The position numbers and the translations under genes are program-made. Shown here piece by piece: positions 1-64,000 of a stretch of 64,000 bases of DNA; position 1 is the first letter of the stretch; each line of letters starts with the position of its first letter. The stretch is from Xanthobacteraceae bacterium (GTDB lineage: Bacteria > Pseudomonadota > Alphaproteobacteria > Rhizobiales > Xanthobacteraceae): the NCBI GenBank assembly GCA_036395835.1, contig DASWCW010000273.1:2571-66570 (forward strand). Reading direction: 5' to 3'. The notes under the pieces were generated by a model. That model had not been told where the DNA came from. It saw only the letters and a list, made by a program, of their open reading frames with translations, and did not search any database.

Positions 1-60
1 GCCACGGCCGCGAGGCTACGGGCATCCGCCGACTACGGCTCGCCGAAATGACCGTGCCGC

Positions 61-525
61 TCATATGTCGGCCGCTTTCGCCAGGAACAGCGATAGGATT
101 CCCCCGCCGGCGAGCGCGATGAGGAGCGGCTTGAGCCATGGACTTGCCGCGCTTTCTACCCGCGGCGGTGCCGTCAGTTCGCCGGAGTCGGTTCCGCTCG
201 CCAGCGGATCGAAGTTCCGCGCCGCCAGCAACTTGACGGGTGCCGCGCCGGCGATCGGCTTTGCTCCGCTCAGGCCGGTGGCCTGGCCGGGGCTCGGGTT
301 CGTTGCCGGATCGGCGGCGATTCGCGATTTCGCGCCGAGCCGATGTGTGCGCGACCGGGAGACCTTCTGTCCGGAGTAGCCGGGGCTGACGCGGTAAAGG
401 CTGCAGAGCACGGAATCTCGGTCGGCGCACTTTGCGCGATTGGGATGCGCAGCCTCGGCGGAGGGAACGGCAAATGCCAGGAACGCCGCCAGGGCCAGGC
501 CGATTCGCCACATGATCCGATGCAT
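61..525 (-). CDS. hypothetical exported protein (signal peptide, C-terminal hydrophobic anchor)
   Basis: ORF track 154 aa. The N-terminus MHRIMWRIGLALAAFLAFAVPSAEA is signal-like and the C-terminus has a LIALAGGGILSLFLA helix. A stress-type promoter motif lies upstream on the same strand (622-646). Confidence 0.5.
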   Translation of the reverse strand: MHRIMWRIGLALAAFLAFAVPSAEAAHPNRAKCADRDSVLCSLYRVSPGYSGQKVSRSRTHRLGAKSRIAADPATNPSPGQATGLSGAKPIAGAAPVKLLAARNFDPLASGTDSGELTAPPRVESAASPWLKPLLIALAGGGILSLFLAKAADI

Positions 526-621
526 CCCGGGTCCGCAACGCCGGCTTTTTCAGCGACATTGCCGAGAAAGCGCGCCGTTTTTGCTGGAAGAATGAATTTT
601 CGCGCCAGCGTGCGCAGCGAC

Positions 622-646
622 AACGCGCAACCGAAAGGACGGTTCC
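622..646 (-). promoter_or_regulatory. EcfG/general-stress-type promoter motif GGAAC-N16-CGTT
   Basis: The plus strand reads AACG (622-625), 16 nt, GTTCC (642-646), which is GGAAC-N16-CGTT on the minus strand. It lies 97 nt upstream of the CDS start at 525. Confidence 0.55.
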
Positions 647-740
647 GGAGAGATCGATCTTGCAATTGCGGCCGCGGTCCGCCCGCAGGGTTTAGTCCCC
701 GATTCGCCCCCGAATGCGCACAAAGCGCGCGTACAGATCC

Positions 741-765
741 GGAACCGGGGCAGGGTTGAAGCGTT
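741..765 (+). promoter_or_regulatory. EcfG/general-stress-type promoter motif GGAAC-N16-CGTT upstream of otsA
   Basis: GGAAC 741-745, 16-nt spacer, CGTT 762-765. The GGGAGG RBS and the otsA ATG at 796 follow. Confidence 0.65.
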
Positions 766-795
766 ACTACCCTCGCCTGGATCGGGAGGTTAGCA

Positions 796-2244
796 ATGAG
801 GCTGGTCATCGTCTCCAATCGCGTCGCGTGTCCGAAAGCGGACGAACCCATGGAAGGCGGATTGGCAGCCGCGCTACTCCCCGCAGTCAGGACTTCCGGA
901 GCGATCTGGGTCGGCTCGAGCGGCCGCTTCATGGATCCGGCGGACAAGGAGTCCTTCGCGAAGGTCGAGGCGCTCGGCACCGGCGCGGTCGCGACCATCG
1001 ACTTGCCGCGCGAGGCTTATCAGAAATTCTACGAAGGCTTTGCCAATTCGGCGCTGTGGCCGGTCCTGCACTCGCGCACCGACCTGATCCGCACCGATGT
1101 CGAGCAATACGCCGCATACCGCGAGATAAACTCGCTGATGGCGCGCGCCGTGCTGCGCTTCGCTCGGCCCGACGCCATGTTCTGGATCCACGATTACCAT
1201 TACCTGACGCTCGGCAGCGAATTGCGGCGCCTGGGCATCGATCAGCCGGTCGGCTTCTTCCTCCATACCCCGTTCCCTGTCCGCAACACAATGGTGAGCC
1301 TTCCGCATCATCGCGAGCTGGTGCGGGCCATGCTCTGCTACGACCTGATCGGGTTCCAGACCGAGGAGGACCTGGCGAATTTCGCCGATTACCTCCAGCA
1401 GGAGCTGGGCTTGACCGGCACGGATTCATTTACCACCCAGCAGGGCGTCACCCGGCTCGGCACGTTCCCGATCGGGATCGACGTCGAGAGCTTCGCCGAG
1501 CGTGCGGTCAAATCCGCGGCACGTCCGGAGGTGTCGCGGCTGCGCTCCAGCTTGCAGGGCGCCCGGCTGGTGATCGGGGTCGATCGGGTCGATTATTCCA
1601 AAGGCTTGCCGAACCGCTTGCGGGCTTTCGATCGCATGCTCCAGTTCCAGCCCGGGCTGAAACGGGCAGTCACGCTGCTGCAGATCGCGGTGCCCTCGCG
1701 CGCGCAGATCGACGCTTATCGACAGCTCCAGTCGGAGCTTGCGGCGCTCGTCGGCGACATCAACGGGCGTCATTCCGAGGTCGATTGGATTCCGATCCGA
1801 TATTTAAACAAGGGCCTGTCGCAAACGAAATTGGCGGGCTTCTATCGCACCGCGCGCGTCGGTCTCGTGACCTCCTTGAACGACGGCATGAACCTGGTCG
1901 CGAAGGAATACGTGGCGGCACAAAACCCGCTCGACCCCGGCGTGCTGGTGCTTTCGAAATTCGCCGGCGCCGCCAGGCAGCTCGATACCGCGCTGCTGGT
2001 CAATCCCCACGATATCGACGCGGTCGCGCGAGCGATCTCGAGCGGGCTGGCGATGGCGCACGACGAGCGCCGGGAACGCTGGGGCGTCATGATGGATACG
2101 CTGCGGTCTTCCTCGCTCAAGGTGTGGATGAACAACTTCGTGTCGGCGCTCACCGCCTCGCCGCGGACGTCGCGGTTCGGGCTGGCGCCGGATGTCAGCG
2201 TCGAGCCGCCACCCCGCCGCCGCGCGGAACTCACCGCGATTTAA
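796..2244 (+). CDS. otsA: alpha,alpha-trehalose-phosphate synthase (GT20)
   Basis: 482 aa. MRLVIVSNRVA... start, and GT20/OtsA-like sequence throughout (WIHDYHYLTLG, VDYSKGL, LNDGMNLVAKEY). RBS GGGAGG lies 7 nt upstream. Confidence 0.93.
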   Translation: MRLVIVSNRVACPKADEPMEGGLAAALLPAVRTSGAIWVGSSGRFMDPADKESFAKVEALGTGAVATIDLPREAYQKFYEGFANSALWPVLHSRTDLIRTDVEQYAAYREINSLMARAVLRFARPDAMFWIHDYHYLTLGSELRRLGIDQPVGFFLHTPFPVRNTMVSLPHHRELVRAMLCYDLIGFQTEEDLANFADYLQQELGLTGTDSFTTQQGVTRLGTFPIGIDVESFAERAVKSAARPEVSRLRSSLQGARLVIGVDRVDYSKGLPNRLRAFDRMLQFQPGLKRAVTLLQIAVPSRAQIDAYRQLQSELAALVGDINGRHSEVDWIPIRYLNKGLSQTKLAGFYRTARVGLVTSLNDGMNLVAKEYVAAQNPLDPGVLVLSKFAGAARQLDTALLVNPHDIDAVARAISSGLAMAHDERRERWGVMMDTLRSSSLKVWMNNFVSALTASPRTSRFGLAPDVSVEPPPRRRAELTAI

Positions 2245-2328
2245 CCTCACTGAATTCTCGAAGCCCGAACTTGCCGTGGGCCGAAGCCGTTGGGGGCCCG
2301 TGGCGTCGATGGCCGTATGCAACGATTT

Positions 2329-2502
2329 TCAGAAGCCGACCCCGAGGTAGCGCACCAGCGACAATATGCCGAGGATGATCACGATCACTCGCAGGATCTG
2401 CTTGAGCCGGCCCTCGATGGGAAGCAGGTTCACGAGGTAAAGCACGAGAAGGACCACGACGAACGTGATCAGAACGCCGATCAGGATCGACAGCGCCGAC
2501 AT
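2329..2502 (-). CDS. small two-helix membrane protein
   Basis: The internal ATG at 2502 gives MSALSILIGVLITFVVVLLVLYLVNLLPIEGRLKQILRVIVIILGILSLVRYLGVGF (57 aa, two hydrophobic helices). The ORF track offers a longer 2329-2595 form whose extra N-terminus looks non-membrane. Confidence 0.5.
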   Translation of the reverse strand: MSALSILIGVLITFVVVLLVLYLVNLLPIEGRLKQILRVIVIILGILSLVRYLGVGF

Positions 2503-2768
2503 GGATGCCCCCGTTTGATCGATGGTGCGGTCGAGTGTAGCACCAAACGCATTGCGCGCCGAAACCGGAGTTCCCATGCCGGGAATAATCGGCATGACGA
2601 AACCGAATTGAGAATAGGAGAGCCAAACGGGTACTGCCGGGCGGCAATTGCTCGGGGTGAGCCTGCCCCGGCAGGGAAACTCGGGCGCCCACGAGCCTCT
2701 TGGGCCGGATCGGCAGGCCGCAAATGCGCGCCGCTGACGGCATTGCGGCGTCCCGAGCCGGCTCCGGT

Positions 2769-3050
2769 CTACCCGGACTTCGCCGCGGCGCCGGCCGTCA
2801 GCTTAGAACCGGATCCTCGCGCGTCGATGGGATAGGCATCACGTCCATAGGTCCAGGCCGGGCGAAACAGGCGATCCTCGCCCTGCACCAGCACCTGAGC
2901 CTCGCGGCCGGCTTGACCGTCGCGCTCGGCAAAGTCGATTGCCACCTGCAGGGCTTCCCTCTTGGTTGGATACGGACCCGAGTAGCGATAGCCGGCGCGT
3001 ATTTTCCACTCGCCATTGCGCTTGGTGACGAAATATTGGGCACGAGGCAT
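2769..3050 (-). CDS. DUF2188 domain protein
   Basis: 93 aa. MPRAQYFVTKRNGEWKIRAGYRYSGPYPTKREALQVAIDFAERDG matches my recollection of the DUF2188 pattern (YHV.k..g.W.v...g....s.h.tk.eAi..A). Confidence 0.75.
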   Translation of the reverse strand: MPRAQYFVTKRNGEWKIRAGYRYSGPYPTKREALQVAIDFAERDGQAGREAQVLVQGEDRLFRPAWTYGRDAYPIDARGSGSKLTAGAAAKSG

Positions 3051-3535
3051 CGCGATTGTTCCTGTCGCTGAAGAGCAAGGACTGATGTAGCGATAACGCC
3101 GGCCGCGCCAAATCGTTCATCTGCAAGCAAAATTCGCCGCACGCCGTGCCGGACCGGCGCATGGCCGGTTGCTGCCCGAAATTGGCACGTTCGTTGCAAA
3201 AGCAACCCCGCTATGAATGCTCGCATAGCCATCCGGCTTGAGCCGGAGGTCGGATCGACGCCGAAGTGTGACAGGGCGTCCGGCGGCGCCGCTCGTTTTC
3301 GCCCCGGGCACACGGTGGTTGCTTCATACCTCAACGCCACCCAAGCGGCGCTTGGGGAAACGAAAACCACAGGAATCTGCAGCCGCTCGGCTTGCGCAAA
3401 AGGGCAGAATCTGGCCATGAAATCAACACGGTCTGCTGGTCAACGATCATAAAGTTGCTCGTCTTGTCGGCCAAAGGACACGACGCGCACCAAAAGAGCG
3501 GGGCGCAGCAGGCTCCGGAAGGGAAGGGGTTGACG

Positions 3536-3964
3536 ATGAAGTTGGGCGCTTTGCTCGGCGCGCTACTTATGTTGCTGGGCATTACATCGGCTTCAGCAAC
3601 GATTCGAATTCACGACGATCCCGGGGGTCGGATCGACAGATATCTCCAAAGATTCGCGAAGCTCCGGAATTCCGGCGAGCGCATCATCGTCGACGGAACC
3701 TGCAACTCGGCCTGCACGCTGCTGTTGGGAACCATACCGCGCAGCCGGATCTGCGTGACCGAGCGCGCAAGTCTCGGGTTCCATGCGGCTTGGGTGTTCG
3801 ACGGCCAAGGCAATCAAGTCGAGAGTCCGACGTGGACCAGCGTGCTTTGGCGCAACTACCCGCAAACGATCCGCACTTGGATCAAACGGAATGGCGGCCT
3901 CACGCCGCGCATGATTTTTCTTCGCGGCAATGAATTGATGGCGATGTATCCGCTCTGCACCTGA
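3536..3964 (+). CDS. hypothetical periplasmic protein
   Basis: The internal ATG at 3536 gives MKLGALLGALLMLLGITSASA signal peptide. The mature part contains IIVDGTCNSACTLLLG. The upstream part of ORF 3392-3964 is not signal-like. Confidence 0.55.
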   Translation: MKLGALLGALLMLLGITSASATIRIHDDPGGRIDRYLQRFAKLRNSGERIIVDGTCNSACTLLLGTIPRSRICVTERASLGFHAAWVFDGQGNQVESPTWTSVLWRNYPQTIRTWIKRNGGLTPRMIFLRGNELMAMYPLCT

Positions 3965-4100
3965 TCCCAGTGCTCGAGGGCCGCGCCGCATCGCCTGCCG
4001 CGAACGCGGCCCGTTGCGGATCACACAGAGGCTCTAGGGTAAAGCGGCTCTCATTCGGCTTCGCTTCCGCCTGCCGAATCGTCGCACGATACGACCTCTC

Positions 4101-4421
4101 TCACGTACTGGGCGGCGGCGCGAAAAAGCAGCGGCGGCTTCCATCCGCGCGTTTGCAGCGCCAGTACGCCCCGTCCGGGCTGGGCTGCGTTTCGCTGAAC
4201 GGCACGAGCTCGTTGTCATACTCCTTGAGTATGTAGCCGATGCCGTTCATGGAGACCTTTTCACCGGGTACGGTGAAGCAGTCGCCCGCTCCGCAGCACC
4301 ATTCGCCCGCGGCGTTTCGAAAGCCGCCACGGTTGATCCAAAGATCATGCGCGGATGCGAGCGAACCGATCGCCAACAACGCCCCAACCGAACCAACAAG
4401 TGCGATCGACCGCAGTGTCAT
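4101..4421 (-). CDS. small secreted Cys-containing hypothetical protein
   Basis: The ATG at 4421 gives MTLRSIALVGSVGALLAIGSLASA signal peptide. The mature protein is about 80 aa with 5 Cys (WCCGAGDC...WRCK...RRC). A stress-type promoter lies immediately upstream. Confidence 0.55.
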   Translation of the reverse strand: MTLRSIALVGSVGALLAIGSLASAHDLWINRGGFRNAAGEWCCGAGDCFTVPGEKVSMNGIGYILKEYDNELVPFSETQPSPDGAYWRCKRADGSRRCFFAPPPST

Positions 4422-4440
4422 GGCAGTACCTCTGCGTTCC

Positions 4441-4465
4441 AACGCGGCACTTACCTCGGGGTTCC
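4441..4465 (-). promoter_or_regulatory. EcfG/general-stress-type promoter motif GGAAC-N16-CGTT
   Basis: The plus strand reads AACG 4441-4444, 16 nt, GTTCC 4461-4465. It lies 20 nt upstream of the ATG at 4421, implying a short leader containing AGAGG. Confidence 0.55.
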
Positions 4466-4540
4466 TGGATCGGCATACCGGCTGCTGTCTCACAATCAGA
4501 TCACGAGCCGGTGCGGTCGTCGCGGCCGCAAGCGGGGCGT

Positions 4541-4565
4541 GGAACTTCATACGCGCGCCGGCGTT
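4541..4565 (+). promoter_or_regulatory. EcfG/general-stress-type promoter motif GGAAC-N16-CGTT
   Basis: GGAAC 4541-4545, 16-nt spacer, CGTT 4562-4565. It is divergent from the 4441-4465 motif and lies 69 nt upstream of the ATG at 4634. Confidence 0.55.
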
Positions 4566-4633
4566 TGGATATGCGGATGAGTGCATCCGCGCCGAAGGAG
4601 ACTCTTCGAAGGAGATTCTTAAGGAGATTCTTC

Positions 4634-4975
4634 ATGGCGAGATCGCCCGCCGCGCCGGGTACTCGAGCAGGAAGGGACCGGGGCCTGCGGTGTGTGACGC
4701 TTGCGGTTGCGGCCGTGTATTGGCTGCCGATCCCGCCGGTGGCCTATGCGGCCGAACCTCCGGGATCCGCGGCCGAGCGCGGCAAACAGCCGTCTACCGA
4801 TTCCGGACCGTCCGGCAATCTCAGCGAACAGCTGAAGCGATCCGAAGGCGTGATCAAGCCGCCCGAGAATGTCGATCCCGGGTTGCAGAAAAAGCCGCCC
4901 GACGATTCCGGCAAGATGCCGGTCATTCCGCCGCCGGGCAGTCCGGGCGGCGACCCGAGCGTCAAGCCGAAATAA
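4634..4975 (+). CDS. small secreted Pro/Gly-rich hypothetical protein
   Basis: ATG at 4634 is preceded by AAGGAG (4621-4626). MARSPAAPGTRAGRDRGLRCVTLAVAAVYWLPIPPVAYA is signal-like, possibly Tat-like. The mature part is PPENVDPGLQKKPPDDSGKMPVIPPPGSPGGDPSVKPK. Confidence 0.55.
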   Translation: MARSPAAPGTRAGRDRGLRCVTLAVAAVYWLPIPPVAYAAEPPGSAAERGKQPSTDSGPSGNLSEQLKRSEGVIKPPENVDPGLQKKPPDDSGKMPVIPPPGSPGGDPSVKPK

Positions 4976-4993
4976 CAGCGAACAACGCGCCGA

Positions 4994-5620
4994 TCACGCG
5001 GCGTCCCGGAGCGCCTGCTTGCACATGCGCAGGTCTCCGACAAAACGCCTATATTCCTGCTCATTGTCCTGGCGTTCGATGATGCGCAGCAGATACGAAG
5101 GATGGATGGTCACCGCCAACCGCATGCCGTCCCCGGCCTGAAGAATCTTCCCGCGAACGGAAGTGATCGATACGGTGCGACCGAGCAGGCTGCGGGCGGC
5201 GGTGGCCCCCAGGGCGACCACGAGTTCCGGCTTGACGATCGCGCGCTCGAGATCGTTCCACCACCGGCAGCGTTCGATCTCGTAGGCGTTCGGCCGCTTG
5301 TGCAGCCGGCGCTTGCCGCGCAGCTCGAACTTGAAATGCTTCACCGCGTTGGTGACGAACACCTTGTTGCGGTCGAGTCCCGCGTCCGCCAGGGCCCGGT
5401 CCAGCATACGGCCTGCCGGTCCGACGAACGGCTTGCCGGCGATGTCCTCGTCGGTTCCCGGCTGCTCGCCGACCAGCATCAGTGCCGCCGAAGTCGGGCC
5501 CTCCCCGGGAACGACCTGCGTGGCATTGCGATAGAGCGGACAGCGCGTGCATTGGGCTTCAGCGTCGCGAAGCTTGCGCAACGAGGTGATCTCGGCGGCT
5601 TCCATGCTCGAAGGGCCCAT
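4994..5620 (-). CDS. family 4 uracil-DNA glycosylase, UdgX-like
   Basis: Fe-S type CTRCPLY motif, motif A GEQPG, motif B HPSYLLR, and an inserted KRRLHKRP loop matching the KRRIH loop of Mycobacterium smegmatis UdgX. Start chosen at MGPSSMEAAE (5620); ORF track 4994-5740. Confidence 0.8.
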   Translation of the reverse strand: MGPSSMEAAEITSLRKLRDAEAQCTRCPLYRNATQVVPGEGPTSAALMLVGEQPGTDEDIAGKPFVGPAGRMLDRALADAGLDRNKVFVTNAVKHFKFELRGKRRLHKRPNAYEIERCRWWNDLERAIVKPELVVALGATAARSLLGRTVSITSVRGKILQAGDGMRLAVTIHPSYLLRIIERQDNEQEYRRFVGDLRMCKQALRDAA

Positions 5621-5787
5621 GTTGCGCGTCGCCTCGCCGATCCCGCTGCCGTCCAGCAAAACCGCAGGTCGCGCGCAGGGTTCCTCGACCGAGGTTCGAG
5701 CCCGGTGCGGTGAGCAGCCACTCGGACCGAGGAACTGCAATTGCTACAGTGCTCCCGCAATTTGCGGCAGTGGTGAGGAAAGCGAAC

Positions 5788-7146
5788 ATGGGCGCGTGGC
5801 CGCTGCTGGTGATGGCTGTGCTGGCGATGGCGCCCGTTGCCGCTTCCGCCCAGCCTGCCGCAGAGGTGCAAGCGCTCCTGACCGGCAGGGCCGCGATGGG
5901 GGACTGGCGCTCCGATGTTCCCGGGGTACGCCGGCGCATCACATCGGCCGACTTGCCGGCACCCTACGCCACGCCATCGGCCGGCAATGGCCCGCGGGTC
6001 GTGCCGCGGCCGCCGTCCGCCTCTCCGCGAGTTCCGCGGGGCTTTCGTGTCGAGCGCCTGCCGGTGGAACTCGACGCGCCGCGCATCGTGCGCGTCGCTC
6101 CGAACGGGGATATTTTCATAGCGGAGACGCAGGCCGGACGGATCCGGGTGCTGCGCACTCCGGAGGGCGCAACCAGGCCCGATCGGATCGAAACCTTCGC
6201 GTCGCGGCTCAACGAACCGTTCGGGCTGGCGTTCTATCCTCCCGGTGCCGACCCGGAATGGCTCTACGTCGCCGACACCGACGCGGTGCTGCGCTTTCCT
6301 TACCGCAGCGGCGACTTGAACGCGCGTGGCGATGCGGACGTGGTGGTCCCGAATCTGCCACGCGGGCGCGGTCATTCGACGCGCGACATCGCCTTTTCGC
6401 GCAACGGCAAGCAGATGTTCGTCTCGGTCGGATCCGCATCCAACGATGCCGAAGCCATGCCGAGGCTCAGTGCAGCCGAGATCAAGAATTGGGAAGCGCG
6501 GCATGGATTGGGCGCCGCGTGGGGTCGCGAGACCGACCGGGCCGCGGTTCTCGTCTTCGATCCCGACGGCAAGCACGGTCGGGTGTTCGCCGCCGGCATC
6601 AGGAATTGCGTCGGGCTTGCGGTCGATCCCGCGAGCGGCGAATTGTGGTGCTCCACCAACGAGCGGGATGACCTCGGAGACGACCTCGTTCCGGACTATG
6701 TCACGCGCGTGCGCGACGGCGGCTTCTACGGTTGGCCTTGGTACTACCTCGGCGCCAACGAAGATCCCCGGCATCGCGGCGCGCGCCCGGACCTCAAGGA
6801 CAAGGTGACCCTACCCGATGTGCTGCTGCAATCGCATTCGGCCTCGATGCAGATGACGTTCTACGATGGCGGGCAATTCCCAGCCGAATATCGCGGCAAT
6901 ATCTTTGCCGCGGAGCACGGTTCCTGGAACCGCAGCAGACGCACCGGATACAAGGTCATCTGGGCGCCGGTGCAGAACGGAATCCCGACCGGCGAGTACG
7001 TCGATTTCATGACTGGGTTCGTGGCCAACGACAGGAACGTGTGGGGCCGTCCCGTCGGCGTCGCGATGGCGCGCGACGGCTCGCTGCTCGTGACCGAGGA
7101 CGGCAACGGCAGCATCTGGCGAATTTGGTACGACGGCCGGGATTGA
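5788..7146 (+). CDS. PQQ-dependent sugar (sorbosone-type) dehydrogenase, periplasmic
   Basis: The ATG at 5788 follows GAGGAA and gives MGAWPLLVMAVLAMAPVAASA signal peptide. Beta-propeller family sequence is present (RDIAFSRNGKQMFVSVGSASN, CSTNERDDLGDDLVPDY, GFYGWPWYY). Confidence 0.8.
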   Translation: MGAWPLLVMAVLAMAPVAASAQPAAEVQALLTGRAAMGDWRSDVPGVRRRITSADLPAPYATPSAGNGPRVVPRPPSASPRVPRGFRVERLPVELDAPRIVRVAPNGDIFIAETQAGRIRVLRTPEGATRPDRIETFASRLNEPFGLAFYPPGADPEWLYVADTDAVLRFPYRSGDLNARGDADVVVPNLPRGRGHSTRDIAFSRNGKQMFVSVGSASNDAEAMPRLSAAEIKNWEARHGLGAAWGRETDRAAVLVFDPDGKHGRVFAAGIRNCVGLAVDPASGELWCSTNERDDLGDDLVPDYVTRVRDGGFYGWPWYYLGANEDPRHRGARPDLKDKVTLPDVLLQSHSASMQMTFYDGGQFPAEYRGNIFAAEHGSWNRSRRTGYKVIWAPVQNGIPTGEYVDFMTGFVANDRNVWGRPVGVAMARDGSLLVTEDGNGSIWRIWYDGRD

Positions 7147-7172
7147 GAGCTGCGGGCTGGCGTCAGGCGAAG

Positions 7173-7197
7173 GGAACAGTCCTGCGCGCGCCGCGTT
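7173..7197 (+). promoter_or_regulatory. EcfG/general-stress-type promoter motif GGAAC-N16-CGTT
   Basis: GGAAC 7173-7177, 16-nt spacer, CGTT 7194-7197. It lies 31 nt upstream of the small ORF at 7228. Confidence 0.6.
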
Positions 7198-7227
7198 TAT
7201 TAGATTCTCCGGCACCGGGAGATCTCG

Positions 7228-7380
7228 ATGCTCTCCACCATTCTCCTCATCATTCTGATTCTTCTGCTGGTTGGTGCGCTTCCGCGATGGGGTTACCACA
7301 GGCGCGGTTATGGACCGAGCGGGCTGATCGGGCTCGTTCTTGTCATCATTCTGATCCTGGCGCTACTGCACCGGATCTGA
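7228..7380 (+). CDS. DUF3309-like small membrane protein (50 aa; below the ORF-track size cut-off)
   Basis: My translation is MLSTILLIILILLLVGALPRWGYHRRGYGPSGLIGLVLVIILILALLHRI, followed by a stop. It has two hydrophobic helices flanking a basic loop, as in DUF3309. A stress promoter lies upstream. Confidence 0.7.
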   Translation: MLSTILLIILILLLVGALPRWGYHRRGYGPSGLIGLVLVIILILALLHRI

Positions 7381-7457
7381 GCCGGCAGCGCACCGGCCGT
7401 TGCAGCCGTCATATCGGTCGGCGAACTGGCCGAGGAAGCGCGCGGCTTGGCTGCCGG

Positions 7458-7483
7458 GGAACCATTCGGGATCGACTGACGTT
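7458..7483 (+). promoter_or_regulatory. EcfG/general-stress-type promoter motif GGAAC-N17-CGTT
   Basis: GGAAC 7458-7462, 17-nt spacer, CGTT 7480-7483. It lies 91 nt upstream of the protease ATG at 7574. Confidence 0.6.
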
Positions 7484-7573
7484 CAGGACCAGCATAGCGC
7501 CTGCTTTGTCATGCGACGGCCGCTGGCGAGATTTTCGGGGATCGCGGGTGCCGGTTCCGAGGGAGAACAGCCC

Positions 7574-9076
7574 ATGATTCGCCAGGTCAAATCCGGTGCC
7601 GAGCTGGCTCGCGCTCCCGCGGCCAATCGGCGATTCGGCTGCGCCTCGGCTTTGACCCTCGCGATTGCCGCCGTCGCGGCAATTTCGATCCCCGGCTATC
7701 CGGGACCCGCATTTGCCGCCGAAGTCAATGCGCATGGCGCGCCGCACCCGGTCGGTTTTGCCGATATCGCCGCAAAGGTGAAATCGGCGGTGATCGGCGT
7801 GCGCGTGAAGGTGGAGAGCACGCAATCGCAGATGCCCGACCAGGAGCTTCCGTTCCCTCCCGGCTCGCCGTTCTACAAATTCTTCGGAACTCCGGATCAA
7901 AACCCGCAAAAGCGCCGATTCGGCACCGCTCTGGGCTCCGGTTTCTTCATCTCGTCCGATGGCTATGCGGTGACCAACAACCACGTGGTCGAAAACGGCC
8001 GGAATTTCGAGATCACGACGGACGACGGCAAGACCTACTCGGCCAAGGTGATCGGCACGGATTCGAAGACCGACGTCGCGCTGATCAAGGTGGACGGCCG
8101 CAATGATTTCTCCTACGTCCAATTCTCGAGCACCGAGCCGCGGGTCGGCGATTGGGTGCTCGCGATCGGCAATCCGTTCGGGCTCGGCGGCACCGTCACC
8201 GCCGGCATCGTCTCGGCCCGCGGGCGCGACATCGGTGCGGGATCGTTCGACGATTTCATCCAGATCGATGCGCCGGTCAACAAGGGCAATTCCGGCGGCC
8301 CGACTTTCGACATGCAGGGCGATGTGATCGGGGTCAATGCCGCGATTTTCTCGCCGTCGGGGGGCTTCATCGGCATCGCTTTCGCAATTCCCGCCGATAC
8401 CGTGAAGATCGTGGTGGAGCAGCTCAAGGAGAGAGGATCGGTCGCCCGCGGCTGGCTCGGCGTGCAGATTCAGACCGTCACGCCCGAGATCGCCGAAAGC
8501 CTCGGGCTCAAGAAAGCCGAAGGTGCTCTGGTGGCCGAGCCGCAGCCCGGCACGCCGGCGATCAAAGCCGGAATCAAATCGGGCGACATCATCACCTCGC
8601 TGGACGATCAGCCGGTGAAGGATTCGCGCGATCTCGCCAGAAAGATCGCTGGCTTGCCGCCCGGGACCTCGATCAAGCTCGGCACCGTGCGCGGCGGCCA
8701 ACCCAAGACCCTGACGGTGACGCTCGGCGAGCTTCCGAACACGCCGGCCCGCGCCGAATCCAAACAGCAGCCGAGCGAGCGGCCGAATGCTCCGAGCGAA
8801 GAGATCGGCCTCGGGCTGTCGCTCGCCCCGGCCCGCAAGGTCGCGGGCGCCGGCAACCAGGGAGTGGTCGTGACCCAGGTCGACCCCGGCGGGAACGCCG
8901 CGGACAGCGGCCTCGAAGCCGGCGACGTGATCCTGGACGTCGGCGGAAAGGTGGTGAACACGCCGAGCGACGTGCGCAACGCAGTCAATGAGGCCCGCGG
9001 TCGCTCGAAGCACACGGTGCTGCTGCGCGTCAAAACCGGGCAGAATATCCGGTTCGTCACCGTCCCGGTCGGCTGA
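7574..9076 (+). CDS. Do/DegP/HtrA-family periplasmic serine endopeptidase with two PDZ domains
   Basis: Catalytic triad contexts VTNNHVV, DVALIKV and GNSGGP. There are two PDZ-like segments. Start MIRQVKSG at 7574 follows GAGGGAGAA, and the N-terminal part of ORF 7400-9076 is unlikely to be coding. Confidence 0.92.
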   Translation: MIRQVKSGAELARAPAANRRFGCASALTLAIAAVAAISIPGYPGPAFAAEVNAHGAPHPVGFADIAAKVKSAVIGVRVKVESTQSQMPDQELPFPPGSPFYKFFGTPDQNPQKRRFGTALGSGFFISSDGYAVTNNHVVENGRNFEITTDDGKTYSAKVIGTDSKTDVALIKVDGRNDFSYVQFSSTEPRVGDWVLAIGNPFGLGGTVTAGIVSARGRDIGAGSFDDFIQIDAPVNKGNSGGPTFDMQGDVIGVNAAIFSPSGGFIGIAFAIPADTVKIVVEQLKERGSVARGWLGVQIQTVTPEIAESLGLKKAEGALVAEPQPGTPAIKAGIKSGDIITSLDDQPVKDSRDLARKIAGLPPGTSIKLGTVRGGQPKTLTVTLGELPNTPARAESKQQPSERPNAPSEEIGLGLSLAPARKVAGAGNQGVVVTQVDPGGNAADSGLEAGDVILDVGGKVVNTPSDVRNAVNEARGRSKHTVLLRVKTGQNIRFVTVPVG

Positions 9077-9106
9077 GCCGGAAGGCGAGCGGGCCGGCGC
9101 CGGCGG

Positions 9107-9532
9107 TTATTGGGTCGACCTGTTCTTGAGCAGATCGCGAATTTCCGTCAGCAGCACTTCCTGACGCGATGGAGGCGGCGCGGCGGCCGGCTCTGCCGTT
9201 TCGAGCCGCTTCAAGCGGTTCATCAGCCGCGCGACCAGGAACATCACCCAGGCGATGATCACGAAGTTGATCACGATGGTGAAGAAATTTCCCCAGGCCA
9301 GAACTGCGCCTTGCTTTTTGGCTTCGGCAAGTGTGGTTGCGCTCACGCGGCCGGAGAGGGCGGCGAAATAATTGGAGAAGTCGAGGCCGCCGGAAACCGC
9401 GCCGACGACCGGCATGAAGAGATCGCCGACGAGGGATTCCACGATCTTGCCGAATGCGGCGCCGATGATGACACCGACCGCCAAGTCCACGACGTTGCCG
9501 CGCAACGCAAATTCCCGGAACTCCTTGAGCAT
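9107..9532 (-). CDS. mscL: large-conductance mechanosensitive channel
   Basis: 141 aa. [31 protein letters not shown]... is the canonical MscL N-terminus. Confidence 0.95.
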
Positions 9533-9586
9533 CGGCTCCTCCGATCTGTCGCCACGCTCCTCGCCAGCGCGGTCAAGCGGCGCGCT

Positions 9587-10048
9587 TCATTGCTTTCGCT
9601 CGTGCCCGCACAGGTGCGTCTCGATCTCGGAGATCGGAAGTTTCACGTAGTCCTTCTCGAGCTCGGCCCGGATCGCTTCGCGCAGATGCGGCGAATACGC
9701 CTGCCGGATCATTCCCAGCGCCCGGGGCGGCGCCACCATGATGAGGCTCTCGACCTCGCCGGCGGTAACGGCGGTATCGAGCCGGCTCGCGAGAGTTTTG
9801 AGAAAATTTCGTTCCGATTGATCGTGCCAATCGGTCTGTTCTATCGCGCTGCGCATGCCGCCCACGGAGGCGAAGGCCCGGCCGGGCACGTCGCTGCCCT
9901 GCTCGTGGGTTGCGGCATGCTTCTGCTCGTAGGTCTCTCGGGTTCGCAGGTTGGGGAACCGAGCGTCTCCGGCATTCTCCAGGATGAGCGCCTTGCCCCC
10001 GTCGCAGACCACGACCCATTCGCCGCTTGCGATCTTCAGATCCGGCAT
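9587..10048 (-). CDS. host attachment protein family protein
   Basis: The ATG at 10048 is preceded by AGGAGA. MPDLKIASGEWVVVCDGGKALILENAG...LIMVAPPRALGMIRQ fits my recollection of the host-attachment (Hap) family. It is probably co-transcribed with mscL. Confidence 0.75.
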   Translation of the reverse strand: MPDLKIASGEWVVVCDGGKALILENAGDARFPNLRTRETYEQKHAATHEQGSDVPGRAFASVGGMRSAIEQTDWHDQSERNFLKTLASRLDTAVTAGEVESLIMVAPPRALGMIRQAYSPHLREAIRAELEKDYVKLPISEIETHLCGHERKQ

Positions 10049-10163
10049 CGAATTCTCCTGTTCCGGCGCGATCCTGCCGCACAACGCCGGGCGGGCGAGG
10101 TCGGTTGCCCGATCGCGCCGCGACCGGACGGAACGGAATGCGGAGCATGCGACGGATTTCCCC

Positions 10164-10188
10164 GGAACTTGGTGCCGGCTTTGGCGTT
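10164..10188 (+). promoter_or_regulatory. EcfG/general-stress-type promoter motif GGAAC-N16-CGTT upstream of the ECF sigma gene
   Basis: GGAAC 10164-10168, 16-nt spacer, CGTT 10185-10188. Confidence 0.65.
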
Positions 10189-10388
10189 TGCCGAGGAGTG
10201 TTCGCGCGGTCGCCTCGGGCTCGCGCCGGCGGAACCGAAGCAAGCCTCGTGGTCTCGCCGCGGAGGATTGGCCCGCCGGGTGCGGCAAGCGACCGCACCG
10301 ATCCGTCGACCGTCAGCTGCCCGCAAACTTCGGTGATCCGCCTCCAACAGCGCGATGCGAATCCAGCAACCAGGTCTCGGAATCGCCG

Positions 10389-11090
10389 ATGAGTAACGGC
10401 AAAAAGCACCGCGCGGCATTTCACGCCGGGGACGCGCGCGAGCAGCGTGGGGCCGCGCGGGACGCGCATCTCAGGCCGTCGTCGCGCGATCCGCGCGTGC
10501 AGGCCGGCCGAATGGCTCAACTCCGGACGGCCCCGCCCCGGGGCGACCAGCTCGACGACGCGATGCGGGAAGCCATGCTCGGCGCGGTCCCGCGCCTGCG
10601 TGCTTTCGCCATCTCTCTGTGCGGAAGCGTCGACAAAGCCGACGACCTCGTGCAGGAGACACTGCTGCGCGCGCTTTCCCACATCGACCAGTTCGAGCCT
10701 GGCACCAACATGCCGGCATGGCTCTTCACGATTCTCCGCAACCTGTTTCGATCCGACTATCGCAAGCGCCGCCGCGAGGTCGAGGACGACGACGGCTCTT
10801 ATGCGGAGACCCTCAAATCGCAGCCCGAGCAGGCCGGCCGCCTGGAGTTCGAGGAGCTTCCCGGCGCACTCGCCAAGCTGCCCCCGGATCAGCGCGAAGC
10901 CTTGATCCTGGTTGGAGCTTCGGGCCTTTCCTATGAGGAGGCGGCGCAGATCTGCGGCTGCCCGATCGGAACGATCAAAAGCCGCGTCAATCGCGCGCGA
11001 GGAAGGCTGGCGGAGCTGTTGTCGATCGAAAGCGTCGATGACCTCGGACCCGATCAGACCATGCGCGCGGTGCTCATGAACGAGTGTTAG
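10389..11090 (+). CDS. ECF-type RNA polymerase sigma factor, EcfG-like (ECF15-like)
   Basis: Region 2 is DDLVQETLLRALSHIDQFEPGTNMPAWLFTILRNLFRSDYRKRRRE. Region 4 is LPPDQREALILVGASGLSYEEAAQICGCPIGTIKSRVNRAR. The start is uncertain: ATG at 10389 (high GC3 from here), 10512 or 10563. The stop at 11090 is firm. Confidence 0.85.
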   Translation: MSNGKKHRAAFHAGDAREQRGAARDAHLRPSSRDPRVQAGRMAQLRTAPPRGDQLDDAMREAMLGAVPRLRAFAISLCGSVDKADDLVQETLLRALSHIDQFEPGTNMPAWLFTILRNLFRSDYRKRRREVEDDDGSYAETLKSQPEQAGRLEFEELPGALAKLPPDQREALILVGASGLSYEEAAQICGCPIGTIKSRVNRARGRLAELLSIESVDDLGPDQTMRAVLMNEC

Positions 11091-11163
11091 ATTTCGTTCC
11101 TGTGCGGCAGGCGCGGGTGAAAGCACGCAGGCCCGTGGGGGCCGTTGGTACGGACGTTTACGC

Positions 11164-11595
11164 ATGAGCCAATCCGATCGACCGGCGGACCCCGGACCCG
11201 ATTTGTCGATCGCCACCGACAAAGTGTGTTTCATCGTCGTCAAGGCGCGCGAGTTCGACGCCAAGGATCTGGTGACCGAACCGGATCCCGGCTCGAATCC
11301 CACCGACGATCGCATGATCGCCATTCTCGAGGATCACAAGGACGATCTCGTGTACCGCGAGGTCGCGGCTTTCATCGGCGCCTTGAGCGAGGACGAGCAG
11401 ATCGATCTCGTCGCCTTGGCCTGGCTCGGCCGTGGCGACGGCACGATCGAGGATTGGCCCGAGCTGCGCGCCCAGGCAGCGAGCGAGCACAACCGGCGAA
11501 CGGCGCGGTACCTGCTGGGGCTGCCGTTGTTGGCGGACCATCTCGAGGAAGCCCTGTCGCTGTTCGGCAGGTCGTGCGAATCCTACGAGGCTTGA
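11164..11595 (+). CDS. DUF3775 domain protein (acidic)
   Basis: 143 aa. KVCFIVVKAREFDAK...EDEQIDLVALAWLGRGD...RYLLGLPLLADHLEEAL matches my recollection of DUF3775. It starts 73 nt downstream of the sigma gene. Confidence 0.75.
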   Translation: MSQSDRPADPGPDLSIATDKVCFIVVKAREFDAKDLVTEPDPGSNPTDDRMIAILEDHKDDLVYREVAAFIGALSEDEQIDLVALAWLGRGDGTIEDWPELRAQAASEHNRRTARYLLGLPLLADHLEEALSLFGRSCESYEA

Positions 11596-11756
11596 GCCGC
11601 GCGGCCGCGGTTGGCTTCATCCCCCGCACGGCCGCTGGTCCCCGGCCATATTCTCGCTGCCGCAACCGCATTTGCGCGAAACGGATTCGGGATAGACTGC
11701 TGCGCCTTGGTCGCCTCGATCGCCGATCGAACCTTGAGCAGGATTAAGAGGTCGGT

Positions 11757-12422
11757 TTGTTCCACGCCGCCGCGCCGCCCCACCTGCTCTCGGACTACGG
11801 CTATTGGGCGATTGCCGGAATCGTCGGGCTCGAAGGCCTCGGCATGCCGATTCCGGGCGAGACCACCCTGATCCTCGCCGCCATCTATGCGGGCTCGACC
11901 CATCAACTCGACATAAGGTTGGTCATCGCGGCCGCCGCGGCCGGCTCCGTCGTCGGCAGCGTCGTCGCGTTCTGGATCGGCCGGGAGATCGGCTATCCGA
12001 TGTTGCTCCGCTACGGCCACTACGTCCGCCTGACCGAACGCAAGATCAGGATCGGGCAATATCTGTTTTGGCGTCACGGCGGCAAGATCGTGTTCTTCGG
12101 CCGGTTTGTCCCGCTGCTTCGCATGCTTGCCGCCCTGCTCGCCGGGGCCAATCGCATGTCGTGGCCGCGCTTCCTACTGTTCAATACGGCGGGCAGCATC
12201 CTGTGGACCTGCGTGTACGGCCTGGGAGCGTATTATCTCGGCCAGGAGGCGAGCCGATGGGCGGCACCGTTCGAGGTCGGTTTGGCAGCGGTGGTGCTGG
12301 TCATCATCGTGGGCGGGGCAATCCTGCTGCGCCGCCGGGAGGCGCATCTGGCCCAGGCGGCGGAACTCGCACTGCCCGGTCCGCTGCAAGACCCCCGCCG
12401 CGCGCGATCGGTCGATCGCTGA
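11757..12422 (+). CDS. DedA family membrane protein
   Basis: 221 aa. GYWAIAGIVGLEGLGMPIPGETTLILAA and FFGRFVPLLRMLAALLAG are DedA/SNARE-associated motifs. TTG start is preceded by AAGAGG. Confidence 0.88.
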   Translation: MFHAAAPPHLLSDYGYWAIAGIVGLEGLGMPIPGETTLILAAIYAGSTHQLDIRLVIAAAAAGSVVGSVVAFWIGREIGYPMLLRYGHYVRLTERKIRIGQYLFWRHGGKIVFFGRFVPLLRMLAALLAGANRMSWPRFLLFNTAGSILWTCVYGLGAYYLGQEASRWAAPFEVGLAAVVLVIIVGGAILLRRREAHLAQAAELALPGPLQDPRRARSVDR

Positions 12423-12523
12423 TCATCTGCGAACGCTCGTCCCTCGCATCAGGACCATGGATGTCGTAGCGTTCGGGCCGGACCAGCCGCGCTTGCGACA
12501 ACCGGCGGGAACCGCGGGAGGAA

Positions 12524-13897
12524 ATGAAGATGGGCCGGACTCTCATCAAGGGCGGCGCCGTCGTGACCATGGATCGCCGGATCGCGGACCTTCCGGCTGG
12601 CGACGTACTGATCGATAACGATCGCATCGCGGCGATCGCCCCGCAGATTCCGGCGCCGGACGGTGCGCAAATCATCGACGCTGCCGATTGCATCGTATTG
12701 CCGGGACTGATCAACGCCCATGTCCACACCTGGCAGAGCGCGCTGCGCGGCATCGCCGGCGATTGGACGGTGGCGAAATACATGGCCACCATGCATCGCG
12801 GCCTGGCAACGCTGTTCCGCCCCGAGGACCTCTATATCGCCAACCTGATGGGCGCGCTGAACCAGATTCATTGCGGCTCGACCACACTGGCCGACTGGTG
12901 CCACAACAATCCGACCCCGGAGTATACCGATGCGGCCATCGACGGCTTGGCGGAATCCGGCATCCGCGCCGCATTCCTGCACGGCTCGCCCAAGCCGGAC
13001 CCGAAGCCCGGACAAAAGCCCTTCAGCGAAATTCCGATGCCGCGTTCCGAGGTCGAGCGCCTGTGCAAAGGCCGCTTCGCGAGCCGCGATGGGCTGCTCA
13101 CCTTCGGGCTTGCCATCCTCGGCCCGTATTACTCGATTTACGAGGTGACGCGGCAGGATGTCGAGCTTGCTCGCGAGTTCGACCTCTTGGCCAGCATGCA
13201 CGTCGGCGGCGGCGTGCCGATTGCTGCCGGCGGATTCGAGCGCCTCGCGCGGGAAGGCTTGATTCGCGGCAAGTTCAACGTCGTGCATGGCAATGATTTG
13301 TCGGCGCAGGTGATCCGCGTCGTCACCGATCGCGGCGGCATGTTCACCGTCACGGCCGAGATCGAGCTGCAGATGGGCTACGGCGATCCGCTCACCGGCC
13401 AGCTCATCGCGTTGGACTCGCCGGTCTCGATCGGCTCCGACGTCGAACCGGCGACGCGCGGCGATCTGTTCGCGGCGATGCGCATCACGCTGCAGCACGA
13501 GCGCAACCGCCGCACGATGGAAATCCTTGCGCAGGCGGGGAGCCGGCCGGAAGCGATCCCGGTCACCTGTCGCCAAGCGCTGGAGTGGGCCACCATCAAC
13601 GGCGCCAAAATGCTCGGTCTCGATGACCGCATCGGTTCGCTTGCGCCCGGCAAGCAGGCCGACGTGATCCTATTGCGCGCCGGAGATCTCAACCTGTTTC
13701 CGGTCCACGACCCCGTTGCTTCCGCGGTGATGCAGGGCGGCGTGGCCAATGTCGACACTGTCCTGATTGCCGGCCGTATCGTGAAGCGGGCGGGAAAGCT
13801 GCTGTATTCCAACGTCGAACAGAAAAAATCCGCGCTGCGGCGCTCCGGCGAGCGAATCCTGAGCGATTTCGGGCTCGAGCCGCAGCGCGCAGCTTGA
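12524..13897 (+). CDS. amidohydrolase family protein (chlorohydrolase/deaminase-like)
   Basis: 457 aa. Metal-binding HxH motif in LPGLINAHVHTW and amidohydrolase-fold sequence throughout. The true start may be the second ATG at 12530, which has better RBS spacing. Confidence 0.85.
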   Translation: MKMGRTLIKGGAVVTMDRRIADLPAGDVLIDNDRIAAIAPQIPAPDGAQIIDAADCIVLPGLINAHVHTWQSALRGIAGDWTVAKYMATMHRGLATLFRPEDLYIANLMGALNQIHCGSTTLADWCHNNPTPEYTDAAIDGLAESGIRAAFLHGSPKPDPKPGQKPFSEIPMPRSEVERLCKGRFASRDGLLTFGLAILGPYYSIYEVTRQDVELAREFDLLASMHVGGGVPIAAGGFERLAREGLIRGKFNVVHGNDLSAQVIRVVTDRGGMFTVTAEIELQMGYGDPLTGQLIALDSPVSIGSDVEPATRGDLFAAMRITLQHERNRRTMEILAQAGSRPEAIPVTCRQALEWATINGAKMLGLDDRIGSLAPGKQADVILLRAGDLNLFPVHDPVASAVMQGGVANVDTVLIAGRIVKRAGKLLYSNVEQKKSALRRSGERILSDFGLEPQRAA

Positions 13898-14018
13898 AGC
13901 GAGCGGTTCCTTCCAGGGTTCGCGATTCAGCTTGGTTCGAACATGCGCCAATTTTTCCCGCTGGGCGGATAGCCTGCGGGTGAATTGGCCGGTATAAAGC
14001 CGACCGAATGGGGAAGGG

Positions 14019-14648
14019 ATGACGCGGGTTCCTCGAAGACTTACGGTATGGCTCTGTGCCTGGGGGCTGCTGGCGACCGGGATTCCCGGCGCGCAGGCGC
14101 AGCCGCATCGTCCCATGGGCCTGGAGGCCGATGAATTGCCGCTACCGGAGCAGCCCGGCGTCGTGCCGGATCCGGACGAGGAGCGGCTGCCCGCGGCGTA
14201 CCAGCGACAGCTGGTGTTCTTCCGCACCGCGGAGCCGCCCGGAACCATCATCATCAGCACATCCGAACGCTTTCTCTATCTCGTGCAGGGCAATAACCGG
14301 GCGCTGCGCTACGGCATCGGAGTTGGCCGTGACGGCTTCCAATGGTCGGGCCTGCTTCGCATCTCGCGCAAGGCGGAATGGCCCGATTGGATTCCTCCGC
14401 CGGAGATGATCGACCGCCAGCCGTATCTGCCGCGGTTCATGGCCGGGGGGCCGGGCAATCCGCTCGGCGCGCGCGCGCTTTATCTCGGCAACACGGTCTA
14501 CCGCATCCACGGCACCAATCAGCCGCAGACCATCGGGCATGCGGTGTCATCGGGCTGCTTCCGGCTCGTGAACGGCGACGTCGTCGATCTCTACGACCGG
14601 GTTCCGGTCGGCACCAAGGTCATCGTGCGCCAGAATCCGGAATTGTAG
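14019..14648 (+). CDS. L,D-transpeptidase (YkuD domain)
   Basis: Signal peptide plus the YkuD catalytic motif HGTNQPQTIGHAVSSGCFRL. Confidence 0.9.
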   Translation: MTRVPRRLTVWLCAWGLLATGIPGAQAQPHRPMGLEADELPLPEQPGVVPDPDEERLPAAYQRQLVFFRTAEPPGTIIISTSERFLYLVQGNNRALRYGIGVGRDGFQWSGLLRISRKAEWPDWIPPPEMIDRQPYLPRFMAGGPGNPLGARALYLGNTVYRIHGTNQPQTIGHAVSSGCFRLVNGDVVDLYDRVPVGTKVIVRQNPEL

Positions 14649-14658
14649 GGCAGGGGCC

Positions 14659-15792
14659 ATGCCGACCGACTTGCCGAAGCCGAGCTTCCCCGCGGTGCTG
14701 CCGGGAGCCGCCTGCACTCGGCTTCCTTTGCCGGCTGCCCCCGGGGCTCGTTTGCTGCGGAGCTTTCGGCCCCGGCTCGTCCTTTGGGCATCTCTCCTCG
14801 TCGTGCTTGGATCGGCTCTAGGGACGGCGGCGCCCGCTGCCGCACAAACGCTCAAGGCTGTCCGGGAAAGAGGCGAGCTTGTCTGCGGCGTAAGCCGTGG
14901 CCTGCTCGGCTTCTCCAGCGTGGACGAGAAGGGCAACTGGAGCGGCTTCGATGTCGATCTGTGCCGCGCCATCGCGGCGGCGATTTTCGAGGATGCGGGC
15001 AAGGTAAAATTCGTTCCGCTCGATGCCGCCACGCGGTTTGCCGCGCTGAAATCCGGCGATATCGACGTGCTCTCGCGCAATTCGACGTGGACGATGTCGC
15101 GCGAGACTTCGTTCGGGCTGATCTTCGCGGCGATCACCTATTACGATGGACAAGGGTTTCTGGTCCGCAAGACGCTCAATGTCGAGTCCGCGCTCGATCT
15201 CGACGGAAAGTCGTTTTGCTTGCAGACCGGAACGACCGGCGAGCTCAATGTCGCCGACTATTTCCGTGCCAACAACATGACCTATTCGCCGGTCGAGTTC
15301 GCCAGTCTGGACGAGATCCTCAAGGCCTATGACAGTGGCCGTTGCGACGTATTCGCCACCGACGTCTCCCAGCTTCATGCGGAGAGGCTCAGGCTCACCA
15401 AGCCGGAGGAGCACGTCATCCTGCCCGACGTCATCTCCAAGGAACCGCTCGGTCCGGTGGTGCGGCAAGGCGACGACCAGTGGTTCACCATCGTGAAATG
15501 GACGCATTTCGCCATGGTCAATGCCGAAGAGCTCGGGGTCAGCTCCACGACCATCGACCGCGCCCTGAAGTCGGAGAAGCCGGAGGTGAAACGGCTGGTC
15601 GGCACGGCGGGAGATTTCGGCCAGCAGGCGGGGCTGAGCAACGATTGGGCGGCCCGGGTCATCCGGCTGGTCGGCAATTACGGCGAAATATTCGAACGCA
15701 ATATCGGCACGAAATCGCCGCTCGGCATTCCGCGCGGCCTCAATCACCTCTGGACCATGGGCGGCATCCAGTACGCTCCGCCGATCCGGTGA
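14659..15792 (+). CDS. amino acid ABC transporter substrate-binding protein (AapJ/BztA-like), orphan
   Basis: 377 aa. Signal peptide, then TLKAVRERGELVCGV...DVDLCRAIAAAIF...DVLSRNSTWT, typical of polar amino-acid binding proteins. No permease or ATPase gene is adjacent. Confidence 0.85.
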   Translation: MPTDLPKPSFPAVLPGAACTRLPLPAAPGARLLRSFRPRLVLWASLLVVLGSALGTAAPAAAQTLKAVRERGELVCGVSRGLLGFSSVDEKGNWSGFDVDLCRAIAAAIFEDAGKVKFVPLDAATRFAALKSGDIDVLSRNSTWTMSRETSFGLIFAAITYYDGQGFLVRKTLNVESALDLDGKSFCLQTGTTGELNVADYFRANNMTYSPVEFASLDEILKAYDSGRCDVFATDVSQLHAERLRLTKPEEHVILPDVISKEPLGPVVRQGDDQWFTIVKWTHFAMVNAEELGVSSTTIDRALKSEKPEVKRLVGTAGDFGQQAGLSNDWAARVIRLVGNYGEIFERNIGTKSPLGIPRGLNHLWTMGGIQYAPPIR

Positions 15793-15832
15793 CGCTCGGG
15801 TGGAAATTCCGGTGCCGGGCTAGCGTCTGCGC

Positions 15833-15858
15833 GGAACCTCTTCCCCAAAACCGCCGTT
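15833..15858 (+). promoter_or_regulatory. EcfG/general-stress-type promoter motif GGAAC-N17-CGTT
   Basis: GGAAC 15833-15837, 17-nt spacer, CGTT 15855-15858. It lies 65 nt upstream of the PBP ATG at 15923. Confidence 0.6.
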
Positions 15859-15922
15859 TATAAGGATTAATTCACCAGAGCGGGCGCACCCTGCGGGACA
15901 GCCCCCTTCCTTTCCGGCCCCC

Positions 15923-18847
15923 ATGAATGCGATCCTGGTCAAGATTTTCGCCACGGCCCTTGCGCTCAGCCAGGTGACCACCGAGCCGGGAGCGATCAAG
16001 ACGCAGTTCGACCCGGTGCGGGACCAAGGGGAAGTGGTGCGGATTCTGCGCGCGGGCTGCGCCCACATCCGCAAGGCCTTCGACATCGAGGACATCAACG
16101 TCGATGAGCTCATCACTACCGCGATGGACGATCCGCAGGCCTTGGGCGGGGGCATCAAAGCTCTGCATGGACTGAAGTTCGAGGACCTGTTCACGGCATA
16201 CCGGCAGTTTTGCAAGAACGAGGCCGTGGACAATCCATCCGTCGACATCGGCGAGGTCATCGCGTTTTACGACAAGGCGGCGGCCGATCTCCCCGACGAG
16301 ACCAAGCTCAAGAGCCTAAAACCTCGCGGGATGAGCGTGGTGCTCGATCGCAGCAAGAACCGTTTCGCCGATTTGGCCGCGCCCGATCAGCGGCGCCTTC
16401 CCGTGCCGCTGAGCGATATCCCCGAGCTTGTCCGGCGAGCCTTCGTCTCGGCGGAGGACAAGCGTTTTTTCCAGCACAAGGGGATCGACGAGCGGGGGAT
16501 GGTACGGGCGTTCCTGGGGAATCTCGCGGAACCCGGACGGCCGCAGGGCGGATCGACCATCACCCAGCAGGTAGCCAAGAATCTGCTGGTCGGAGATGAC
16601 GTTACCTACGAGCGCAAGATCCGCGAGATCCTGGTCGCATCCCGACTCGAGCGCGTGCTCGGCAAGCCGGAGATCCTGACGCTCTATCTCAATTCGATCT
16701 ATCTCGGTCGCGGATCGTGGGGCATCGAGATGGCGGCGCGGAGCTATTTCGGCAAGCCCGCCGCCGAGCTTACCCTGGCCGAGTGTGCGCTTCTGGCCGG
16801 TCTGACCAAGGGGCCGAATTATTTCAGCCCCGACCGCCATCCGGATCGAGCGCGGGAGCGCATGGGCTACGTGCTCAGCAGGATGCAGGAAGACCGCGTG
16901 ATCGACGCCGAACAGATGCGGCAGGCGATGGGCACGCCCCCGCCGCAAGTGGTCGCCTACGAACGCGCCCGCCGTGACAGCGGGTTCTACTTCGTCGATC
17001 ACCTCGGCCGTGAAGCCAAGACCGCGGCCGGCATCGATATCCTCGCGGGATCGTCGTACACGATTCATTCGACCATTCATGTCGGCCTGCAGCGTGCGAC
17101 CGAGGCTGCGCTGCAGGAGGGTCTCGCGGCCTATGAGCTCAAGGCCGGTCGCGCGCGTTTCAGCGGACCCGAGGCGAATCTGGCCGATGCGATCCAGCGC
17201 ATCGAGCGCGATGCGGCAAACATGGATCGACGCGAGGCGACGCAGCCGCTGCAACCGCAGACGCCGGCGTGGCAGCAGGCGCTGCAGTCGGCACGTCTGC
17301 CGCTCTACGACGTGCACTGGCCCGCGGCGGTCGTGGTCGCCATGCCGGGCAGCAAGAACGCCGGCGTTCGGGTCGGCTTGGCCGACGGGCGCGTTCTGCC
17401 GCTCGCGAGCCCGAACGCCGCGGTTCGCCGCGCGCTGAAACTCCACGACGTGATCTTTGTGCAAGTGATCGAAGCCAATGGAAAATCGCCGGCGCGGGCG
17501 GAACTGCGGGTGCCGCCGACGGTCCAGGGCGCCGCCCTGGTGCTCGAGAACAAGACCGGCCGCATCCTCGCCATGGCCGGTGGATTCTCCTATCCGCTGA
17601 GCCAGCTCAACCGCACCGCGCAGATGCGGCGCCAGCCGGGCTCGGCGCTCAAGCCGATCACCTACCTGGCCGCGCTCGAGGCCGGCTTGCAGCCCAATAC
17701 CCTGGTGCTCGACGAGCCGATCACGTTTGCGCCGCTCGGAAACGCGGCCTACGCGCGTGAACGCGATTATTGGTCGCCGAGGAATTACGACCGCGGCAGC
17801 TCCGGCGTGGTCACGCTGCGCCGGGCGCTCGAAAATTCGAAGAACCGGGTCACCGCACGGCTGCTCGACGGCGGCATCAAGCGCAGCCCCGAGGAAAGTT
17901 TGGATCGTGTCTGCGAGATCGCCATGGAGGCCCAGCTCTACGGCGAATGCGTGCGCTATTATCCTTTTGTGCTGGGCGCACAGCCGGTGCGAATGATGGA
18001 TCTGGCCGCCTTTTACGCCGCGATTGCCAACGAGGGCGCGCGCCCGTCCCCGCACGCGATCGATTCCATCGAGCAGAACGATTTGGTCGTCTATCGGCAC
18101 GAGGCTCCGCCGGCATGGATCGGCTCCGCCGATCCCGGCACTTTCTATCAGTTGAAGACCATGCTGCAGGGCGTCGTCGAACGCGGCACTGCGCGTCCGA
18201 TCCGGCAGCTTGCGCCCTACGTGGCGGGAAAGACCGGCACTTCGGAGAACGAGAACGATGCCTGGTTCGTCGGGTTTTCCAACGAGGTCACGATTGCGGT
18301 GTGGGTGGGCTATGACAATGCCGGCAACAAGCGGCGGACGCTCGGCGGCGGCGAGACCGGTGGCAAGGTGGCGGTTCCGATCTTCGAATCGATCATGCAA
18401 GCGGTATGGTCGGAATACGCGCCGCGCACATTTCTGAGCCCGCCGTCACCCCGGGCGCGTGGTCAGCTCGTCGATCTGCCGGTCGATCTGACCACCGGCA
18501 ATCGGCTCGCCTCCGGCAGCCCGAGAGCTTTCGTCGAGCATTTCCACCTCGATCGGCAAGGGCAGCTCGAAGATACGCAGTTCCGTCTGGTTTCCCGCGG
18601 CGGGATTTATGCCTATCGCGACGGCGACATATTCGGCGAAACCGAGCGGCCGTCCGGCTGGACCTATCCGCCGGGCTGGCCCTATGACAACGGCGCCGCT
18701 TCGCCGCCGTCGCCCTGGCGGGTGCCGCCGCGACCGCGGCTGTCGCCCTGGGGCGGATTGTTCGGCGATCCCTACCGGTGGAACGACGCCCGGCCGCGCC
18801 CGCGCCGCGTCGATCCCGACTATTTCTGGAATCGCCGCGGTTTCTGA
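15923..18847 (+). CDS. class A penicillin-binding protein (GT51 transglycosylase + transpeptidase) with atypical N- and C-terminal extensions
   Basis: 974 aa. GT51 motif SAEDKRFFQHKGID. Transpeptidase motifs SALKP (SxxK), ENSKN (SxN) and KTGT. A domain of about 170 aa precedes GT51, and the C-terminal tail is Trp/Pro-rich. Confidence 0.9.
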   Translation: MNAILVKIFATALALSQVTTEPGAIKTQFDPVRDQGEVVRILRAGCAHIRKAFDIEDINVDELITTAMDDPQALGGGIKALHGLKFEDLFTAYRQFCKNEAVDNPSVDIGEVIAFYDKAAADLPDETKLKSLKPRGMSVVLDRSKNRFADLAAPDQRRLPVPLSDIPELVRRAFVSAEDKRFFQHKGIDERGMVRAFLGNLAEPGRPQGGSTITQQVAKNLLVGDDVTYERKIREILVASRLERVLGKPEILTLYLNSIYLGRGSWGIEMAARSYFGKPAAELTLAECALLAGLTKGPNYFSPDRHPDRARERMGYVLSRMQEDRVIDAEQMRQAMGTPPPQVVAYERARRDSGFYFVDHLGREAKTAAGIDILAGSSYTIHSTIHVGLQRATEAALQEGLAAYELKAGRARFSGPEANLADAIQRIERDAANMDRREATQPLQPQTPAWQQALQSARLPLYDVHWPAAVVVAMPGSKNAGVRVGLADGRVLPLASPNAAVRRALKLHDVIFVQVIEANGKSPARAELRVPPTVQGAALVLENKTGRILAMAGGFSYPLSQLNRTAQMRRQPGSALKPITYLAALEAGLQPNTLVLDEPITFAPLGNAAYARERDYWSPRNYDRGSSGVVTLRRALENSKNRVTARLLDGGIKRSPEESLDRVCEIAMEAQLYGECVRYYPFVLGAQPVRMMDLAAFYAAIANEGARPSPHAIDSIEQNDLVVYRHEAPPAWIGSADPGTFYQLKTMLQGVVERGTARPIRQLAPYVAGKTGTSENENDAWFVGFSNEVTIAVWVGYDNAGNKRRTLGGGETGGKVAVPIFESIMQAVWSEYAPRTFLSPPSPRARGQLVDLPVDLTTGNRLASGSPRAFVEHFHLDRQGQLEDTQFRLVSRGGIYAYRDGDIFGETERPSGWTYPPGWPYDNGAASPPSPWRVPPRPRLSPWGGLFGDPYRWNDARPRPRRVDPDYFWNRRGF

Positions 18848-18860
18848 CGGGAGGGCGTGG

Positions 18861-19883
18861 ATGGAGAGATCTCGCGCATTCGCGCCACTGGTCGTGCTCG
18901 CGGTTTGCATCGCGCCGGGTTCGATCGCTCGCGGCGAGGAATTCCGGATCGCGGAAGTGCGCTCGCTCGGCGCGGATGCGTCTGCGCTCCAGCCGCGCAC
19001 CATTGCGTTCGCCGACCACCACGACGAGCCGCTGGCCGATCCCGCTACCGGGCTGATCCGGTTCGAAGACTGGGCGCGGGCGATGCCCATCCAGAAACAA
19101 TTTCTGAGTCTCTACCCTAGCTTCATCGAGCCGATGGTCGATCTCACCGAGAACGGGATCACCAAACCCTACAAGGAAAAGCTGCACATGTATGTGGCCG
19201 AGGCCCGTTTCGCCTTGTCCAAGCCTGCGGCATCGATCAATCTCGCTCGTTACGTCACGATTGCGTTCCTCGAGCGCATGGATCCCAAGATCACGCATCG
19301 GACGATCGCGGCCGCCGATATCGATCCGGCCGCGCAACGCAATCCGGATCGGGAGTGGTGCGAGGCCAAGCCTCGCGTGCTGTGCATCGAGTCGCGCTAC
19401 GAGCTCGAGGGCAAGCTGCCTTCCGGTATCCGCGTCGCCAATCAGCTCGTGGATAAAAAAAAGAAAATCGACGATTTCCTGCGGTTCCAGAGCGAGCTGC
19501 GTCTGCTCTCGCCCGCGGAGCTCGATCAGCCGGGGTTGGGGAAGCTCACCGGCATCGGCGCGCCGATCGTCGGCGCGATCGAGCAGAATATTTTTTTCGT
19601 CAATCAGGTCATGCAGTTCGGCAAGTTTTTGGCCTTGCTGCAACCGGATGCGACGGATGCGAGCAAGACCATAGTGAGTGCCTTCATCGCGCTCGCGATC
19701 AAGACCAGAGTGATCGAGAACAAGAACAAATATGCGAACGTGCCGGTGCTTCGCAATCTGGTTCCCGGGCAGGTCCTGCTCGGCAAGAGCTCGTTCAACA
19801 CCGGCAATTCGCTGAGCGCCGGACTGCCGAGCTATGCCCGCAACGAGATCAAGTCCGTCGCGGGCATTCTCGATCAGGAATAG
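18861..19883 (+). CDS. hypothetical secreted protein, coupled to the PBP gene
   Basis: The ATG at 18861 lies 13 nt after the PBP stop, with GGGAGGG RBS. MERSRAFAPLVVLAVCIAPGSIARG is a signal peptide. 340 aa with no family I recognise; GC is locally lower (a Lys run, KKKK). Confidence 0.6.
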   Translation: MERSRAFAPLVVLAVCIAPGSIARGEEFRIAEVRSLGADASALQPRTIAFADHHDEPLADPATGLIRFEDWARAMPIQKQFLSLYPSFIEPMVDLTENGITKPYKEKLHMYVAEARFALSKPAASINLARYVTIAFLERMDPKITHRTIAAADIDPAAQRNPDREWCEAKPRVLCIESRYELEGKLPSGIRVANQLVDKKKKIDDFLRFQSELRLLSPAELDQPGLGKLTGIGAPIVGAIEQNIFFVNQVMQFGKFLALLQPDATDASKTIVSAFIALAIKTRVIENKNKYANVPVLRNLVPGQVLLGKSSFNTGNSLSAGLPSYARNEIKSVAGILDQE

Positions 19884-20035
19884 GCTTCGGCATCAGCCGG
19901 TGCTCCGGGCGAGCGCGCCCGCGTTAACCATCTCGTTCACGAACACTGCGGACGCGCTTCAACTCGCTCACAACTTGCGGCATATTGGCCATAGATGCGG
20001 CGAATGGCCTCGCCGACGCGTAGTGTCGTTCTCCC

Positions 20036-20527
20036 ATGCGCCGCCTCCTGCTCGTTCTCGCATTTGCGTGCATCGCCACGGGCAGCGCTCGCGCGAACCT
20101 GGTCGTCACCATCGACAAATCGCAGCAGCGCATGTCCGTCAGAGTCGACGGCGAGGATCGATACAAGTGGCCGATATCCACGGCGCGCGCCGGATACGTC
20201 ACGCCGAACGGGACCTACCATCCCGAGTTCCTGGCGCGCCGATGGTTCTCGCACAAATACTACGGCTCGCCGATGCCCCACGCGATCTTCTTCCACGAGG
20301 GCTTCGCCATCCACGGCAGCTATGAGACTTCCCGGCTGGGCCGTGCGGCGTCGCATGGCTGTGTGCGGCTGCATCCGGAGCACGCGGCGGTGCTGTTCTC
20401 GCTGGTGCAGAAGGAGGGGACCACCAACACCGAGATCGTCGTCACCGGCGCCAATCCGGTCGGGCGGCCTTCGGGACCCTCGCGCCGGCAGTTCTATTTC
20501 TACCGCAGCTTCTCCGGCCGCATCTGA
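20036..20527 (+). CDS. L,D-transpeptidase (YkuD domain)
   Basis: 163 aa. Signal peptide MRRLLLVLAFACIATGSARA and catalytic motif IHGSYETSRLGRAASHGCVRL. Confidence 0.9.
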   Translation: MRRLLLVLAFACIATGSARANLVVTIDKSQQRMSVRVDGEDRYKWPISTARAGYVTPNGTYHPEFLARRWFSHKYYGSPMPHAIFFHEGFAIHGSYETSRLGRAASHGCVRLHPEHAAVLFSLVQKEGTTNTEIVVTGANPVGRPSGPSRRQFYFYRSFSGRI

Positions 20528-20540
20528 TCGCCTATCGTCT

Positions 20541-23318
20541 TCAGCGCGAGGCCGCGCAAGAAGCGGGCACCGCATGCAACACGGCGAACGGCATGGTCGC
20601 GAATAGATCCACGACGGGGATTTCGCTGTCGGGAAAGCTTCGCCCCGGGACGAGCAGGTCCGTCATCGAGCCGAGGCCGTCCGACACCAGGGAAGCGCGC
20701 CAGGCAGCGCCGCGGGGCCATTCGCGCCCGCCGTCGGTGAAGCGGCTAAACTGGCGGCCGACCGCAACGATCACCGCCTCGCGCCCCCGAGACCGCGCGA
20801 ACGCCAGCACGTGGTCGCGGTGCTCTCCTGCAACCCGCACCGGCGCATGATCGCCGTTGCGGAATAGCGATGCGTACGCGGTGCGCAACGCGAGCAGCCG
20901 GCTCGTCAGCGCCAGCTTGATCCTTCCGTCTTCCCACGAGGCCTGCAGCGCCCGCCAATCCTGTTCGGCGGCAAGTCCCGCGAGCGCCGCCTGTCGGATG
21001 CCGAAAGCGACGGGGCGGCGATTGTCGGGATCGACGAGCGAAAGATCCCAAAACTCGCTGCCCTGATAGAAGTCCGGAACGCCCGGAACCGTCGCCTTGA
21101 TCGTGAGCTGCGCCAGGCCATTGAGCGCGCCGAGCAGCGCCACGCGATGGGCGAAAGCATGGAAGGATTCGAGAAAGGCCGCCGATTGCTTGGGGTCGAG
21201 GATGTCGCCGACGAACGCCGTCAGGCCGCGCTCGTAAGCCTGGTCAGGATCGAGCCAGCTCGTCTCGAGCTTGCTCTCGCGCGCGGCCTTCACCGCATAG
21301 GCCTGCATGCGCTCGACGAAGCCTGCATCCGGTGCCGTAGGCGGCCAGGCGCCGAGCAGCGCCTGATAGAGCAGATATTGGTGACCTGGCGAGGGGATCG
21401 GCTTTCCCTTTGTGCGATCGACGAAACGGCCGTTGGCGTCGCTCCATGCCTTCACCTGCTCGATCCATTCGTCGGCCAGCTCCGAGAGCGCCAACAATCG
21501 CGCGCGCGCATCCTCACCGCGCTTGGTGTCGTGCGTGGCAGTTGCCGTCATGCCGAATGCAGAAGCGCCCGCCCGCGCCGTCATGCGCCGATGAAATTCC
21601 GCGATGCCCAGCGCCGGTGCCGCTGGATCGCCGCCGACTTCGTTGCAGGCGAGGAGCCGCAGGTAGCGATAGCACGCGGTGTCTTCCAGCGACTTCGCCA
21701 TCAAGGGCCCGGTGAACTGTTGGACTCTGGTGGCAAACTCACGGACACGTGTTCGGCTGTAACCGGCGCGTTTCGGCGCAATCAGATCGAGCGTGAGCGC
21801 TGCCTGCAGAAAATCGAGTATCGGCTGGAGGCCGGGCCTGCACGCCCTTGCCCGGCTGATGGCTTGCGCGATGGTCGCCCGATCGGCGGGCGAAGCGCCT
21901 TCGGCGCCGACGTAGGTCCGATAGACCGGGAAGTGCAGCAAATACAGCCGCAGCGCTTGCCCGAGCGCCGCGTGGGTGAAATCGCGACTCTGCCAATGCC
22001 CCGCGGCGATCCTCACCAGCAGACGCACGAGCATGTCGAGATCTCCCGCGAACAGGGCTTCGAGCACGGCGCGCTTCGATTGCAGCAGGATTTCGGAGAA
22101 ATCCGCATCATTGCCCGGTATCTGCCGGCGATACCGCTCGAGTGCCTCCAATCCGCGCGCATCGACCAATAGCCGCGCGATCGCGTTCAGCCATTCGTAT
22201 CCGGTCGTGCCGGCCACGCCGGCAAGTTCGGGCATCGGTTCGCCCTCTCCGAGGATCTTCTCCACGATCACATAAAACGGCGGCTCCGCGGCCCCGCGTG
22301 CTTCCCGGATGAGATGCTGGAGCGATCGACAGTACTCGATCGGATCGGCGAGGCCGTCGATGTGGTCGATTCTGAGCCCGTGCAGCCGGCCCTCGCCGAC
22401 GAGCCGGGAGACCAAGCCATGTACGGCCGCAAACGTGCCGGGATTCTCGACCCGAAGCCCCGCGAGATCGTTGATATCGAAAAAGCGTCGATAGTTGATC
22501 TCGCTCGCGGCGACGCGCCAATGGGCGACACGATAGTGCTGCCGCTCCAGCAGGCGATGCAGCGCGCGAACCCGCGCACGAGGCCCAAGCTTGGGACGAT
22601 AGGCTTCGAGGCCGCTCGCAATGAGACGCGCCGCTTCCTTCGAGCTTGCGAGTGCGCCTTTGAGCGCCGCGGCGTCCTCGCGCGTGCGCGCCCGATGCGC
22701 TCGGGCAAGCTCGAGCAGCCGGCGCCCCGCCGTGGTGTGTTGCGCTCCGGCGGCGGCAACGACGGCGCGGATCAGGTGCGGATACACATCCGGCCGGATC
22801 GGCAGCCGGTGCGGATCGTACCAGGCGGAGAAAGTCCCGTCCGTTTCCGCGAATTTCAGCACGATCTCGCCGGCTTCGAGCGCTTCGCCGTAGGGCCTAC
22901 CCAGAATCGGCAGCAGCAGCCGGCCGCGGCTCGATGGTGCATCCCAGTCGATATCGAACGAGCCGGCGTGAGGCGAGCCGTCCCCCCATTCGAGCACGTC
23001 GAGCCACCAGGCATTGTCCGCGCCGCCGATGCCGACGTGATTGGGCACGAAATCGAGGATCAAGCCTAGATCGGCACGCGCGAGGGCTTGCGACAATCTG
23101 GCGAACGCCGCTTCGCCGCCGAATTCCGGATTAAGCGCATTGTGGTCGACGATGTCGTAGCCGTGCGCGCTTCCGGGGCGCGCCTTCAGAAAAGGTGAGG
23201 CATAGAGATGGCTGACCCCGAGCGCCGCGAGATAAGGCACAAGATCCGCCGCGGCGTCGAAGCCGAAGCCGGCGGAAAGCTGCAGCCGATAGGTCGCAAT
23301 CGGAACATCGGGCGGCAT
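20541..23318 (-). CDS. treY: malto-oligosyltrehalose synthase
   Basis: Start MPPDVPIATYRLQLSAGFGFDAAADLVPYLAALGVSHLYASPFLKARPGSAHGYDIVDH is the canonical TreY N-terminus. The ATG at 23318 overlaps the treZ stop (TGATG). The upstream 580 codons of ORF 20541-25064 are an out-of-frame shadow over treZ. Confidence 0.9.
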   Translation of the reverse strand: MPPDVPIATYRLQLSAGFGFDAAADLVPYLAALGVSHLYASPFLKARPGSAHGYDIVDHNALNPEFGGEAAFARLSQALARADLGLILDFVPNHVGIGGADNAWWLDVLEWGDGSPHAGSFDIDWDAPSSRGRLLLPILGRPYGEALEAGEIVLKFAETDGTFSAWYDPHRLPIRPDVYPHLIRAVVAAAGAQHTTAGRRLLELARAHRARTREDAAALKGALASSKEAARLIASGLEAYRPKLGPRARVRALHRLLERQHYRVAHWRVAASEINYRRFFDINDLAGLRVENPGTFAAVHGLVSRLVGEGRLHGLRIDHIDGLADPIEYCRSLQHLIREARGAAEPPFYVIVEKILGEGEPMPELAGVAGTTGYEWLNAIARLLVDARGLEALERYRRQIPGNDADFSEILLQSKRAVLEALFAGDLDMLVRLLVRIAAGHWQSRDFTHAALGQALRLYLLHFPVYRTYVGAEGASPADRATIAQAISRARACRPGLQPILDFLQAALTLDLIAPKRAGYSRTRVREFATRVQQFTGPLMAKSLEDTACYRYLRLLACNEVGGDPAAPALGIAEFHRRMTARAGASAFGMTATATHDTKRGEDARARLLALSELADEWIEQVKAWSDANGRFVDRTKGKPIPSPGHQYLLYQALLGAWPPTAPDAGFVERMQAYAVKAARESKLETSWLDPDQAYERGLTAFVGDILDPKQSAAFLESFHAFAHRVALLGALNGLAQLTIKATVPGVPDFYQGSEFWDLSLVDPDNRRPVAFGIRQAALAGLAAEQDWRALQASWEDGRIKLALTSRLLALRTAYASLFRNGDHAPVRVAGEHRDHVLAFARSRGREAVIVAVGRQFSRFTDGGREWPRGAAWRASLVSDGLGSMTDLLVPGRSFPDSEIPVVDLFATMPFAVLHAVPASCAASR

Positions 23319-25087
23319 CACGCGATGCTCCAGAACACCGACCACGGCGGCAGTTCCGGCGGCGGCGCTCCGCCCCAGATGGGCTGCCCGTGAACGGCCT
23401 CCGCCGGGCGGCTGCGCGGCGGCTCGCCGAGATTGGCAACGAGCGCGAGTCGGCTGCCGTCGCCGAGCCGCCAATATGCAACGACGACGCCGTCGCGCCA
23501 CTCCGCGCACGCATCGTTGCGCTCCAGGTTTTGCAGCCGCGGTGTAATGTGCTGCCGGCGCAGTTCGAGCAAACGCCGGACGAGCGCGAAGCGTTCTTTG
23601 TGCGGCGATCGATCGAGTGCACTCCAATCGAGCACGGCGGAGCGAAACGTCCGTTCCGCGATCGGATCCGGCAGAGCCCGCTCGCACGGGTCCGAATAGG
23701 CCGCCGCGAACTCGGTTTTGCGACCGCGCCGCACCGCGTCGGCAAGCTCGCCGCCGAAATCGCAGAAGAACGCAAACGGCTGCGTCGCGCCCCATTCCTG
23801 GCCCATGAACAGCAGAGGCGGCATCGGCGCGAGCAGCATGATTTGCAGCGCCGCCTCGATCGCCGACCCAGATGCAAGCACGCAGAGGCGTTCTCCGAGC
23901 GGCCGGTTTCCGATCTGGTCGTGGTTCTGCAGAAAGCTGATGAACGCGGAGGGCGGCAGCCCGGTGCTCGGTTCGCCGCGGCGGGCGCCGTTGCGGTGCG
24001 CCGAGGGCTCGCCCTGGTAGGCGAATCCGGTCGACAGAATCCGGGCGAGCCGCGCTCCGGGCGCATCCCGGTAATCGCGATAATATCCCGCGTGCTCGCC
24101 GGTCAGCAGCACGTGCCAGGCATGGTGATAATCGTCGTTCCATTGCGCCCGATACTTGCCTTGCGGCGGGTCGGCGAGCGGGTCGAGCAGACTCGCGCGA
24201 TTGTCGTCGTTCTCCAGGATGAGATGAATGCTGCGACCGGTCTCGGCGGCGAACGCGCCGACCGCCCGGCTCAGCTCGGCGAGGATCGGCGGCTCGCCTT
24301 GCTCGACGATGGCGTGCACCGCATCGAGTCGCAGGCCATCGAAACGGTAATCGCGCAACCATGCCAGCGCATTTTCGATGGCGAAGCGCCGCACCTGCGG
24401 CACGTTGTAATCGATGGCCTTGCCCCAAGGCGTGCCATGCGCGTTCGTGAAGAACGCCGGCGCATAACGGCCGAGGTAATTTCCTTCCGGCCCGAAGTGA
24501 TTGTAGACGACGTCGAGGAACACCATGAGCTCGCGCTCGTGCGCCGCATCGATGAGCGCTCGCAGATCCTCGGGGCGGCCGTAGGCGCTGTCCGGCGCGA
24601 ACGGCAGCACGCCGTCGTAACCCCAGTTCCACCGTCCGGCGAAATCCGCGATCGGCATCAGCTCGATCGCGGTGATGCCGGTGGCGGCGAGGTGATCGAG
24701 CCTCTCGATTGCTCCCCGAAACGTGCCTGCCGGCGTGAACGCTCCGACGTGCAGCTCGAGAATGGCCGCCTCCGGCCACGGCCGCCCGCGCCATTCCGGC
24801 GCGCCCCAGGCGTAATGCGGATCGACTACTTCGCTCGGTCCACGCACATCCTCCGGCTGAAAGCGCGAGGCGGGATCCGGGACGATAAGGTCGCCATCGA
24901 TCCGGAAGCGATAGCGAGTACCCGGTCCCGCCTCTCGAATAATGGTCTCGAACCAGCCCCGCGTTTGCGCCCGCATGGAATGAAGATCGTCGAGCACGAG
25001 ATCGACGCGTTTGGCGGCCGGAGCCCACAACCGGAATGTCACGCCGCCTTGCGGGTTGATCCACGGTCCGAAACTTGCCGCGGTCAT
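23318..25087 (-). CDS. treZ: malto-oligosyltrehalose trehalohydrolase
   Basis: MTAASFGPWINPQGGVTFRLWAPAAKRVDLV..., GH13 motifs ELMPIADFAGRWNWGYDGV and FLDVVYNHFGPEGNY. The ATG at 25087 forms an ATGA overlap with the glgX stop. Confidence 0.9.
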   Translation of the reverse strand: MTAASFGPWINPQGGVTFRLWAPAAKRVDLVLDDLHSMRAQTRGWFETIIREAGPGTRYRFRIDGDLIVPDPASRFQPEDVRGPSEVVDPHYAWGAPEWRGRPWPEAAILELHVGAFTPAGTFRGAIERLDHLAATGITAIELMPIADFAGRWNWGYDGVLPFAPDSAYGRPEDLRALIDAAHERELMVFLDVVYNHFGPEGNYLGRYAPAFFTNAHGTPWGKAIDYNVPQVRRFAIENALAWLRDYRFDGLRLDAVHAIVEQGEPPILAELSRAVGAFAAETGRSIHLILENDDNRASLLDPLADPPQGKYRAQWNDDYHHAWHVLLTGEHAGYYRDYRDAPGARLARILSTGFAYQGEPSAHRNGARRGEPSTGLPPSAFISFLQNHDQIGNRPLGERLCVLASGSAIEAALQIMLLAPMPPLLFMGQEWGATQPFAFFCDFGGELADAVRRGRKTEFAAAYSDPCERALPDPIAERTFRSAVLDWSALDRSPHKERFALVRRLLELRRQHITPRLQNLERNDACAEWRDGVVVAYWRLGDGSRLALVANLGEPPRSRPAEAVHGQPIWGGAPPPELPPWSVFWSIA

Positions 25088-27162
25088 TCCGCTCCCTCGA
25101 ACACCAGGACCGAGCGCGGCGGCGCTTCGCAGTGAGATCCGACCCGATATTCGGCGCCTGCGGCTTTCTTCGAGCCCGTCACGGTGGCGAGGAGATGGAA
25201 CCAACGGCTGCACCGCGGCCAGGCCGGCAGAACGAAGTCGATCGGCTGCTCCGCCGCGTTGAGCACGATGAAGAGCGGGGTGCCTTGGTCGCCGGGCGGA
25301 CCGAGCACATAGGAGAGATAGCGCGCCTCCGGAAACACCCAGTCGCGATCCGTCATCTCGGTCGCGCGCGGGGTCAGCCAGAGCACATCGTGGGGGCCGT
25401 CCTGGCGACGGCCGATCAACCAGTGCCGCGGTCTGAGTTGCGCAAATTTCCGGCGCAGGTCCGTAAGCCGGCCGATCAGCTCGGTGAGATCGTCCCCCGG
25501 CCGGCCTAGGCCCGACCAGTCGACCCAGCCGATCTCATTGTCCTGACAGAACGCGTTGTTGTTCCCGCTCTGGCTGTTGCCGACCTCGTCGCCGGCGAGC
25601 AGCAGCGGCACCCCCTGAGCCAACAACAATGAGGCGAGCAGATTGCGCCGCAGCGTGCGACGAAGCTCGAGCACCTTGGGGTCATCCGTCGGCCCTTCCA
25701 CCCCGCAATTGGTACTCCAATTCTCGTCGGAGCCGTCGTGATTGTCCTGGCCATTGGCGTCGTTGTGTTTCTTCGAATAGCTCACCAGATCGGCCAGAGT
25801 GAATCCATCGTGCACCGTCACGTGATCGATGCTGGCGCGCGGCGCGCGGCCGCGGCGGCGAAACAGATCGGAGGAGCCCGTCATGCGCGTGCTCAGATCG
25901 CCGATCAGGTCTCCCTCTCCACGCCAACAGCGACGCAGCGTGCGCCGGAACACGTCGTTCCATTCCGACCATTGGGCGGGAAAATTTCCGACCTGATACC
26001 CGCCGGGTCCGAGGTCCCAGGGTTCGGCAATCAGTTTCACTCCGGCCAGCATCGGATCCTGGCAAACGGCGGCAAAGAATGCGCTGTGCGCTTCGAATCC
26101 GTTCGGACCGCGGCCGAGCGTGGTGGCAAGGTCGAAACGAAATCCGTCGACGTGACACACCTCGACCCAATATCGCAGCGAGTCCATCACCACCTGCTGG
26201 ACGCGCGGATGGCGCAAATTGAGCGCGTTGCCTGTTCCGGTGAAATTCTCGTAAAAACGCGGCCTGTCGGCCGTCAGCCAATAATAGGAAAGATTGTCGA
26301 TGCCGCGGAACGACAGCGTCGGGCCCAGATGATTGCCCTCCGCGGTGTGGTTGTAGACGACGTCGAGGATAATTTCGATCCCGGCGTCGTGCAGGCGCGC
26401 CACGGTGGAGCGGAACTCGTCGAGCGCATTGTCGACGGCGTAGCGCGGCTCGGGCGCGAAAAACGCCAGCGTGTTGTAGCCCCAGTAGTTGCGCAGGCCG
26501 CGCTCGACCAGCAGCCGTTCGTCGACGAAGGCGTGGATCGGCAGAAGCTCGAGCGTGGTCACGCCGAGTCGTTTGAGGTGATCGATCACGGCCGGCGCGG
26601 CGAGCCCGTAAAAGAACCCGCGCCACCCGGGCGGCACGTCCTCGCGCAATTGCGTGAGTCCCTTGACGTGCGCCTCGTAGACGATGGTGTCCTCCCAGGC
26701 GATCCGCGGACCCGCTCCCGCTCTCCAGGTAAAGGCCTCGTCGATCACCACGGATTTCGGCATACCGCGGGCATTGTCGCGGCGGTCGTAGGAAAGATCG
26801 GCTCGCGCGCTGCCGGTGCGATAGCCGAAATGCGCATCGCTCCATACCAGCCGGCCGGCGAGGCGCTTGGCGTAAGGATCGACCAGCAGCTTGTTCGGAT
26901 TGAACCTGTGGCCGCGCTCGGGCTCATAAGGTCCGTGGACGCGATAGCCATAGAGCTGCCCCGGAACCACATCGGGGACGTAACCGTGCCAAACGTCCTC
27001 GCTGCGCTCGGGCAGGGCGAAGCGCTCGAGCTCGCGCCGGCCCTGCCGATCGAACAGGCACAGCTCGACCTTCTCCGCATGCTCCGAGAACAGCGCGAAA
27101 TTGGTGCCCCGTCCGTCCCACGTCGCTCCCAATGGATGCGGGCTTCCGGCCTCCACCCGCAT
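25084..27162 (-). CDS. glgX: glycogen debranching enzyme
   Basis: Start MRVEAGSPHPLGATWDGRGTNFALFS at 27162 has GGAGGG 6 nt upstream. GH13 motifs YWGYNTLAFFAPEPRY and ILDVVYNHTAEGN. Confidence 0.92.
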   Translation of the reverse strand: MRVEAGSPHPLGATWDGRGTNFALFSEHAEKVELCLFDRQGRRELERFALPERSEDVWHGYVPDVVPGQLYGYRVHGPYEPERGHRFNPNKLLVDPYAKRLAGRLVWSDAHFGYRTGSARADLSYDRRDNARGMPKSVVIDEAFTWRAGAGPRIAWEDTIVYEAHVKGLTQLREDVPPGWRGFFYGLAAPAVIDHLKRLGVTTLELLPIHAFVDERLLVERGLRNYWGYNTLAFFAPEPRYAVDNALDEFRSTVARLHDAGIEIILDVVYNHTAEGNHLGPTLSFRGIDNLSYYWLTADRPRFYENFTGTGNALNLRHPRVQQVVMDSLRYWVEVCHVDGFRFDLATTLGRGPNGFEAHSAFFAAVCQDPMLAGVKLIAEPWDLGPGGYQVGNFPAQWSEWNDVFRRTLRRCWRGEGDLIGDLSTRMTGSSDLFRRRGRAPRASIDHVTVHDGFTLADLVSYSKKHNDANGQDNHDGSDENWSTNCGVEGPTDDPKVLELRRTLRRNLLASLLLAQGVPLLLAGDEVGNSQSGNNNAFCQDNEIGWVDWSGLGRPGDDLTELIGRLTDLRRKFAQLRPRHWLIGRRQDGPHDVLWLTPRATEMTDRDWVFPEARYLSYVLGPPGDQGTPLFIVLNAAEQPIDFVLPAWPRCSRWFHLLATVTGSKKAAGAEYRVGSHCEAPPRSVLVFEGAE

Positions 27163-27270
27163 GCTAGCCCTCCGGAACCGAAACCACGATCGGAATTTCT
27201 CTATGTATGTCCAGATGGTTAGCCTATTTTGCGGGGAGACTTCGGGACTCTGAGTGCCGATTTGATTCCC

Positions 27271-27296
27271 AACGTCTAGCCTCGGCCACCTGTTCC
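27271..27296 (-). promoter_or_regulatory. EcfG/general-stress-type promoter motif GGAAC-N17-CGTT upstream of glgX-treZ-treY
   Basis: The plus strand reads AACG 27271-27274, 17 nt, GTTCC 27292-27296. It lies inside the lower-GC glgB/glgX spacer, 109 nt upstream of the glgX ATG. Confidence 0.6.
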
Positions 27297-27582
27297 AACC
27301 CGTCGGCAACCTCCTCCGTTAACACACGCGCATATACCGGGTCGTTGTCTTGTTGTCCCTTTGTCTTGATGCGCCAGCAGGAATCGGCGGAATGATGCAT
27401 GTGACAATCCGATGGCGGCCAGTTAATCCGAAGATCACTCGGGTTCGATTTTAGTGAACCACTCGGCCCTTTCCAGCGTCCGGCTCAGTGTTGCCTTATC
27501 GTCCTTGGGTCTGATTTCAATCGTAGTTTGGCTTGCGAATTGCCAATAATCTTCGCCGCATGGCTGTCGATAAGCCAAACGC

Positions 27583-29736
27583 CTAGCCGTCCGGAACGAG
27601 GAACAATCCCGCCAATGGCGGCACGACCAGATTCAATTCCGGACCCGAGCCTTTGTCGCTTGCCGTGATCGATCCGGCGTTCCCGACGTTGCTGCCGCCA
27701 TAGATCGCAGCATCGCTGTTGAGGATTTCACGCCAGCGTCCGCTCCTGGGGACCCTGAGGCGGTAATCGTAGCGGACCTGCGGGGTGAAATTGACGACGA
27801 CGACGCAAGGTGCGCGGCCGTCGCGCGCCTTGCGCTGCCAGGCGAACGTGCTGCGGTCGGTGTCATCCGAGACGATCCATTCGAACCCCGCCGCCTCGCA
27901 ATCGAGCTCGTGCAGGGCGGGCACCGAGCGGTAGAGGCGATTGAGATCGCGCACCAGCGCCTGGATGCCGCCGTGGCGCGGCTGCGCCAGCAGATGCCAG
28001 TCGAGGCTGCGCTCGTGGCTCCATTCCTGCTCCTGCGCGAACTCGCCGCCCATGAACAGCAATTTCTTGCCAGGATGGCCATACAAGAAGGTGTAATAGG
28101 CGCGCATGTTGGCGAATCGCTGCCACTCGTCGCCCGGCATCCTGCCGAGGATCGAGCGCTTGCCGTGCACGACCTCGTCGTGGGAGAGCGGCAGAACGAA
28201 ATTCTCGAAGAAGGCGTAATGCAGGCCGAATACGACGTCGCCGTGGTGATGCTTGCGATAGACCGGATCCTTGCTGATGTAATTGAGGGTGTCGTGCATC
28301 CATCCCATGTTCCATTTGTAGCCGAAGCCGAGGCCGCCCCAGTCGACCGGGCGCGATACCATGGGCCATGCAGTGGATTCCTCGGCGATGGTGGTTGCGT
28401 GCGGATGCTGGAGGAATACTTCGGTGTTGCACCGACGCATGAAATCGATCGCTTCGAGGTTCTCGCGGCCGCCGAAGCGGTTCGGGATCCAGCCGCCGGG
28501 AGGACGGCTGTAATCGAGGTAGAGCATGGATGCGACGGCATCGACCCGCAGCGCATCGATGCGGTAGCGCTCGAGCCAGAACAGCGCGTTCGCCAGCAGG
28601 AAATTCGCGACTTCGACCCGGCCGAAATTGTAGACCAGCGTATTCCAATCGAGATGGCGCCCCTGCATCGGATCGGCGTGCTCGTAGAGCGCCGTGCCGT
28701 CGAACTGCGCCAGCGCGTGCGGATCATCGGGGAAATGTCCCGGAACCCAATCGAGCACCACGGCAAGCCCGGCGTCGTGGCAGGCATCGACGAGGTGCAG
28801 GAAATCGTCGGGGCCGCCGTAGCGGCTCGTCGGCGCGTAGATGCCGGTCGGCTGATAGCCCCAGGATCCGTCGAACGGGTGCTCCATCACCGGCAGGAAC
28901 TCGACGTGGGTGAAGCCGAGATCGCGCACATAGGCCGGCAGTTCCTCGGCGAGTTCCCGGTAGGTCAGCCAGCGGTTGCCCTGCTCGGGCCGGCGGCGCC
29001 AGGAGCCGAGGTGGACCTCGTAGATCGCGATCGGGGCACTCAGCGCATTGGCGCCGGTCGGGGAGGGATGCGGCTCGAGCCGCTCTACGTCGAACACGAC
29101 CGAGGCGGTCGAGGGGCGCAGCTCGGCCGCGAACGCGAACGGATCGGCTTTGAGCGGCAGCAGCGAGCCGGTGGCCGCGAGGATCTCGAACTTGTACTTG
29201 TCTCCGGTCCGCGCGCCGGGAACGAAGATTTCCCAGAACCCGTTGCCGCGTACGCGCATGGCATGCCGGCGGCCGTCCCAAAAATTGAAATCGCCGATGA
29301 CGCTGACCCGGCGCGCATTCGGCGCGAACACCGCGAATCCGACGCCGTCGACGCCTTCGAGCGAAAGCGGGTGAGCGCCGAGCTTTTCATACGCCCGTAG
29401 ATGCCTGCCCTCGCCGAGCAGATGCAGATCGAAATCGGAAAGGATCGGGGGAAACCGGTAGGCGTCCTCGAACTCGACGGGATGCTCCCCGAACCGCGCG
29501 CGCAGGCGATACGGCCGATCGACCGCTTCGACCCGGCCTGCGAACAGTCCGGCCGGATGAATTCGCGCCAATGGGTGCTCCTCGCCCCCGCTCTCGACGA
29601 CCGACACCTGCCGTGCATCCGGCAGATAGGCACGCACGATCGGCACGCCGTCGTCGAGATGCGGACCGAGATAAGCGAACGGATCGGCGTGGCGGCCTTC
29701 GATCAGCGCGATGGCCTCGGCGGGGAGCTGGGTCAT
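27583..29736 (-). CDS. glgB: 1,4-alpha-glucan branching enzyme
   Basis: Start [26 protein letters not shown] at 29736 forms an ATGA overlap with the treS stop. GH13 motifs [25 protein letters not shown] and [14 protein letters not shown]. Confidence 0.94.
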
Positions 29737-32700
29737 GGCAGCTTCGGTCCGGAAGGGGGCGGGAACAGGATGCGCGAGGCGGCCGCCAACGGCACACGGA
29801 CCCAATCGGGACGATTCGTCAGCTCGTAGCCGATTTCATAGACTAGCTTTTCCAGCTTGAAGAACTCGAGCAGGCGTTCCGCGGTGGTCTCCTGCTCCGG
29901 CCACAGCGCGGCAACGCCGGTGACACCGCGGTAGGCGGCCAGGAACGCCTCGGTCGAGCGCTCGCGCCAATGGTCGAGCGCGCGTTCGAGCCTCGCGTAG
30001 TCCTCCGCCGAGATCGGAATGACCCGACCGAGCGCCGCCGTGGTGGCGTAATCGATCGAGCGGATCAGGCCGGCGATATCGCGTGCGGCCGGCATCTTGC
30101 GCCGGCGCTCCTGCACGCTGCGGCGCGGCTCGCCCTCGAAATCGAGCACGAATACGTCGTCCTTCACGATCAGGATTTGTCCCAGATGAAAGTCGCCGTG
30201 GTGGCGGGCCTTCGGTGCGTCCACGGTTTGCGGCAGCAGGCCGCGAATGCGTGCGAGTGCCTCGGACCGATGCTCGAGCAAGGCCTCGGCCGCAATGCGC
30301 GCCTGCTCCGGCAGATCCGAACGACGGCTCGCCAGCAGCTCGAACTGGCGCTCCGCCTCGCGCGCCAACGCCTCGGTCCAGGCCTGCAGGTCTTCGGCAC
30401 CGATCGGCTCCGGAGCAAACTCCGGTTCCGCCCCGCTCGCCAGGGCCAGCTGCAGTTCCGCGGTCCGCTTTCCGATCTGCTGCATGCGCGGCAGATAGGC
30501 GGCGTGCTCCGGGCTCTCGGTCGCGCTCTCGGACACCAGCACCTTTTGCTCGTCGAGAAACCGGTCGAGATAGGCTGCGGTCAGCGACCAGGCGTCACCC
30601 TGGTTTTCGACGAACTGATGAACGATGCCGATCGGAATCGTCGCCCCGTCCTCGACGAGCTCGATCGATCCGAGCAGCGCCGGCGCGTGCTGATATCCGG
30701 CGGTTTCCGTCAGGAAGCGTCCGATCTCGATCTCGGAATTGGTGCCCCGCTCGAGACGCCGATAGAGCTTCAAGACGAAAGCGGAATCCGCGATGACGGT
30801 CGTATTGGACTGTTCGGCCCCGACGGCATGCGTGGCTTCGATGGCGGGCAGCGACGCGAGCGCAAACGTCCGCGTCGGGCGAAACTCGAGCCGCCGGCCG
30901 GCGCGGTCGAGCCTTGCCCCGGCATGCAGCTCGGCTAGCACCCAGGAGACGAAATCGCGGTCGGTGCTGGCGTCGATGAGCACGCCTTCGCGAGCGCCGC
31001 GCCGGACCGGGCCCAGCATGTGTCGTTGCAGCTGGCCGGCGCGGTCCAGGCGGGTCCATTTGATCGTCAAGGGAAGGGCATAGCGCGACGTTCTGCTCGC
31101 CGTGGAGACTTCGATGATGCCGAAAGCAAATCCGGGATCGCCTTCTGCCAGCGGAAGGATGGTCCTAAGCTTGGCATCGAATCGCTCTCCCTTGTCCGCG
31201 AACCATCGGTTTGCCGCCAGGAACGCGGGGAGCGCCTCGCGTTCGAAGACCTGATGGGAGCGGCCTTCGATCAGCGAGCGCCAGCTGTGGCTGAACACGA
31301 GCGTCACCAGCTCGGGGATGATCGAGGGCCCCTCGACGGTGCCGGCATCTTCGGCGAGCAGGAACCAGAAGAATCCGTACGGGGCGAGCGTGATCAGGTA
31401 GGGAGCCTCGGAAATTCGCGGAAACCGCGTGCGACCGAGCATTTCCACCGGCACGAAGCCTCGCCATGCGGAAAGGTCGATTTCCGCCGACTGTGCGGAG
31501 CGCGACAGGTTGGCGACGCACAGCACGACCTCGTGCTCGTATTGACGCAGATAGACCAGCACCGCGCGATTGGCCGGGCGCAAAAACGTCAAATTGCCGC
31601 GACCGAACACCGGGCTCGACCGGCGGACCGCGATCAGCCGCTTCATCCAGCTCAGCAGCGAGGATAGGCTGCGCGATTGCGCCTCGACGTTGACCGCCTG
31701 ATAGCCGTACACGGGATCCATGATCATCGGCAGGAACAGCTTCGCGGGATCGCAACGCGAGAACCCGCCGTTGCGGTCCGGGGTCCACTGCATCGGCGTG
31801 CGCACGCCGTTGCGGTCGCCCAGATAGATGTTGTCGCCCATGCCGATCTCGTCGCCGTAATAGATGATCGGGGTGCCGGGAAACGACAGCAGCAGCGAGT
31901 TCATCAATTCGATCTTGCGCCGGTCGTTGTCCATCAGCGGCGCGAGCCGGCGGCGGATGCCGAGATTGAGCCGCGCACGCGGGTCGGACGCGTAGGTCGA
32001 CCACAGGTAATCCCGTTCGACGTCGGTCACCATTTCGAGCGTGAGCTCGTCGTGGTTGCGCAGGAACAGCGCCCATTGGCAGTTGCCGGGGATGTCGGGC
32101 GTCTGCCGCAGGATATCGGTGATCGGGTGCCGGTCCTCCTGGGCGATGCCCATGTAGATGCGCGGCATCAGCGGGAAATGATAGGCCATCTGGCATTCGT
32201 CGCCGTCGCCGAAATACGCGCTGACGTCCTCGGGCCATTGATTGGCCTCCGCGAGCAGCACGCGCCCGGCCGCGTGGGCGTCGAGCTCCGCGCGGATCTG
32301 CTTGATGACGGCGTGGGTCTCCGGCAGGTTCTCGTTGTTGGTGCCTTCGCGCTCGCACAGGTAGGGAATGGCGTCGAGCCGGAACCCGTCGACTCCCATG
32401 TCGAGCCAGCGCCGCATGACCTGCACCATCGCCCACAGCACGCGGGGATTGTCGTAATTGAGATCGGGCTGGTGGCTGAAGAACCGGTGCCAATAATACG
32501 CGCCGGCGGCGGAATCCCAGGCCCAGTTCGACTTCTCGGTATCGTTGAAGATGATGCGCGTGTCGAGGTAGCGCTGGTCGGTGTCGCTCCAGACGTACCA
32601 ATTGCGCGCATCGGTGTGAGACCGGCTGCGACGGGCGCGCTTGAACCACGGATGCTGATCCGATGTGTGATTGATGACGAGCTCGATGATGACTCGCAGG

Positions 32701-33014
32701 CCGCGGCGCTTGGCTTCCACCATGAACCGGCGGAAGTCGCGCATGGTGCCGAAATCGGGATTGATGCGGCGATAGTCGGCGATGTCGTAGCCGTCGTCGC
32801 GGCCGGGGCTCGGATAGAACGGTTGCAACCACAGCGTGGTGACGCCGAGCTCCTGCACGTAATCCAGGCGATCGGTCAGGCCGGCGAAATCGCCGATGCC
32901 GTCATGATTGCTGTCGGCGAACGCCTTGACGTGCAGCTGATAGAGGATTGCGTCCTTGTACCAGAGCGCGTCCCCGGTCTCGGTCGTCGTTCTCGCACTC
33001 GACTGCACGTCCAC
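29733..33014 (-). CDS. treS: trehalose synthase fused to maltokinase (TreS-Pep2/Mak)
   Basis: 1093 aa. The N-terminal half is GH13 TreS ([37 protein letters not shown]). The C-terminal half is kinase-like with [12 protein letters not shown]...DFEGEP. GTG start at 33014 is preceded by AGGGGA. Confidence 0.92.
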
Positions 33015-33027
33015 GGCGATCCCCTAC

Positions 33028-35010
33028 TCAGGCCAAACAGCGAAACAGCAGGGCGGGATCTTCGGTCGGATTGATGTTGAGCCGCACGCCGCCCCACGCG
33101 ATCGCGTGCCGCTCGCCGGTCACCAGGTTCTCCACGCCCGCGACCTTGGTTCGCCCACCTTCGGGTCCGATCTCGATATCCCCGAAATGGAACCAGAATT
33201 CCCGCGGGCGCGCGCCGCTCAGCGCGATCGCGACCGCGACCGCATTGTCGTGCGCTGCCGATTCCTTGACGAATCCGATGACCTGATCGTCGTCGACCGC
33301 GGCGAAACGTAAATTGCTGGTCTGCAGTAGCGCCGGGTTGGCGCGGCGCAGCCGATTGAGCCGTCCGATGTAGTCCTTGATATTGCCGGGCCGGTCCCAG
33401 TCCCGAACCTTGAGCTCGTATTTTTCCGAATGCAAATATTCCTCGCGGCCGGGGATCGGCGTGTGCTCGATGAGCTCGAACCCGCTGTAGACACCGTAGC
33501 TCGCCGACAAGGTCGCCGCCAGCGCGACGCGCGATTTGAAAATGGCGTGATCGCCGGACTGCAGGTGCAACGGGAGAATGTCGGGAGTATTGACGAAAAA
33601 ATTCGGCCGGAAATATTCCCGGACCGGGTAGGCGGTGAGCTCGCTGACGTAGGACTGCAGTTCCCATTTCGTCGTTCGCCAGGTGAAATACGTGTAGGAT
33701 TGCGAGAATCCCAGCTTGGCGAGAGCCCTCATCACTTTCGGCCGGGTGAACGCCTCTGACAGGAAGATCACGCCCCGATGCCGCGTTTGCACTTCGCGGA
33801 TCATCCACTCCCAGAATGCGAACGGTTTGGTGTGAGGATTGTCCACGCGGAAGATGCGCACGCCCTGATCGACCCAGAACAGCACGATATCGCGCAGGGC
33901 GTTCCAGAGCCCGGCGCGGTCGGCGCAGTAGAAATCCGGGTTGACGATGTCCTGATATTTTTTCGGCGGGTTTTCCGCATGACGGACCGAGCCATCGGGT
34001 CGATAGCGGAACCAGTCCGGATGCTGGACCAGCCAGGGGTGATCCGGCGAGAATTGGATGGCGAAATCGAGCGCGACCTCCATGCCGAGGCGGCGGCATT
34101 CTGTGACGAGCCGGCGAAAGTCGTCGAGCGTGCCGAGCTCGGGATGAATGGCGTCGTGGCCGCCTTCCCGCGCGCCGATCGCATAGGGGCTGCCCGGGTC
34201 GCCGGGGCCCGCCGCGAGCGCGTTGTTGATGCCCTTGCGGTGGGTACGGCCGATGGGGTGAATCGGCGGGAAATACAGGACGTCGAATCCAAACGCGGCA
34301 AGCTCGGGCAGGCGCGCGATGCAATCGTCGAACGTTCCATGCCGGCCCGCAATGCGGGACTGGCTGCGTGGGAACATCTCGTACCAGGCGCCGCCGCGCG
34401 CGAGCGGCGGATCGATGACCAGCGGAAACCCCGAGCTGCGGGTCAGGTCCGGGCGGGGTTGATGCTCGGCCATGACCTCGCGCAGCTCTTCCGACAACAG
34501 CACTTCGGCGTCGCCGGTTCGGTCGAACTCGGCGCGCGCCGCTTCGATGATCGCGCGCGCGCGCTTGTCCCGCGGTCCGACGTCGGCGAGCAATTCCCGG
34601 CCTTCCTTGCCTTCCAAATCGACCTTTTGCCCGGCTTCGCGCTTCAGCAAAAAGTCGCGCCGCCAGCTGGCGAACGTATCGGTCCAGGCTTCGATCGCAT
34701 AAACATAGCGGGCCGGCTCGTCGGGAACGAAGCGTGCGGTCCAGCGATCATTTTCGTGAAGGCGCATGGGCGCTCGGTGCCAGCTCTTCTCGCCGTCGCG
34801 GCGCCAGATGAGCGCCGCCGCGATCACGTCGTGACCGTCGCGAAAAATATCGGCCCACACATCGATCGGCTCGGCTTGCACCCGCTTCACCGGATAGCGG
34901 CCTTGCTCGATGCTCGGGTATACGTCCTCGATCAGGAAGCGGGCACGCGCGAATTCGCGCGTCGAAGCCGTAACTGAGGAGATCGGCGGGAAGGCGGGCT
35001 GAATGGTCAT
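33028..35010 (-). CDS. glgE: alpha-1,4-glucan:maltose-1-phosphate maltosyltransferase
   Basis: MTIQPAFPP...RFLIEDVYPSIEQGRYPVKRV...YAIEAWTD is the GlgE N-domain pattern. GH13 core FRVDNPHTKPF. Start taken at the ATG at 35010. Confidence 0.92.
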   Translation of the reverse strand: MTIQPAFPPISSVTASTREFARARFLIEDVYPSIEQGRYPVKRVQAEPIDVWADIFRDGHDVIAAALIWRRDGEKSWHRAPMRLHENDRWTARFVPDEPARYVYAIEAWTDTFASWRRDFLLKREAGQKVDLEGKEGRELLADVGPRDKRARAIIEAARAEFDRTGDAEVLLSEELREVMAEHQPRPDLTRSSGFPLVIDPPLARGGAWYEMFPRSQSRIAGRHGTFDDCIARLPELAAFGFDVLYFPPIHPIGRTHRKGINNALAAGPGDPGSPYAIGAREGGHDAIHPELGTLDDFRRLVTECRRLGMEVALDFAIQFSPDHPWLVQHPDWFRYRPDGSVRHAENPPKKYQDIVNPDFYCADRAGLWNALRDIVLFWVDQGVRIFRVDNPHTKPFAFWEWMIREVQTRHRGVIFLSEAFTRPKVMRALAKLGFSQSYTYFTWRTTKWELQSYVSELTAYPVREYFRPNFFVNTPDILPLHLQSGDHAIFKSRVALAATLSASYGVYSGFELIEHTPIPGREEYLHSEKYELKVRDWDRPGNIKDYIGRLNRLRRANPALLQTSNLRFAAVDDDQVIGFVKESAAHDNAVAVAIALSGARPREFWFHFGDIEIGPEGGRTKVAGVENLVTGERHAIAWGGVRLNINPTEDPALLFRCLA

Positions 35011-35051
35011 GACTTGGTCTGGGGTAGCCGGATGGCGGCCCAGTAACGACC

Positions 35052-35077
35052 AACGACGGGGGGCGACCTTGGGTTCC
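35052..35077 (-). promoter_or_regulatory. EcfG/general-stress-type promoter motif GGAAC-N17-CGTT upstream of glgE-treS-glgB
   Basis: The plus strand reads AACG 35052-35055, 17 nt, GTTCC 35073-35077. It lies 42 nt upstream of the glgE ATG. Confidence 0.6.
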
Positions 35078-35250
35078 GGACCGACGCGGGTGAGAACCCG
35101 CAAGCCTCTGATTTCGTTGTCATTCGCCAATCTGCGCCGGATCGGGCAAGAGCACAATATCGACGCGGCCTCGGCCCCGTGGCAAGCCCCGGTTTGTCGT
35201 GCGCCATGCCCCGGTTCGCGCGCCCCGCTCTGTCCCTGTGAGCTGGCCCA

Positions 35251-37257
35251 ATGGATGCGTTAGCCAAACTCGCGGCCGAATGGGGCATCGAACCGGGCTA
35301 TATCGATGGGCAGGGGCTTTCGCGCACCGTCGATCGAGACACGCTACGCCGGATCGTCGAGATCGTTTCCCGCGGCCAGAACCCGCCGAAGCGTCGCAGG
35401 CTGTCGCCGATCATCGGGATCCGGCGCGGCCACGGCGCTGCGCCTGCGCTTTCCGACACCCCGCCGTCCACCTCGGTCGATTGGACCTTGGTTTCGGGCG
35501 ACACCACGATCGCGCGCGGCACTGCCACATCCGGAGCTTGGCACTTGCCCGGCGATCTTCCGCTCGGAACATTCCGGCTCGACGTCAGGCTGAGTTCCAG
35601 TGCCGGGCAGGCAAGCGAGCACGCGAGGGTCCTGGTCGCGCCGGAACGCGCCTATGGGGGCGAAGACTTTGCCGATGGCCGCCGGATTTGGGCGCTCGCT
35701 GTCCAACTGTATGGGGTCCGCTCGCGTCGCAATTGGGGGCATGGCGACTTCACGGATCTGCTGAGCTTGCTCGAGCTGTCGGCCGGACTCGGCGCCGCCG
35801 GAATCGGTATCAATCCATTGCATGCGCTGTTTCCCGACATGCCCGAGCGGGCAAGCCCATATGCGCCCAATAGCCGGCTCTTTCTCAATCCGCTCTACAT
35901 CGACCTCGAGGCCGTGCCGGAATTTCCCGGGCTGGATGCAGCCGGCCTGACGCAGGAAGCCGCTCGTCTGCGGGGCGCGGCGATGGTGGATTATTCCGGC
36001 GTCGCCGCGGCAAAACTTGCAGGACTGCGTCTGGCGTTTCACGAGTTTCGCGATCGAGGTTCGGCGCAGCGTCTCGAAGATTTCGAAGCATTCCGGCGCG
36101 AGCAGGGCCCCACACTCACGCTGTTTGCGAGCTTCGAGGTCTTGCGGCGAAGGTTTGGAGGCAGTTGGACGGATTGGCCGTCACCCTGGCGGCGACCCGA
36201 CGCAGGCGCCCTCGACGCACTGCGCCGATCCGCCGGTGAAGAGATCGAGTTCCACGAGTTCGTCCAGTGGCTGGCCGACCGGCAACTGCGTGCTTGTCGG
36301 GACAAGGCGCGGAGCCTGGATATGCCGCTCGGGCTTTATCTCGATGTTGCGGTAGGCGTCGATCCGGATGGCGCGGATGCGTGGAGCGAGCAATCCACGA
36401 TGCTGGCCGATGGTTCGATCGGAGCCCCTCCGGATCTGCTCAACACCGCGGGCCAGAACTGGGGCCTCGTCGCATTCAATCCGAGGGCGCTCGAGCAGCA
36501 CGGATTCGAGGCGTTCCGCGGGATGCTGCGAGCCGCAATGCGCTATGCCGGCGCGATCCGCTTGGATCACGTGCTCGGCCTCAACCGTCTCTATCTGATC
36601 CCCAACGGCGCGCGGGGCGGGGGATATGTCCGCTTTCCATTGGAGGCCATGCTGGCGGTGGTCGCCCAGGAGAGCGTGGCGCACCGTTGCGTGATTATCG
36701 GCGAGGACCTCGGCACCGTGCCGGAGACTCTGCGCGAAACGCTCGCCGATTGGGGCGTGTGGGCCTACCGGGTGATGTTGTTCGAGCGGGCCGAGGATGG
36801 CTCGTTTCAGCCGCCGCCGCATTATGCCGAGAGCGCGCTGGTCACCTTCAGCACCCACGATCTTGCGACTTTCGCGGGCTGGTCGACGGGCCGTGATTTG
36901 CAGGAAAAACGCGCGCTCGGCATCGATCCCGGCGAGACCGACGTGGATCGGGCGGCGGCCCACGCTGCGCTGCGCACGGCGCTGGGGCGCCGGCGTGGCA
37001 AGGAGCGGACCCGGTTGGGCTTCCTGCCGGTGGCCTGCTATCTCGCCGCCACGCCCAGTCGGATTCTGCTCATTTCGATCGAGGACGCGCTCGGGGTTCA
37101 GGATCAGCCCAATGTTCCGGGGACGATCGACGCGCATCCGAACTGGCGCCGCCGGCTCCCGATCGTATTGGAGAACTTGCACCGTCATCCGCGCATGCGC
37201 GCCTTGGCACGGGTACTGCGCGGAGCCGGTCGAAGCGTTGGCGAAGGCCGACACTAG
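35251..37257 (+). CDS. malQ: 4-alpha-glucanotransferase (amylomaltase)
   Basis: 668 aa. MDALAKLAAEWGIEPGYID..., GH77 motifs INPLHALFP...SPYAPNSRLFLNPLYID and IRLDHVLGL. Confidence 0.92.
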   Translation: MDALAKLAAEWGIEPGYIDGQGLSRTVDRDTLRRIVEIVSRGQNPPKRRRLSPIIGIRRGHGAAPALSDTPPSTSVDWTLVSGDTTIARGTATSGAWHLPGDLPLGTFRLDVRLSSSAGQASEHARVLVAPERAYGGEDFADGRRIWALAVQLYGVRSRRNWGHGDFTDLLSLLELSAGLGAAGIGINPLHALFPDMPERASPYAPNSRLFLNPLYIDLEAVPEFPGLDAAGLTQEAARLRGAAMVDYSGVAAAKLAGLRLAFHEFRDRGSAQRLEDFEAFRREQGPTLTLFASFEVLRRRFGGSWTDWPSPWRRPDAGALDALRRSAGEEIEFHEFVQWLADRQLRACRDKARSLDMPLGLYLDVAVGVDPDGADAWSEQSTMLADGSIGAPPDLLNTAGQNWGLVAFNPRALEQHGFEAFRGMLRAAMRYAGAIRLDHVLGLNRLYLIPNGARGGGYVRFPLEAMLAVVAQESVAHRCVIIGEDLGTVPETLRETLADWGVWAYRVMLFERAEDGSFQPPPHYAESALVTFSTHDLATFAGWSTGRDLQEKRALGIDPGETDVDRAAAHAALRTALGRRRGKERTRLGFLPVACYLAATPSRILLISIEDALGVQDQPNVPGTIDAHPNWRRRLPIVLENLHRHPRMRALARVLRGAGRSVGEGRH

Positions 37258-37289
37258 CCGCCGCCCACGTCCGCCGCACAAAAGCTGAC

Positions 37290-37308
37290 GGCCACCGCAG
37301 GGGTGGCC
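37290..37308. terminator. GC-rich hairpin between convergent genes (possible bidirectional terminator)
   Basis: GGCCACC-gcagg-GGTGGCC is a perfect 7-bp stem. On the minus strand a CTTTTG tract follows 6 nt later. Confidence 0.35.
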
Positions 37309-37338
37309 GCCAACTCATTGACTGGGCATCAGGTTGAT

Positions 37339-37806
37339 CTAATAACCCCAATATGGGTAGTCACAGACCCACACCCGCTGCCAGCCCCAGTTGGTCGGGA
37401 CCCAGCGCCAGCACGAGTCATAGCCGTACGCGCCGGCGAACCCAACGCCGAAGAAGAAGGCGTTGCGGTGATGAAACCTATGGTGGTGGCGGATCGAGCT
37501 GGTCGTAAAGGTTGTATTCGGGCTGAACCTATTCGGGCCGGTCGAAAAGTTCGTGCGATTGGTCGTAACGGTACGCCCGACCGGCCCTGCACCCTGCACC
37601 ATGGGCCCACTACTGCGCACTGCGCCCATACCGACGCCGCCGCCTCCACCGCCCCCACTGCTCACATGCGCACCGGCCATACCGCTACCGCCCCCACTAC
37701 TGTGCCCATGCCCCTGCGCGGCCATGGCGGTCGAACTCACGCCCAGTGCCGCCACGGCCGATAATGCGACGAGTGTTTTGCGCAACATTGCTTTCCTCCT
37801 CTTCAT
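37339..37806 (-). CDS. secreted Gly/His-rich hypothetical protein with aromatic/Cys C-terminal module
   Basis: 155 aa. Signal peptide MLRKTLVALSAVAALGVSSTAMA, then GHGHSSGGGSG...GGGGGGG, HHHRFHHR, and the C-terminus YGYDSCWRWVPTNWGWQRVWVCDYPYWGY. Confidence 0.55.
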   Translation of the reverse strand: MKRRKAMLRKTLVALSAVAALGVSSTAMAAQGHGHSSGGGSGMAGAHVSSGGGGGGGVGMGAVRSSGPMVQGAGPVGRTVTTNRTNFSTGPNRFSPNTTFTTSSIRHHHRFHHRNAFFFGVGFAGAYGYDSCWRWVPTNWGWQRVWVCDYPYWGY

Positions 37807-38095
37807 TGTGCGACGTCACAACTGCCGTCGGACTGTAACGCCGAAGGACGCGAAAAAGTGCCGGCTCACAGCATCAAATATCTGGGAGTGCAGGGTTTTT
37901 GCCGCGGTAACCTGAACAGATGTTCATCGTGGGCGGCGATGCGAGTGGCTCGTGCAGTTGCGCTCTTCGAAGGCTCACGGCCGATCCAACGCGTCTGCAG
38001 ACGGCAACGACATTGCGCATGAACTGATGTTCTATTTGGCCTGGTCACCCTCACCAACTTGGGGGCGCGAGCGAGATTCGCGACCATTCGACCGA

Positions 38096-38120
38096 GGAAC
38101 TTTTGCGGGCTCGGAGCGTT
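38096..38120 (+). promoter_or_regulatory. EcfG/general-stress-type promoter motif GGAAC-N16-CGTT
   Basis: GGAAC 38096-38100, 16-nt spacer, CGTT 38117-38120. It lies 34 nt upstream of the ATG at 38154. Confidence 0.65.
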
Positions 38121-38153
38121 CTCGGCGCGAGATGTTTCGGGAGGAGCTTTTTC

Positions 38154-38528
38154 ATGGCAAATCAGGGACGTTCCGTCGCCGACAAGGAATTCGACAAGAC
38201 CGCGGGAACGATCGATGACATTCAGCGCGACCTGCAGGCGGTGCGAGACGACATGTCTCGGCTCGCGCAACAGGTGGCAAGTCTGCTCGGCGTGACCGGC
38301 AGTCAGGCCCTTCGCGAGGTCAAGGCGCAAATGAGTCGGGCGAAAGAGAGCCTCGACGGAGTGCTCTCCGATGCAAGCGGGAAGGGCATGGAGGCCATGG
38401 AGACGGCGCGGGAAAGCACCGATACCATGGTCGAAGCGCTCGAAGACGCGGTCCGGCAGCGCCCGTTCGCAACGCTGGCGATCGCCATCGGCTTGGGATT
38501 CCTGTTCGGCGCAAGCTGGCGGCGCTAG
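38154..38528 (+). CDS. DUF883 (ElaB/YqjD-like) membrane-anchored stress protein
   Basis: The ATG at 38154 follows GGGAGGAG. MANQGRSVADKEF...DDIQRDLQAVRDDMSRLAQQV... is coiled-coil. The C-terminal anchor is RPFATLAIAIGLGFLFGASWRR, as in DUF883. Confidence 0.85.
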   Translation: MANQGRSVADKEFDKTAGTIDDIQRDLQAVRDDMSRLAQQVASLLGVTGSQALREVKAQMSRAKESLDGVLSDASGKGMEAMETARESTDTMVEALEDAVRQRPFATLAIAIGLGFLFGASWRR

Positions 38529-38538
38529 GAGGACAACG

Positions 38539-38985
38539 TTGCTCCCCGGCGTCAGGGATCTGAAAGAACGGCTCGACGCCGCGATGAAGACCGGCGCATG
38601 GTCGACCGTGGCCGGGGTGGCGGCGCTGGTCATGTTGGGCTTCCTGTGCGCCGCGCTGTTCCTCTATCTGCAGAATTGGCGAGGCTCGATCGTCGCCTGT
38701 CTCATTCTAGCCGGCGCATTCCTGCTGGTGGTCCTGATCGCGATCGCGGCGATCGCGCTCGTGCGTCGGCGGCAGGCGCAACTGGCGCGCGCTCGCGCGC
38801 AGGCGAACCAAGCCGCCGGCCAATGGTTGCGGGATCCCGTCGTCGTGACCACCGCCCTGCAGGTTGCGAGGGCGCTGGGGTTGCGGCGCGCGGCTCCCGT
38901 GTTGCTGCTGGGTGCGTTCGTGGTGGGATTGGTGCTCAGCCGGACGGCCGCCAAGGCCGGGCATCCTGCCGGTCCCGAATCATAA
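38539..38985 (+). CDS. YqjE-like (phage holin family) membrane protein
   Basis: TTG at 38539 lies 6 nt after AGGAGGA and directly follows the DUF883 stop. There are two or three TM helices (VAGVAALVMLGFLCAALFLYL, IVACLILAGAFLLVVLIAIAAIAL). The pairing resembles yqjD-yqjE. Confidence 0.65.
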   Translation: MLPGVRDLKERLDAAMKTGAWSTVAGVAALVMLGFLCAALFLYLQNWRGSIVACLILAGAFLLVVLIAIAAIALVRRRQAQLARARAQANQAAGQWLRDPVVVTTALQVARALGLRRAAPVLLLGAFVVGLVLSRTAAKAGHPAGPES

Positions 38986-39038
38986 GTAGAGTGGATTCGC
39001 CGCGCGATGGCGGCCGAAGCGACGTCCAGACCGGCGCC

Positions 39039-39218
39039 TCAATGCACCGAGACCGGTTCCTCCCCGACCAGGCCGAGCATGATGAATTTGTCTTCCGCGA
39101 TCTTGATGATCGCGACCATCGCCTCGTCCGGATCCTGGGTCAGCTCGGCGCAGACGTCGTACATCTCATAAAACGGCCGAGTAACGCCGTCCGAGCAATA
39201 TGCGGTGCACTCATCCAT
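39039..39218 (-). CDS. small acidic hypothetical protein (uncertain)
   Basis: MDECTAYCSDGVTRPFYEMYDVCAELTQDPDEAMVAIIKIAEDKFIMLGLVGEEPVSVH lies in a lower-GC patch. An alternative GTG start at 39248 follows AGGTG. The rest of ORF 39039-40202 is antisense shadow over the glucosidase gene. Confidence 0.3.
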   Translation of the reverse strand: MDECTAYCSDGVTRPFYEMYDVCAELTQDPDEAMVAIIKIAEDKFIMLGLVGEEPVSVH

Positions 39219-39446
39219 GTTCACGTAAACGACGTCGATGTCGATCACGACACTACACCTACGCTCACGCCCACCCGATCCAATATTGTCGCAGACGTTA
39301 ATTCGGATCCCGGTTCGAGAGTTCCGATACGCCCCTCCGCGGACCGGATCAAGCCGCTCCTTGCCGGCTTTGCCGTGTCGCGCGTTTACCTGCGTCGAGC
39401 GCGAAGGCCGTGCAAATAAATCGCCGATCACAAGGCTCCGGCTCGA

Positions 39447-41096
39447 ATGGGAATCGCAATGAACGAGCTTGCAGCGAACCGGCCCGAATGGTGGCGCACC
39501 ACGACAATTTATCAAATTTATCCACGCTCGTTTCAGGACAGCAATGGCGACGGTATCGGGGATCTCCACGGCATCCTGCGGCGCCTGGATTATCTCGTCG
39601 AGCTCGGCATCGGCACCATCTGGCTCTCTCCGATCTTTCGCTCGCCGATGGCCGATTTCGGCTATGACGTTTCCGATCACACCGACATCGAGCCGTTGTT
39701 CGGAACGCTTGGCGATTTCGACGAGCTGCTGCATGCGGTCCACCGGCGAGGATTGAAGCTGCTGCTCGACCTCGTGCCGAACCACACCTCCGACCTGCAT
39801 CCCTGGTTCCTGGAAAGCCGTTCTTCGCGGCATAATCCGAAACGCGATTGGTACCTGTGGCGCGATCCCGGGCCGAACGGCGGCCCGCCCAACAACTGGC
39901 TGTCCGAATTCGGGGGAAGCGCCTGGACGTTCGACCGGCGGACCGGTCAGCATTATGGCCATGCGTTTCTGGCCCAGCAGCCGGACCTGAACTGGCGCAA
40001 TGCGCAGGTGCGCGGCGCCGTTCACGACGTGATGCGATTCTGGCTCGCGCGCGGCGTCGACGGCTTCCGGGTCGATGCCGTCGGACACCTGGTGAAGGAC
40101 GAGCAGTTTCGCGACAATCCGGTCAACCCCGAGTTTCGCCAGCACGACCCGCCATCGAAGCGACTGCTGCGACTCTACAATGCCGACCTGCCTCAGGTAC
40201 ACGAGATGATTGCGGGCTTGCGTTCCGTCGTCGACGAATTCCCGAGCCGGCTGCTGATCGGAGAAGTCTACTTACCCTTCGACCGGCTGTCCGCCTATTA
40301 CGGGAGCGAGCTTTCCGGCGCGCATTTTCCCTTCAATTTCGCGCTGCTGTCGACCGCGTGGAACGCGCGGGCGATCGCGGGCCTGGTCGACGAATACGAA
40401 GCCGCGCTTCCTCCCGGCGGCTGGCCCAATTGGGTTCTCGGCAATCATGACAAGCCGCGGATCGCCGGCCGCGTGGGCATCGATCAGGCACGCGTCGCCG
40501 CCATGCTGCTGCTGACGTTGCGCGGCACGCCGACGCTGTACTACGGCGACGAGATCGCAATGCCGCAAGTCGCAATTCCGGCAGAACGCGTGCAGGACCC
40601 GTTCGAAAAAAATGTTCCAGGACGAGGTCACGGACGCGACGGCGCCCGCACGCCCATGCAATGGAATGCAACGCCCCATGCCGGCTTTTCCGAGGTCGAG
40701 CCGTTGCTGCCGCTCGCCGACGATTTCCACAGCGTGAACGTCGCCAACCAGCGGGATGATGCAACGTCGATCTATCATTTATATCGTCGCCTGATCGCGA
40801 CGCGCGAGGCGCGGTTGTCGTTGCAGGTCGGCGCCTACCAGCCCGTCGTCGCCGGCGGGGACCTGCTGCTGTTCGTCCGCGCGCATCCGCGCGAGCGCAC
40901 GCTCATCGCGCTCAACCTCGGCGAGGAGGCGGCCGCGGTCGAGTTCCGCGCCGGCAGGCTTGCCGGACGCGTGCTGGTCTCCGCTCTCGGCGATCGCGAC
41001 GGCGAAGCCGTCGATCACAGCATTGATCTGCGCGGCAATGAAGGCCTCCTGATCGAGCTTTCGGCGGAGGCCGACGTTCCGGCGAGCGTGCTTTAG
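39447..41096 (+). CDS. alpha-glucosidase / oligo-1,6-glucosidase family (GH13)
   Basis: 549 aa. WWRTTTIYQIYPRSFQDSNGDGIGDLHGI, LLLDLVPNHTSDLHPWF, GFRVDAVGHL. The start may be the ATG at 39459 (MNELAANRPEWW). Confidence 0.92.
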   Translation: MGIAMNELAANRPEWWRTTTIYQIYPRSFQDSNGDGIGDLHGILRRLDYLVELGIGTIWLSPIFRSPMADFGYDVSDHTDIEPLFGTLGDFDELLHAVHRRGLKLLLDLVPNHTSDLHPWFLESRSSRHNPKRDWYLWRDPGPNGGPPNNWLSEFGGSAWTFDRRTGQHYGHAFLAQQPDLNWRNAQVRGAVHDVMRFWLARGVDGFRVDAVGHLVKDEQFRDNPVNPEFRQHDPPSKRLLRLYNADLPQVHEMIAGLRSVVDEFPSRLLIGEVYLPFDRLSAYYGSELSGAHFPFNFALLSTAWNARAIAGLVDEYEAALPPGGWPNWVLGNHDKPRIAGRVGIDQARVAAMLLLTLRGTPTLYYGDEIAMPQVAIPAERVQDPFEKNVPGRGHGRDGARTPMQWNATPHAGFSEVEPLLPLADDFHSVNVANQRDDATSIYHLYRRLIATREARLSLQVGAYQPVVAGGDLLLFVRAHPRERTLIALNLGEEAAAVEFRAGRLAGRVLVSALGDRDGEAVDHSIDLRGNEGLLIELSAEADVPASVL

Positions 41097-41101
41097 CGCT
41101 C

Positions 41102-41127
41102 GGAACATTGCGGACCGCGCCGACGTT
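41102..41127 (+). promoter_or_regulatory. EcfG/general-stress-type promoter motif GGAAC-N17-CGTT upstream of ligD
   Basis: GGAAC 41102-41106, 17-nt spacer, CGTT 41124-41127. It starts 6 nt after the glucosidase stop and lies 157 nt upstream of the ligD GTG. Confidence 0.6.
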
Positions 41128-41283
41128 CAAATGCATGATTTGCCATAGAGATAATCAGCACTTGCGCGGGGCCGCCGATCGGCGGCTAGAATGCCGCGGG
41201 TCGGCGTCGCGCTTGCTGGAGCCGGGCCCGGTCGGCGCACATCGTCGCGCCATGGACAGCCAGGGTAGGAAGGGACCGACTTC

Positions 41284-43899
41284 GTGCCGCTAGCCCGCCG
41301 CAAAGCCAAATCCGCTTCGCGCACCAAAGTCGAGGCGCGAGGCCGGCGCGATCCGCTCAAGACCTATCGCGAGAAGCGGGATTTCCGGCGAACCGCCGAA
41401 CCGGAGCCCCGCGTCAAGCCCGGCACCGGCTGGCAATTCGTGGTGCAAAAGCACGCCGCGCGGCGGCTGCACTACGATCTGCGCCTCGAGCTCGACGGCG
41501 TGCTCAAGAGCTGGGCGGTGACGCGGGGGCCGAGCCTGGTCCCGGGCGAGAAGCGCCTCGCGGTCCAGACCGAAGACCACCCGATGGATTATCTGGAATT
41601 CGAAGGCAACATCCCCGAGGGCGAGTACGGCGGCGGCTCGGTCATCGTTTGGGACCGCGGCCATTGGGTGCCGGACGGCGATCCGCATCACGGCCTCAAG
41701 AAGGGTCATCTCACGTTTTCGCTGGACGGCGAGCGGCTCAAGGGCCGCTGGCATTTGGTGCGCATGCGGCCGCGCCCCGGCGAGAAAAAACAGCAATGGT
41801 TGCTGTTCAAGGCCCGCGACGAATACGCGCGCGAGGCGTCGGATCCGGCGATCGTCGAGGAGGCCACGACCTCGTTTCTCACTGGACGCGAGATCGAGGA
41901 CGTCGCCGCGGAGGACGAGTTGCGCCCGGACCACGCCGAGCGCACCGAGGTCGCGCGCCGGCGCACGGCGGAAATTCCCGATCCGGCGCGGCTTCCCGGC
42001 GCCAAGAAAGCCATGCTTCCGGTATTCGTCGAGCCGAGTTTGGCGCAATTGGCCGACCGGCCGCCGAAGGGCAAAGACTGGGTTCACGAAATCAAATTCG
42101 ACGGCTATCGCATCCAGGCTCGCATCGACGGCCGCAGTATCAAGCTGCTCACCCGCAAGGGGCTCGATTGGACTCAGCGTTTCCAACCGGTTGCCACCAC
42201 ATTGAAAAAGCTGCGGCTGGGCTCGGCCCTGATCGACGGCGAGATCATCGTCGAGGCTCAGTCCGGCGTACCGAGCTTCAGCGAACTGCAGCAAGCGCTA
42301 AGCTCCGGCAGCAAGGATCGGTTTCTCTATTACGTATTCGATCTGTTGTATTGCAACGGCGTCGACTTGCGGAACGTGGCGCTCGTCGAGCGCAAGGCGT
42401 TGCTGGATCGAGTCCTGGAGCCGATTGCCGAGAGCGCCAATGTTCGCTTCAGCGAGCATCTCGAGCAGGATGGCGCGACCATGCTCGATCACGCCTGCCG
42501 GATGGGACTCGAAGGGATCATATCCAAGCGCAGAAACGAGCCCTATCGGTCCGGCCGGGGCGAGCACTGGATCAAGAGCAAATGCGTCGAGCGGCAGGAA
42601 TTCGTGCTGCTCGGTTACGTGCCCTCCACGGTAGCGAAGGGCGCGGTCGGCTCGCTGGTGGTGGGTTATTACGAGGCCGGAAAGCTCGTCTACGCCGGGC
42701 GCGTCGGAACCGGGTTTTCCGCCGACGTGGCGCGCTCGCTGCGCAAGCAGCTCGAGAAAATCAAGGCGGCAAGGCCCGTATTGGGCAAGCCGCTTCCCGC
42801 GGGGGCCGACAAGGGCGTGATCTGGGCCGAGCCTCGTCTCGTTGCCGAAGTCGAATTCCGCGGCTGGACCCACGATGACGTGCTTCGGCAGGCATCCTAC
42901 AAGGGGCTGCGGGAGGACAAGCCGCCGGAGGAAGTCGTGCGCGAGAAGGCGTCGGGATCGGCGAGAAAAACCAAGACGGCGGAGCGGGCCGACACCGCGA
43001 ACGGGATCGCGGGGGTTCGGCTCACCCACCCGGAGCGCATCCTGTGGGAAGGCCAGGGCGTCACCAAACAGGGCCTCGCCGAATTCTACGTCGAGATCGC
43101 CGATTGGATCCTGCCGCACCTGGTCGGACGGCCGCTGAGCCTCGTGCGCTGTCCAACCGGCGCCATGCATCAATGCTTCTATGCGAAGCATGCCTGGGCC
43201 GGGCTCGCCAAAGCCATTCGGCCCGTGGACGTCGGTGAAGCGAAGCCGATGCTCGCGATTTACGATTTGGAGGGGCTGATCGGCCTGGTGCAGGCAGGTG
43301 TGCTCGAGATCCACCCGTGGGGATCCACGGTCGAGGATCTCGAACGGCCCGACCGCCTGATCTTCGATCTCGATCCGGGCGAGGGCGTCGCCTGGGACGC
43401 GATGCTGGCCGCCGCGGCGGAAGCCCGGCAACGGCTCGAGGATCTGGGCCTGGAAAGTTTCCTGAAGACCTCCGGCGGAAAAGGCCTTCACGTCATGGTG
43501 CCGATCGAGCCGGAACTCGATTGGGATCGCGTCAAGGCGTTCACCAAAACCATCACCGATGCCATGGCGGCAGACGCGCCCGATCGTTACGTAGCGACCA
43601 TGTCGAAGCAATTGCGGCGCGGGAAGATCTACGTCGATTATCTGCGCAACGGCCGCGGGGCGACCGCGGTCGCCGCCTATTCGACGCGGGCCCGGCCGGG
43701 CGCGCCGGTGTCCACGCCGCTCGAATGGCAGGAGCTGTCGAAGGCGATCAAGCCCGATCATTTCAACATCGACAACCTGCGGCAGCGGCTCGCCTTCCTA
43801 AAACGCGATCCATGGCAGGGCTTTTTCGACATCCGTCAGCGTCTGCCGCAGTCGGCGGTGCCGGCCGCCGGCAAGAAATCCCGGCGTCGACGCTCATGA
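41284..43899 (+). CDS. ligD: ATP-dependent DNA ligase D (phosphoesterase-ligase-polymerase order)
   Basis: 871 aa. The N-terminal 3'-phosphoesterase domain has FVVQKHAARRLHYDLRLE. The ligase adenylation motif is EIKFDGYR. The C-terminal primase-polymerase domain has LIFDLDPG...SGGKGLHV. GTG start follows AGGAAGGGA. Confidence 0.92.
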   Translation: MPLARRKAKSASRTKVEARGRRDPLKTYREKRDFRRTAEPEPRVKPGTGWQFVVQKHAARRLHYDLRLELDGVLKSWAVTRGPSLVPGEKRLAVQTEDHPMDYLEFEGNIPEGEYGGGSVIVWDRGHWVPDGDPHHGLKKGHLTFSLDGERLKGRWHLVRMRPRPGEKKQQWLLFKARDEYAREASDPAIVEEATTSFLTGREIEDVAAEDELRPDHAERTEVARRRTAEIPDPARLPGAKKAMLPVFVEPSLAQLADRPPKGKDWVHEIKFDGYRIQARIDGRSIKLLTRKGLDWTQRFQPVATTLKKLRLGSALIDGEIIVEAQSGVPSFSELQQALSSGSKDRFLYYVFDLLYCNGVDLRNVALVERKALLDRVLEPIAESANVRFSEHLEQDGATMLDHACRMGLEGIISKRRNEPYRSGRGEHWIKSKCVERQEFVLLGYVPSTVAKGAVGSLVVGYYEAGKLVYAGRVGTGFSADVARSLRKQLEKIKAARPVLGKPLPAGADKGVIWAEPRLVAEVEFRGWTHDDVLRQASYKGLREDKPPEEVVREKASGSARKTKTAERADTANGIAGVRLTHPERILWEGQGVTKQGLAEFYVEIADWILPHLVGRPLSLVRCPTGAMHQCFYAKHAWAGLAKAIRPVDVGEAKPMLAIYDLEGLIGLVQAGVLEIHPWGSTVEDLERPDRLIFDLDPGEGVAWDAMLAAAAEARQRLEDLGLESFLKTSGGKGLHVMVPIEPELDWDRVKAFTKTITDAMAADAPDRYVATMSKQLRRGKIYVDYLRNGRGATAVAAYSTRARPGAPVSTPLEWQELSKAIKPDHFNIDNLRQRLAFLKRDPWQGFFDIRQRLPQSAVPAAGKKSRRRRS

Positions 43900-45425
43900 T
43901 CGCCCGGCGCATCCTCCCATTCGCGCTGGCGTTGGCGGTGCTTGCGCCGGCGTGGGCGGAAGAGCCGCCGGGGCGGCCGCCGGCCAATGCGCAACGCGAG
44001 CAGCAGCAGCAACCCGGCCCCGGCGTTCTGCGGCTGCTGCCGGGCGATGCCGTCGGCGAGCACTCGATCGAGCTTGCGTCCGGCAAGCTCGCCTACACGG
44101 CGACTGCCGGCACTTTTTCGCTGATCGACCAATCCGGCGAGCGCAAGGCCGACGTTTTCTACACCGCCTATGTGGCCGGCGGCGACACCGCGAGCCGGCC
44201 GGTGACCTTCGTGTTCAACGGCGGCCCCGGCGCCGCATCGGCCTTTCTGCATCTGGGGTTGGTCGGTCCGAAGCTCGTCGACTTCGGCCCGCAGGGCCGC
44301 GACGGCGCCGCCGCGCGGCTGCGCGAAAATCCCGAGACGTGGCTGGCGTTCACCGACCTCGTTCTGATCGATCCGGTGGGCACGGGCTGGAGCCGCGCGC
44401 CGAAGCCCGACGACGCGAGCGCGTTCTACAACATCCGCCGCGACGCGGAATCGATTGCGAAAATCATCGCGCTCTATGTCGCCAAGAACGGCCGCAGCGG
44501 CTCGCCCAAATATCTGCTGGGCGAAAGCTACGGCGGTTTCCGCGCGGTGAAAGTCGCGAAGATTCTGCAGGAGGATCAGGGCATCGTCGTTTCCGGCATC
44601 GTCATGGTGTCGCCGCTGCTGGATTCCGAATTTCTGTTCGGCAGCAGCCGATCCCCGCTCCGGGCGGCGCTGCAGCTCCCCAGCCTGATCGCGACCGAGC
44701 TCGAGCGTCAGCACGCCTTCAGCGCCGCCGCGCTCGCGGAGGGCGAGCTTTTCGCCATGACCGAATATCTCGCCACGCTTGCCGGGCCGCCGCCGACCGG
44801 GGCGAAGGCCGATGCATTCTACGGCAGACTCGCGCAGTTCTCCGGCCTGCCGCTGGAGACCGTGGTCAAGACCCGCGGGTTCATTCGCGACGTCTATTTG
44901 AAGAACCTGCGTGCCGGCCAGGATCAGGTGGTGAGCCGTTACGACGCAAGCTTCGCGGCGCCGGACCCCTATCCGGAAGCCGACTCGTCGCGCGGCCCGG
45001 ATCCCATCCTCGATGGCTTCGTGCGGGCGCTCGGCGGGATGTTCGTGGGCTACGCGCGCAACGAGCTCGGATTCAAGACCGACATCACCTATGCGCTGCT
45101 GGCCTCCGAGGTCAGCCACAAATGGAACTGGCACGAGGGCGGGGGCTGGTCGCGGCCAAGCGTGCAGGACGACATTCGCGACCTGCTGGCGCTCGATCCC
45201 TCGCTGCGCATGCTGGTCGCGCACGGTTTGAGCGACATGGTGCTGCCCTATGCGGTCTCCCGCTACGTGATCGACCATCTGCCGCAGATCGGCGCGCCCG
45301 GCCGCGTCGAGCTCAAGCTCTACCGCGCAGGGCACATGTTCTATTTGGACGATGCGCCGCGCAGGGCGTTCACGGCGGAGGCGAGGGGGTTTTATCAGGC
45401 GATCCCGTCGAACCCGACGCGTTGA
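43896..45425 (+). CDS. S10-family serine carboxypeptidase, secreted
   Basis: The ATG at 43896 forms an ATGA overlap with the ligD stop. MIARRILPFALALAVLAPAWA is a signal peptide. FVFNGGPGAAS and the catalytic GESYGG motif are present. Confidence 0.82.
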   Translation: MIARRILPFALALAVLAPAWAEEPPGRPPANAQREQQQQPGPGVLRLLPGDAVGEHSIELASGKLAYTATAGTFSLIDQSGERKADVFYTAYVAGGDTASRPVTFVFNGGPGAASAFLHLGLVGPKLVDFGPQGRDGAAARLRENPETWLAFTDLVLIDPVGTGWSRAPKPDDASAFYNIRRDAESIAKIIALYVAKNGRSGSPKYLLGESYGGFRAVKVAKILQEDQGIVVSGIVMVSPLLDSEFLFGSSRSPLRAALQLPSLIATELERQHAFSAAALAEGELFAMTEYLATLAGPPPTGAKADAFYGRLAQFSGLPLETVVKTRGFIRDVYLKNLRAGQDQVVSRYDASFAAPDPYPEADSSRGPDPILDGFVRALGGMFVGYARNELGFKTDITYALLASEVSHKWNWHEGGGWSRPSVQDDIRDLLALDPSLRMLVAHGLSDMVLPYAVSRYVIDHLPQIGAPGRVELKLYRAGHMFYLDDAPRRAFTAEARGFYQAIPSNPTR

Positions 45426-45452
45426 CCCGAAGGTTTGCAGCACGAAGCCGCG

Positions 45453-45872
45453 CTAATGCACATTGATCGTGACGGTGGTCGATCCGTTCTTGCCGTTGCC
45501 GTACATGACCTTGTAGGCGAGCGTATCGGTCCCGCGGAATCCCGGGTGCGATCGATACATGATCTGGTTGCCGCTGATGGACTTACCGGCGCAGCGCCCC
45601 GTGCTTCCCGATCGCGGCGCGCTTGCGGCGATGATGCTGACGCTCGGGACGACCGTCACCTTGCCATTGCCAGGTTGGCTCGTGATCGTGACCGAGGTGG
45701 GCAGCGGCTTGCAGCTCGCGTCCCACGAGCGTTCGTCGACGAGCAGCGCTTCGACGCCGGATTCCGCCGAGCGCGTCAGCTTGATTTCCTGGGCGAGGGC
45801 GCTCGTGGCGGTGAAAATCGCGATTGCCGGAACGATCGCGCGAATGACAATCCCTGCGGCTAGCTGAACCAT
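45453..45872 (-). CDS. hypothetical secreted protein
   Basis: The ATG at 45872 follows AAGGTG. MVQLAAGIVIRAIVPAIAIFTATSALA is a signal peptide. The mature part is beta-rich (VTITSQPGNGKVTVVP...TTVTINVH). The ORF track start at 45881 is a GTG. Confidence 0.5.
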   Translation of the reverse strand: MVQLAAGIVIRAIVPAIAIFTATSALAQEIKLTRSAESGVEALLVDERSWDASCKPLPTSVTITSQPGNGKVTVVPSVSIIAASAPRSGSTGRCAGKSISGNQIMYRSHPGFRGTDTLAYKVMYGNGKNGSTTVTINVH

Positions 45873-45945
45873 GGCAATCACCTTGTTGGCCTTTCGTTAT
45901 CGGCGGCCGCGAGCAAGCTGCCGTGACAAGTCGACATCGCGACGG

Positions 45946-46458
45946 TTATTCGACCGAATGCGACAGCGTACCGGATCCCTCGATGGTGCCGTCGTTGTGA
46001 TACCAATCGACGCTGCTGTGATCGGATGAAAAAACCAGGCGAACATTGTCGGGCTTATAGCCGGGAGAGGCGTTGATCACTGTCGTCCTGCCTTCGAAGG
46101 TCCGGTCATCGGTCATTTTGCCGACCAGCCCGATCTCATTGAGGAGCTTTCCATCGAAATCGTAGATCAGCACTTTCCCGGTATTCATGTCCGGGTTCAG
46201 CGTCAGGCGATACGTTCGGGTGGCCTGCGGCTCGCCGCCGAGGAACCGCCGATCGACCTTGCCGGCATAGGTGCCCGGCATGTCCGCGGGCGCTGGCACG
46301 GCCTGGGCGATAAGCCGCTCGGACCGGGCCGTGCCGTCCGCAGCCGGTCCAGCGAACTGAGGCTCCGCCTGATGCAGGCGCACGGTTTCGACGGCGTTCG
46401 CCCAGACCGACGTCGGCGCAAGCAGCATAGCTGCGGCGATCAGCAAGATTTGAACCAC
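45946..46458 (-). CDS. hypothetical secreted protein
   Basis: 170 aa. GTG start, MVQILLIAAAMLLAPTSVWA signal peptide. No family I recognise. Confidence 0.5.
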   Translation of the reverse strand: MVQILLIAAAMLLAPTSVWANAVETVRLHQAEPQFAGPAADGTARSERLIAQAVPAPADMPGTYAGKVDRRFLGGEPQATRTYRLTLNPDMNTGKVLIYDFDGKLLNEIGLVGKMTDDRTFEGRTTVINASPGYKPDNVRLVFSSDHSSVDWYHNDGTIEGSGTLSHSVE

Positions 46459-46765
46459 GGTATGCCCCCGGGACCGCGCGATCGAGCCTAGCGGAGGCGA
46501 TTTGGCGCTTCAACACGGGCCTGGACGCCGGTTGCCCAAATCCGAGGCAGCGCCATTCATCCGAGGTTCAGCATGCGAAGCCCTATTGCAAAGGCAGGAC
46601 GGGCGGAACTCGGTCTTGTCAAGCCTGCTGCCGCGCGTCATATCCTGTTGCGGGGATGTCGGGGATGATTCGGGGGCGCCCCGCCATAGCGTTGGCCATC
46701 TGAGCTACAATTTTGCCAGATTTGGTCCATAGCAGGCCTGCGGGCACGGGTAAGGGGATTCGTTC

Positions 46766-47233
46766 ATGAAGCCGCTGCGAATCGAGATGACCCGGGATTC
46801 TGAATCCGGGCGTGCCGGCATTCCCGCCGCCGATGCCCAGCTTGCGCGACGCATTCTCATTGTCGAGGACAATTACTTCGTCGCGCATCAATGCGAGAGC
46901 GCGCTCGTCGAAGCCGGTTACGACGTCGTCGACATCGTCGAAACCGCGGACCAAGCCGTTCAAGCAGCGCTGGACCGCCGGCCGGCACTGGTCCTGATGG
47001 ACATCTATCTTCCCGGCAAGCGCGACGGCATCGACGCTGCGGTCGAGATCTTGCAGCGCTTCGGCATTCGCAGCATCTTCGCTTCGGCGCTCGCCGATAC
47101 GGCCGTGAAGACGCGGGCCGAGCTCGCACAACCGCTGGCGTGGCTCGCCAAGCCCTTCAACGATCGCAAGCTCGTGGCGACGGTCAAATCCGCGCTCGAC
47201 GAAGTGAATGCTCTGCCGCAGACGCAACCCTGA
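46766..47233 (+). CDS. single-domain response regulator (receiver only), orphan
   Basis: ILIVEDNYFVA, phospho-acceptor context LVLMDIYLPG, and KPF near the C-terminus. A leader of about 25 aa precedes the receiver domain. No histidine kinase gene is nearby. Confidence 0.82.
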   Translation: MKPLRIEMTRDSESGRAGIPAADAQLARRILIVEDNYFVAHQCESALVEAGYDVVDIVETADQAVQAALDRRPALVLMDIYLPGKRDGIDAAVEILQRFGIRSIFASALADTAVKTRAELAQPLAWLAKPFNDRKLVATVKSALDEVNALPQTQP

Positions 47234-47377
47234 TCCTTGTTCGGCGCCGCCCTGGCGGACGGCTGCAATCGACGCAGCTGTATTTCGGAAGCGCGACCGC
47301 CGCAAGCGCAGCCGGACGAATCCGGAACCTTGAATCGGCGCCTTCGCGTTAAGGTGTCCGATCCGCCGGAGAACCAC

Positions 47378-47713
47378 ATGCCCAAGCTCGGCACGGTGGC
47401 GCTGATCGGGGTATCGGGGAAGCGCTACGAGTTCGATATCTATCTGCGCGAGGACGCATTCAAGGCACTGGGTGCCGTGTATTTCCTCGCCAAACGCATT
47501 CCATTCGCCGAAGCGGAGGCGGAATACACCTGGATCTACGTGGGCGAGAGCGCCGACATTTCCCAGCGGCCGCTTTCCGTCAAGCACAAGCCGTGCATCG
47601 ACGCCAACGAAGCGAACTGCCTCTGTCTCCACCTGGAGGATGACGCGCAGGCGCGGACCGCCATCGTGACCGATCTCGCCCGGGCCTATGATCCGCCCTG
47701 CAATCGCGACTAG
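47378..47713 (+). CDS. hypothetical protein (111 aa)
   Basis: The internal ATG at 47378 gives MPKLGTVALIGVSGKRYEFDIYLREDAFKALGAVYFLAKR...WIYVGESADISQR... The composition is protein-like. No confident family. Confidence 0.45.
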   Translation: MPKLGTVALIGVSGKRYEFDIYLREDAFKALGAVYFLAKRIPFAEAEAEYTWIYVGESADISQRPLSVKHKPCIDANEANCLCLHLEDDAQARTAIVTDLARAYDPPCNRD

Positions 47714-47742
47714 ACCACCGATCCGCAACGCGGCCGACCGGG

Positions 47743-47767
47743 GGAACCAGGGGCCGAATCGGCCGTT
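47743..47767 (+). promoter_or_regulatory. EcfG/general-stress-type promoter motif GGAAC-N16-CGTT with no downstream ORF
   Basis: GGAAC 47743-47747, 16-nt spacer, CGTT 47764-47767. It begins 30 nt after the stop at 47713. Confidence 0.55.
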
Positions 47768-47773
47768 GGCGTG

Positions 47774-47864
47774 TGCGGTCTTTGGCGGGACCGTAACCCC
47801 CTCCATGGGGTTTCCTCCCTCGACTTGGGCCGCTCCGGCATATCCGGGCGGCTCTTTTCTTCTC
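47774..47864 (+). ncRNA. candidate stress-dependent small RNA (about 90 nt), bounded by promoter motif and intrinsic terminator
   Basis: Expected TSS is about 47774. Hairpin CGGTC-N8-GACCG spans 47776-47793. Hairpin CCCC-cuccau-GGGG spans 47797-47810. A single-stranded UUCCUCCCU tract lies at 47812-47820. The terminator stem spans 47829-47852 and is followed by TCTTTTCTTCTC. Confidence 0.45.
47829..47864 (+). terminator. rho-independent terminator candidate
   Basis: GCCGC(T)CCGG-catat-CCGGGCGGC is a 9-bp stem with one bulge, followed by the T-rich tail TCTTTTCTTCTC. Confidence 0.5.
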
Positions 47865-48136
47865 GCAACCGGGCAGAGCCGGACGCCCATGACGATAGGC
47901 TCCCCGGGCCGAGGCCTCGAAGCGCATCGATGTGCTCAAAGCCAAGCTCGCCAAGAAGAAGAACGCGGGATCGGAGCGCGCTGGCTGAATGCCGGGTTCA
48001 CCATACGAGCAAGCAGAACACCGGGCCGTTGGCTCGGCGTTCGGCGCTTGTCGGCATGCTCGACCCGCTCGTCCTGCTCGTGACGCCGGGACTGTGCGTA
48101 CGGGCGGGACGCTGGCGCCCTTCCGTGCCGACGAAC

Positions 48137-48646
48137 TCAGGCCTGCTTGCGCGCGCCGCCCTCGCCCTCGGCGAGGATTTGCGTGTCGATCGAGATCGAA
48201 AGCGGAATGTCGCTGCCGACGAAGATCGGATGGAGCACATGCGACCGGTAGCGCCAGATATTGTCTTCGGCGAGCACGCAATCGCAGCTCAGATCCGCGA
48301 CCAGCATCGGCGGCCGTTCTCCCTGGAACGGCGGCCGGCCGTCGGCGCGGTAGAGGCTGATCACGCCGGTGATATGCGCCTGCTTCTCGTCCTGCGAAGC
48401 TACTTGCAAATTGTTGATCAGATGCCGCGTGGTCGTGTGGCCGCGCTGCCGGCGCCAGGCGTAGAACGCGCGGATCTTGTCGTGTCCCCGGAACTGGTTG
48501 TCGCCGACCGCGAACAGGCCGTCGTTCACATAAAATTCGTGGGCTTTGATTCCGGCATTGAAATCGACGTCATACCAGTAGTTCGTCTCCAGGCGGTGGA
48601 GCGCGAACCACAGCGCCGCTTCATCGCGATCATGGATGCCAGGCAT
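48137..48646 (-). CDS. SnoaL-like / NTF2-fold protein (ring-hydroxylating dioxygenase beta-subunit-like)
   Basis: Start MPGIHDRDEAALWFALHRLETNYWYDVDFN... at 48646. The fold-family pattern continues (FYVNDGLF...HLINNLQV...). Confidence 0.7.
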   Translation of the reverse strand: MPGIHDRDEAALWFALHRLETNYWYDVDFNAGIKAHEFYVNDGLFAVGDNQFRGHDKIRAFYAWRRQRGHTTTRHLINNLQVASQDEKQAHITGVISLYRADGRPPFQGERPPMLVADLSCDCVLAEDNIWRYRSHVLHPIFVGSDIPLSISIDTQILAEGEGGARKQA

Positions 48647-48784
48647 GGCGGGTTGCGTGCGGGACGATGCACCTCCGGATCCTCGCACCTAGAACAGAAT
48701 TCCGTCGAGCGCGGTTCCACTTCCCACGCCGGCGGATCGGCGGCAACCTGCAACGCACTCTTGCCGGATCAGCTCGCCCGACTG

Positions 48785-49120
48785 TCAGCCGCGCTTGCGG
48801 GTTCTCGTCCGCGCCGCCCGCGCCGGCCGGGCCGTCCGCGCCGCGCGCGGGCGTGCCGGAGCGCGTTTCGAGCTTGGCTTGGCGCGCCGCTTCGCTGCGC
48901 GCGGGGGCGGATGCTTGACCGGCGAGGCCGGCCGGACGAGCTGGCTCTCGCCGACGACGCGGTCGTGCGGCTCGCGCGCGCTCTTGATCTGATAGAAGAA
49001 CTCGCCGTTGTGATCCGGCAGCTGGCGCACGATCTGATATTCGGTGGTGGGGGCGGATCGCTGGTGAAAAGCGGGAACGAAGTCGACTTTCTCGCCAACG
49101 CCGAATTTATGTTCACTCAT
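48785..49120 (-). CDS. hypothetical protein with Lys/Arg-rich C-terminal tail
   Basis: MSEHKFGVGEKVDFVPAF...YQIVRQLPDHNGEFFYQIKS is a compact N-domain, followed by a basic tail. No clear RBS; an alternative TTG start lies at 49180. Confidence 0.45.
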   Translation of the reverse strand: MSEHKFGVGEKVDFVPAFHQRSAPTTEYQIVRQLPDHNGEFFYQIKSAREPHDRVVGESQLVRPASPVKHPPPRAAKRRAKPSSKRAPARPRAARTARPARAARTRTRKRG

Positions 49121-49386
49121 ACAAGCCGCGGAACAGGAGGATCGATCCGCCACCTTATCGGGTTTCGTGAAAATTGCCAAGGCCGATCAAGGCCTTGCAG
49201 TGCTCGCTGCGGCGATGGTTAAGGCCGTGCCGGCGCCTTCCAAGACCTCGAATCCGTGTCTATTTGACGCCTCCCGCAATTATTTGGACGAAACGGCGTC
49301 GATCCGGTATTTGTGCGATGCAGCATTTTCGCCGGGCTGCCGCTCCGGCACCCGGAGGGGCACGCCTGACGGCACGGCTCGAGGCC

Positions 49387-49785
49387 CTATGCCGGCGGTT
49401 TCCTGGCCAAGCGTTCGTTCACCCGCCCCATATCGACGACCATTCTGTGGTGGGTTCCGCGCCCGATTTCCTCGATCTCGTCGCGGGCGCTCACCTTGAA
49501 CTCGATGTGACGTCCATCGACCTTGGTGACTTCCGCCTCGGCCCGCACTTCGTGGCCCAAGGGGGTGGCGGCGAGGTGTCGGACGTCGACCGCGGTGCCG
49601 ACCGCGCTTTCGCCCGCATCGAGATAGCCGCGGATGGCGTCGAGCGCGGCATTCTCCATCGCCAGGATCATGACCGGCGTGGCGAGCACATTGGGCAGCG
49701 TGGGATCCTTGAAGCGGCTGGCGAGGTGCTCGGCGCGCACCCTCAGCTTGAAGCTGCCTTTGGCGCCTAGGGGAATGGAGCGCAT
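49387..49785 (-). CDS. hotdog-fold thioesterase family protein
   Basis: 132 aa. VLATPVMILAMENAALDAI...VGTAVDVRHLAATPLG...IEFKVSARDE resembles the FlK/YbgC-like thioesterase pattern. Confidence 0.78.
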   Translation of the reverse strand: MRSIPLGAKGSFKLRVRAEHLASRFKDPTLPNVLATPVMILAMENAALDAIRGYLDAGESAVGTAVDVRHLAATPLGHEVRAEAEVTKVDGRHIEFKVSARDEIEEIGRGTHHRMVVDMGRVNERLARKPPA

Positions 49786-49892
49786 GGGCTTCTCTCGCGG
49801 TTGCCGATACCTCAGGGACAGATATAACCGGAACCGCTCGGGCCCTGCAGCATGGCAAGCTTGCGCGCGCTCGAGCTGAACGGAAGTTGAGA

Positions 49893-50192
49893 TCAGAACC
49901 CCGTCACGGCCTGACGGATGTGCTCGACCTCGGGCGGGCTAGCAAAGCAATGTCCGACCAGCTTGCGCCATTGCTGAAAATCCTCGGAACTTCTGAACTC
50001 GACCGTGTGATTCTCGACCGTATCCCATTTGACCAACAGCCGGTAGCGCTGCGGCTTTTCCACCGAACGATGCAGTTCCATGCCTTTGCATCCGCGAGCG
50101 CGCTTGAAGAGCGGCGCCGCCTCTTTCACGCCCGCCTCGAACTCGGCTTCCAGTCCGGGCTTGATGTCGATCTGCGCAAGTTCCAGCACCAT
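49893..50192 (-). CDS. antibiotic biosynthesis monooxygenase (ABM) family protein
   Basis: 99 aa. MVLELAQIDIKPGLEAEFEAGVKEAAPLF...YRLLVKWDTVENH is the ABM ferredoxin-like pattern. Confidence 0.82.
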   Translation of the reverse strand: MVLELAQIDIKPGLEAEFEAGVKEAAPLFKRARGCKGMELHRSVEKPQRYRLLVKWDTVENHTVEFRSSEDFQQWRKLVGHCFASPPEVEHIRQAVTGF

Positions 50193-50221
50193 GGCTTCCG
50201 CTCCTCGTCAAATCCGTTGCG

Positions 50222-51211
50222 TCACAGCGCCGCCCGGCGGGCCGGAAGAATTTGCGCCCGCAATCGGGCAGCGATCACCCCGACGATTCCCCTCGGCATA
50301 TAGATGATGAAGATGACCAGCAGGATGCCGTAGATGGTATTGGCGGCCCCGATCCAGGTCGTGCCGAACCAGACGCGCAGAGCCTCGCCGAGCACGATCG
50401 TGAGCACGGCTCCGACCGTCGGGCCGAGCATGGAGTACATGCCTCCCGCGATCGCGGCGAACACGATCTGCAACGACACGCCGACGCCCGCGAGCGTATC
50501 GGGATTGAGATACATCACGAACTGTCCGTACAGCGCGCCGCCGAGCGCGGTCATCGCCGCGCTGATGATGGTGACCGTGAGCTTCTGGCGGGTGACGTGG
50601 ATGCCGATCGCGGCCGCGGCGCCCTCGTCCTCCGAGATCGCCTCGAGGGCCGCGCTCGCCATGCTGGCGTCGACGCGCCGCCACACCCAAAGGCCGAACA
50701 GCCAGAGCACCAGCGCAAGAAAGTAGAAATAGCGCTTGTCCGCGAATTGGATTGCGAACCACGACGGCGTCGGAACGCCGCTCGGCGTCATTCCCAGCGA
50801 TCCTCCGGTGATGTCCCGCATGGCGACGATCGAGAGCCGCGTCACTTCGGCGAGAGCCAGCGTCACCAGCGCGAAATAATGTCCGACCACCTTGAGCCGG
50901 AAGCACGGATAGCCGATCACGATCGCGAGCAGCACCGCCAGCGCGACGCCGACGGGGATGCCGAGCCAGGGCGTGAGCCCGGCGAAGTTCCACAGCAGGC
51001 CGGCCGTATAGGCGCCGGTGCCCAGAAACGCCCCGTGGCCGAGCGACACCAGGCCGAATTTTCCCATCAGCGACCAGGCGGTGTAGATGAAGCCCCAGAT
51101 CAAGATGAGGATCACGATGTGCAGGAAATACGAGGAGGGGGAAAGCCACGGCAGCGCCGCCAGGACGGCGAGTCCGGCGAGTCCGGCGAGCCATGGCGCG
51201 CGCGTGCTCAT
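50222..51211 (-). CDS. branched-chain amino acid-type ABC transporter permease (LivM-like)
   Basis: Start MSTRAPWLAGLAGLAVLAALPW at 51211 forms an ATGA overlap with the upstream permease stop. Multi-TM with LVSLGHGAFLGTGAY. Confidence 0.9.
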   Translation of the reverse strand: MSTRAPWLAGLAGLAVLAALPWLSPSSYFLHIVILILIWGFIYTAWSLMGKFGLVSLGHGAFLGTGAYTAGLLWNFAGLTPWLGIPVGVALAVLLAIVIGYPCFRLKVVGHYFALVTLALAEVTRLSIVAMRDITGGSLGMTPSGVPTPSWFAIQFADKRYFYFLALVLWLFGLWVWRRVDASMASAALEAISEDEGAAAAIGIHVTRQKLTVTIISAAMTALGGALYGQFVMYLNPDTLAGVGVSLQIVFAAIAGGMYSMLGPTVGAVLTIVLGEALRVWFGTTWIGAANTIYGILLVIFIIYMPRGIVGVIAARLRAQILPARRAAL

Positions 51212-52065
51212 GATCGCCCGAAGATCCCCTGCGGCCGCAGGAAGATCAACGCGATGAACACCACGAAGGCCAGCACTTCGCCGATCTCCTGGGAAAAATA
51301 GAAGCCGCCGATCGAGATGATCTCGCTCATGATGAAGGCGGCCGCAAACCCGCCGATCATGTTGCCGAGCCCACCCAGCACGCAGATCATGAAGGTGATG
51401 GGACCGAACGACAGCCCGATGAAGGGATGCACGTCGTATTGCAGCACCAGCAGGCAGGCGGCAAGCCCGGCCAGCGCCCCGCCGATCGCCGAAGTGACGA
51501 GGTAGATGCGCCGCTGGTCCACTCCCATCAGCCCGACGATTTCCCGATCCTGGCCGATGGCGCGGATCGCAGTGCCGAGAAAGCTCTTCGACAGGAACAG
51601 ATAGAGCGCGCCGGCGCCCAGCACGGCAACGCCGAAAGCGATGAGGCGGGCGAAGCTGATGCTCATCTCCGCGAATTCGAGAATCGGCAGGCGTAGGCCG
51701 ATGTTGCGGAAGTCGGTGCCGAACAGCAGGGTGGCGAAACTCTGCAGGAAGAACAGCAGGCCGCCGGTGGCGAGCAGCTGATTGATCGCCGGCGAGCCGA
51801 GGATCGGCGCGATGATGAGCTGGTGCACCAGCATTCCGAACAAGGCGACGCTCAGGATCGCGGCCACAGCCGCGAGCGCCAGCGGCCAGTGATAATACCC
51901 GTAGAGCCAATAGACCACGTACATGCCGCACATCACCAACTCGGCATAGGCGATCCACACCACGTCGATGACGCCGAAAATCAGGTTGAGGCCGAGCGCG
52001 AGCAGCGCCAGCACGCCGCCCAGCAGCAATCCGTTGAGGAGAGCTTCGACAAGATAAATGTCCAT
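51208..52065 (-). CDS. branched-chain amino acid-type ABC transporter permease (LivH-like)
   Basis: Start MDIYLVEALLNGLLLGGVLALLALGLNLIFGV at 52065 is the canonical LivH N-terminus. Confidence 0.9.
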   Translation of the reverse strand: MDIYLVEALLNGLLLGGVLALLALGLNLIFGVIDVVWIAYAELVMCGMYVVYWLYGYYHWPLALAAVAAILSVALFGMLVHQLIIAPILGSPAINQLLATGGLLFFLQSFATLLFGTDFRNIGLRLPILEFAEMSISFARLIAFGVAVLGAGALYLFLSKSFLGTAIRAIGQDREIVGLMGVDQRRIYLVTSAIGGALAGLAACLLVLQYDVHPFIGLSFGPITFMICVLGGLGNMIGGFAAAFIMSEIISIGGFYFSQEIGEVLAFVVFIALIFLRPQGIFGRS

Positions 52066-52078
52066 CGCCTCGAGTTCC

Positions 52079-52783
<705 letters not shown>

Positions 52784-52820
52784 GACCGGCGCTCACGCTA
52801 ACGCGGCCGCGGACGCTTCC

Positions 52821-52865
52821 CTCGCCCGCTTGCGGGGGAGGGGGCGGCCCCCGCAAGCGGGAGAG
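52821..52865. repeat. intercistronic GC-rich inverted repeat (REP-like hairpin)
   Basis: CCCGCTTGCGGGGG (52825-52838) and CCCCCGCAAGCGGG (52848-52861) form a perfect 14-bp stem with a 9-nt loop. It lies in the 131-nt gap between the two ATPase genes. Confidence 0.6.
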
Positions 52866-52914
52866 GTGACCGGAGTGCGCGGCTCGCGCGCAGTATCGTC
52901 GAGAATCCTACAAA

Positions 52915-53640
52915 TCACTTGTGGCCCTTGCCCAGATAGACTTCGATCACGCGGGGATCCCGCGCGACCTGCTCGGGGGCACCTTCGAAGATCTTCTCGC
53001 CGTGGTCCAGCACGATCACCCGATCGACCACGCGCATCAGCACCCCCATGATGTGCTCGACCCAGATGATGGTGATGCCGAGCTCGGCGCGAATCCGCTC
53101 GAGCACGGCCGCGGCCTGATCCATCTCGGTATGATCGAGGCCGCCCAGGCTCTCGTCGGCAAGCAGGATCCGCGGCTGCGTCGCCAACGCGCGCGCGAGC
53201 TCGAGCTTTTTGAGCCCGGCAGCGCCCAGGCTTTCCGTCTTGGCGGCCGGATCGCTGGGGAGGCCCGCGAGCTCGAGCGCGCGCGCCGCCTGGCGCTCGG
53301 CTTCGCCGCGCGTGACGGCTCGGCGCTGGCCGAAGAACGCCGCCAGCGTCACATTGCCCAGCAGGCTGAGCTTGCGGAACGGCCGCGGGATCTGGAACGT
53401 GCGGGCAAGTCCGAGATGACAGACTTGGTCGGCGCTCATGCCGCCGATCTCGGAGCCGTCGAGCCGGATCGAGCCGGCACTCGGCCGCATCGCGCCGGCG
53501 ATCAGGTTGAAGATCGTGCTCTTGCCGGAGCCGTTGGGGCCGATCAGTCCGAGGATCTCGCCCTCGGTGAGCTCGAACGAGACCCGGTTGACCGCCAGGA
53601 ATCCATCGAAGCTCTTGCTCAACGATTCGACGACCAGCAC
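52915..53640 (-). CDS. ABC transporter ATP-binding protein (LivG-like)
   Basis: 241 aa. Walker A GPNGSGKST, Walker B ILLADESLGGLD, LivG-type C-terminus. Confidence 0.92.
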   Translation of the reverse strand: MLVVESLSKSFDGFLAVNRVSFELTEGEILGLIGPNGSGKSTIFNLIAGAMRPSAGSIRLDGSEIGGMSADQVCHLGLARTFQIPRPFRKLSLLGNVTLAAFFGQRRAVTRGEAERQAARALELAGLPSDPAAKTESLGAAGLKKLELARALATQPRILLADESLGGLDHTEMDQAAAVLERIRAELGITIIWVEHIMGVLMRVVDRVIVLDHGEKIFEGAPEQVARDPRVIEVYLGKGHK

Positions 53641-53718
53641 CGGCCGACCTCGATGGTTCGACTCAATCGCGCGCGCTCGCCTTGCGCCCGAAAGCGAGGG
53701 CGGGCGCGCAGGTCGGCA

Positions 53719-55038
53719 TCACATCATGGCGTAAGGAGACGAGGCCGGCAGCGGCAGCACGGGGTCGGCCGTGCGGATGGGAGTAGGCCACACCACCTTG
53801 GTGCCGTCCTTCACGTACTGCATCACGACCGGGGTCGAGCGCTCGTTCTGGCCCGACATCGGCGTGCCCGGCGGGAAGAATTTGACGCCGTAGCCCTGGA
53901 TGGTGCCGCCGGGTGCAATGTCGATATCGAGCGCGGCCTTGCGCACCGCCTCCGGATTGGTGCCGCCGTATTTGCCGATCGCAATCGGCAGCACCTTCTC
54001 CAGCAGCAGCCAGGTCTGATTGAATCCCATCGAAGTGTGCGGAGGAACTTCCTTGGCGCTGGTCTGCGCCTTGTAGCGATCGACCATGACCTTGATGAGA
54101 TCGCCCATTCCGGGCGCCAGCGTCTTCGCGTCGAGCAGCTGTGCCGGCACCGGGTCCACGTTGCAGAAATGCTCGACGTCGGCGCCGAACGTTTCGCGCA
54201 GCTTATCGATCTGGCTGTAGCCCGCGCCATTGCCGATCAGCATCTTGAAACGCAGGCCGGCTTCGCGCGACTGGCGCAGGAACAATGTAATGTCGGGATT
54301 ATATCCGGTGTGGAGGATGACGTCGGCACGCGCGCGCTTGAGCTTGGTCACCAGCGAGGAAAGATCCGGCGTGCTCGCCGAATAACCTTCCTTGAGCACG
54401 ACCTGGGTGATGCCGCGCTCCTTGCATTGCGCGACGTCGGCCTCTGCGACACCGGTGCCGTAGGGGCCGTCCTCGTAGATCACCGCGACCTTGAGATCCT
54501 TGGGTTCGATGCCGAGCTTGGCCTTGGCATTCTCCGCGAGGAAGGATGCTCCGGCTTCGCCGTATTGATCGGAATGGATCTGCGCGCGGAACACGTAGTG
54601 CAGATCCTTGCCCTTGAACACCGAGGAGGCAATGGCGGTGGTGATCCACAGGATCTTCTTCTGCGCCTCGAGCTTGGCGGCGAGCGGCACCGCATGCGCG
54701 CTCGAATAGATGCCGAGGATGATGTCGACCTTCTCCTGGTCGATCAGCCGCTCCGCCTCGTTGATGGCGACGTCGGCCTTGCTCTGGGAATCGGCCTTGA
54801 TCGGCTCGATCTTGTATTTGCCGAGCACGCCGCCGTGCTCGTTGGCAAGATCGATCGCGATCTGCGCGCCGACCGCGCACGGCATCGATCCGGCCGCCGC
54901 GAATGGGCCGGACAGATCGTAGAGCACACCGATCCGGATCGGTTTTTCCTGCGCCCGAAGCAGTGACGGCACGCCGAGAAGCGGGCCGGCCGCGATGCCG
55001 GACGCCGCGAGCTTGAGCAGGGTACGCCGCGTCTGCAT
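53719..55038 (-). CDS. ABC transporter substrate-binding protein (LivK/type I periplasmic binding fold), Tat-type signal
   Basis: The ATG at 55038 follows AGGGAGGA. MQTRRTLLKLAASGIAAGPLLGVPSLLRA is the signal. IRIGVLYDLSGPFAAAG is typical of the Leu/Ile/Val-binding family. The upstream part of ORF 53719-55425 is discarded. Confidence 0.9.
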   Translation of the reverse strand: MQTRRTLLKLAASGIAAGPLLGVPSLLRAQEKPIRIGVLYDLSGPFAAAGSMPCAVGAQIAIDLANEHGGVLGKYKIEPIKADSQSKADVAINEAERLIDQEKVDIILGIYSSAHAVPLAAKLEAQKKILWITTAIASSVFKGKDLHYVFRAQIHSDQYGEAGASFLAENAKAKLGIEPKDLKVAVIYEDGPYGTGVAEADVAQCKERGITQVVLKEGYSASTPDLSSLVTKLKRARADVILHTGYNPDITLFLRQSREAGLRFKMLIGNGAGYSQIDKLRETFGADVEHFCNVDPVPAQLLDAKTLAPGMGDLIKVMVDRYKAQTSAKEVPPHTSMGFNQTWLLLEKVLPIAIGKYGGTNPEAVRKAALDIDIAPGGTIQGYGVKFFPPGTPMSGQNERSTPVVMQYVKDGTKVVWPTPIRTADPVLPLPASSPYAMM

Positions 55039-55187
55039 GGGATCCTCCCTATGTGATTGAAATACAATAACTTTCTTGTCAAAAGCGTAGTGGTCGCCAA
55101 GTTTGCTGTCAATAGCCGGGTCGTCTTGGAATGGACATTGTAAATGAGCATTTCCCGACGATGATGTCTTGCGAATAAAGGTTTGTC

Positions 55188-56003
55188 GTGAACCTCCGGG
55201 CGAATCTGCGCGTCGGACTTGCGGGACTGGGCGCGATCGGAATGGCGATTGCGCGCCGGGTTGAGGCCGGAATTCCCGGGCTGACGCTCGGCGCCGCTGC
55301 GGCGCGCGACAACAGCGCCGCGGCAGCGAGGCTTGCGGCAAACGGCATCGCGACGCGGATGGTGGCGGTCGCGGCGCTTCCCGAGCATTGCGAGGTGATC
55401 GTCGAATGCGCGCCCGCGGCGGCATTTCGCTCGATCGCCGCGCCCGCGATCGAGGCGGGGCGGATCTTCATCGCGTTGAGCGCCGGTGCGCTGCTCGACC
55501 ATATGGAACTGATTGAGCGGGCCGCACAGACGGGTGCCCGCATCCTGGTGCCGACCGGAGCGCTGATCGGGCTCGACGCGGTGCGCGCCGCTGCCGAGGG
55601 GACCATCGGTTCGGTCAAGCTGGTCTCGCGTAAGCCGCCGTCGGGGCTCGTCGGCGCGCCGTATCTGCAGGCGCGCGGCATCACGCTCGCCGGCCTTGCC
55701 GAGCCGCTCAAATTGTTCGAGGGCAGCGCGCGCGAAGGGGTGCGGGGCTTTCCCGCCAACGTCAATGTCTCGGCGGCGCTGGCGCTCGCCGGCATCGGCC
55801 CCGATCGCACCCGCCTGGAGATCTGGGCCGACCCGGGGATTTCTCGCAACATCCATCACATCGAGGTCGATGCGGATTCCGCGCGCTTCTCCATGAGGAT
55901 CGAGAACGTGCCCTCGGAAAACCCGCGGACCGGAAAGATCACGGCGCTGAGCGCGATCGCCTGCCTGCGCGGCCTGGTGAGCACGCTGAAGGTCGGAAGC
56001 TGA
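55188..56003 (+). CDS. nadX: L-aspartate dehydrogenase
   Basis: 271 aa, GTG start. GLAGLGAIG is a Rossmann motif. The C-terminal NIHHIEVDADSARFSMRIENVPSENPRTGKITALS matches the aspartate dehydrogenase family. Confidence 0.82.
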   Translation: MNLRANLRVGLAGLGAIGMAIARRVEAGIPGLTLGAAAARDNSAAAARLAANGIATRMVAVAALPEHCEVIVECAPAAAFRSIAAPAIEAGRIFIALSAGALLDHMELIERAAQTGARILVPTGALIGLDAVRAAAEGTIGSVKLVSRKPPSGLVGAPYLQARGITLAGLAEPLKLFEGSAREGVRGFPANVNVSAALALAGIGPDRTRLEIWADPGISRNIHHIEVDADSARFSMRIENVPSENPRTGKITALSAIACLRGLVSTLKVGS

Positions 56004-56119
56004 TTGTCAGCGATCATGCGAATGGGCACGACCGGGCCGCTCGCCGGACGATTTGCTCATGGTCTCCGGCGCGATGTGTACCTTCGGCGAACGCGACAAA
56101 TCGTTTCCTGCTCATGAGC

Positions 56120-56148
56120 GTCGGCCCCGCGCAATGCGCGGGGCCGAC
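56120..56148. repeat. 29-nt perfect palindrome between convergent genes
   Basis: GTCGGCCCCGCGCA-A-TGCGCGGGGCCGAC has 14-nt arms. It is preceded by the 10-nt palindrome GCTCATGAGC. There is no clear U-tract on either strand. Confidence 0.55.
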
Positions 56149-56179
56149 GGGCACTGCCAAGCCGGAAGCAAGCAGTCGC

Positions 56180-56674
56180 TCAGGCGACGAGGGCGCGCAG
56201 CCGGGGATGACGTTCCACGAATTCTAGTTCCTCGATCAGGGCATCGAGCCCCCACACGTGGCCGGCGCGCTTGACCATCAGGTAAACCAGCATCACCGCA
56301 TAGACGACGTGGTAGTCCAGCAGGAAGTTGTTGGGGTTGTCGATATACGGGAAGTTCATGTGCGCGGTCCAATACAGCAGCATCAGCATGATGCCGAACG
56401 GCGCGCTCACTCGGACGAGGAGCCCGGATATCAATGACAGGCCGATCAGAAGATGGCCGTATTCGACGAAGAATGTAAGCACGGGAGCGATCGCCGGGCT
56501 GGTCAATGGCGCGTAGACGTCGTGGAACGTCTTGGTCTTGCTCAAAAACCCGACGACGAATTTATCGTCTCCAAGATGGTGGATCGCGGCGTAAAGAAAC
56601 GTCCAACCGATCGCGACCCGCAAGAAGACGATGATGGCTTGTTCGAGCCCCGTTTCCGACCGGTGCGTCGACAT
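56180..56674 (-). CDS. DoxX family membrane protein
   Basis: The ATG at 56674 follows GGAGGG. LRVAIGWTFLYAAIHHL...EYGHLLIGLSLISGLLVR is the DoxX/DoxD-like pattern. Confidence 0.78.
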   Translation of the reverse strand: MSTHRSETGLEQAIIVFLRVAIGWTFLYAAIHHLGDDKFVVGFLSKTKTFHDVYAPLTSPAIAPVLTFFVEYGHLLIGLSLISGLLVRVSAPFGIMLMLLYWTAHMNFPYIDNPNNFLLDYHVVYAVMLVYLMVKRAGHVWGLDALIEELEFVERHPRLRALVA

Positions 56675-56821
56675 GCATCCCTCCATCAAATGTCGTCCGG
56701 CCGCCGAGCGGCCGCCTGATACCACTCCACTCGCACGGCGGGTCGGGAACGACATTGATCCAGCGCAAATCGTGACGGGCGGAAATCCGATTCTGAAGTG
56801 CCCGGCCAGCGACGTTGCCGG

Positions 56822-57082
56822 CTATTCGTGATAGAGCGCCGTTGCCGGCTGCAAGCGAGCCGCGCGCCGAGCAGGGTAGAAGCCGAAAAATATGCCGATG
56901 GCGACGCTGCAGCCCGCCGCCAATGCCAGGACTTCGAGCCCGATGACGGTCGGCCAGCCGGCAAGCACGGCGACCAGTGCGGCAACCGCGGAGCCCAACG
57001 CGATGCCGATGGCGCCGCCGAGCCCGGACAGCGTCCCCGCTTCGATCATTCGTCGAAAAATTCGTTTATGGTTCGCACGCAA
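56822..57082 (-). pseudogene. 3'-terminal remnant of a MacB/FtsX-type ABC transporter permease
   Basis: (L)RANHKRIFRRMIEAGTLSGLGGAIGIALGSAVAALVAVLAGWPTVIGLEVLALAAGCSVAIGIFFGFYPARRAARLQPATALYHE corresponds to the last 85 or so residues of an FtsX domain. Nothing upstream corresponds to the rest of the permease or to an ATPase. It abuts and slightly overlaps the acyltransferase 3' end. Confidence 0.55.
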
Positions 57083-58484
57083 AATGCTGAGCGATGGCGT
57101 TGGCATAATAACGCAACAGCACCATCTCGCGCGGATTGGCCCGGTATTTTCCGTCGCTCGCTTCGACGATGCGGCGCAGCCGAAGCATGCGCAGGCCCAC
57201 CCGCACCGCATAGCCCGGATCCTGGCGCGGCACATGCACATGGGCGCCTTGCGTGCGAACCTGCTCGATCAGCGCCAGCGCTCCGGATTCGATCTCGGCC
57301 TCCGACAACTCGCGGCCATTCGCCCGCATCAGCACGCTGGCGACGAGCGAGACCGGAAGCACCGGCACGAGCTTGCCGACCTCGCGCATCAGCATTGTGC
57401 CCAGCGCCTCCACCTCGGTGAAACGTCGCTGCTCGGTCAGCTTGCGGAAGTCGAGGCCGCGCTCGCGCGTGTGGGCGCGCAGCGAAACCGGTGTCCCGAA
57501 GCTCGCCGCCGCATAGCCATTGCGATACCAGCGGCCGATCGCAGCGAGTGCGGCGGCGCGGACGACGTAACGCAGCAACGCCATCGCGCCGAGTTTCGCG
57601 TACGGCGCGCCTGCGTCCTTGGCCGCGGAAGCCGTGAGATTGCGGTCCTCGAGCACCCGGTCGTAATTGATGCCGACCGGCACGAACACCACGTCGCGTT
57701 CGCCGTCCGGGTCGAACCGCCCGACCATGTAGGAGAGCAGGCCGAACTTCGGCGGTCGTAACGCGCCGTCGCGCGAGAGCCCGCCTTCCGGGAACATCGC
57801 CTGGGTCACGCCCTCGGCGGTGGCGAGGTGCACGTAGCGGGCCAGCACCTTGCGATAGAGCGGATCGCGGGAATCGCGGCGGATGAAATAGGCGCCCATC
57901 GCGCGAATGATCGATTCCACGAGCCAGACGCGGGCCCATTCGCCGACCGCGTAGGACAAGGCCGAGCTCGCCGCCACCATATAGGTGACGAGCACGTAAT
58001 CCATGTTGGAGCGGTGATTGAGGACGAACACGACGGCGGCGTCGGGATCGACGGCGCGCAACGCTTCGTCATCCATGTAGCCGAGCCGCACGCGATAGAG
58101 CAGCGTGGACAGCAGCCGCGCGGCCTGGGTTCCGAACTTGAAATAGGCGTAGGCGCTGAAGTTCGGCACGATCTCGCGGGCGTAGGTCTCGACTCGCGCC
58201 ATCACCACGGCGCGCGGCTCGCCCGTGGCCACGGCGTGCGCCTCCGCGGCGCGCACCAGCTCCGGGTCGAACATGAGGCGGTCGATCAGGCTTTGCCGGC
58301 GCGTGAGCTTGAATGGCTGGATGCGCAGGCGCAGGCGGCTGTTGAGCTCGGCGATCGCCGCGTTGAGCCGCCGCCGCAGGAGAAAGCGCACGCTCGGGAT
58401 GAGCAGCCGATCCAGCAGCCCGACCAGCGCCAGCGCCGCAAGAATGCCGACGAGCCAAACCGGCAGTTCGATCGTAGCCGACAC
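57066..58484 (-). CDS. lysophospholipid/glycerol-3-phosphate acyltransferase family protein
   Basis: 472 aa. N-terminal TM helix, HX4D motif in VLNHRSNMDYV, and FPEGGLSRDG motif. Confidence 0.85.
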   Translation of the reverse strand: MSATIELPVWLVGILAALALVGLLDRLLIPSVRFLLRRRLNAAIAELNSRLRLRIQPFKLTRRQSLIDRLMFDPELVRAAEAHAVATGEPRAVVMARVETYAREIVPNFSAYAYFKFGTQAARLLSTLLYRVRLGYMDDEALRAVDPDAAVVFVLNHRSNMDYVLVTYMVAASSALSYAVGEWARVWLVESIIRAMGAYFIRRDSRDPLYRKVLARYVHLATAEGVTQAMFPEGGLSRDGALRPPKFGLLSYMVGRFDPDGERDVVFVPVGINYDRVLEDRNLTASAAKDAGAPYAKLGAMALLRYVVRAAALAAIGRWYRNGYAAASFGTPVSLRAHTRERGLDFRKLTEQRRFTEVEALGTMLMREVGKLVPVLPVSLVASVLMRANGRELSEAEIESGALALIEQVRTQGAHVHVPRQDPGYAVRVGLRMLRLRRIVEASDGKYRANPREMVLLRYYANAIAQHFACEP

Positions 58485-58644
58485 AACGTCCTCCCTCGGG
58501 GAAGGCTATCATGGGCCGGCTCCCGTTTGTGAGCTGGTGCGCGGGGCCCGGATCCGTCGGTTTCGAGCGCACGCACCGGGCCGGTCCGGTTGCGCCCGGG
58601 CACTCTCTCCGGCTAGCTTTGCGAGCACAATCCTGGAGACGGCC

Positions 58645-59145
58645 ATGGCATTCACGGTCAGGAGCGACAGCTTCAAAGACGGCGATTATCTCGGCATGGA
58701 CCACGTTCTCTCGGCCGATTTCGGCTTCGGCTGCGCGGGCCGCAACACGTCGCCCCACCTTGCCTGGTCGGGCGCGCCGGCCGGCACCAAGAGCTTCGCC
58801 ATCACCTGCTTCGATCCGGATGCGCCCACAGGCAGCGGATTTTGGCACTGGCTCGTCGTCAACATCCCCGCGAACGTGACGGAGCTCGCGCTCGATGCGG
58901 GAAATCCGAAATCGGGGAAATTGCCGAAAGGCGCGCTGCAGACCCGCACCGATTTCGGCGCGCCGCGTTACGGCGGCCCATGCCCGCCGGCCGGCGACCA
59001 TCCGCATCGCTATCTGTTCACGGTTTTCGCGGTCGGCACCGAAGCGCTGGCGGTGAAGCCGGACACCTCGGCTGCAGTCGTCGGCTTTCAGCTCAATTTC
59101 AACACCCTGGCCAAGGCCGCGATCATGGGGCTTTACAAGCGCTGA
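58645..59145 (+). CDS. YbhB/YbcL family Raf kinase inhibitor-like (PEBP) protein
   Basis: The ATG at 58645 gives MAFTVRSDSFKDGDYL...SPHLAWSG...FAITCFDPDAPTGSGFWHWLV...GPCPPAGDHPHRYLFTVFA, the classical PEBP motifs. Confidence 0.9.
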   Translation: MAFTVRSDSFKDGDYLGMDHVLSADFGFGCAGRNTSPHLAWSGAPAGTKSFAITCFDPDAPTGSGFWHWLVVNIPANVTELALDAGNPKSGKLPKGALQTRTDFGAPRYGGPCPPAGDHPHRYLFTVFAVGTEALAVKPDTSAAVVGFQLNFNTLAKAAIMGLYKR

Positions 59146-59214
59146 CGATCCTCACGGGCGCAACAACAAACGATCGAACACGCTCCGAGCCGACAACATG
59201 GAAGGAGAAGCCGG

Positions 59215-60663
59215 ATGTGCGCGCAAAGAACCGCCCGGGCCGTGGCCTTCGAGACGGCTCGATCGCAGCCCGCCTCGACTAGTCCGCTGATTGCCGAGGA
59301 TCTCGCGCGTTTCGTCGGCGGATTTTCGGCCGACGCCATTCCGGTCGCCGTGGTCGCGCGCGCCAAGCATCTCATCCTCGACGCGGTGGGGATTGCGCTC
59401 GCCTCGACCACCTACGATTTCGCCCGTCGAGCGATGACGGCGATCGCCGCGCTTGCCGGAACCGGGGATACCGCGGTGATCGGCATGCCGGCGCGGCTGC
59501 CGATGCGCGACGCGGCGCTCGTGAACGGCATCCTCATCCACGGGCTCGATTTCGACGATACCCACACCGGCGGCGTTATTCACGCCACTTCGAGCCTGCT
59601 CCCGACCGTGCTGGCGGTCGGCACGCGGAGCCGGGCAAGCGGACGCGAGATGCTCGCGACCTATATTCTCGGCGTCGAGGCCGCGGCGCGGCTCGGCGCC
59701 GTGGCCAAAGGCGCCTTCCACCAGGTGGGCTTTCATCCGACCGGTCTCATCGGCGCTTTCGCGTGCGCGCTTGCCGCGGGCCGGCTGATGGGGCTGACCG
59801 AACAGCAGCTGGTCATGGCGCAGGGAATCGCGCTCTCGGCAGCGGCGGGCAGCCTGGAATTTCTGGAAGACGGCGCCTGGAACAAACGCTTCCATCCCGG
59901 CTGGGCGGCAACGTCGGGAATCACGGCGGCGGCTCTGGCGCAGCACGGCTTTGTCGGCGCGCGCCGCGCCTATGAGGGTCGCTTCGGGCTCTATCCCAGT
60001 CATCTGCAGGACCATTTCGACCCCGCCAACCTCGTCCTCGCGACCGCGGAACTCGGCGAGATTTGGGAGTTGCTGCAGGTCGCGGTCAAACCCTATCGCG
60101 CCTGTCATTTCGTCCACGCCTGCATCGATGCGGCGCTCGCGCTCCGGCGCGAGCAGGGGGTCGATCCGGCTCAGGTCGACCGCATCCGCGCCCTGGTGCC
60201 GGCCGAAGTGGTCAAGACCGTATGCGAGCCCGTCGCCAACAAACGACGGCCCGCCAACAGTTACGACGCCCAGTTCTCGATTCCCTACGTCATCGCCGCG
60301 GCCCTGGTCAGGGGAAGCTTCACGCTCGACGAGCTCGAGGAGGAAGCGCTCGCAGATGCGACCATTCTCGCGCTTGCCGATCGCGTCGATTACGAGATCG
60401 ATCCGCGCTCGAGCTTCCCGCGGCATTATTGCGGCGAAGTCATCGTCACGACGCGTGCCGGCCGCACGCTGCGTCATCGCGAGCAGATCAATCGCGGCAA
60501 CGGCGAGCGCCCGCTCGCCGAGGCGGCGATCGTCGAAAAGTTTCGCAGCAACGCCGCGCGCGCCGTCTCGCCCGCGCGCGCGATGGGAATCGAGCAATTG
60601 GTGCTGGCGGTGGACGCTCTGGCCGACGCACGAGCGCTCGCCGACGGGCTGACGCTCGCCTGA
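59215..60663 (+). CDS. MmgE/PrpD family protein
   Basis: 482 aa. AKHLILDAVGIALAS, NGILIHGLDFDDTH, YRACHFVH are PrpD-family motifs. Confidence 0.9.
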   Translation: MCAQRTARAVAFETARSQPASTSPLIAEDLARFVGGFSADAIPVAVVARAKHLILDAVGIALASTTYDFARRAMTAIAALAGTGDTAVIGMPARLPMRDAALVNGILIHGLDFDDTHTGGVIHATSSLLPTVLAVGTRSRASGREMLATYILGVEAAARLGAVAKGAFHQVGFHPTGLIGAFACALAAGRLMGLTEQQLVMAQGIALSAAAGSLEFLEDGAWNKRFHPGWAATSGITAAALAQHGFVGARRAYEGRFGLYPSHLQDHFDPANLVLATAELGEIWELLQVAVKPYRACHFVHACIDAALALRREQGVDPAQVDRIRALVPAEVVKTVCEPVANKRRPANSYDAQFSIPYVIAAALVRGSFTLDELEEEALADATILALADRVDYEIDPRSSFPRHYCGEVIVTTRAGRTLRHREQINRGNGERPLAEAAIVEKFRSNAARAVSPARAMGIEQLVLAVDALADARALADGLTLA

Positions 60664-60671
60664 GCCCGGCG

Positions 60672-61835
60672 ATGGCGACGGCCGAGATGAAATCCGAAGA
60701 CCAGGAAGCCGTCATTTTCGGCAGCATCGATCGTTTCCTCGAGCGCGACGTTGCGCCCTACGTGCACAAGCTCGAGCACGATGACGAATATCCCGCCGAT
60801 ATGGTCGAGCGCATGCGCGAGCTCGGGCTGTTCGGCGCGACGATTCCGGCGGCCTATGGCGGGCTCGGGCTTTCCGCGGTGCTCTACGCCAGGATCGTCG
60901 AGCGCATCTCGCGGGTGTGGATGTCGCTCGCCGGCATTTTCAATTCGCATCTGATCATGGCGGCGGCGGTGGAGCGCTTCGGCACCGAGGCGCAGAAGCA
61001 AGAATTCCTGCCGCGGTTCGCGTCCGGCGAATTGCGCGGCGGGTTGGCGCTCACGGAGCCGGATTGCGGCACCGACCTGCAGGCGATCCGCACCGCCGCG
61101 CGGCGCGAAGGCGATCACTATGTCGTCGACGGCACCAAGACCTGGATCTCGAACGGGATCCACGGCCAGTGCTTTGCGCTGCTGGTGAAGACCGATCCTC
61201 GGGCGCAGCCGCGTCACCGCGGCATGAGCTTGTTGCTGGCCAAGAAGGCCGACGGCTTCACGGTGAGCCGCAAGCTCGAGAAGCTCGGTTACAAGGGCAT
61301 CGATACGGCCGAGCTGGTGTTCGAGGGCTATCGCGTTCCCGCCGACCGGCTGATCGGAGGCGAAGCAGGATTCGGCCTCAAGCACGCGCTCGGCGCGCTC
61401 GAGCTCGGCCGCATCAACGTCGCCGCGCGCGGCGTCGGTGTGGCGCAAGCCGCGCTCGACCAGGCGCTGGCCTATAGCCAGGTGCGCAAGACCTTCGGCA
61501 AGCCGATCTGCCAGCATCAGGCGATCCAATTGAAGCTTGCCGATATGGCGACGCAGGTCCACGCGGCGCGGTTGCTGACCGAGGATGCCGCGCGGACCTA
61601 CGACCGCGGGAGCCGCTGCGACCTGGAAGCCGGCATGGCAAAGCTGTTCGCGAGCGAAGCGGCGGTCGAGGTCGCGCTCGAAGCGATGCGCATCCACGGC
61701 GCCTATGGTTATTCCAAGGAATTCGTGGTCGAGCGGCTCTATCGCGACGCGCCGCTGCTCGTCATCGGCGAAGGCACGAACGAGCTGCAGCGGATCATCA
61801 TCGCCCGGCAGTTGATCGAGCGAAATCCCATCTGA
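60672..61835 (+). CDS. acyl-CoA dehydrogenase
   Basis: The ATG at 60672 lies 9 nt after the PrpD-family stop. GGLALTEPDCGTDL, DGTKTWISNG, and the C-terminal IGEGTNELQRIIIARQL. Confidence 0.93.
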   Translation: MATAEMKSEDQEAVIFGSIDRFLERDVAPYVHKLEHDDEYPADMVERMRELGLFGATIPAAYGGLGLSAVLYARIVERISRVWMSLAGIFNSHLIMAAAVERFGTEAQKQEFLPRFASGELRGGLALTEPDCGTDLQAIRTAARREGDHYVVDGTKTWISNGIHGQCFALLVKTDPRAQPRHRGMSLLLAKKADGFTVSRKLEKLGYKGIDTAELVFEGYRVPADRLIGGEAGFGLKHALGALELGRINVAARGVGVAQAALDQALAYSQVRKTFGKPICQHQAIQLKLADMATQVHAARLLTEDAARTYDRGSRCDLEAGMAKLFASEAAVEVALEAMRIHGAYGYSKEFVVERLYRDAPLLVIGEGTNELQRIIIARQLIERNPI

Positions 61836-61844
61836 CGCGGACAC

Positions 61845-61938
61845 GTCATGCCCGGCCTTGTGCGCACAGGGCCGGGCATCCACGAGTTAAGTCCCGTCCA
61901 TGGAAGCGTGGATGGCCGGGACGAGGCCCGGCCATGAC
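61845..61938. repeat. nested palindromic REP-like element / bidirectional terminator between convergent genes
   Basis: Hairpin 1 is ATGCCCGGCC (61848-57) pairing with GGCCGGGCAT (61870-79), around the palindromic loop TGTGCGCACA. CATCCACG (61877-84) pairs with CGTGGATG (61907-14). Hairpin 2 is ATGGCCGGG (61912-20) pairing with CCCGGCCAT (61927-35). The outer GTCATG...CATGAC ends are also complementary. Confidence 0.65.
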
Positions 61939-61955
61939 GGGAGCGGTGTCCGGTC

Positions 61956-62795
61956 TCACCGCGGGCGGTCGCCCGCGAGCGTGACGCGATGCATGACGCG
62001 CCGGAAGCCGTGGTAGTCGTTGATCGGATTGTGCTGCGTGCACCGATTGTCCCACAGCGCGACCGAGCCCACCTGCCAGCGAAAGCGGCAGGTGAATTCC
62101 GGACGCGCGATGTGCTGGAACAGATAGTGCAGGATCGGTTCGCTTTCCTCCTCGGTCATGTCCTTGAAACGCACGGTATGACCGAAGTTCACATATAGCG
62201 CCTTGCGGCGGGTCTCCGGGTGGGTGCGCACCACGGGATGTTCGGCCGCATATTGCTGCTTTGCGTCCTGCTTGGCGCCGTCGCGGACCCGATCCTCACG
62301 CGTCCGGGTGACGTCCGCCTTCGTTGAGCTGTTCACCGCGACGAGCCCGTCCAGCATGCGACGCATCCCCTCCGATAGCGTCTCGTAGGCGAGATACATG
62401 TTGGCGAACAGCGTATCGCCGCCGAACGCCGGAACTTCGCGGGCGACCAGCATGGTGGCCATCGGCGGCTGGTCGAGATAGGCCGTGTCGGAGTGCCACA
62501 GCCCGCCGAAATTCACCTTCTCGGTTTCCAGCTTGACCACCGGCGTGATCTCCGGAAATCCCTCGATGCCTCTGACGAACGGATATTCGATCACCTCGCC
62601 GAAGCGCCGGGCGAGTTTCAGGAGCCGCTCCGGCGCGAGCGTCTGGTCGCGGAAGAAGATGACCAGGTGCTCGAGCCAGGCGCGCCGGATCGCTGCGATC
62701 GTTTCGTCGTCCAGCTCGTGCGCGAGATCGATGTTGACGATCTCGGCCCCCAGGGCGCCCGCCACGGGGCGGACTTCGATGCTGTCGTTTCTCAT
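61956..62795 (-). CDS. TauD/TfdA family Fe(II)/2-oxoglutarate dioxygenase
   Basis: 279 aa. IEVRPVAGALGAEI, the HSD facial-triad context WHSDTAY, GGDTLFANM, and a C-terminal WDNRCTQH-type motif. Confidence 0.9.
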   Translation of the reverse strand: MRNDSIEVRPVAGALGAEIVNIDLAHELDDETIAAIRRAWLEHLVIFFRDQTLAPERLLKLARRFGEVIEYPFVRGIEGFPEITPVVKLETEKVNFGGLWHSDTAYLDQPPMATMLVAREVPAFGGDTLFANMYLAYETLSEGMRRMLDGLVAVNSSTKADVTRTREDRVRDGAKQDAKQQYAAEHPVVRTHPETRRKALYVNFGHTVRFKDMTEEESEPILHYLFQHIARPEFTCRFRWQVGSVALWDNRCTQHNPINDYHGFRRVMHRVTLAGDRPR

Positions 62796-62933
62796 CTGCC
62801 GTGCCTTTCACGAAATTACTCGGCGAAGCGCGCCAAAGCCTGGCGTCATCGAGCAACGCCGCGGTCCGGGATCCGCATCGAATTTGACGCCATGAGCTCG
62901 AACCATGCAAGACAGCGTGCGGGAGGCCGGTCC

Positions 62934-64000
62934 ATGCGCATCGCCGCTGGCGGGTTCATGCACGAGACCAACACGTTCGTCGCGACGCCCACGACGTGGG
63001 ACGATTTCGTGCGCGCCGGTCCATGGCCGACCGTCACCGAGGGCGAGGCGATCCGCTCGGTCTTTCGCGGTCTCAACCTCGGCATCGCGCATTTCATGCA
63101 AACGGCGGAAGTGGCCGGTCACGCGATCGTGCCGTTGGCCTGGGCCGCCGCGCAACCGGGCGGAAGGGTGGCGGACGATGCATTCGAGCGCATGGCGGGA
63201 AAGCTCACCCTGGCGCTCGAGCGGGAACGGCCGGACGCGGTCTTTCTCGAGCTCCACGGCGCCATGGTCACGCAGAGCCATGACGACGGCGAGGGCGAGC
63301 TGCTGCGCCGCGTCCGCGCGGCGCTAGGTCCTGCGACGCCGATCCTGGTCTCGCTCGATCTGCACGCCAATGTCTCGCCGCAGATGCTGGCAGGGGCGGA
63401 TTTTCTGTCGTCCTACCGCACCTATCCGCACACCGACTGGGGCGGGGCAGGCGCGCGTTGCGCCGAATGGCTCGAACGTGTGGCGTCCTGGAAGCCGCGC
63501 CCGGCCCGGGCGCTGCGGCAGTGTCCGTTCCTGGTCCCGATCACGGCGGGCTGCACCTACACCGAGCCGGCGGGCGGGCTGTACCGGCGACTGCGGGCGG
63601 TCGAGCAGCAAACCGGCGTATACCTTTCGTTGAACATGGGCTTCCCGCCGGCAGATATCCGCGACGTGGGCCCGAGCGTCACGGCGTATGGCGAGACGCA
63701 AGCCGCGGTGAACGTTGCGGCGGACGCGCTGTTCTCCGCGCTGCTCGCAGCCGAGCGCGAGTTTGCGGCGCATCGTCCTCTGCCCGCGGCCGAGGCGGTG
63801 GCGAAGGCGATCCGGATTTCGGCGTCCGCATCCCGCCCCGTGGTGTTGTCGGACACGCAGGACAATCCGGGCGCCGGCGCTCCCTCGAATACGACCGGCC
63901 TGATCGCCGAGCTGCTGCGGCAGCGGGCCGAGCGCGCCGTGGCCGGCATCATGCATGATGCGGCCGCCGCCGCGGCGGCGCACCGCGCCGGCATCGGCGG
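62934..64000 (+). CDS. M81 family metallopeptidase (MlrC-like), 3'-partial at the window edge
   Basis: Absent from the ORF track because no stop is reached. The ATG at 62934 follows GGGAGG. My translation is MRIAAGGFMHETNTFVATPTTWDDF...LELHGAMV...LVSLDLHANVS...YRTYPHTD, the canonical MlrC N-terminal pattern. The frame stays open to 64000. Confidence 0.82.
   Translation, partial: MRIAAGGFMHETNTFVATPTTWDDFVRAGPWPTVTEGEAIRSVFRGLNLGIAHFMQTAEVAGHAIVPLAWAAAQPGGRVADDAFERMAGKLTLALERERPDAVFLELHGAMVTQSHDDGEGELLRRVRAALGPATPILVSLDLHANVSPQMLAGADFLSSYRTYPHTDWGGAGARCAEWLERVASWKPRPARALRQCPFLVPITAGCTYTEPAGGLYRRLRAVEQQTGVYLSLNMGFPPADIRDVGPSVTAYGETQAAVNVAADALFSALLAAEREFAAHRPLPAAEAVAKAIRISASASRPVVLSDTQDNPGAGAPSNTTGLIAELLRQRAERAVAGIMHDAAAAAAAHRAGIG

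Follow-up and report, generated by a model that had tools for sequence, protein, structure and literature searches.

Why should thirteen exact copies of one stress-promoter motif lie in about 50 kb of a single contig? The window, i.e., the whole 64-kb stretch of DNA analysed here, comes from an uncultured soil alphaproteobacterium whose nearest source-labelled relatives are Variibacter/Xanthobacteraceae. The initial annotation listed thirteen GGAAC-N16/17-CGTT sites and proposed a physically clustered general-stress regulon, denser than expected for such a system. The EcfG consensus was defined by experiment in S. granuli as GGAAC-N16-CGTT (PMC7083833), and S. melonis uses a similar form (PMC6599016). 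[quoted passage not shown] We assign this reading a probability of roughly 85%. The mechanism is ordinary, of the known EcfG type; it is the density that is unusual. We infer EcfG dependence, transcription starts and operon extents.

A motif scan of the window recovers all thirteen sites at the positions and on the strands first listed. It returns 15 matches in total, against 1.09 expected from dinucleotide shuffles of the whole window (maximum of 4 in 100). The thirteen listed sites are all non-coding, as claimed. Non-coding DNA totals 7,767 nt (curated gene list) and has a motif density 47 times that of coding DNA (P = 1e-10 for at least 13 of 15 falling there); a first-order Markov simulation of the intergenic segments predicts 0.156 matches in it (maximum of 2 in 2000 runs). 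The spacing preference is strict, at 16/17 nt, with counts in the window of 0, 1, 9, 6, 1, and 0 for spacers of 14 to 19 nt, respectively. The flanks of the thirteen sites are unrelated (~26-27% identity, the random level), hence the sites are not copies of a repeat. An origin of the matches in base composition, or in the spread of a repeat or mobile element carrying both boxes, might draw some credit from the GC-richness of the genome (65%) and of several spacers, but the shuffle and Markov expectations, the 0-1 matches at neighbouring spacer lengths, the random flanks, and the conservation of the boxes amid diverging sequence refute such an origin, and we consider its probability negligible. 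The two remaining exact matches, absent from the initial list, lie within genes, at 20207-20231 (-) in a YkuD gene and at 29219-29244 (+) antisense in glgB. Both look like chance occurrences, and relatives do not conserve the latter; function therefore does not follow from an exact match by itself.

At twelve of the thirteen sites, related genomes (75-91% protein identity or 79-88% DNA identity) retain both boxes even as the spacers and flanks change. The only one without cross-species support, at 27271..27296, sits in a 420-nt glgB-glgX spacer that is not present in relatives L161-L163, where the two genes abut. Orientation is productive at every gene-facing site, including five out of five located between tandem genes. 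The distance to the start codon, first put at 20-200 nt, measures 19-200 nt for the twelve gene-facing sites, and Pfam searches agree with every gene name originally given. This placement is the same as in EcfG (ECF15) regulons, and in S. melonis the motifs concentrate within 100 bp of coding sequence (PMC6599016).

A one-mismatch scan followed by comparison with relatives adds four variant sites. Three are conserved in more distant relatives. The fourth, a possible weak variant, is retained only where the surrounding DNA is highly conserved as well, so that its retention says little. The GCAAC variant has a counterpart in S. melonis, where an EcfG-dependent host-attachment gene carries a GCAAC...CGTT motif (PMC6599016, Table 1, #3063); mscL (9107-9532) may be co-transcribed with the Host_attach/baeRF12 gene found here. 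The predicted promoter count with variants is thus probably 16-17. All features are collected in Table 1.

Table 1. Predicted promoters and associated regulatory genes in the window, with the relatives (L numbers) in which each site is conserved.
Feature	Position	Strand	Description	Conservation
EcfG-type promoter	622..646	-	Exact motif, 96 nt upstream of 154-aa exported protein (61-525; signal peptide visible in translation)	L002
EcfG-type promoter	741..765	+	Exact motif, 30 nt 5' of otsA (796-2244; Pfam Glyco_transf_20, E = 1.7e-110)	L002
EcfG-type promoter	4441..4465	-	Exact motif, 19 nt 5' of 106-aa secreted protein (4101-4421)	Boxes in L001, L002; spacer changed
EcfG-type promoter	4541..4565	+	Exact motif, 68 nt 5' of 113-aa secreted protein (4634-4975)	L001, L002; downstream gene also called on L164
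Probable variant promoter, GGAAC-N16-GGTT	5660..5684	-	39 nt 5' of UDG-family gene (4994-5620)	Unchanged in L001, L002
EcfG-type promoter	7173..7197	+	Exact motif, 30 nt 5' of DUF3309 gene (7228-7380; Pfam E = 7.9e-18)	L001, L002
EcfG-type promoter	7458..7483	+	Exact motif, 90 nt 5' of degP/htrA (7574-9076)	L001, L002
Probable variant promoter, GCAAC-N17-CGTT	10083..10108	-	34 nt 5' of Host_attach/baeRF12 gene (9587-10048)	Unchanged in L001, L002
EcfG-type promoter	10164..10188	+	Exact motif, 200 nt 5' of EcfG paralogue	L001, L002
EcfG-family (ECF15-like) sigma factor	10389..11090	+	Pfam Sigma70_r2/r4_2 and PhyR_sigma2	
EcfG-type promoter	15833..15858	+	Exact motif, 64 nt 5' of class A PBP (15923-18847), followed on the same strand by a 329-aa protein and a YkuD L,D-transpeptidase	L001, L002
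EcfG-type promoter	27271..27296	-	Exact motif, 108 nt 5' of glgX-treZ-treY (27162 down to 20541)	
EcfG-type promoter	35052..35077	-	Exact motif, 41 nt 5' of glgE-treS/mak-glgB (35010 down to 27583)	Boxes in L161 (GlgE 86% identical) and L162 (75%); flanks no longer alignable
Probable variant promoter, GGCAC-N17-CGTT	37837..37862	-	Upstream of 149-aa secreted Gly/His-rich protein (37339-37788)	Unchanged in L161; downstream gene also called on L081
EcfG-type promoter	38096..38120	+	Exact motif, 33 nt 5' of DUF883 (38154-38528) and holin-X/YqjE-like gene (38539-38985)	L141, L161
EcfG-type promoter	41102..41127	+	Exact motif, 156 nt 5' of ligD (41284-43899) and S10 peptidase (43896-45425)	L141, L159; degenerate -10 box in L161 (GGAAC-N17-CAGTT)
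EcfG-type promoter	47743..47767	+	Exact motif, precedes small-RNA gene	Both boxes identical across six genomes (79-88% DNA identity), with a variable spacer and upstream flank
MmgR/SuhB (alpha-r8, RF00519)-like small RNA, ~87 nt	about 47775..47861	+	Predicted 5' end	
Possible weak variant, GGAAC-N17-TGTT	48693..48718	-	46 nt 5' of SnoaL-like gene (48137-48646)	L141, L119, L142

The claim of unexpected density holds against the yardsticks used, these being other species, ~19 kb of flanking DNA, and 1.52 Mb of unrelated loci. Published EcfG regulons are spread across whole genomes, with 79 transcription units in S. granuli (PMC7083833) and, for B. diazoefficiens, 72 motif sequences (PMC6599016 methods), whereas 13 exact sites, or probably 16-17 with variants, are found here in ~50 kb. 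The other, mostly alphaproteobacterial, loci yield eight matches in their 1.52 Mb (0.25 per 48 kb), and the flanking ~19 kb contains no exact site. The density is ~15-60 times the published regulon averages and this background sample; given the published regulon sizes, finding at least 13 sites in 48 kb has a Poisson probability between 5e-12 and 4e-16. Of the 40 protein genes in the ~50-kb stretch, at least half are plausibly under the control of the cluster promoters.

The -35/-10 consensus and its spacing are identical to those of the regulons of B. diazoefficiens EcfG, S. meliloti RpoE2, C. crescentus SigT, and S. melonis/S. granuli EcfG. [quoted passage not shown] The S. melonis regulon, for example, includes glgX/treZ/malQ, Ku, a host-attachment protein, and small secreted proteins (PMC6599016). 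The left end of the window resembles the otsCB/otsA locus of Bradyrhizobium, which is EcfG-controlled and essential for osmotolerance (PMC8092242). Near-identical contigs (L164-L166) show that the gene at 61-525 is followed, in the same direction and beyond the window, by an MFS (otsC-like) transporter, otsB, and a GH15 gene. As in B. diazoefficiens, otsA is divergent from a transporter and otsB unit, with an EcfG-type promoter on each side. In contrast to that species, the exported protein precedes the transporter, the GH15 gene follows otsB, and the TreYZ and GlgE/TreS pathways, with EcfG-type promoters, lie only 20-35 kb away.

NHEJ offers a second parallel. S. meliloti ligD4 and ku3-ku4 belong to the general-stress regulon, the RpoE2 dependence of ligD4 having been proven with lacZ fusions (PMC6379672), and ku-ligD is in the EcfG regulon of S. 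granuli (PMC7083833). Here too, a multidomain LigD (phosphoesterase, ligase, and primase-polymerase domains by Pfam) stands behind an EcfG-type promoter. Unlike those loci, this one has no adjacent ku gene in the window, and ligD is apparently co-transcribed with the S10-family serine peptidase gene (4-nt overlap).

An AAC-containing -35 box is used by many ECF sigma factors. Together with the envelope genes among the targets (degP, PBP1A, YkuD, and secreted proteins), this could suggest an envelope-stress regulon read by another family with a GGAAC-like -35 box, e.g., RpoE-like. Such a reading is very unlikely: the EcfG signature, as published, is this full bipartite consensus, CGTT -10 box and 16/17 spacing included (PMC7083833, PMC6599016), the non-envelope targets otsA, glgE/treS, ligD, and the sRNA fit EcfG regulons (PMC8092242, PMC6379672), and the only sigma factor encoded in the window is EcfG-type.

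That gene (10389-11090), initially called an ECF sigma paralogue, has Bartonella EcfG as its top PDB match (5UXX, E = 4.5e-52, residues 60-214), and scores 308.2 with NCBIfam PRK12540 (cut-off 307). Its start codon and an N-terminal extension of ~55 residues are conserved in L001 and L002. No nepR or phyR adjoins it, its 200-nt leader contains no NepR-like ORF, and the next gene encodes a DUF3775 protein (11164-11595). The window contains no genes for PhyR, NepR, or HWE/HisKA2 kinases, so that a complete partner-switch system is an assumption. The paralogue is similar to the non-canonical R. etli EcfG2 and S. granuli EcfG1, encoded apart from phyR/nepR with an EcfG-type promoter upstream; C. 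crescentus SigU is another such paralogue. It differs from these by its conserved extension and by its place amid closely packed putative targets.

This position, mid-cluster behind its own EcfG-type promoter and with no adjacent nepR/phyR, together with the conservation of both gene and promoter in L001 and L002, raises the possibility of a cascade in which the paralogue, rather than the canonical EcfG under NepR control, mainly serves the promoters as a local regulator dedicated to one self-contained module, and the master EcfG fires only the paralogue promoter. Hierarchical or parallel EcfG paralogues are documented elsewhere (PMC7083833, PMC3892343). We regard this arrangement as conceivable but rather doubtful. 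The two S. granuli paralogues share their promoters, one of them being dominant (PMC7083833), hence sequence alone cannot assign targets to a paralogue. Furthermore, in the more distant relative L163 (GlgE 72% identical; source label Variibacter sp.), otsA has an exact motif 25 nt upstream, yet no sigma-factor gene is called in the surrounding 22 kb. A local regulator would in any case refine, rather than oppose, the reading of the sites as clustered EcfG-type promoters.

Under that preferred reading, stress would act through the established pathway, in which phosphorylated PhyR ties up the anti-sigma factor NepR. Once released, EcfG would transcribe from GGAAC (-35) and CGTT (-10) boxes 16-17 nt apart, and the clustered units would be switched on together. 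These would comprise three trehalose routes (otsA with the divergent otsC-like/otsB unit, treYZ, and treS) and the GlgE alpha-glucan pathway; envelope functions (PBP1A, L,D-transpeptidase, DegP, several small secreted or membrane proteins, and probably MscL); and LigD end-joining for DNA repair. Induction of the second, NepR-less EcfG copy might provide feed-forward or amplification, and that of an MmgR/SuhB-family small RNA a post-transcriptional arm. The physiological theme would be desiccation, osmotic stress, and rewetting.

The small RNA revises one initial call. The exact motif at 47743-47767 stands, but the site, described as having no ORF downstream, is a predicted promoter of an MmgR/SuhB small-RNA gene. 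The RF00519 model matches over its full length at 47791-47867 (40.7 bits, gathering 41; E = 5e-7), and an orthologue in L111 reaches 50.5 bits. The RNA is predicted to fold (minimum free energy -40 kcal/mol, z = -3.0) into two 5' hairpins and an intrinsic terminator, leaving a UUUCCUCCCU stretch single-stranded. Sequence and structure, including the conserved single-stranded CCUCCCU stretch and the terminator, resemble MmgR (S. meliloti) and SuhB (S. granuli TFA). The EcfG-type promoter and C-rich loops recall the EcfG-dependent sRNAs GsrN (Caulobacter) and ReC64 (R. etli) (PMC5869019, PMC3892343). Control of the characterised alpha-r8 members is exerted by NtrC and AniA/PhaR (PMC8401924, PMC12542648) or by a LysR regulator, the regulon in the latter case being for the most part separate from the stress response (bioRxiv 10.64898/2025.12.09.693200). 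In contrast, both here and in several lineages from metagenomes, an exact EcfG motif precedes the gene by ~21-37 nt. The predicted RNA is ~10-16 nt longer at its 5' end than the 77-nt MmgR.

A direct pattern search of the 64-kb window for exact GGAAC-N16/17-CGTT returned 15 matches, where dinucleotide-preserving shuffles gave 1.09 on average and 4 at most. These include the 13 intergenic motifs that the initial annotation had read as promoters of EcfG, the alphaproteobacterial general-stress ECF15 sigma factor, all at the same coordinates and on the same strands. All 13 fall within non-coding DNA, which amounts to 7,767 nt under a gene model that starts from codon statistics and was refined with Pfam and by comparison with the genes called on near-identical public contigs. 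When the intergenic segments are simulated by a first-order Markov model, 0.156 sites are expected and none of 2000 runs yields more than 2, and the motif density across the window is 47 times higher in non-coding than in coding DNA. Spacers of 16 and 17 nt account for 9 and 6 matches, respectively, and the control spacers N14, N15, N18 and N19 for 0, 1, 1 and 0. The 60-nt flanks around the 13 sites share only 26-27% mutual identity, the random level, and the sites are therefore not a dispersed repeat. Twelve of them have a start codon 19-200 nt downstream on the strand that they face (20-200 nt had been claimed), the thirteenth (site 47743; sites are named by their first coordinate) lies ~23 nt before the start of a match to the RNA family RF00519, and all five sites located between tandem genes point in the productive direction. 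The two additional exact matches are intragenic, one in a YkuD gene and one antisense in glgB. The latter has no counterpart in glgB of the related loci L161-L163 and was rejected as a promoter; together the two, the first of which is without a comparator, fit the roughly one match expected by chance.

The gene names proposed initially are all borne out by Pfam (see the table). Further to the left, near-identical contigs (L164-L166, e.g. L165:4958-9730) show that the 154-aa gene behind site 622 (-) is followed by an MFS sugar transporter (otsC-like), otsB and a GH15 glycosidase, all oriented the same way as the 154-aa gene. The site 622/otsA locus thereby mirrors the EcfG-dependent otsCB/otsA arrangement of B. 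diazoefficiens (PMC8092242). In one of these contigs (L166:196-1233), a phage-type integrase is found just past the otsB-GH15 unit, at the place that a glycosyltransferase occupies in the other contigs. The 10 kb to the left of the window add no exact site. No exact site is seen past 48.7 kb either, where the rest of the window encodes ordinary metabolic functions (an ABC transporter for branched-chain amino acids, AspDH, PrpD, an acyl-CoA dehydrogenase and TauD). The segment 2244-4100 has a weak coding signal and harbors small genes only (THIVI_2564, DUF2188 and a 142-aa exported protein), none of which has an EcfG-type site.

Features of the window, with their positions, strands where assigned, and the basis of each assignment
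Feature	Position	Strand	Basis
Small protein	61-525		visible signal peptide
otsA	796-2244		Pfam
THIVI_2564 membrane protein	2329-2502	-	
DUF2188	2769-3050	-	
142-aa exported protein	3536-3964	+	
Small protein	4101-4421		visible signal peptide
Small protein	4634-4975		visible signal peptide
DUF3309	7228-7380		Pfam
DegP	7574-9076		Pfam
ECF sigma (EcfG paralogue)	10389-11090	+	Pfam
N-terminal extension of the EcfG paralogue	10389-10553	+	comparison with 5UXX
Class A PBP	15923-18847		Pfam
Intragenic match in YkuD gene	20207-20231	-	pattern search
glgX-treZ-treY	27162 down to 20541		Pfam
glgB-glgX spacer	27163-27582		
glgE-treS/mak-glgB	35010 down to 27583		Pfam
Intragenic match in glgB	29219-29244	+	pattern search
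AGAAC-N17-CGTT upstream of malQ	35093-35118		rejected candidate
Small protein	37339-37788		visible signal peptide
DUF883 + holin-X-like	38154-38985		Pfam
ligD + S10 peptidase	41284-45425		Pfam
Single-domain response regulator	46766-47233	+	structure matches
GGAAC-N18-CGTT	47324-47350	+	rejected candidate
111-aa ORF	47378-47713		
EcfG-type site before the sRNA	47743-47767	+	pattern search
sRNA	47775-47861	+	
RF00519 match in the sRNA	47791-47867		Rfam

The conservation of the boxes was followed in contigs from related metagenome-assembled genomes and metagenomes. Among cultured reference genomes no close relative was found; of the organisms labelled by their source, Variibacter/Xanthobacteraceae come closest, at ~70% GlgE identity. 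Both boxes are kept in relatives at 12 of the 13 sites, and spacers and flanks change. In the contigs L001 and L002 (DegP 88% and 85% identical, DNA ~82-86%), six and eight syntenic sites, respectively, are retained, with invariant GGAAC and CGTT amid diverging spacers and flanks. The glgE promoter has both boxes in L161 (86%) and in L162 (75%), where the flanks fail to align. The DUF883 promoter is retained in L141 and L161, and that of ligD in L141 and L159, with a degenerate CAGTT in L161; both boxes of site 47743 persist in six genomes. The only site without cross-species support is site 27271, because the glgB-glgX spacer that carries it, 420 nt long and relatively AT-rich, is absent in relatives: in L161-L163, glgB and glgX abut and form a single six-gene operon from glgE to treY. 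Judged from these alignments, the boxes appear to be under purifying selection relative to the surrounding non-coding DNA.

The sigma factor encoded within the cluster (the first ~48-50 kb) possesses the Pfam domains Sigma70_r2, Sigma70_r4_2 and PhyR_sigma2 and scores above the cut-off of NCBIfam PRK12540. Its best PDB match (E = 4.5e-52) is 5UXX, which we take to be the EcfG of Bartonella quintana (the record itself is titled simply "RNA polymerase sigma factor"); second comes the ECF sigma SigE, at 1.7e-19. It is thus of the EcfG type. Relative to the 164-residue chain of 5UXX, it has an N-terminal extension of ~55 residues; L001 and L002 share its start (MSNGKK...) and an RDPRVQAGRMAQ segment. 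The gene has its own EcfG-type promoter upstream and is flanked by a Host_attach gene (upstream) and a DUF3775 gene (downstream), which is not the canonical context of a co-transcribed nepR and a divergent phyR. No plausible ORF resembling NepR, the anti-sigma factor, is found in its 200-nt leader, and the window, which does hold this EcfG-family sigma, has neither nepR nor phyR, the gene of the NepR antagonist. Lacking adjacent nepR/phyR, this paralogue is a non-canonical copy, as described in R. etli and S. granuli (PMC3892343, PMC7083833). The motif itself, with its 16-17 nt spacing, is the experimentally derived EcfG consensus (PMC7083833, PMC6599016). Published EcfG regulons share several targets with the present set: otsA/otsCB (PMC8092242), ligD/ku (PMC6379672, PMC7083833), and glgX-treZ-malQ, a host-attachment protein and small secreted proteins (PMC6599016). 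Consensus, placement, box conservation, the resident sigma and regulon overlap together support the general-stress promoter reading put forward at first. The mechanism would be that of the known EcfG general stress response, expression being in every case a prediction.

Site 47743 had been described as having no ORF downstream; this holds, and what follows is a predicted small RNA gene. At Rfam gathering thresholds nothing is found in the window, because the full-length match to RF00519 (suhB/MmgR, alpha-r8) reaches 40.7 bits, 0.3 under the threshold of 41; an E-value scan recovers it at E = 5e-7. An intrinsic (Rho-independent) terminator ends the gene. For the 88-nt RNA the folding energy is -40 kcal/mol (z = -3.0), and the minimum-free-energy structure consists of two 5' hairpins, a single-stranded UUUCCUCCCU stretch and the terminator, i.e. 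the RF00519 layout of hairpin, single-stranded CCUCCCU core and terminator. The core is invariant in 10 of 10 aligned sequences; the alignment fold is hardly backed by covariation (a term of -0.54 kcal/mol). Close homologues occur in L111 (50.5 bits) and L093 (40.3 bits). A metagenome scan for an EcfG promoter followed by the sRNA core (a 20-base pattern in 52 gap configurations) gave 74 stretches and 56 unique sequences, about 19 of which were judged by eye to be genuine alpha-r8-like genes. The remaining stretches are mostly chance or ribosome-binding-site-like matches; as these are expected for such a pattern in a large collection, the count alone is no evidence. The scan recovered ~11 relatives of the window sRNA and several other lineages. 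Six of 13 loci submitted to Rfam lie above threshold, which is passed by L121 (61.1 bits), L122 (47.8), L124 (46), L099 (44) and L133 (43.8); L109 and L120 complete the related sRNA loci. In several of the other metagenomic lineages, exact EcfG-type motifs precede the RF00519 match by 21-37 nt. The window sRNA, with an EcfG-type motif upstream, differs in this respect from characterised alpha-r8 members: that of S. meliloti is regulated by NtrC and AniA/PhaR (PMC8401924, PMC12542648), and SuhB of S. granuli, needed in stress resistance, is controlled by a LysR regulator, and the regulon of SuhB is reported to be for the most part separate from the general stress response (bioRxiv 10.64898/2025.12.09.693200). 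EcfG-dependent sRNAs of other kinds are already known, namely GsrN (PMC5869019) and ReC64 (PMC3892343).

A single-domain response regulator is encoded beside the sRNA locus. Its best solved-structure matches include PhyR receiver domains: 4QIC, which bears the PhyR name, as well as 3N0R, 4G97 and 5UXV. The PFxFATGY motif, the hallmark of SdrG-type regulators, is missing, and an assignment as SdrG/MrrA-type is not claimed.

The sites were also said to be denser than expected, and this claim withstands comparison with the regulons of other species. The direct regulon of S. granuli TFA counts 79 transcription units genome-wide (PMC7083833), and that of B. diazoefficiens 72 motif sequences (PMC6599016, methods). 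Together with commonly cited genome sizes, these published densities predict 0.4-0.8 sites in 48 kb, and the probability of 13 or more is 5e-12 to 4e-16. A sample of 1.52 Mb from other loci, most of them of Mesorhizobium, contains 8 exact motifs, an average of 0.25 per 48 kb. Half of the protein genes in the first 48 kb (20 of 40) belong to units headed by an exact site, a conservative figure to which variants and longer operons would add. Measured against these benchmarks from other species, the predicted EcfG promoters described here are a new case, from an uncultured soil lineage, in which such sites are unusually condensed; a literature search for a described EcfG "island" returned nothing relevant. 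GC content stays between 0.635 and 0.671 along the window and does not shift at the boundaries of the cluster, and the idea of an obviously recent transfer was therefore dropped. There is likewise no sign of a plasmid origin, a megablast of positions 1-25000 against PLSDB giving only short ~72% matches to the treZ and PBP genes. No tRNA genes are present in the window, and hence it holds no tRNA-anchored island. A broader reading, to which we assign a probability of roughly 0.3, is that the locus forms a self-contained ~55 kb "stress or desiccation survival island" with selected clustering and recurrent alpha-r8 wiring. Such an island may comprise an EcfG copy of its own that lacks NepR, a single-domain response regulator resembling the PhyR receiver and an EcfG-wired MmgR/SuhB sRNA, and may be maintained as a unit in this uncultured soil lineage. 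The clustering of a sigma regulon may itself be selected, e.g. through co-inheritance, co-transfer or local amplification by the resident sigma, and alpha-r8 sRNAs may have been recurrently joined to the general stress response in environmental Alphaproteobacteria.

Mechanistically this is textbook biology, and the gain is thus incremental rather than conceptual. The resident NepR-less EcfG copy and the MmgR/SuhB-family sRNA with its putative EcfG-type promoter are modestly novel side points. If correct, the present reading offers an unusually compact view of how an uncultured soil alphaproteobacterium deploys its general stress response: trehalose synthesis by three routes and alpha-glucan synthesis by GlgE, remodelling of the envelope, proteolysis in the periplasm, repair by end joining, a second EcfG and an sRNA could be read together in one 50-kb stretch. 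Clonable as one fragment, the locus would be a convenient natural test bed for the rules of EcfG promoter strength, for paralogue hierarchy and for the physical condensation of regulons. The link between EcfG and the MmgR/SuhB sRNA would join two stress-resistance systems that current S. granuli work regards as largely separate.

In addition to the exact sites, several imperfect motifs occur in the window. The N18-spaced motif precedes the 111-aa ORF by 27 nt; most relatives do not conserve its boxes, so it was rejected as unsupported and is probably not functional. The motif upstream of malQ is not conserved in L161-L163 and was rejected as well. Four one-mismatch variants are found at 10083, 5660, 37837 and 48693. 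Three of these, GCAAC-N17-CGTT before the host-attachment gene, GGAAC-N16-GGTT before a UDG gene and GGCAC-N17-CGTT before a 149-aa secreted protein, are probably real promoters, since they are conserved in more distant relatives. The same GCAAC variant precedes the EcfG-dependent host-attachment orthologue of S. melonis (PMC6599016). The fourth, GGAAC-N17-TGTT before a SnoaL gene, is a possible promoter.
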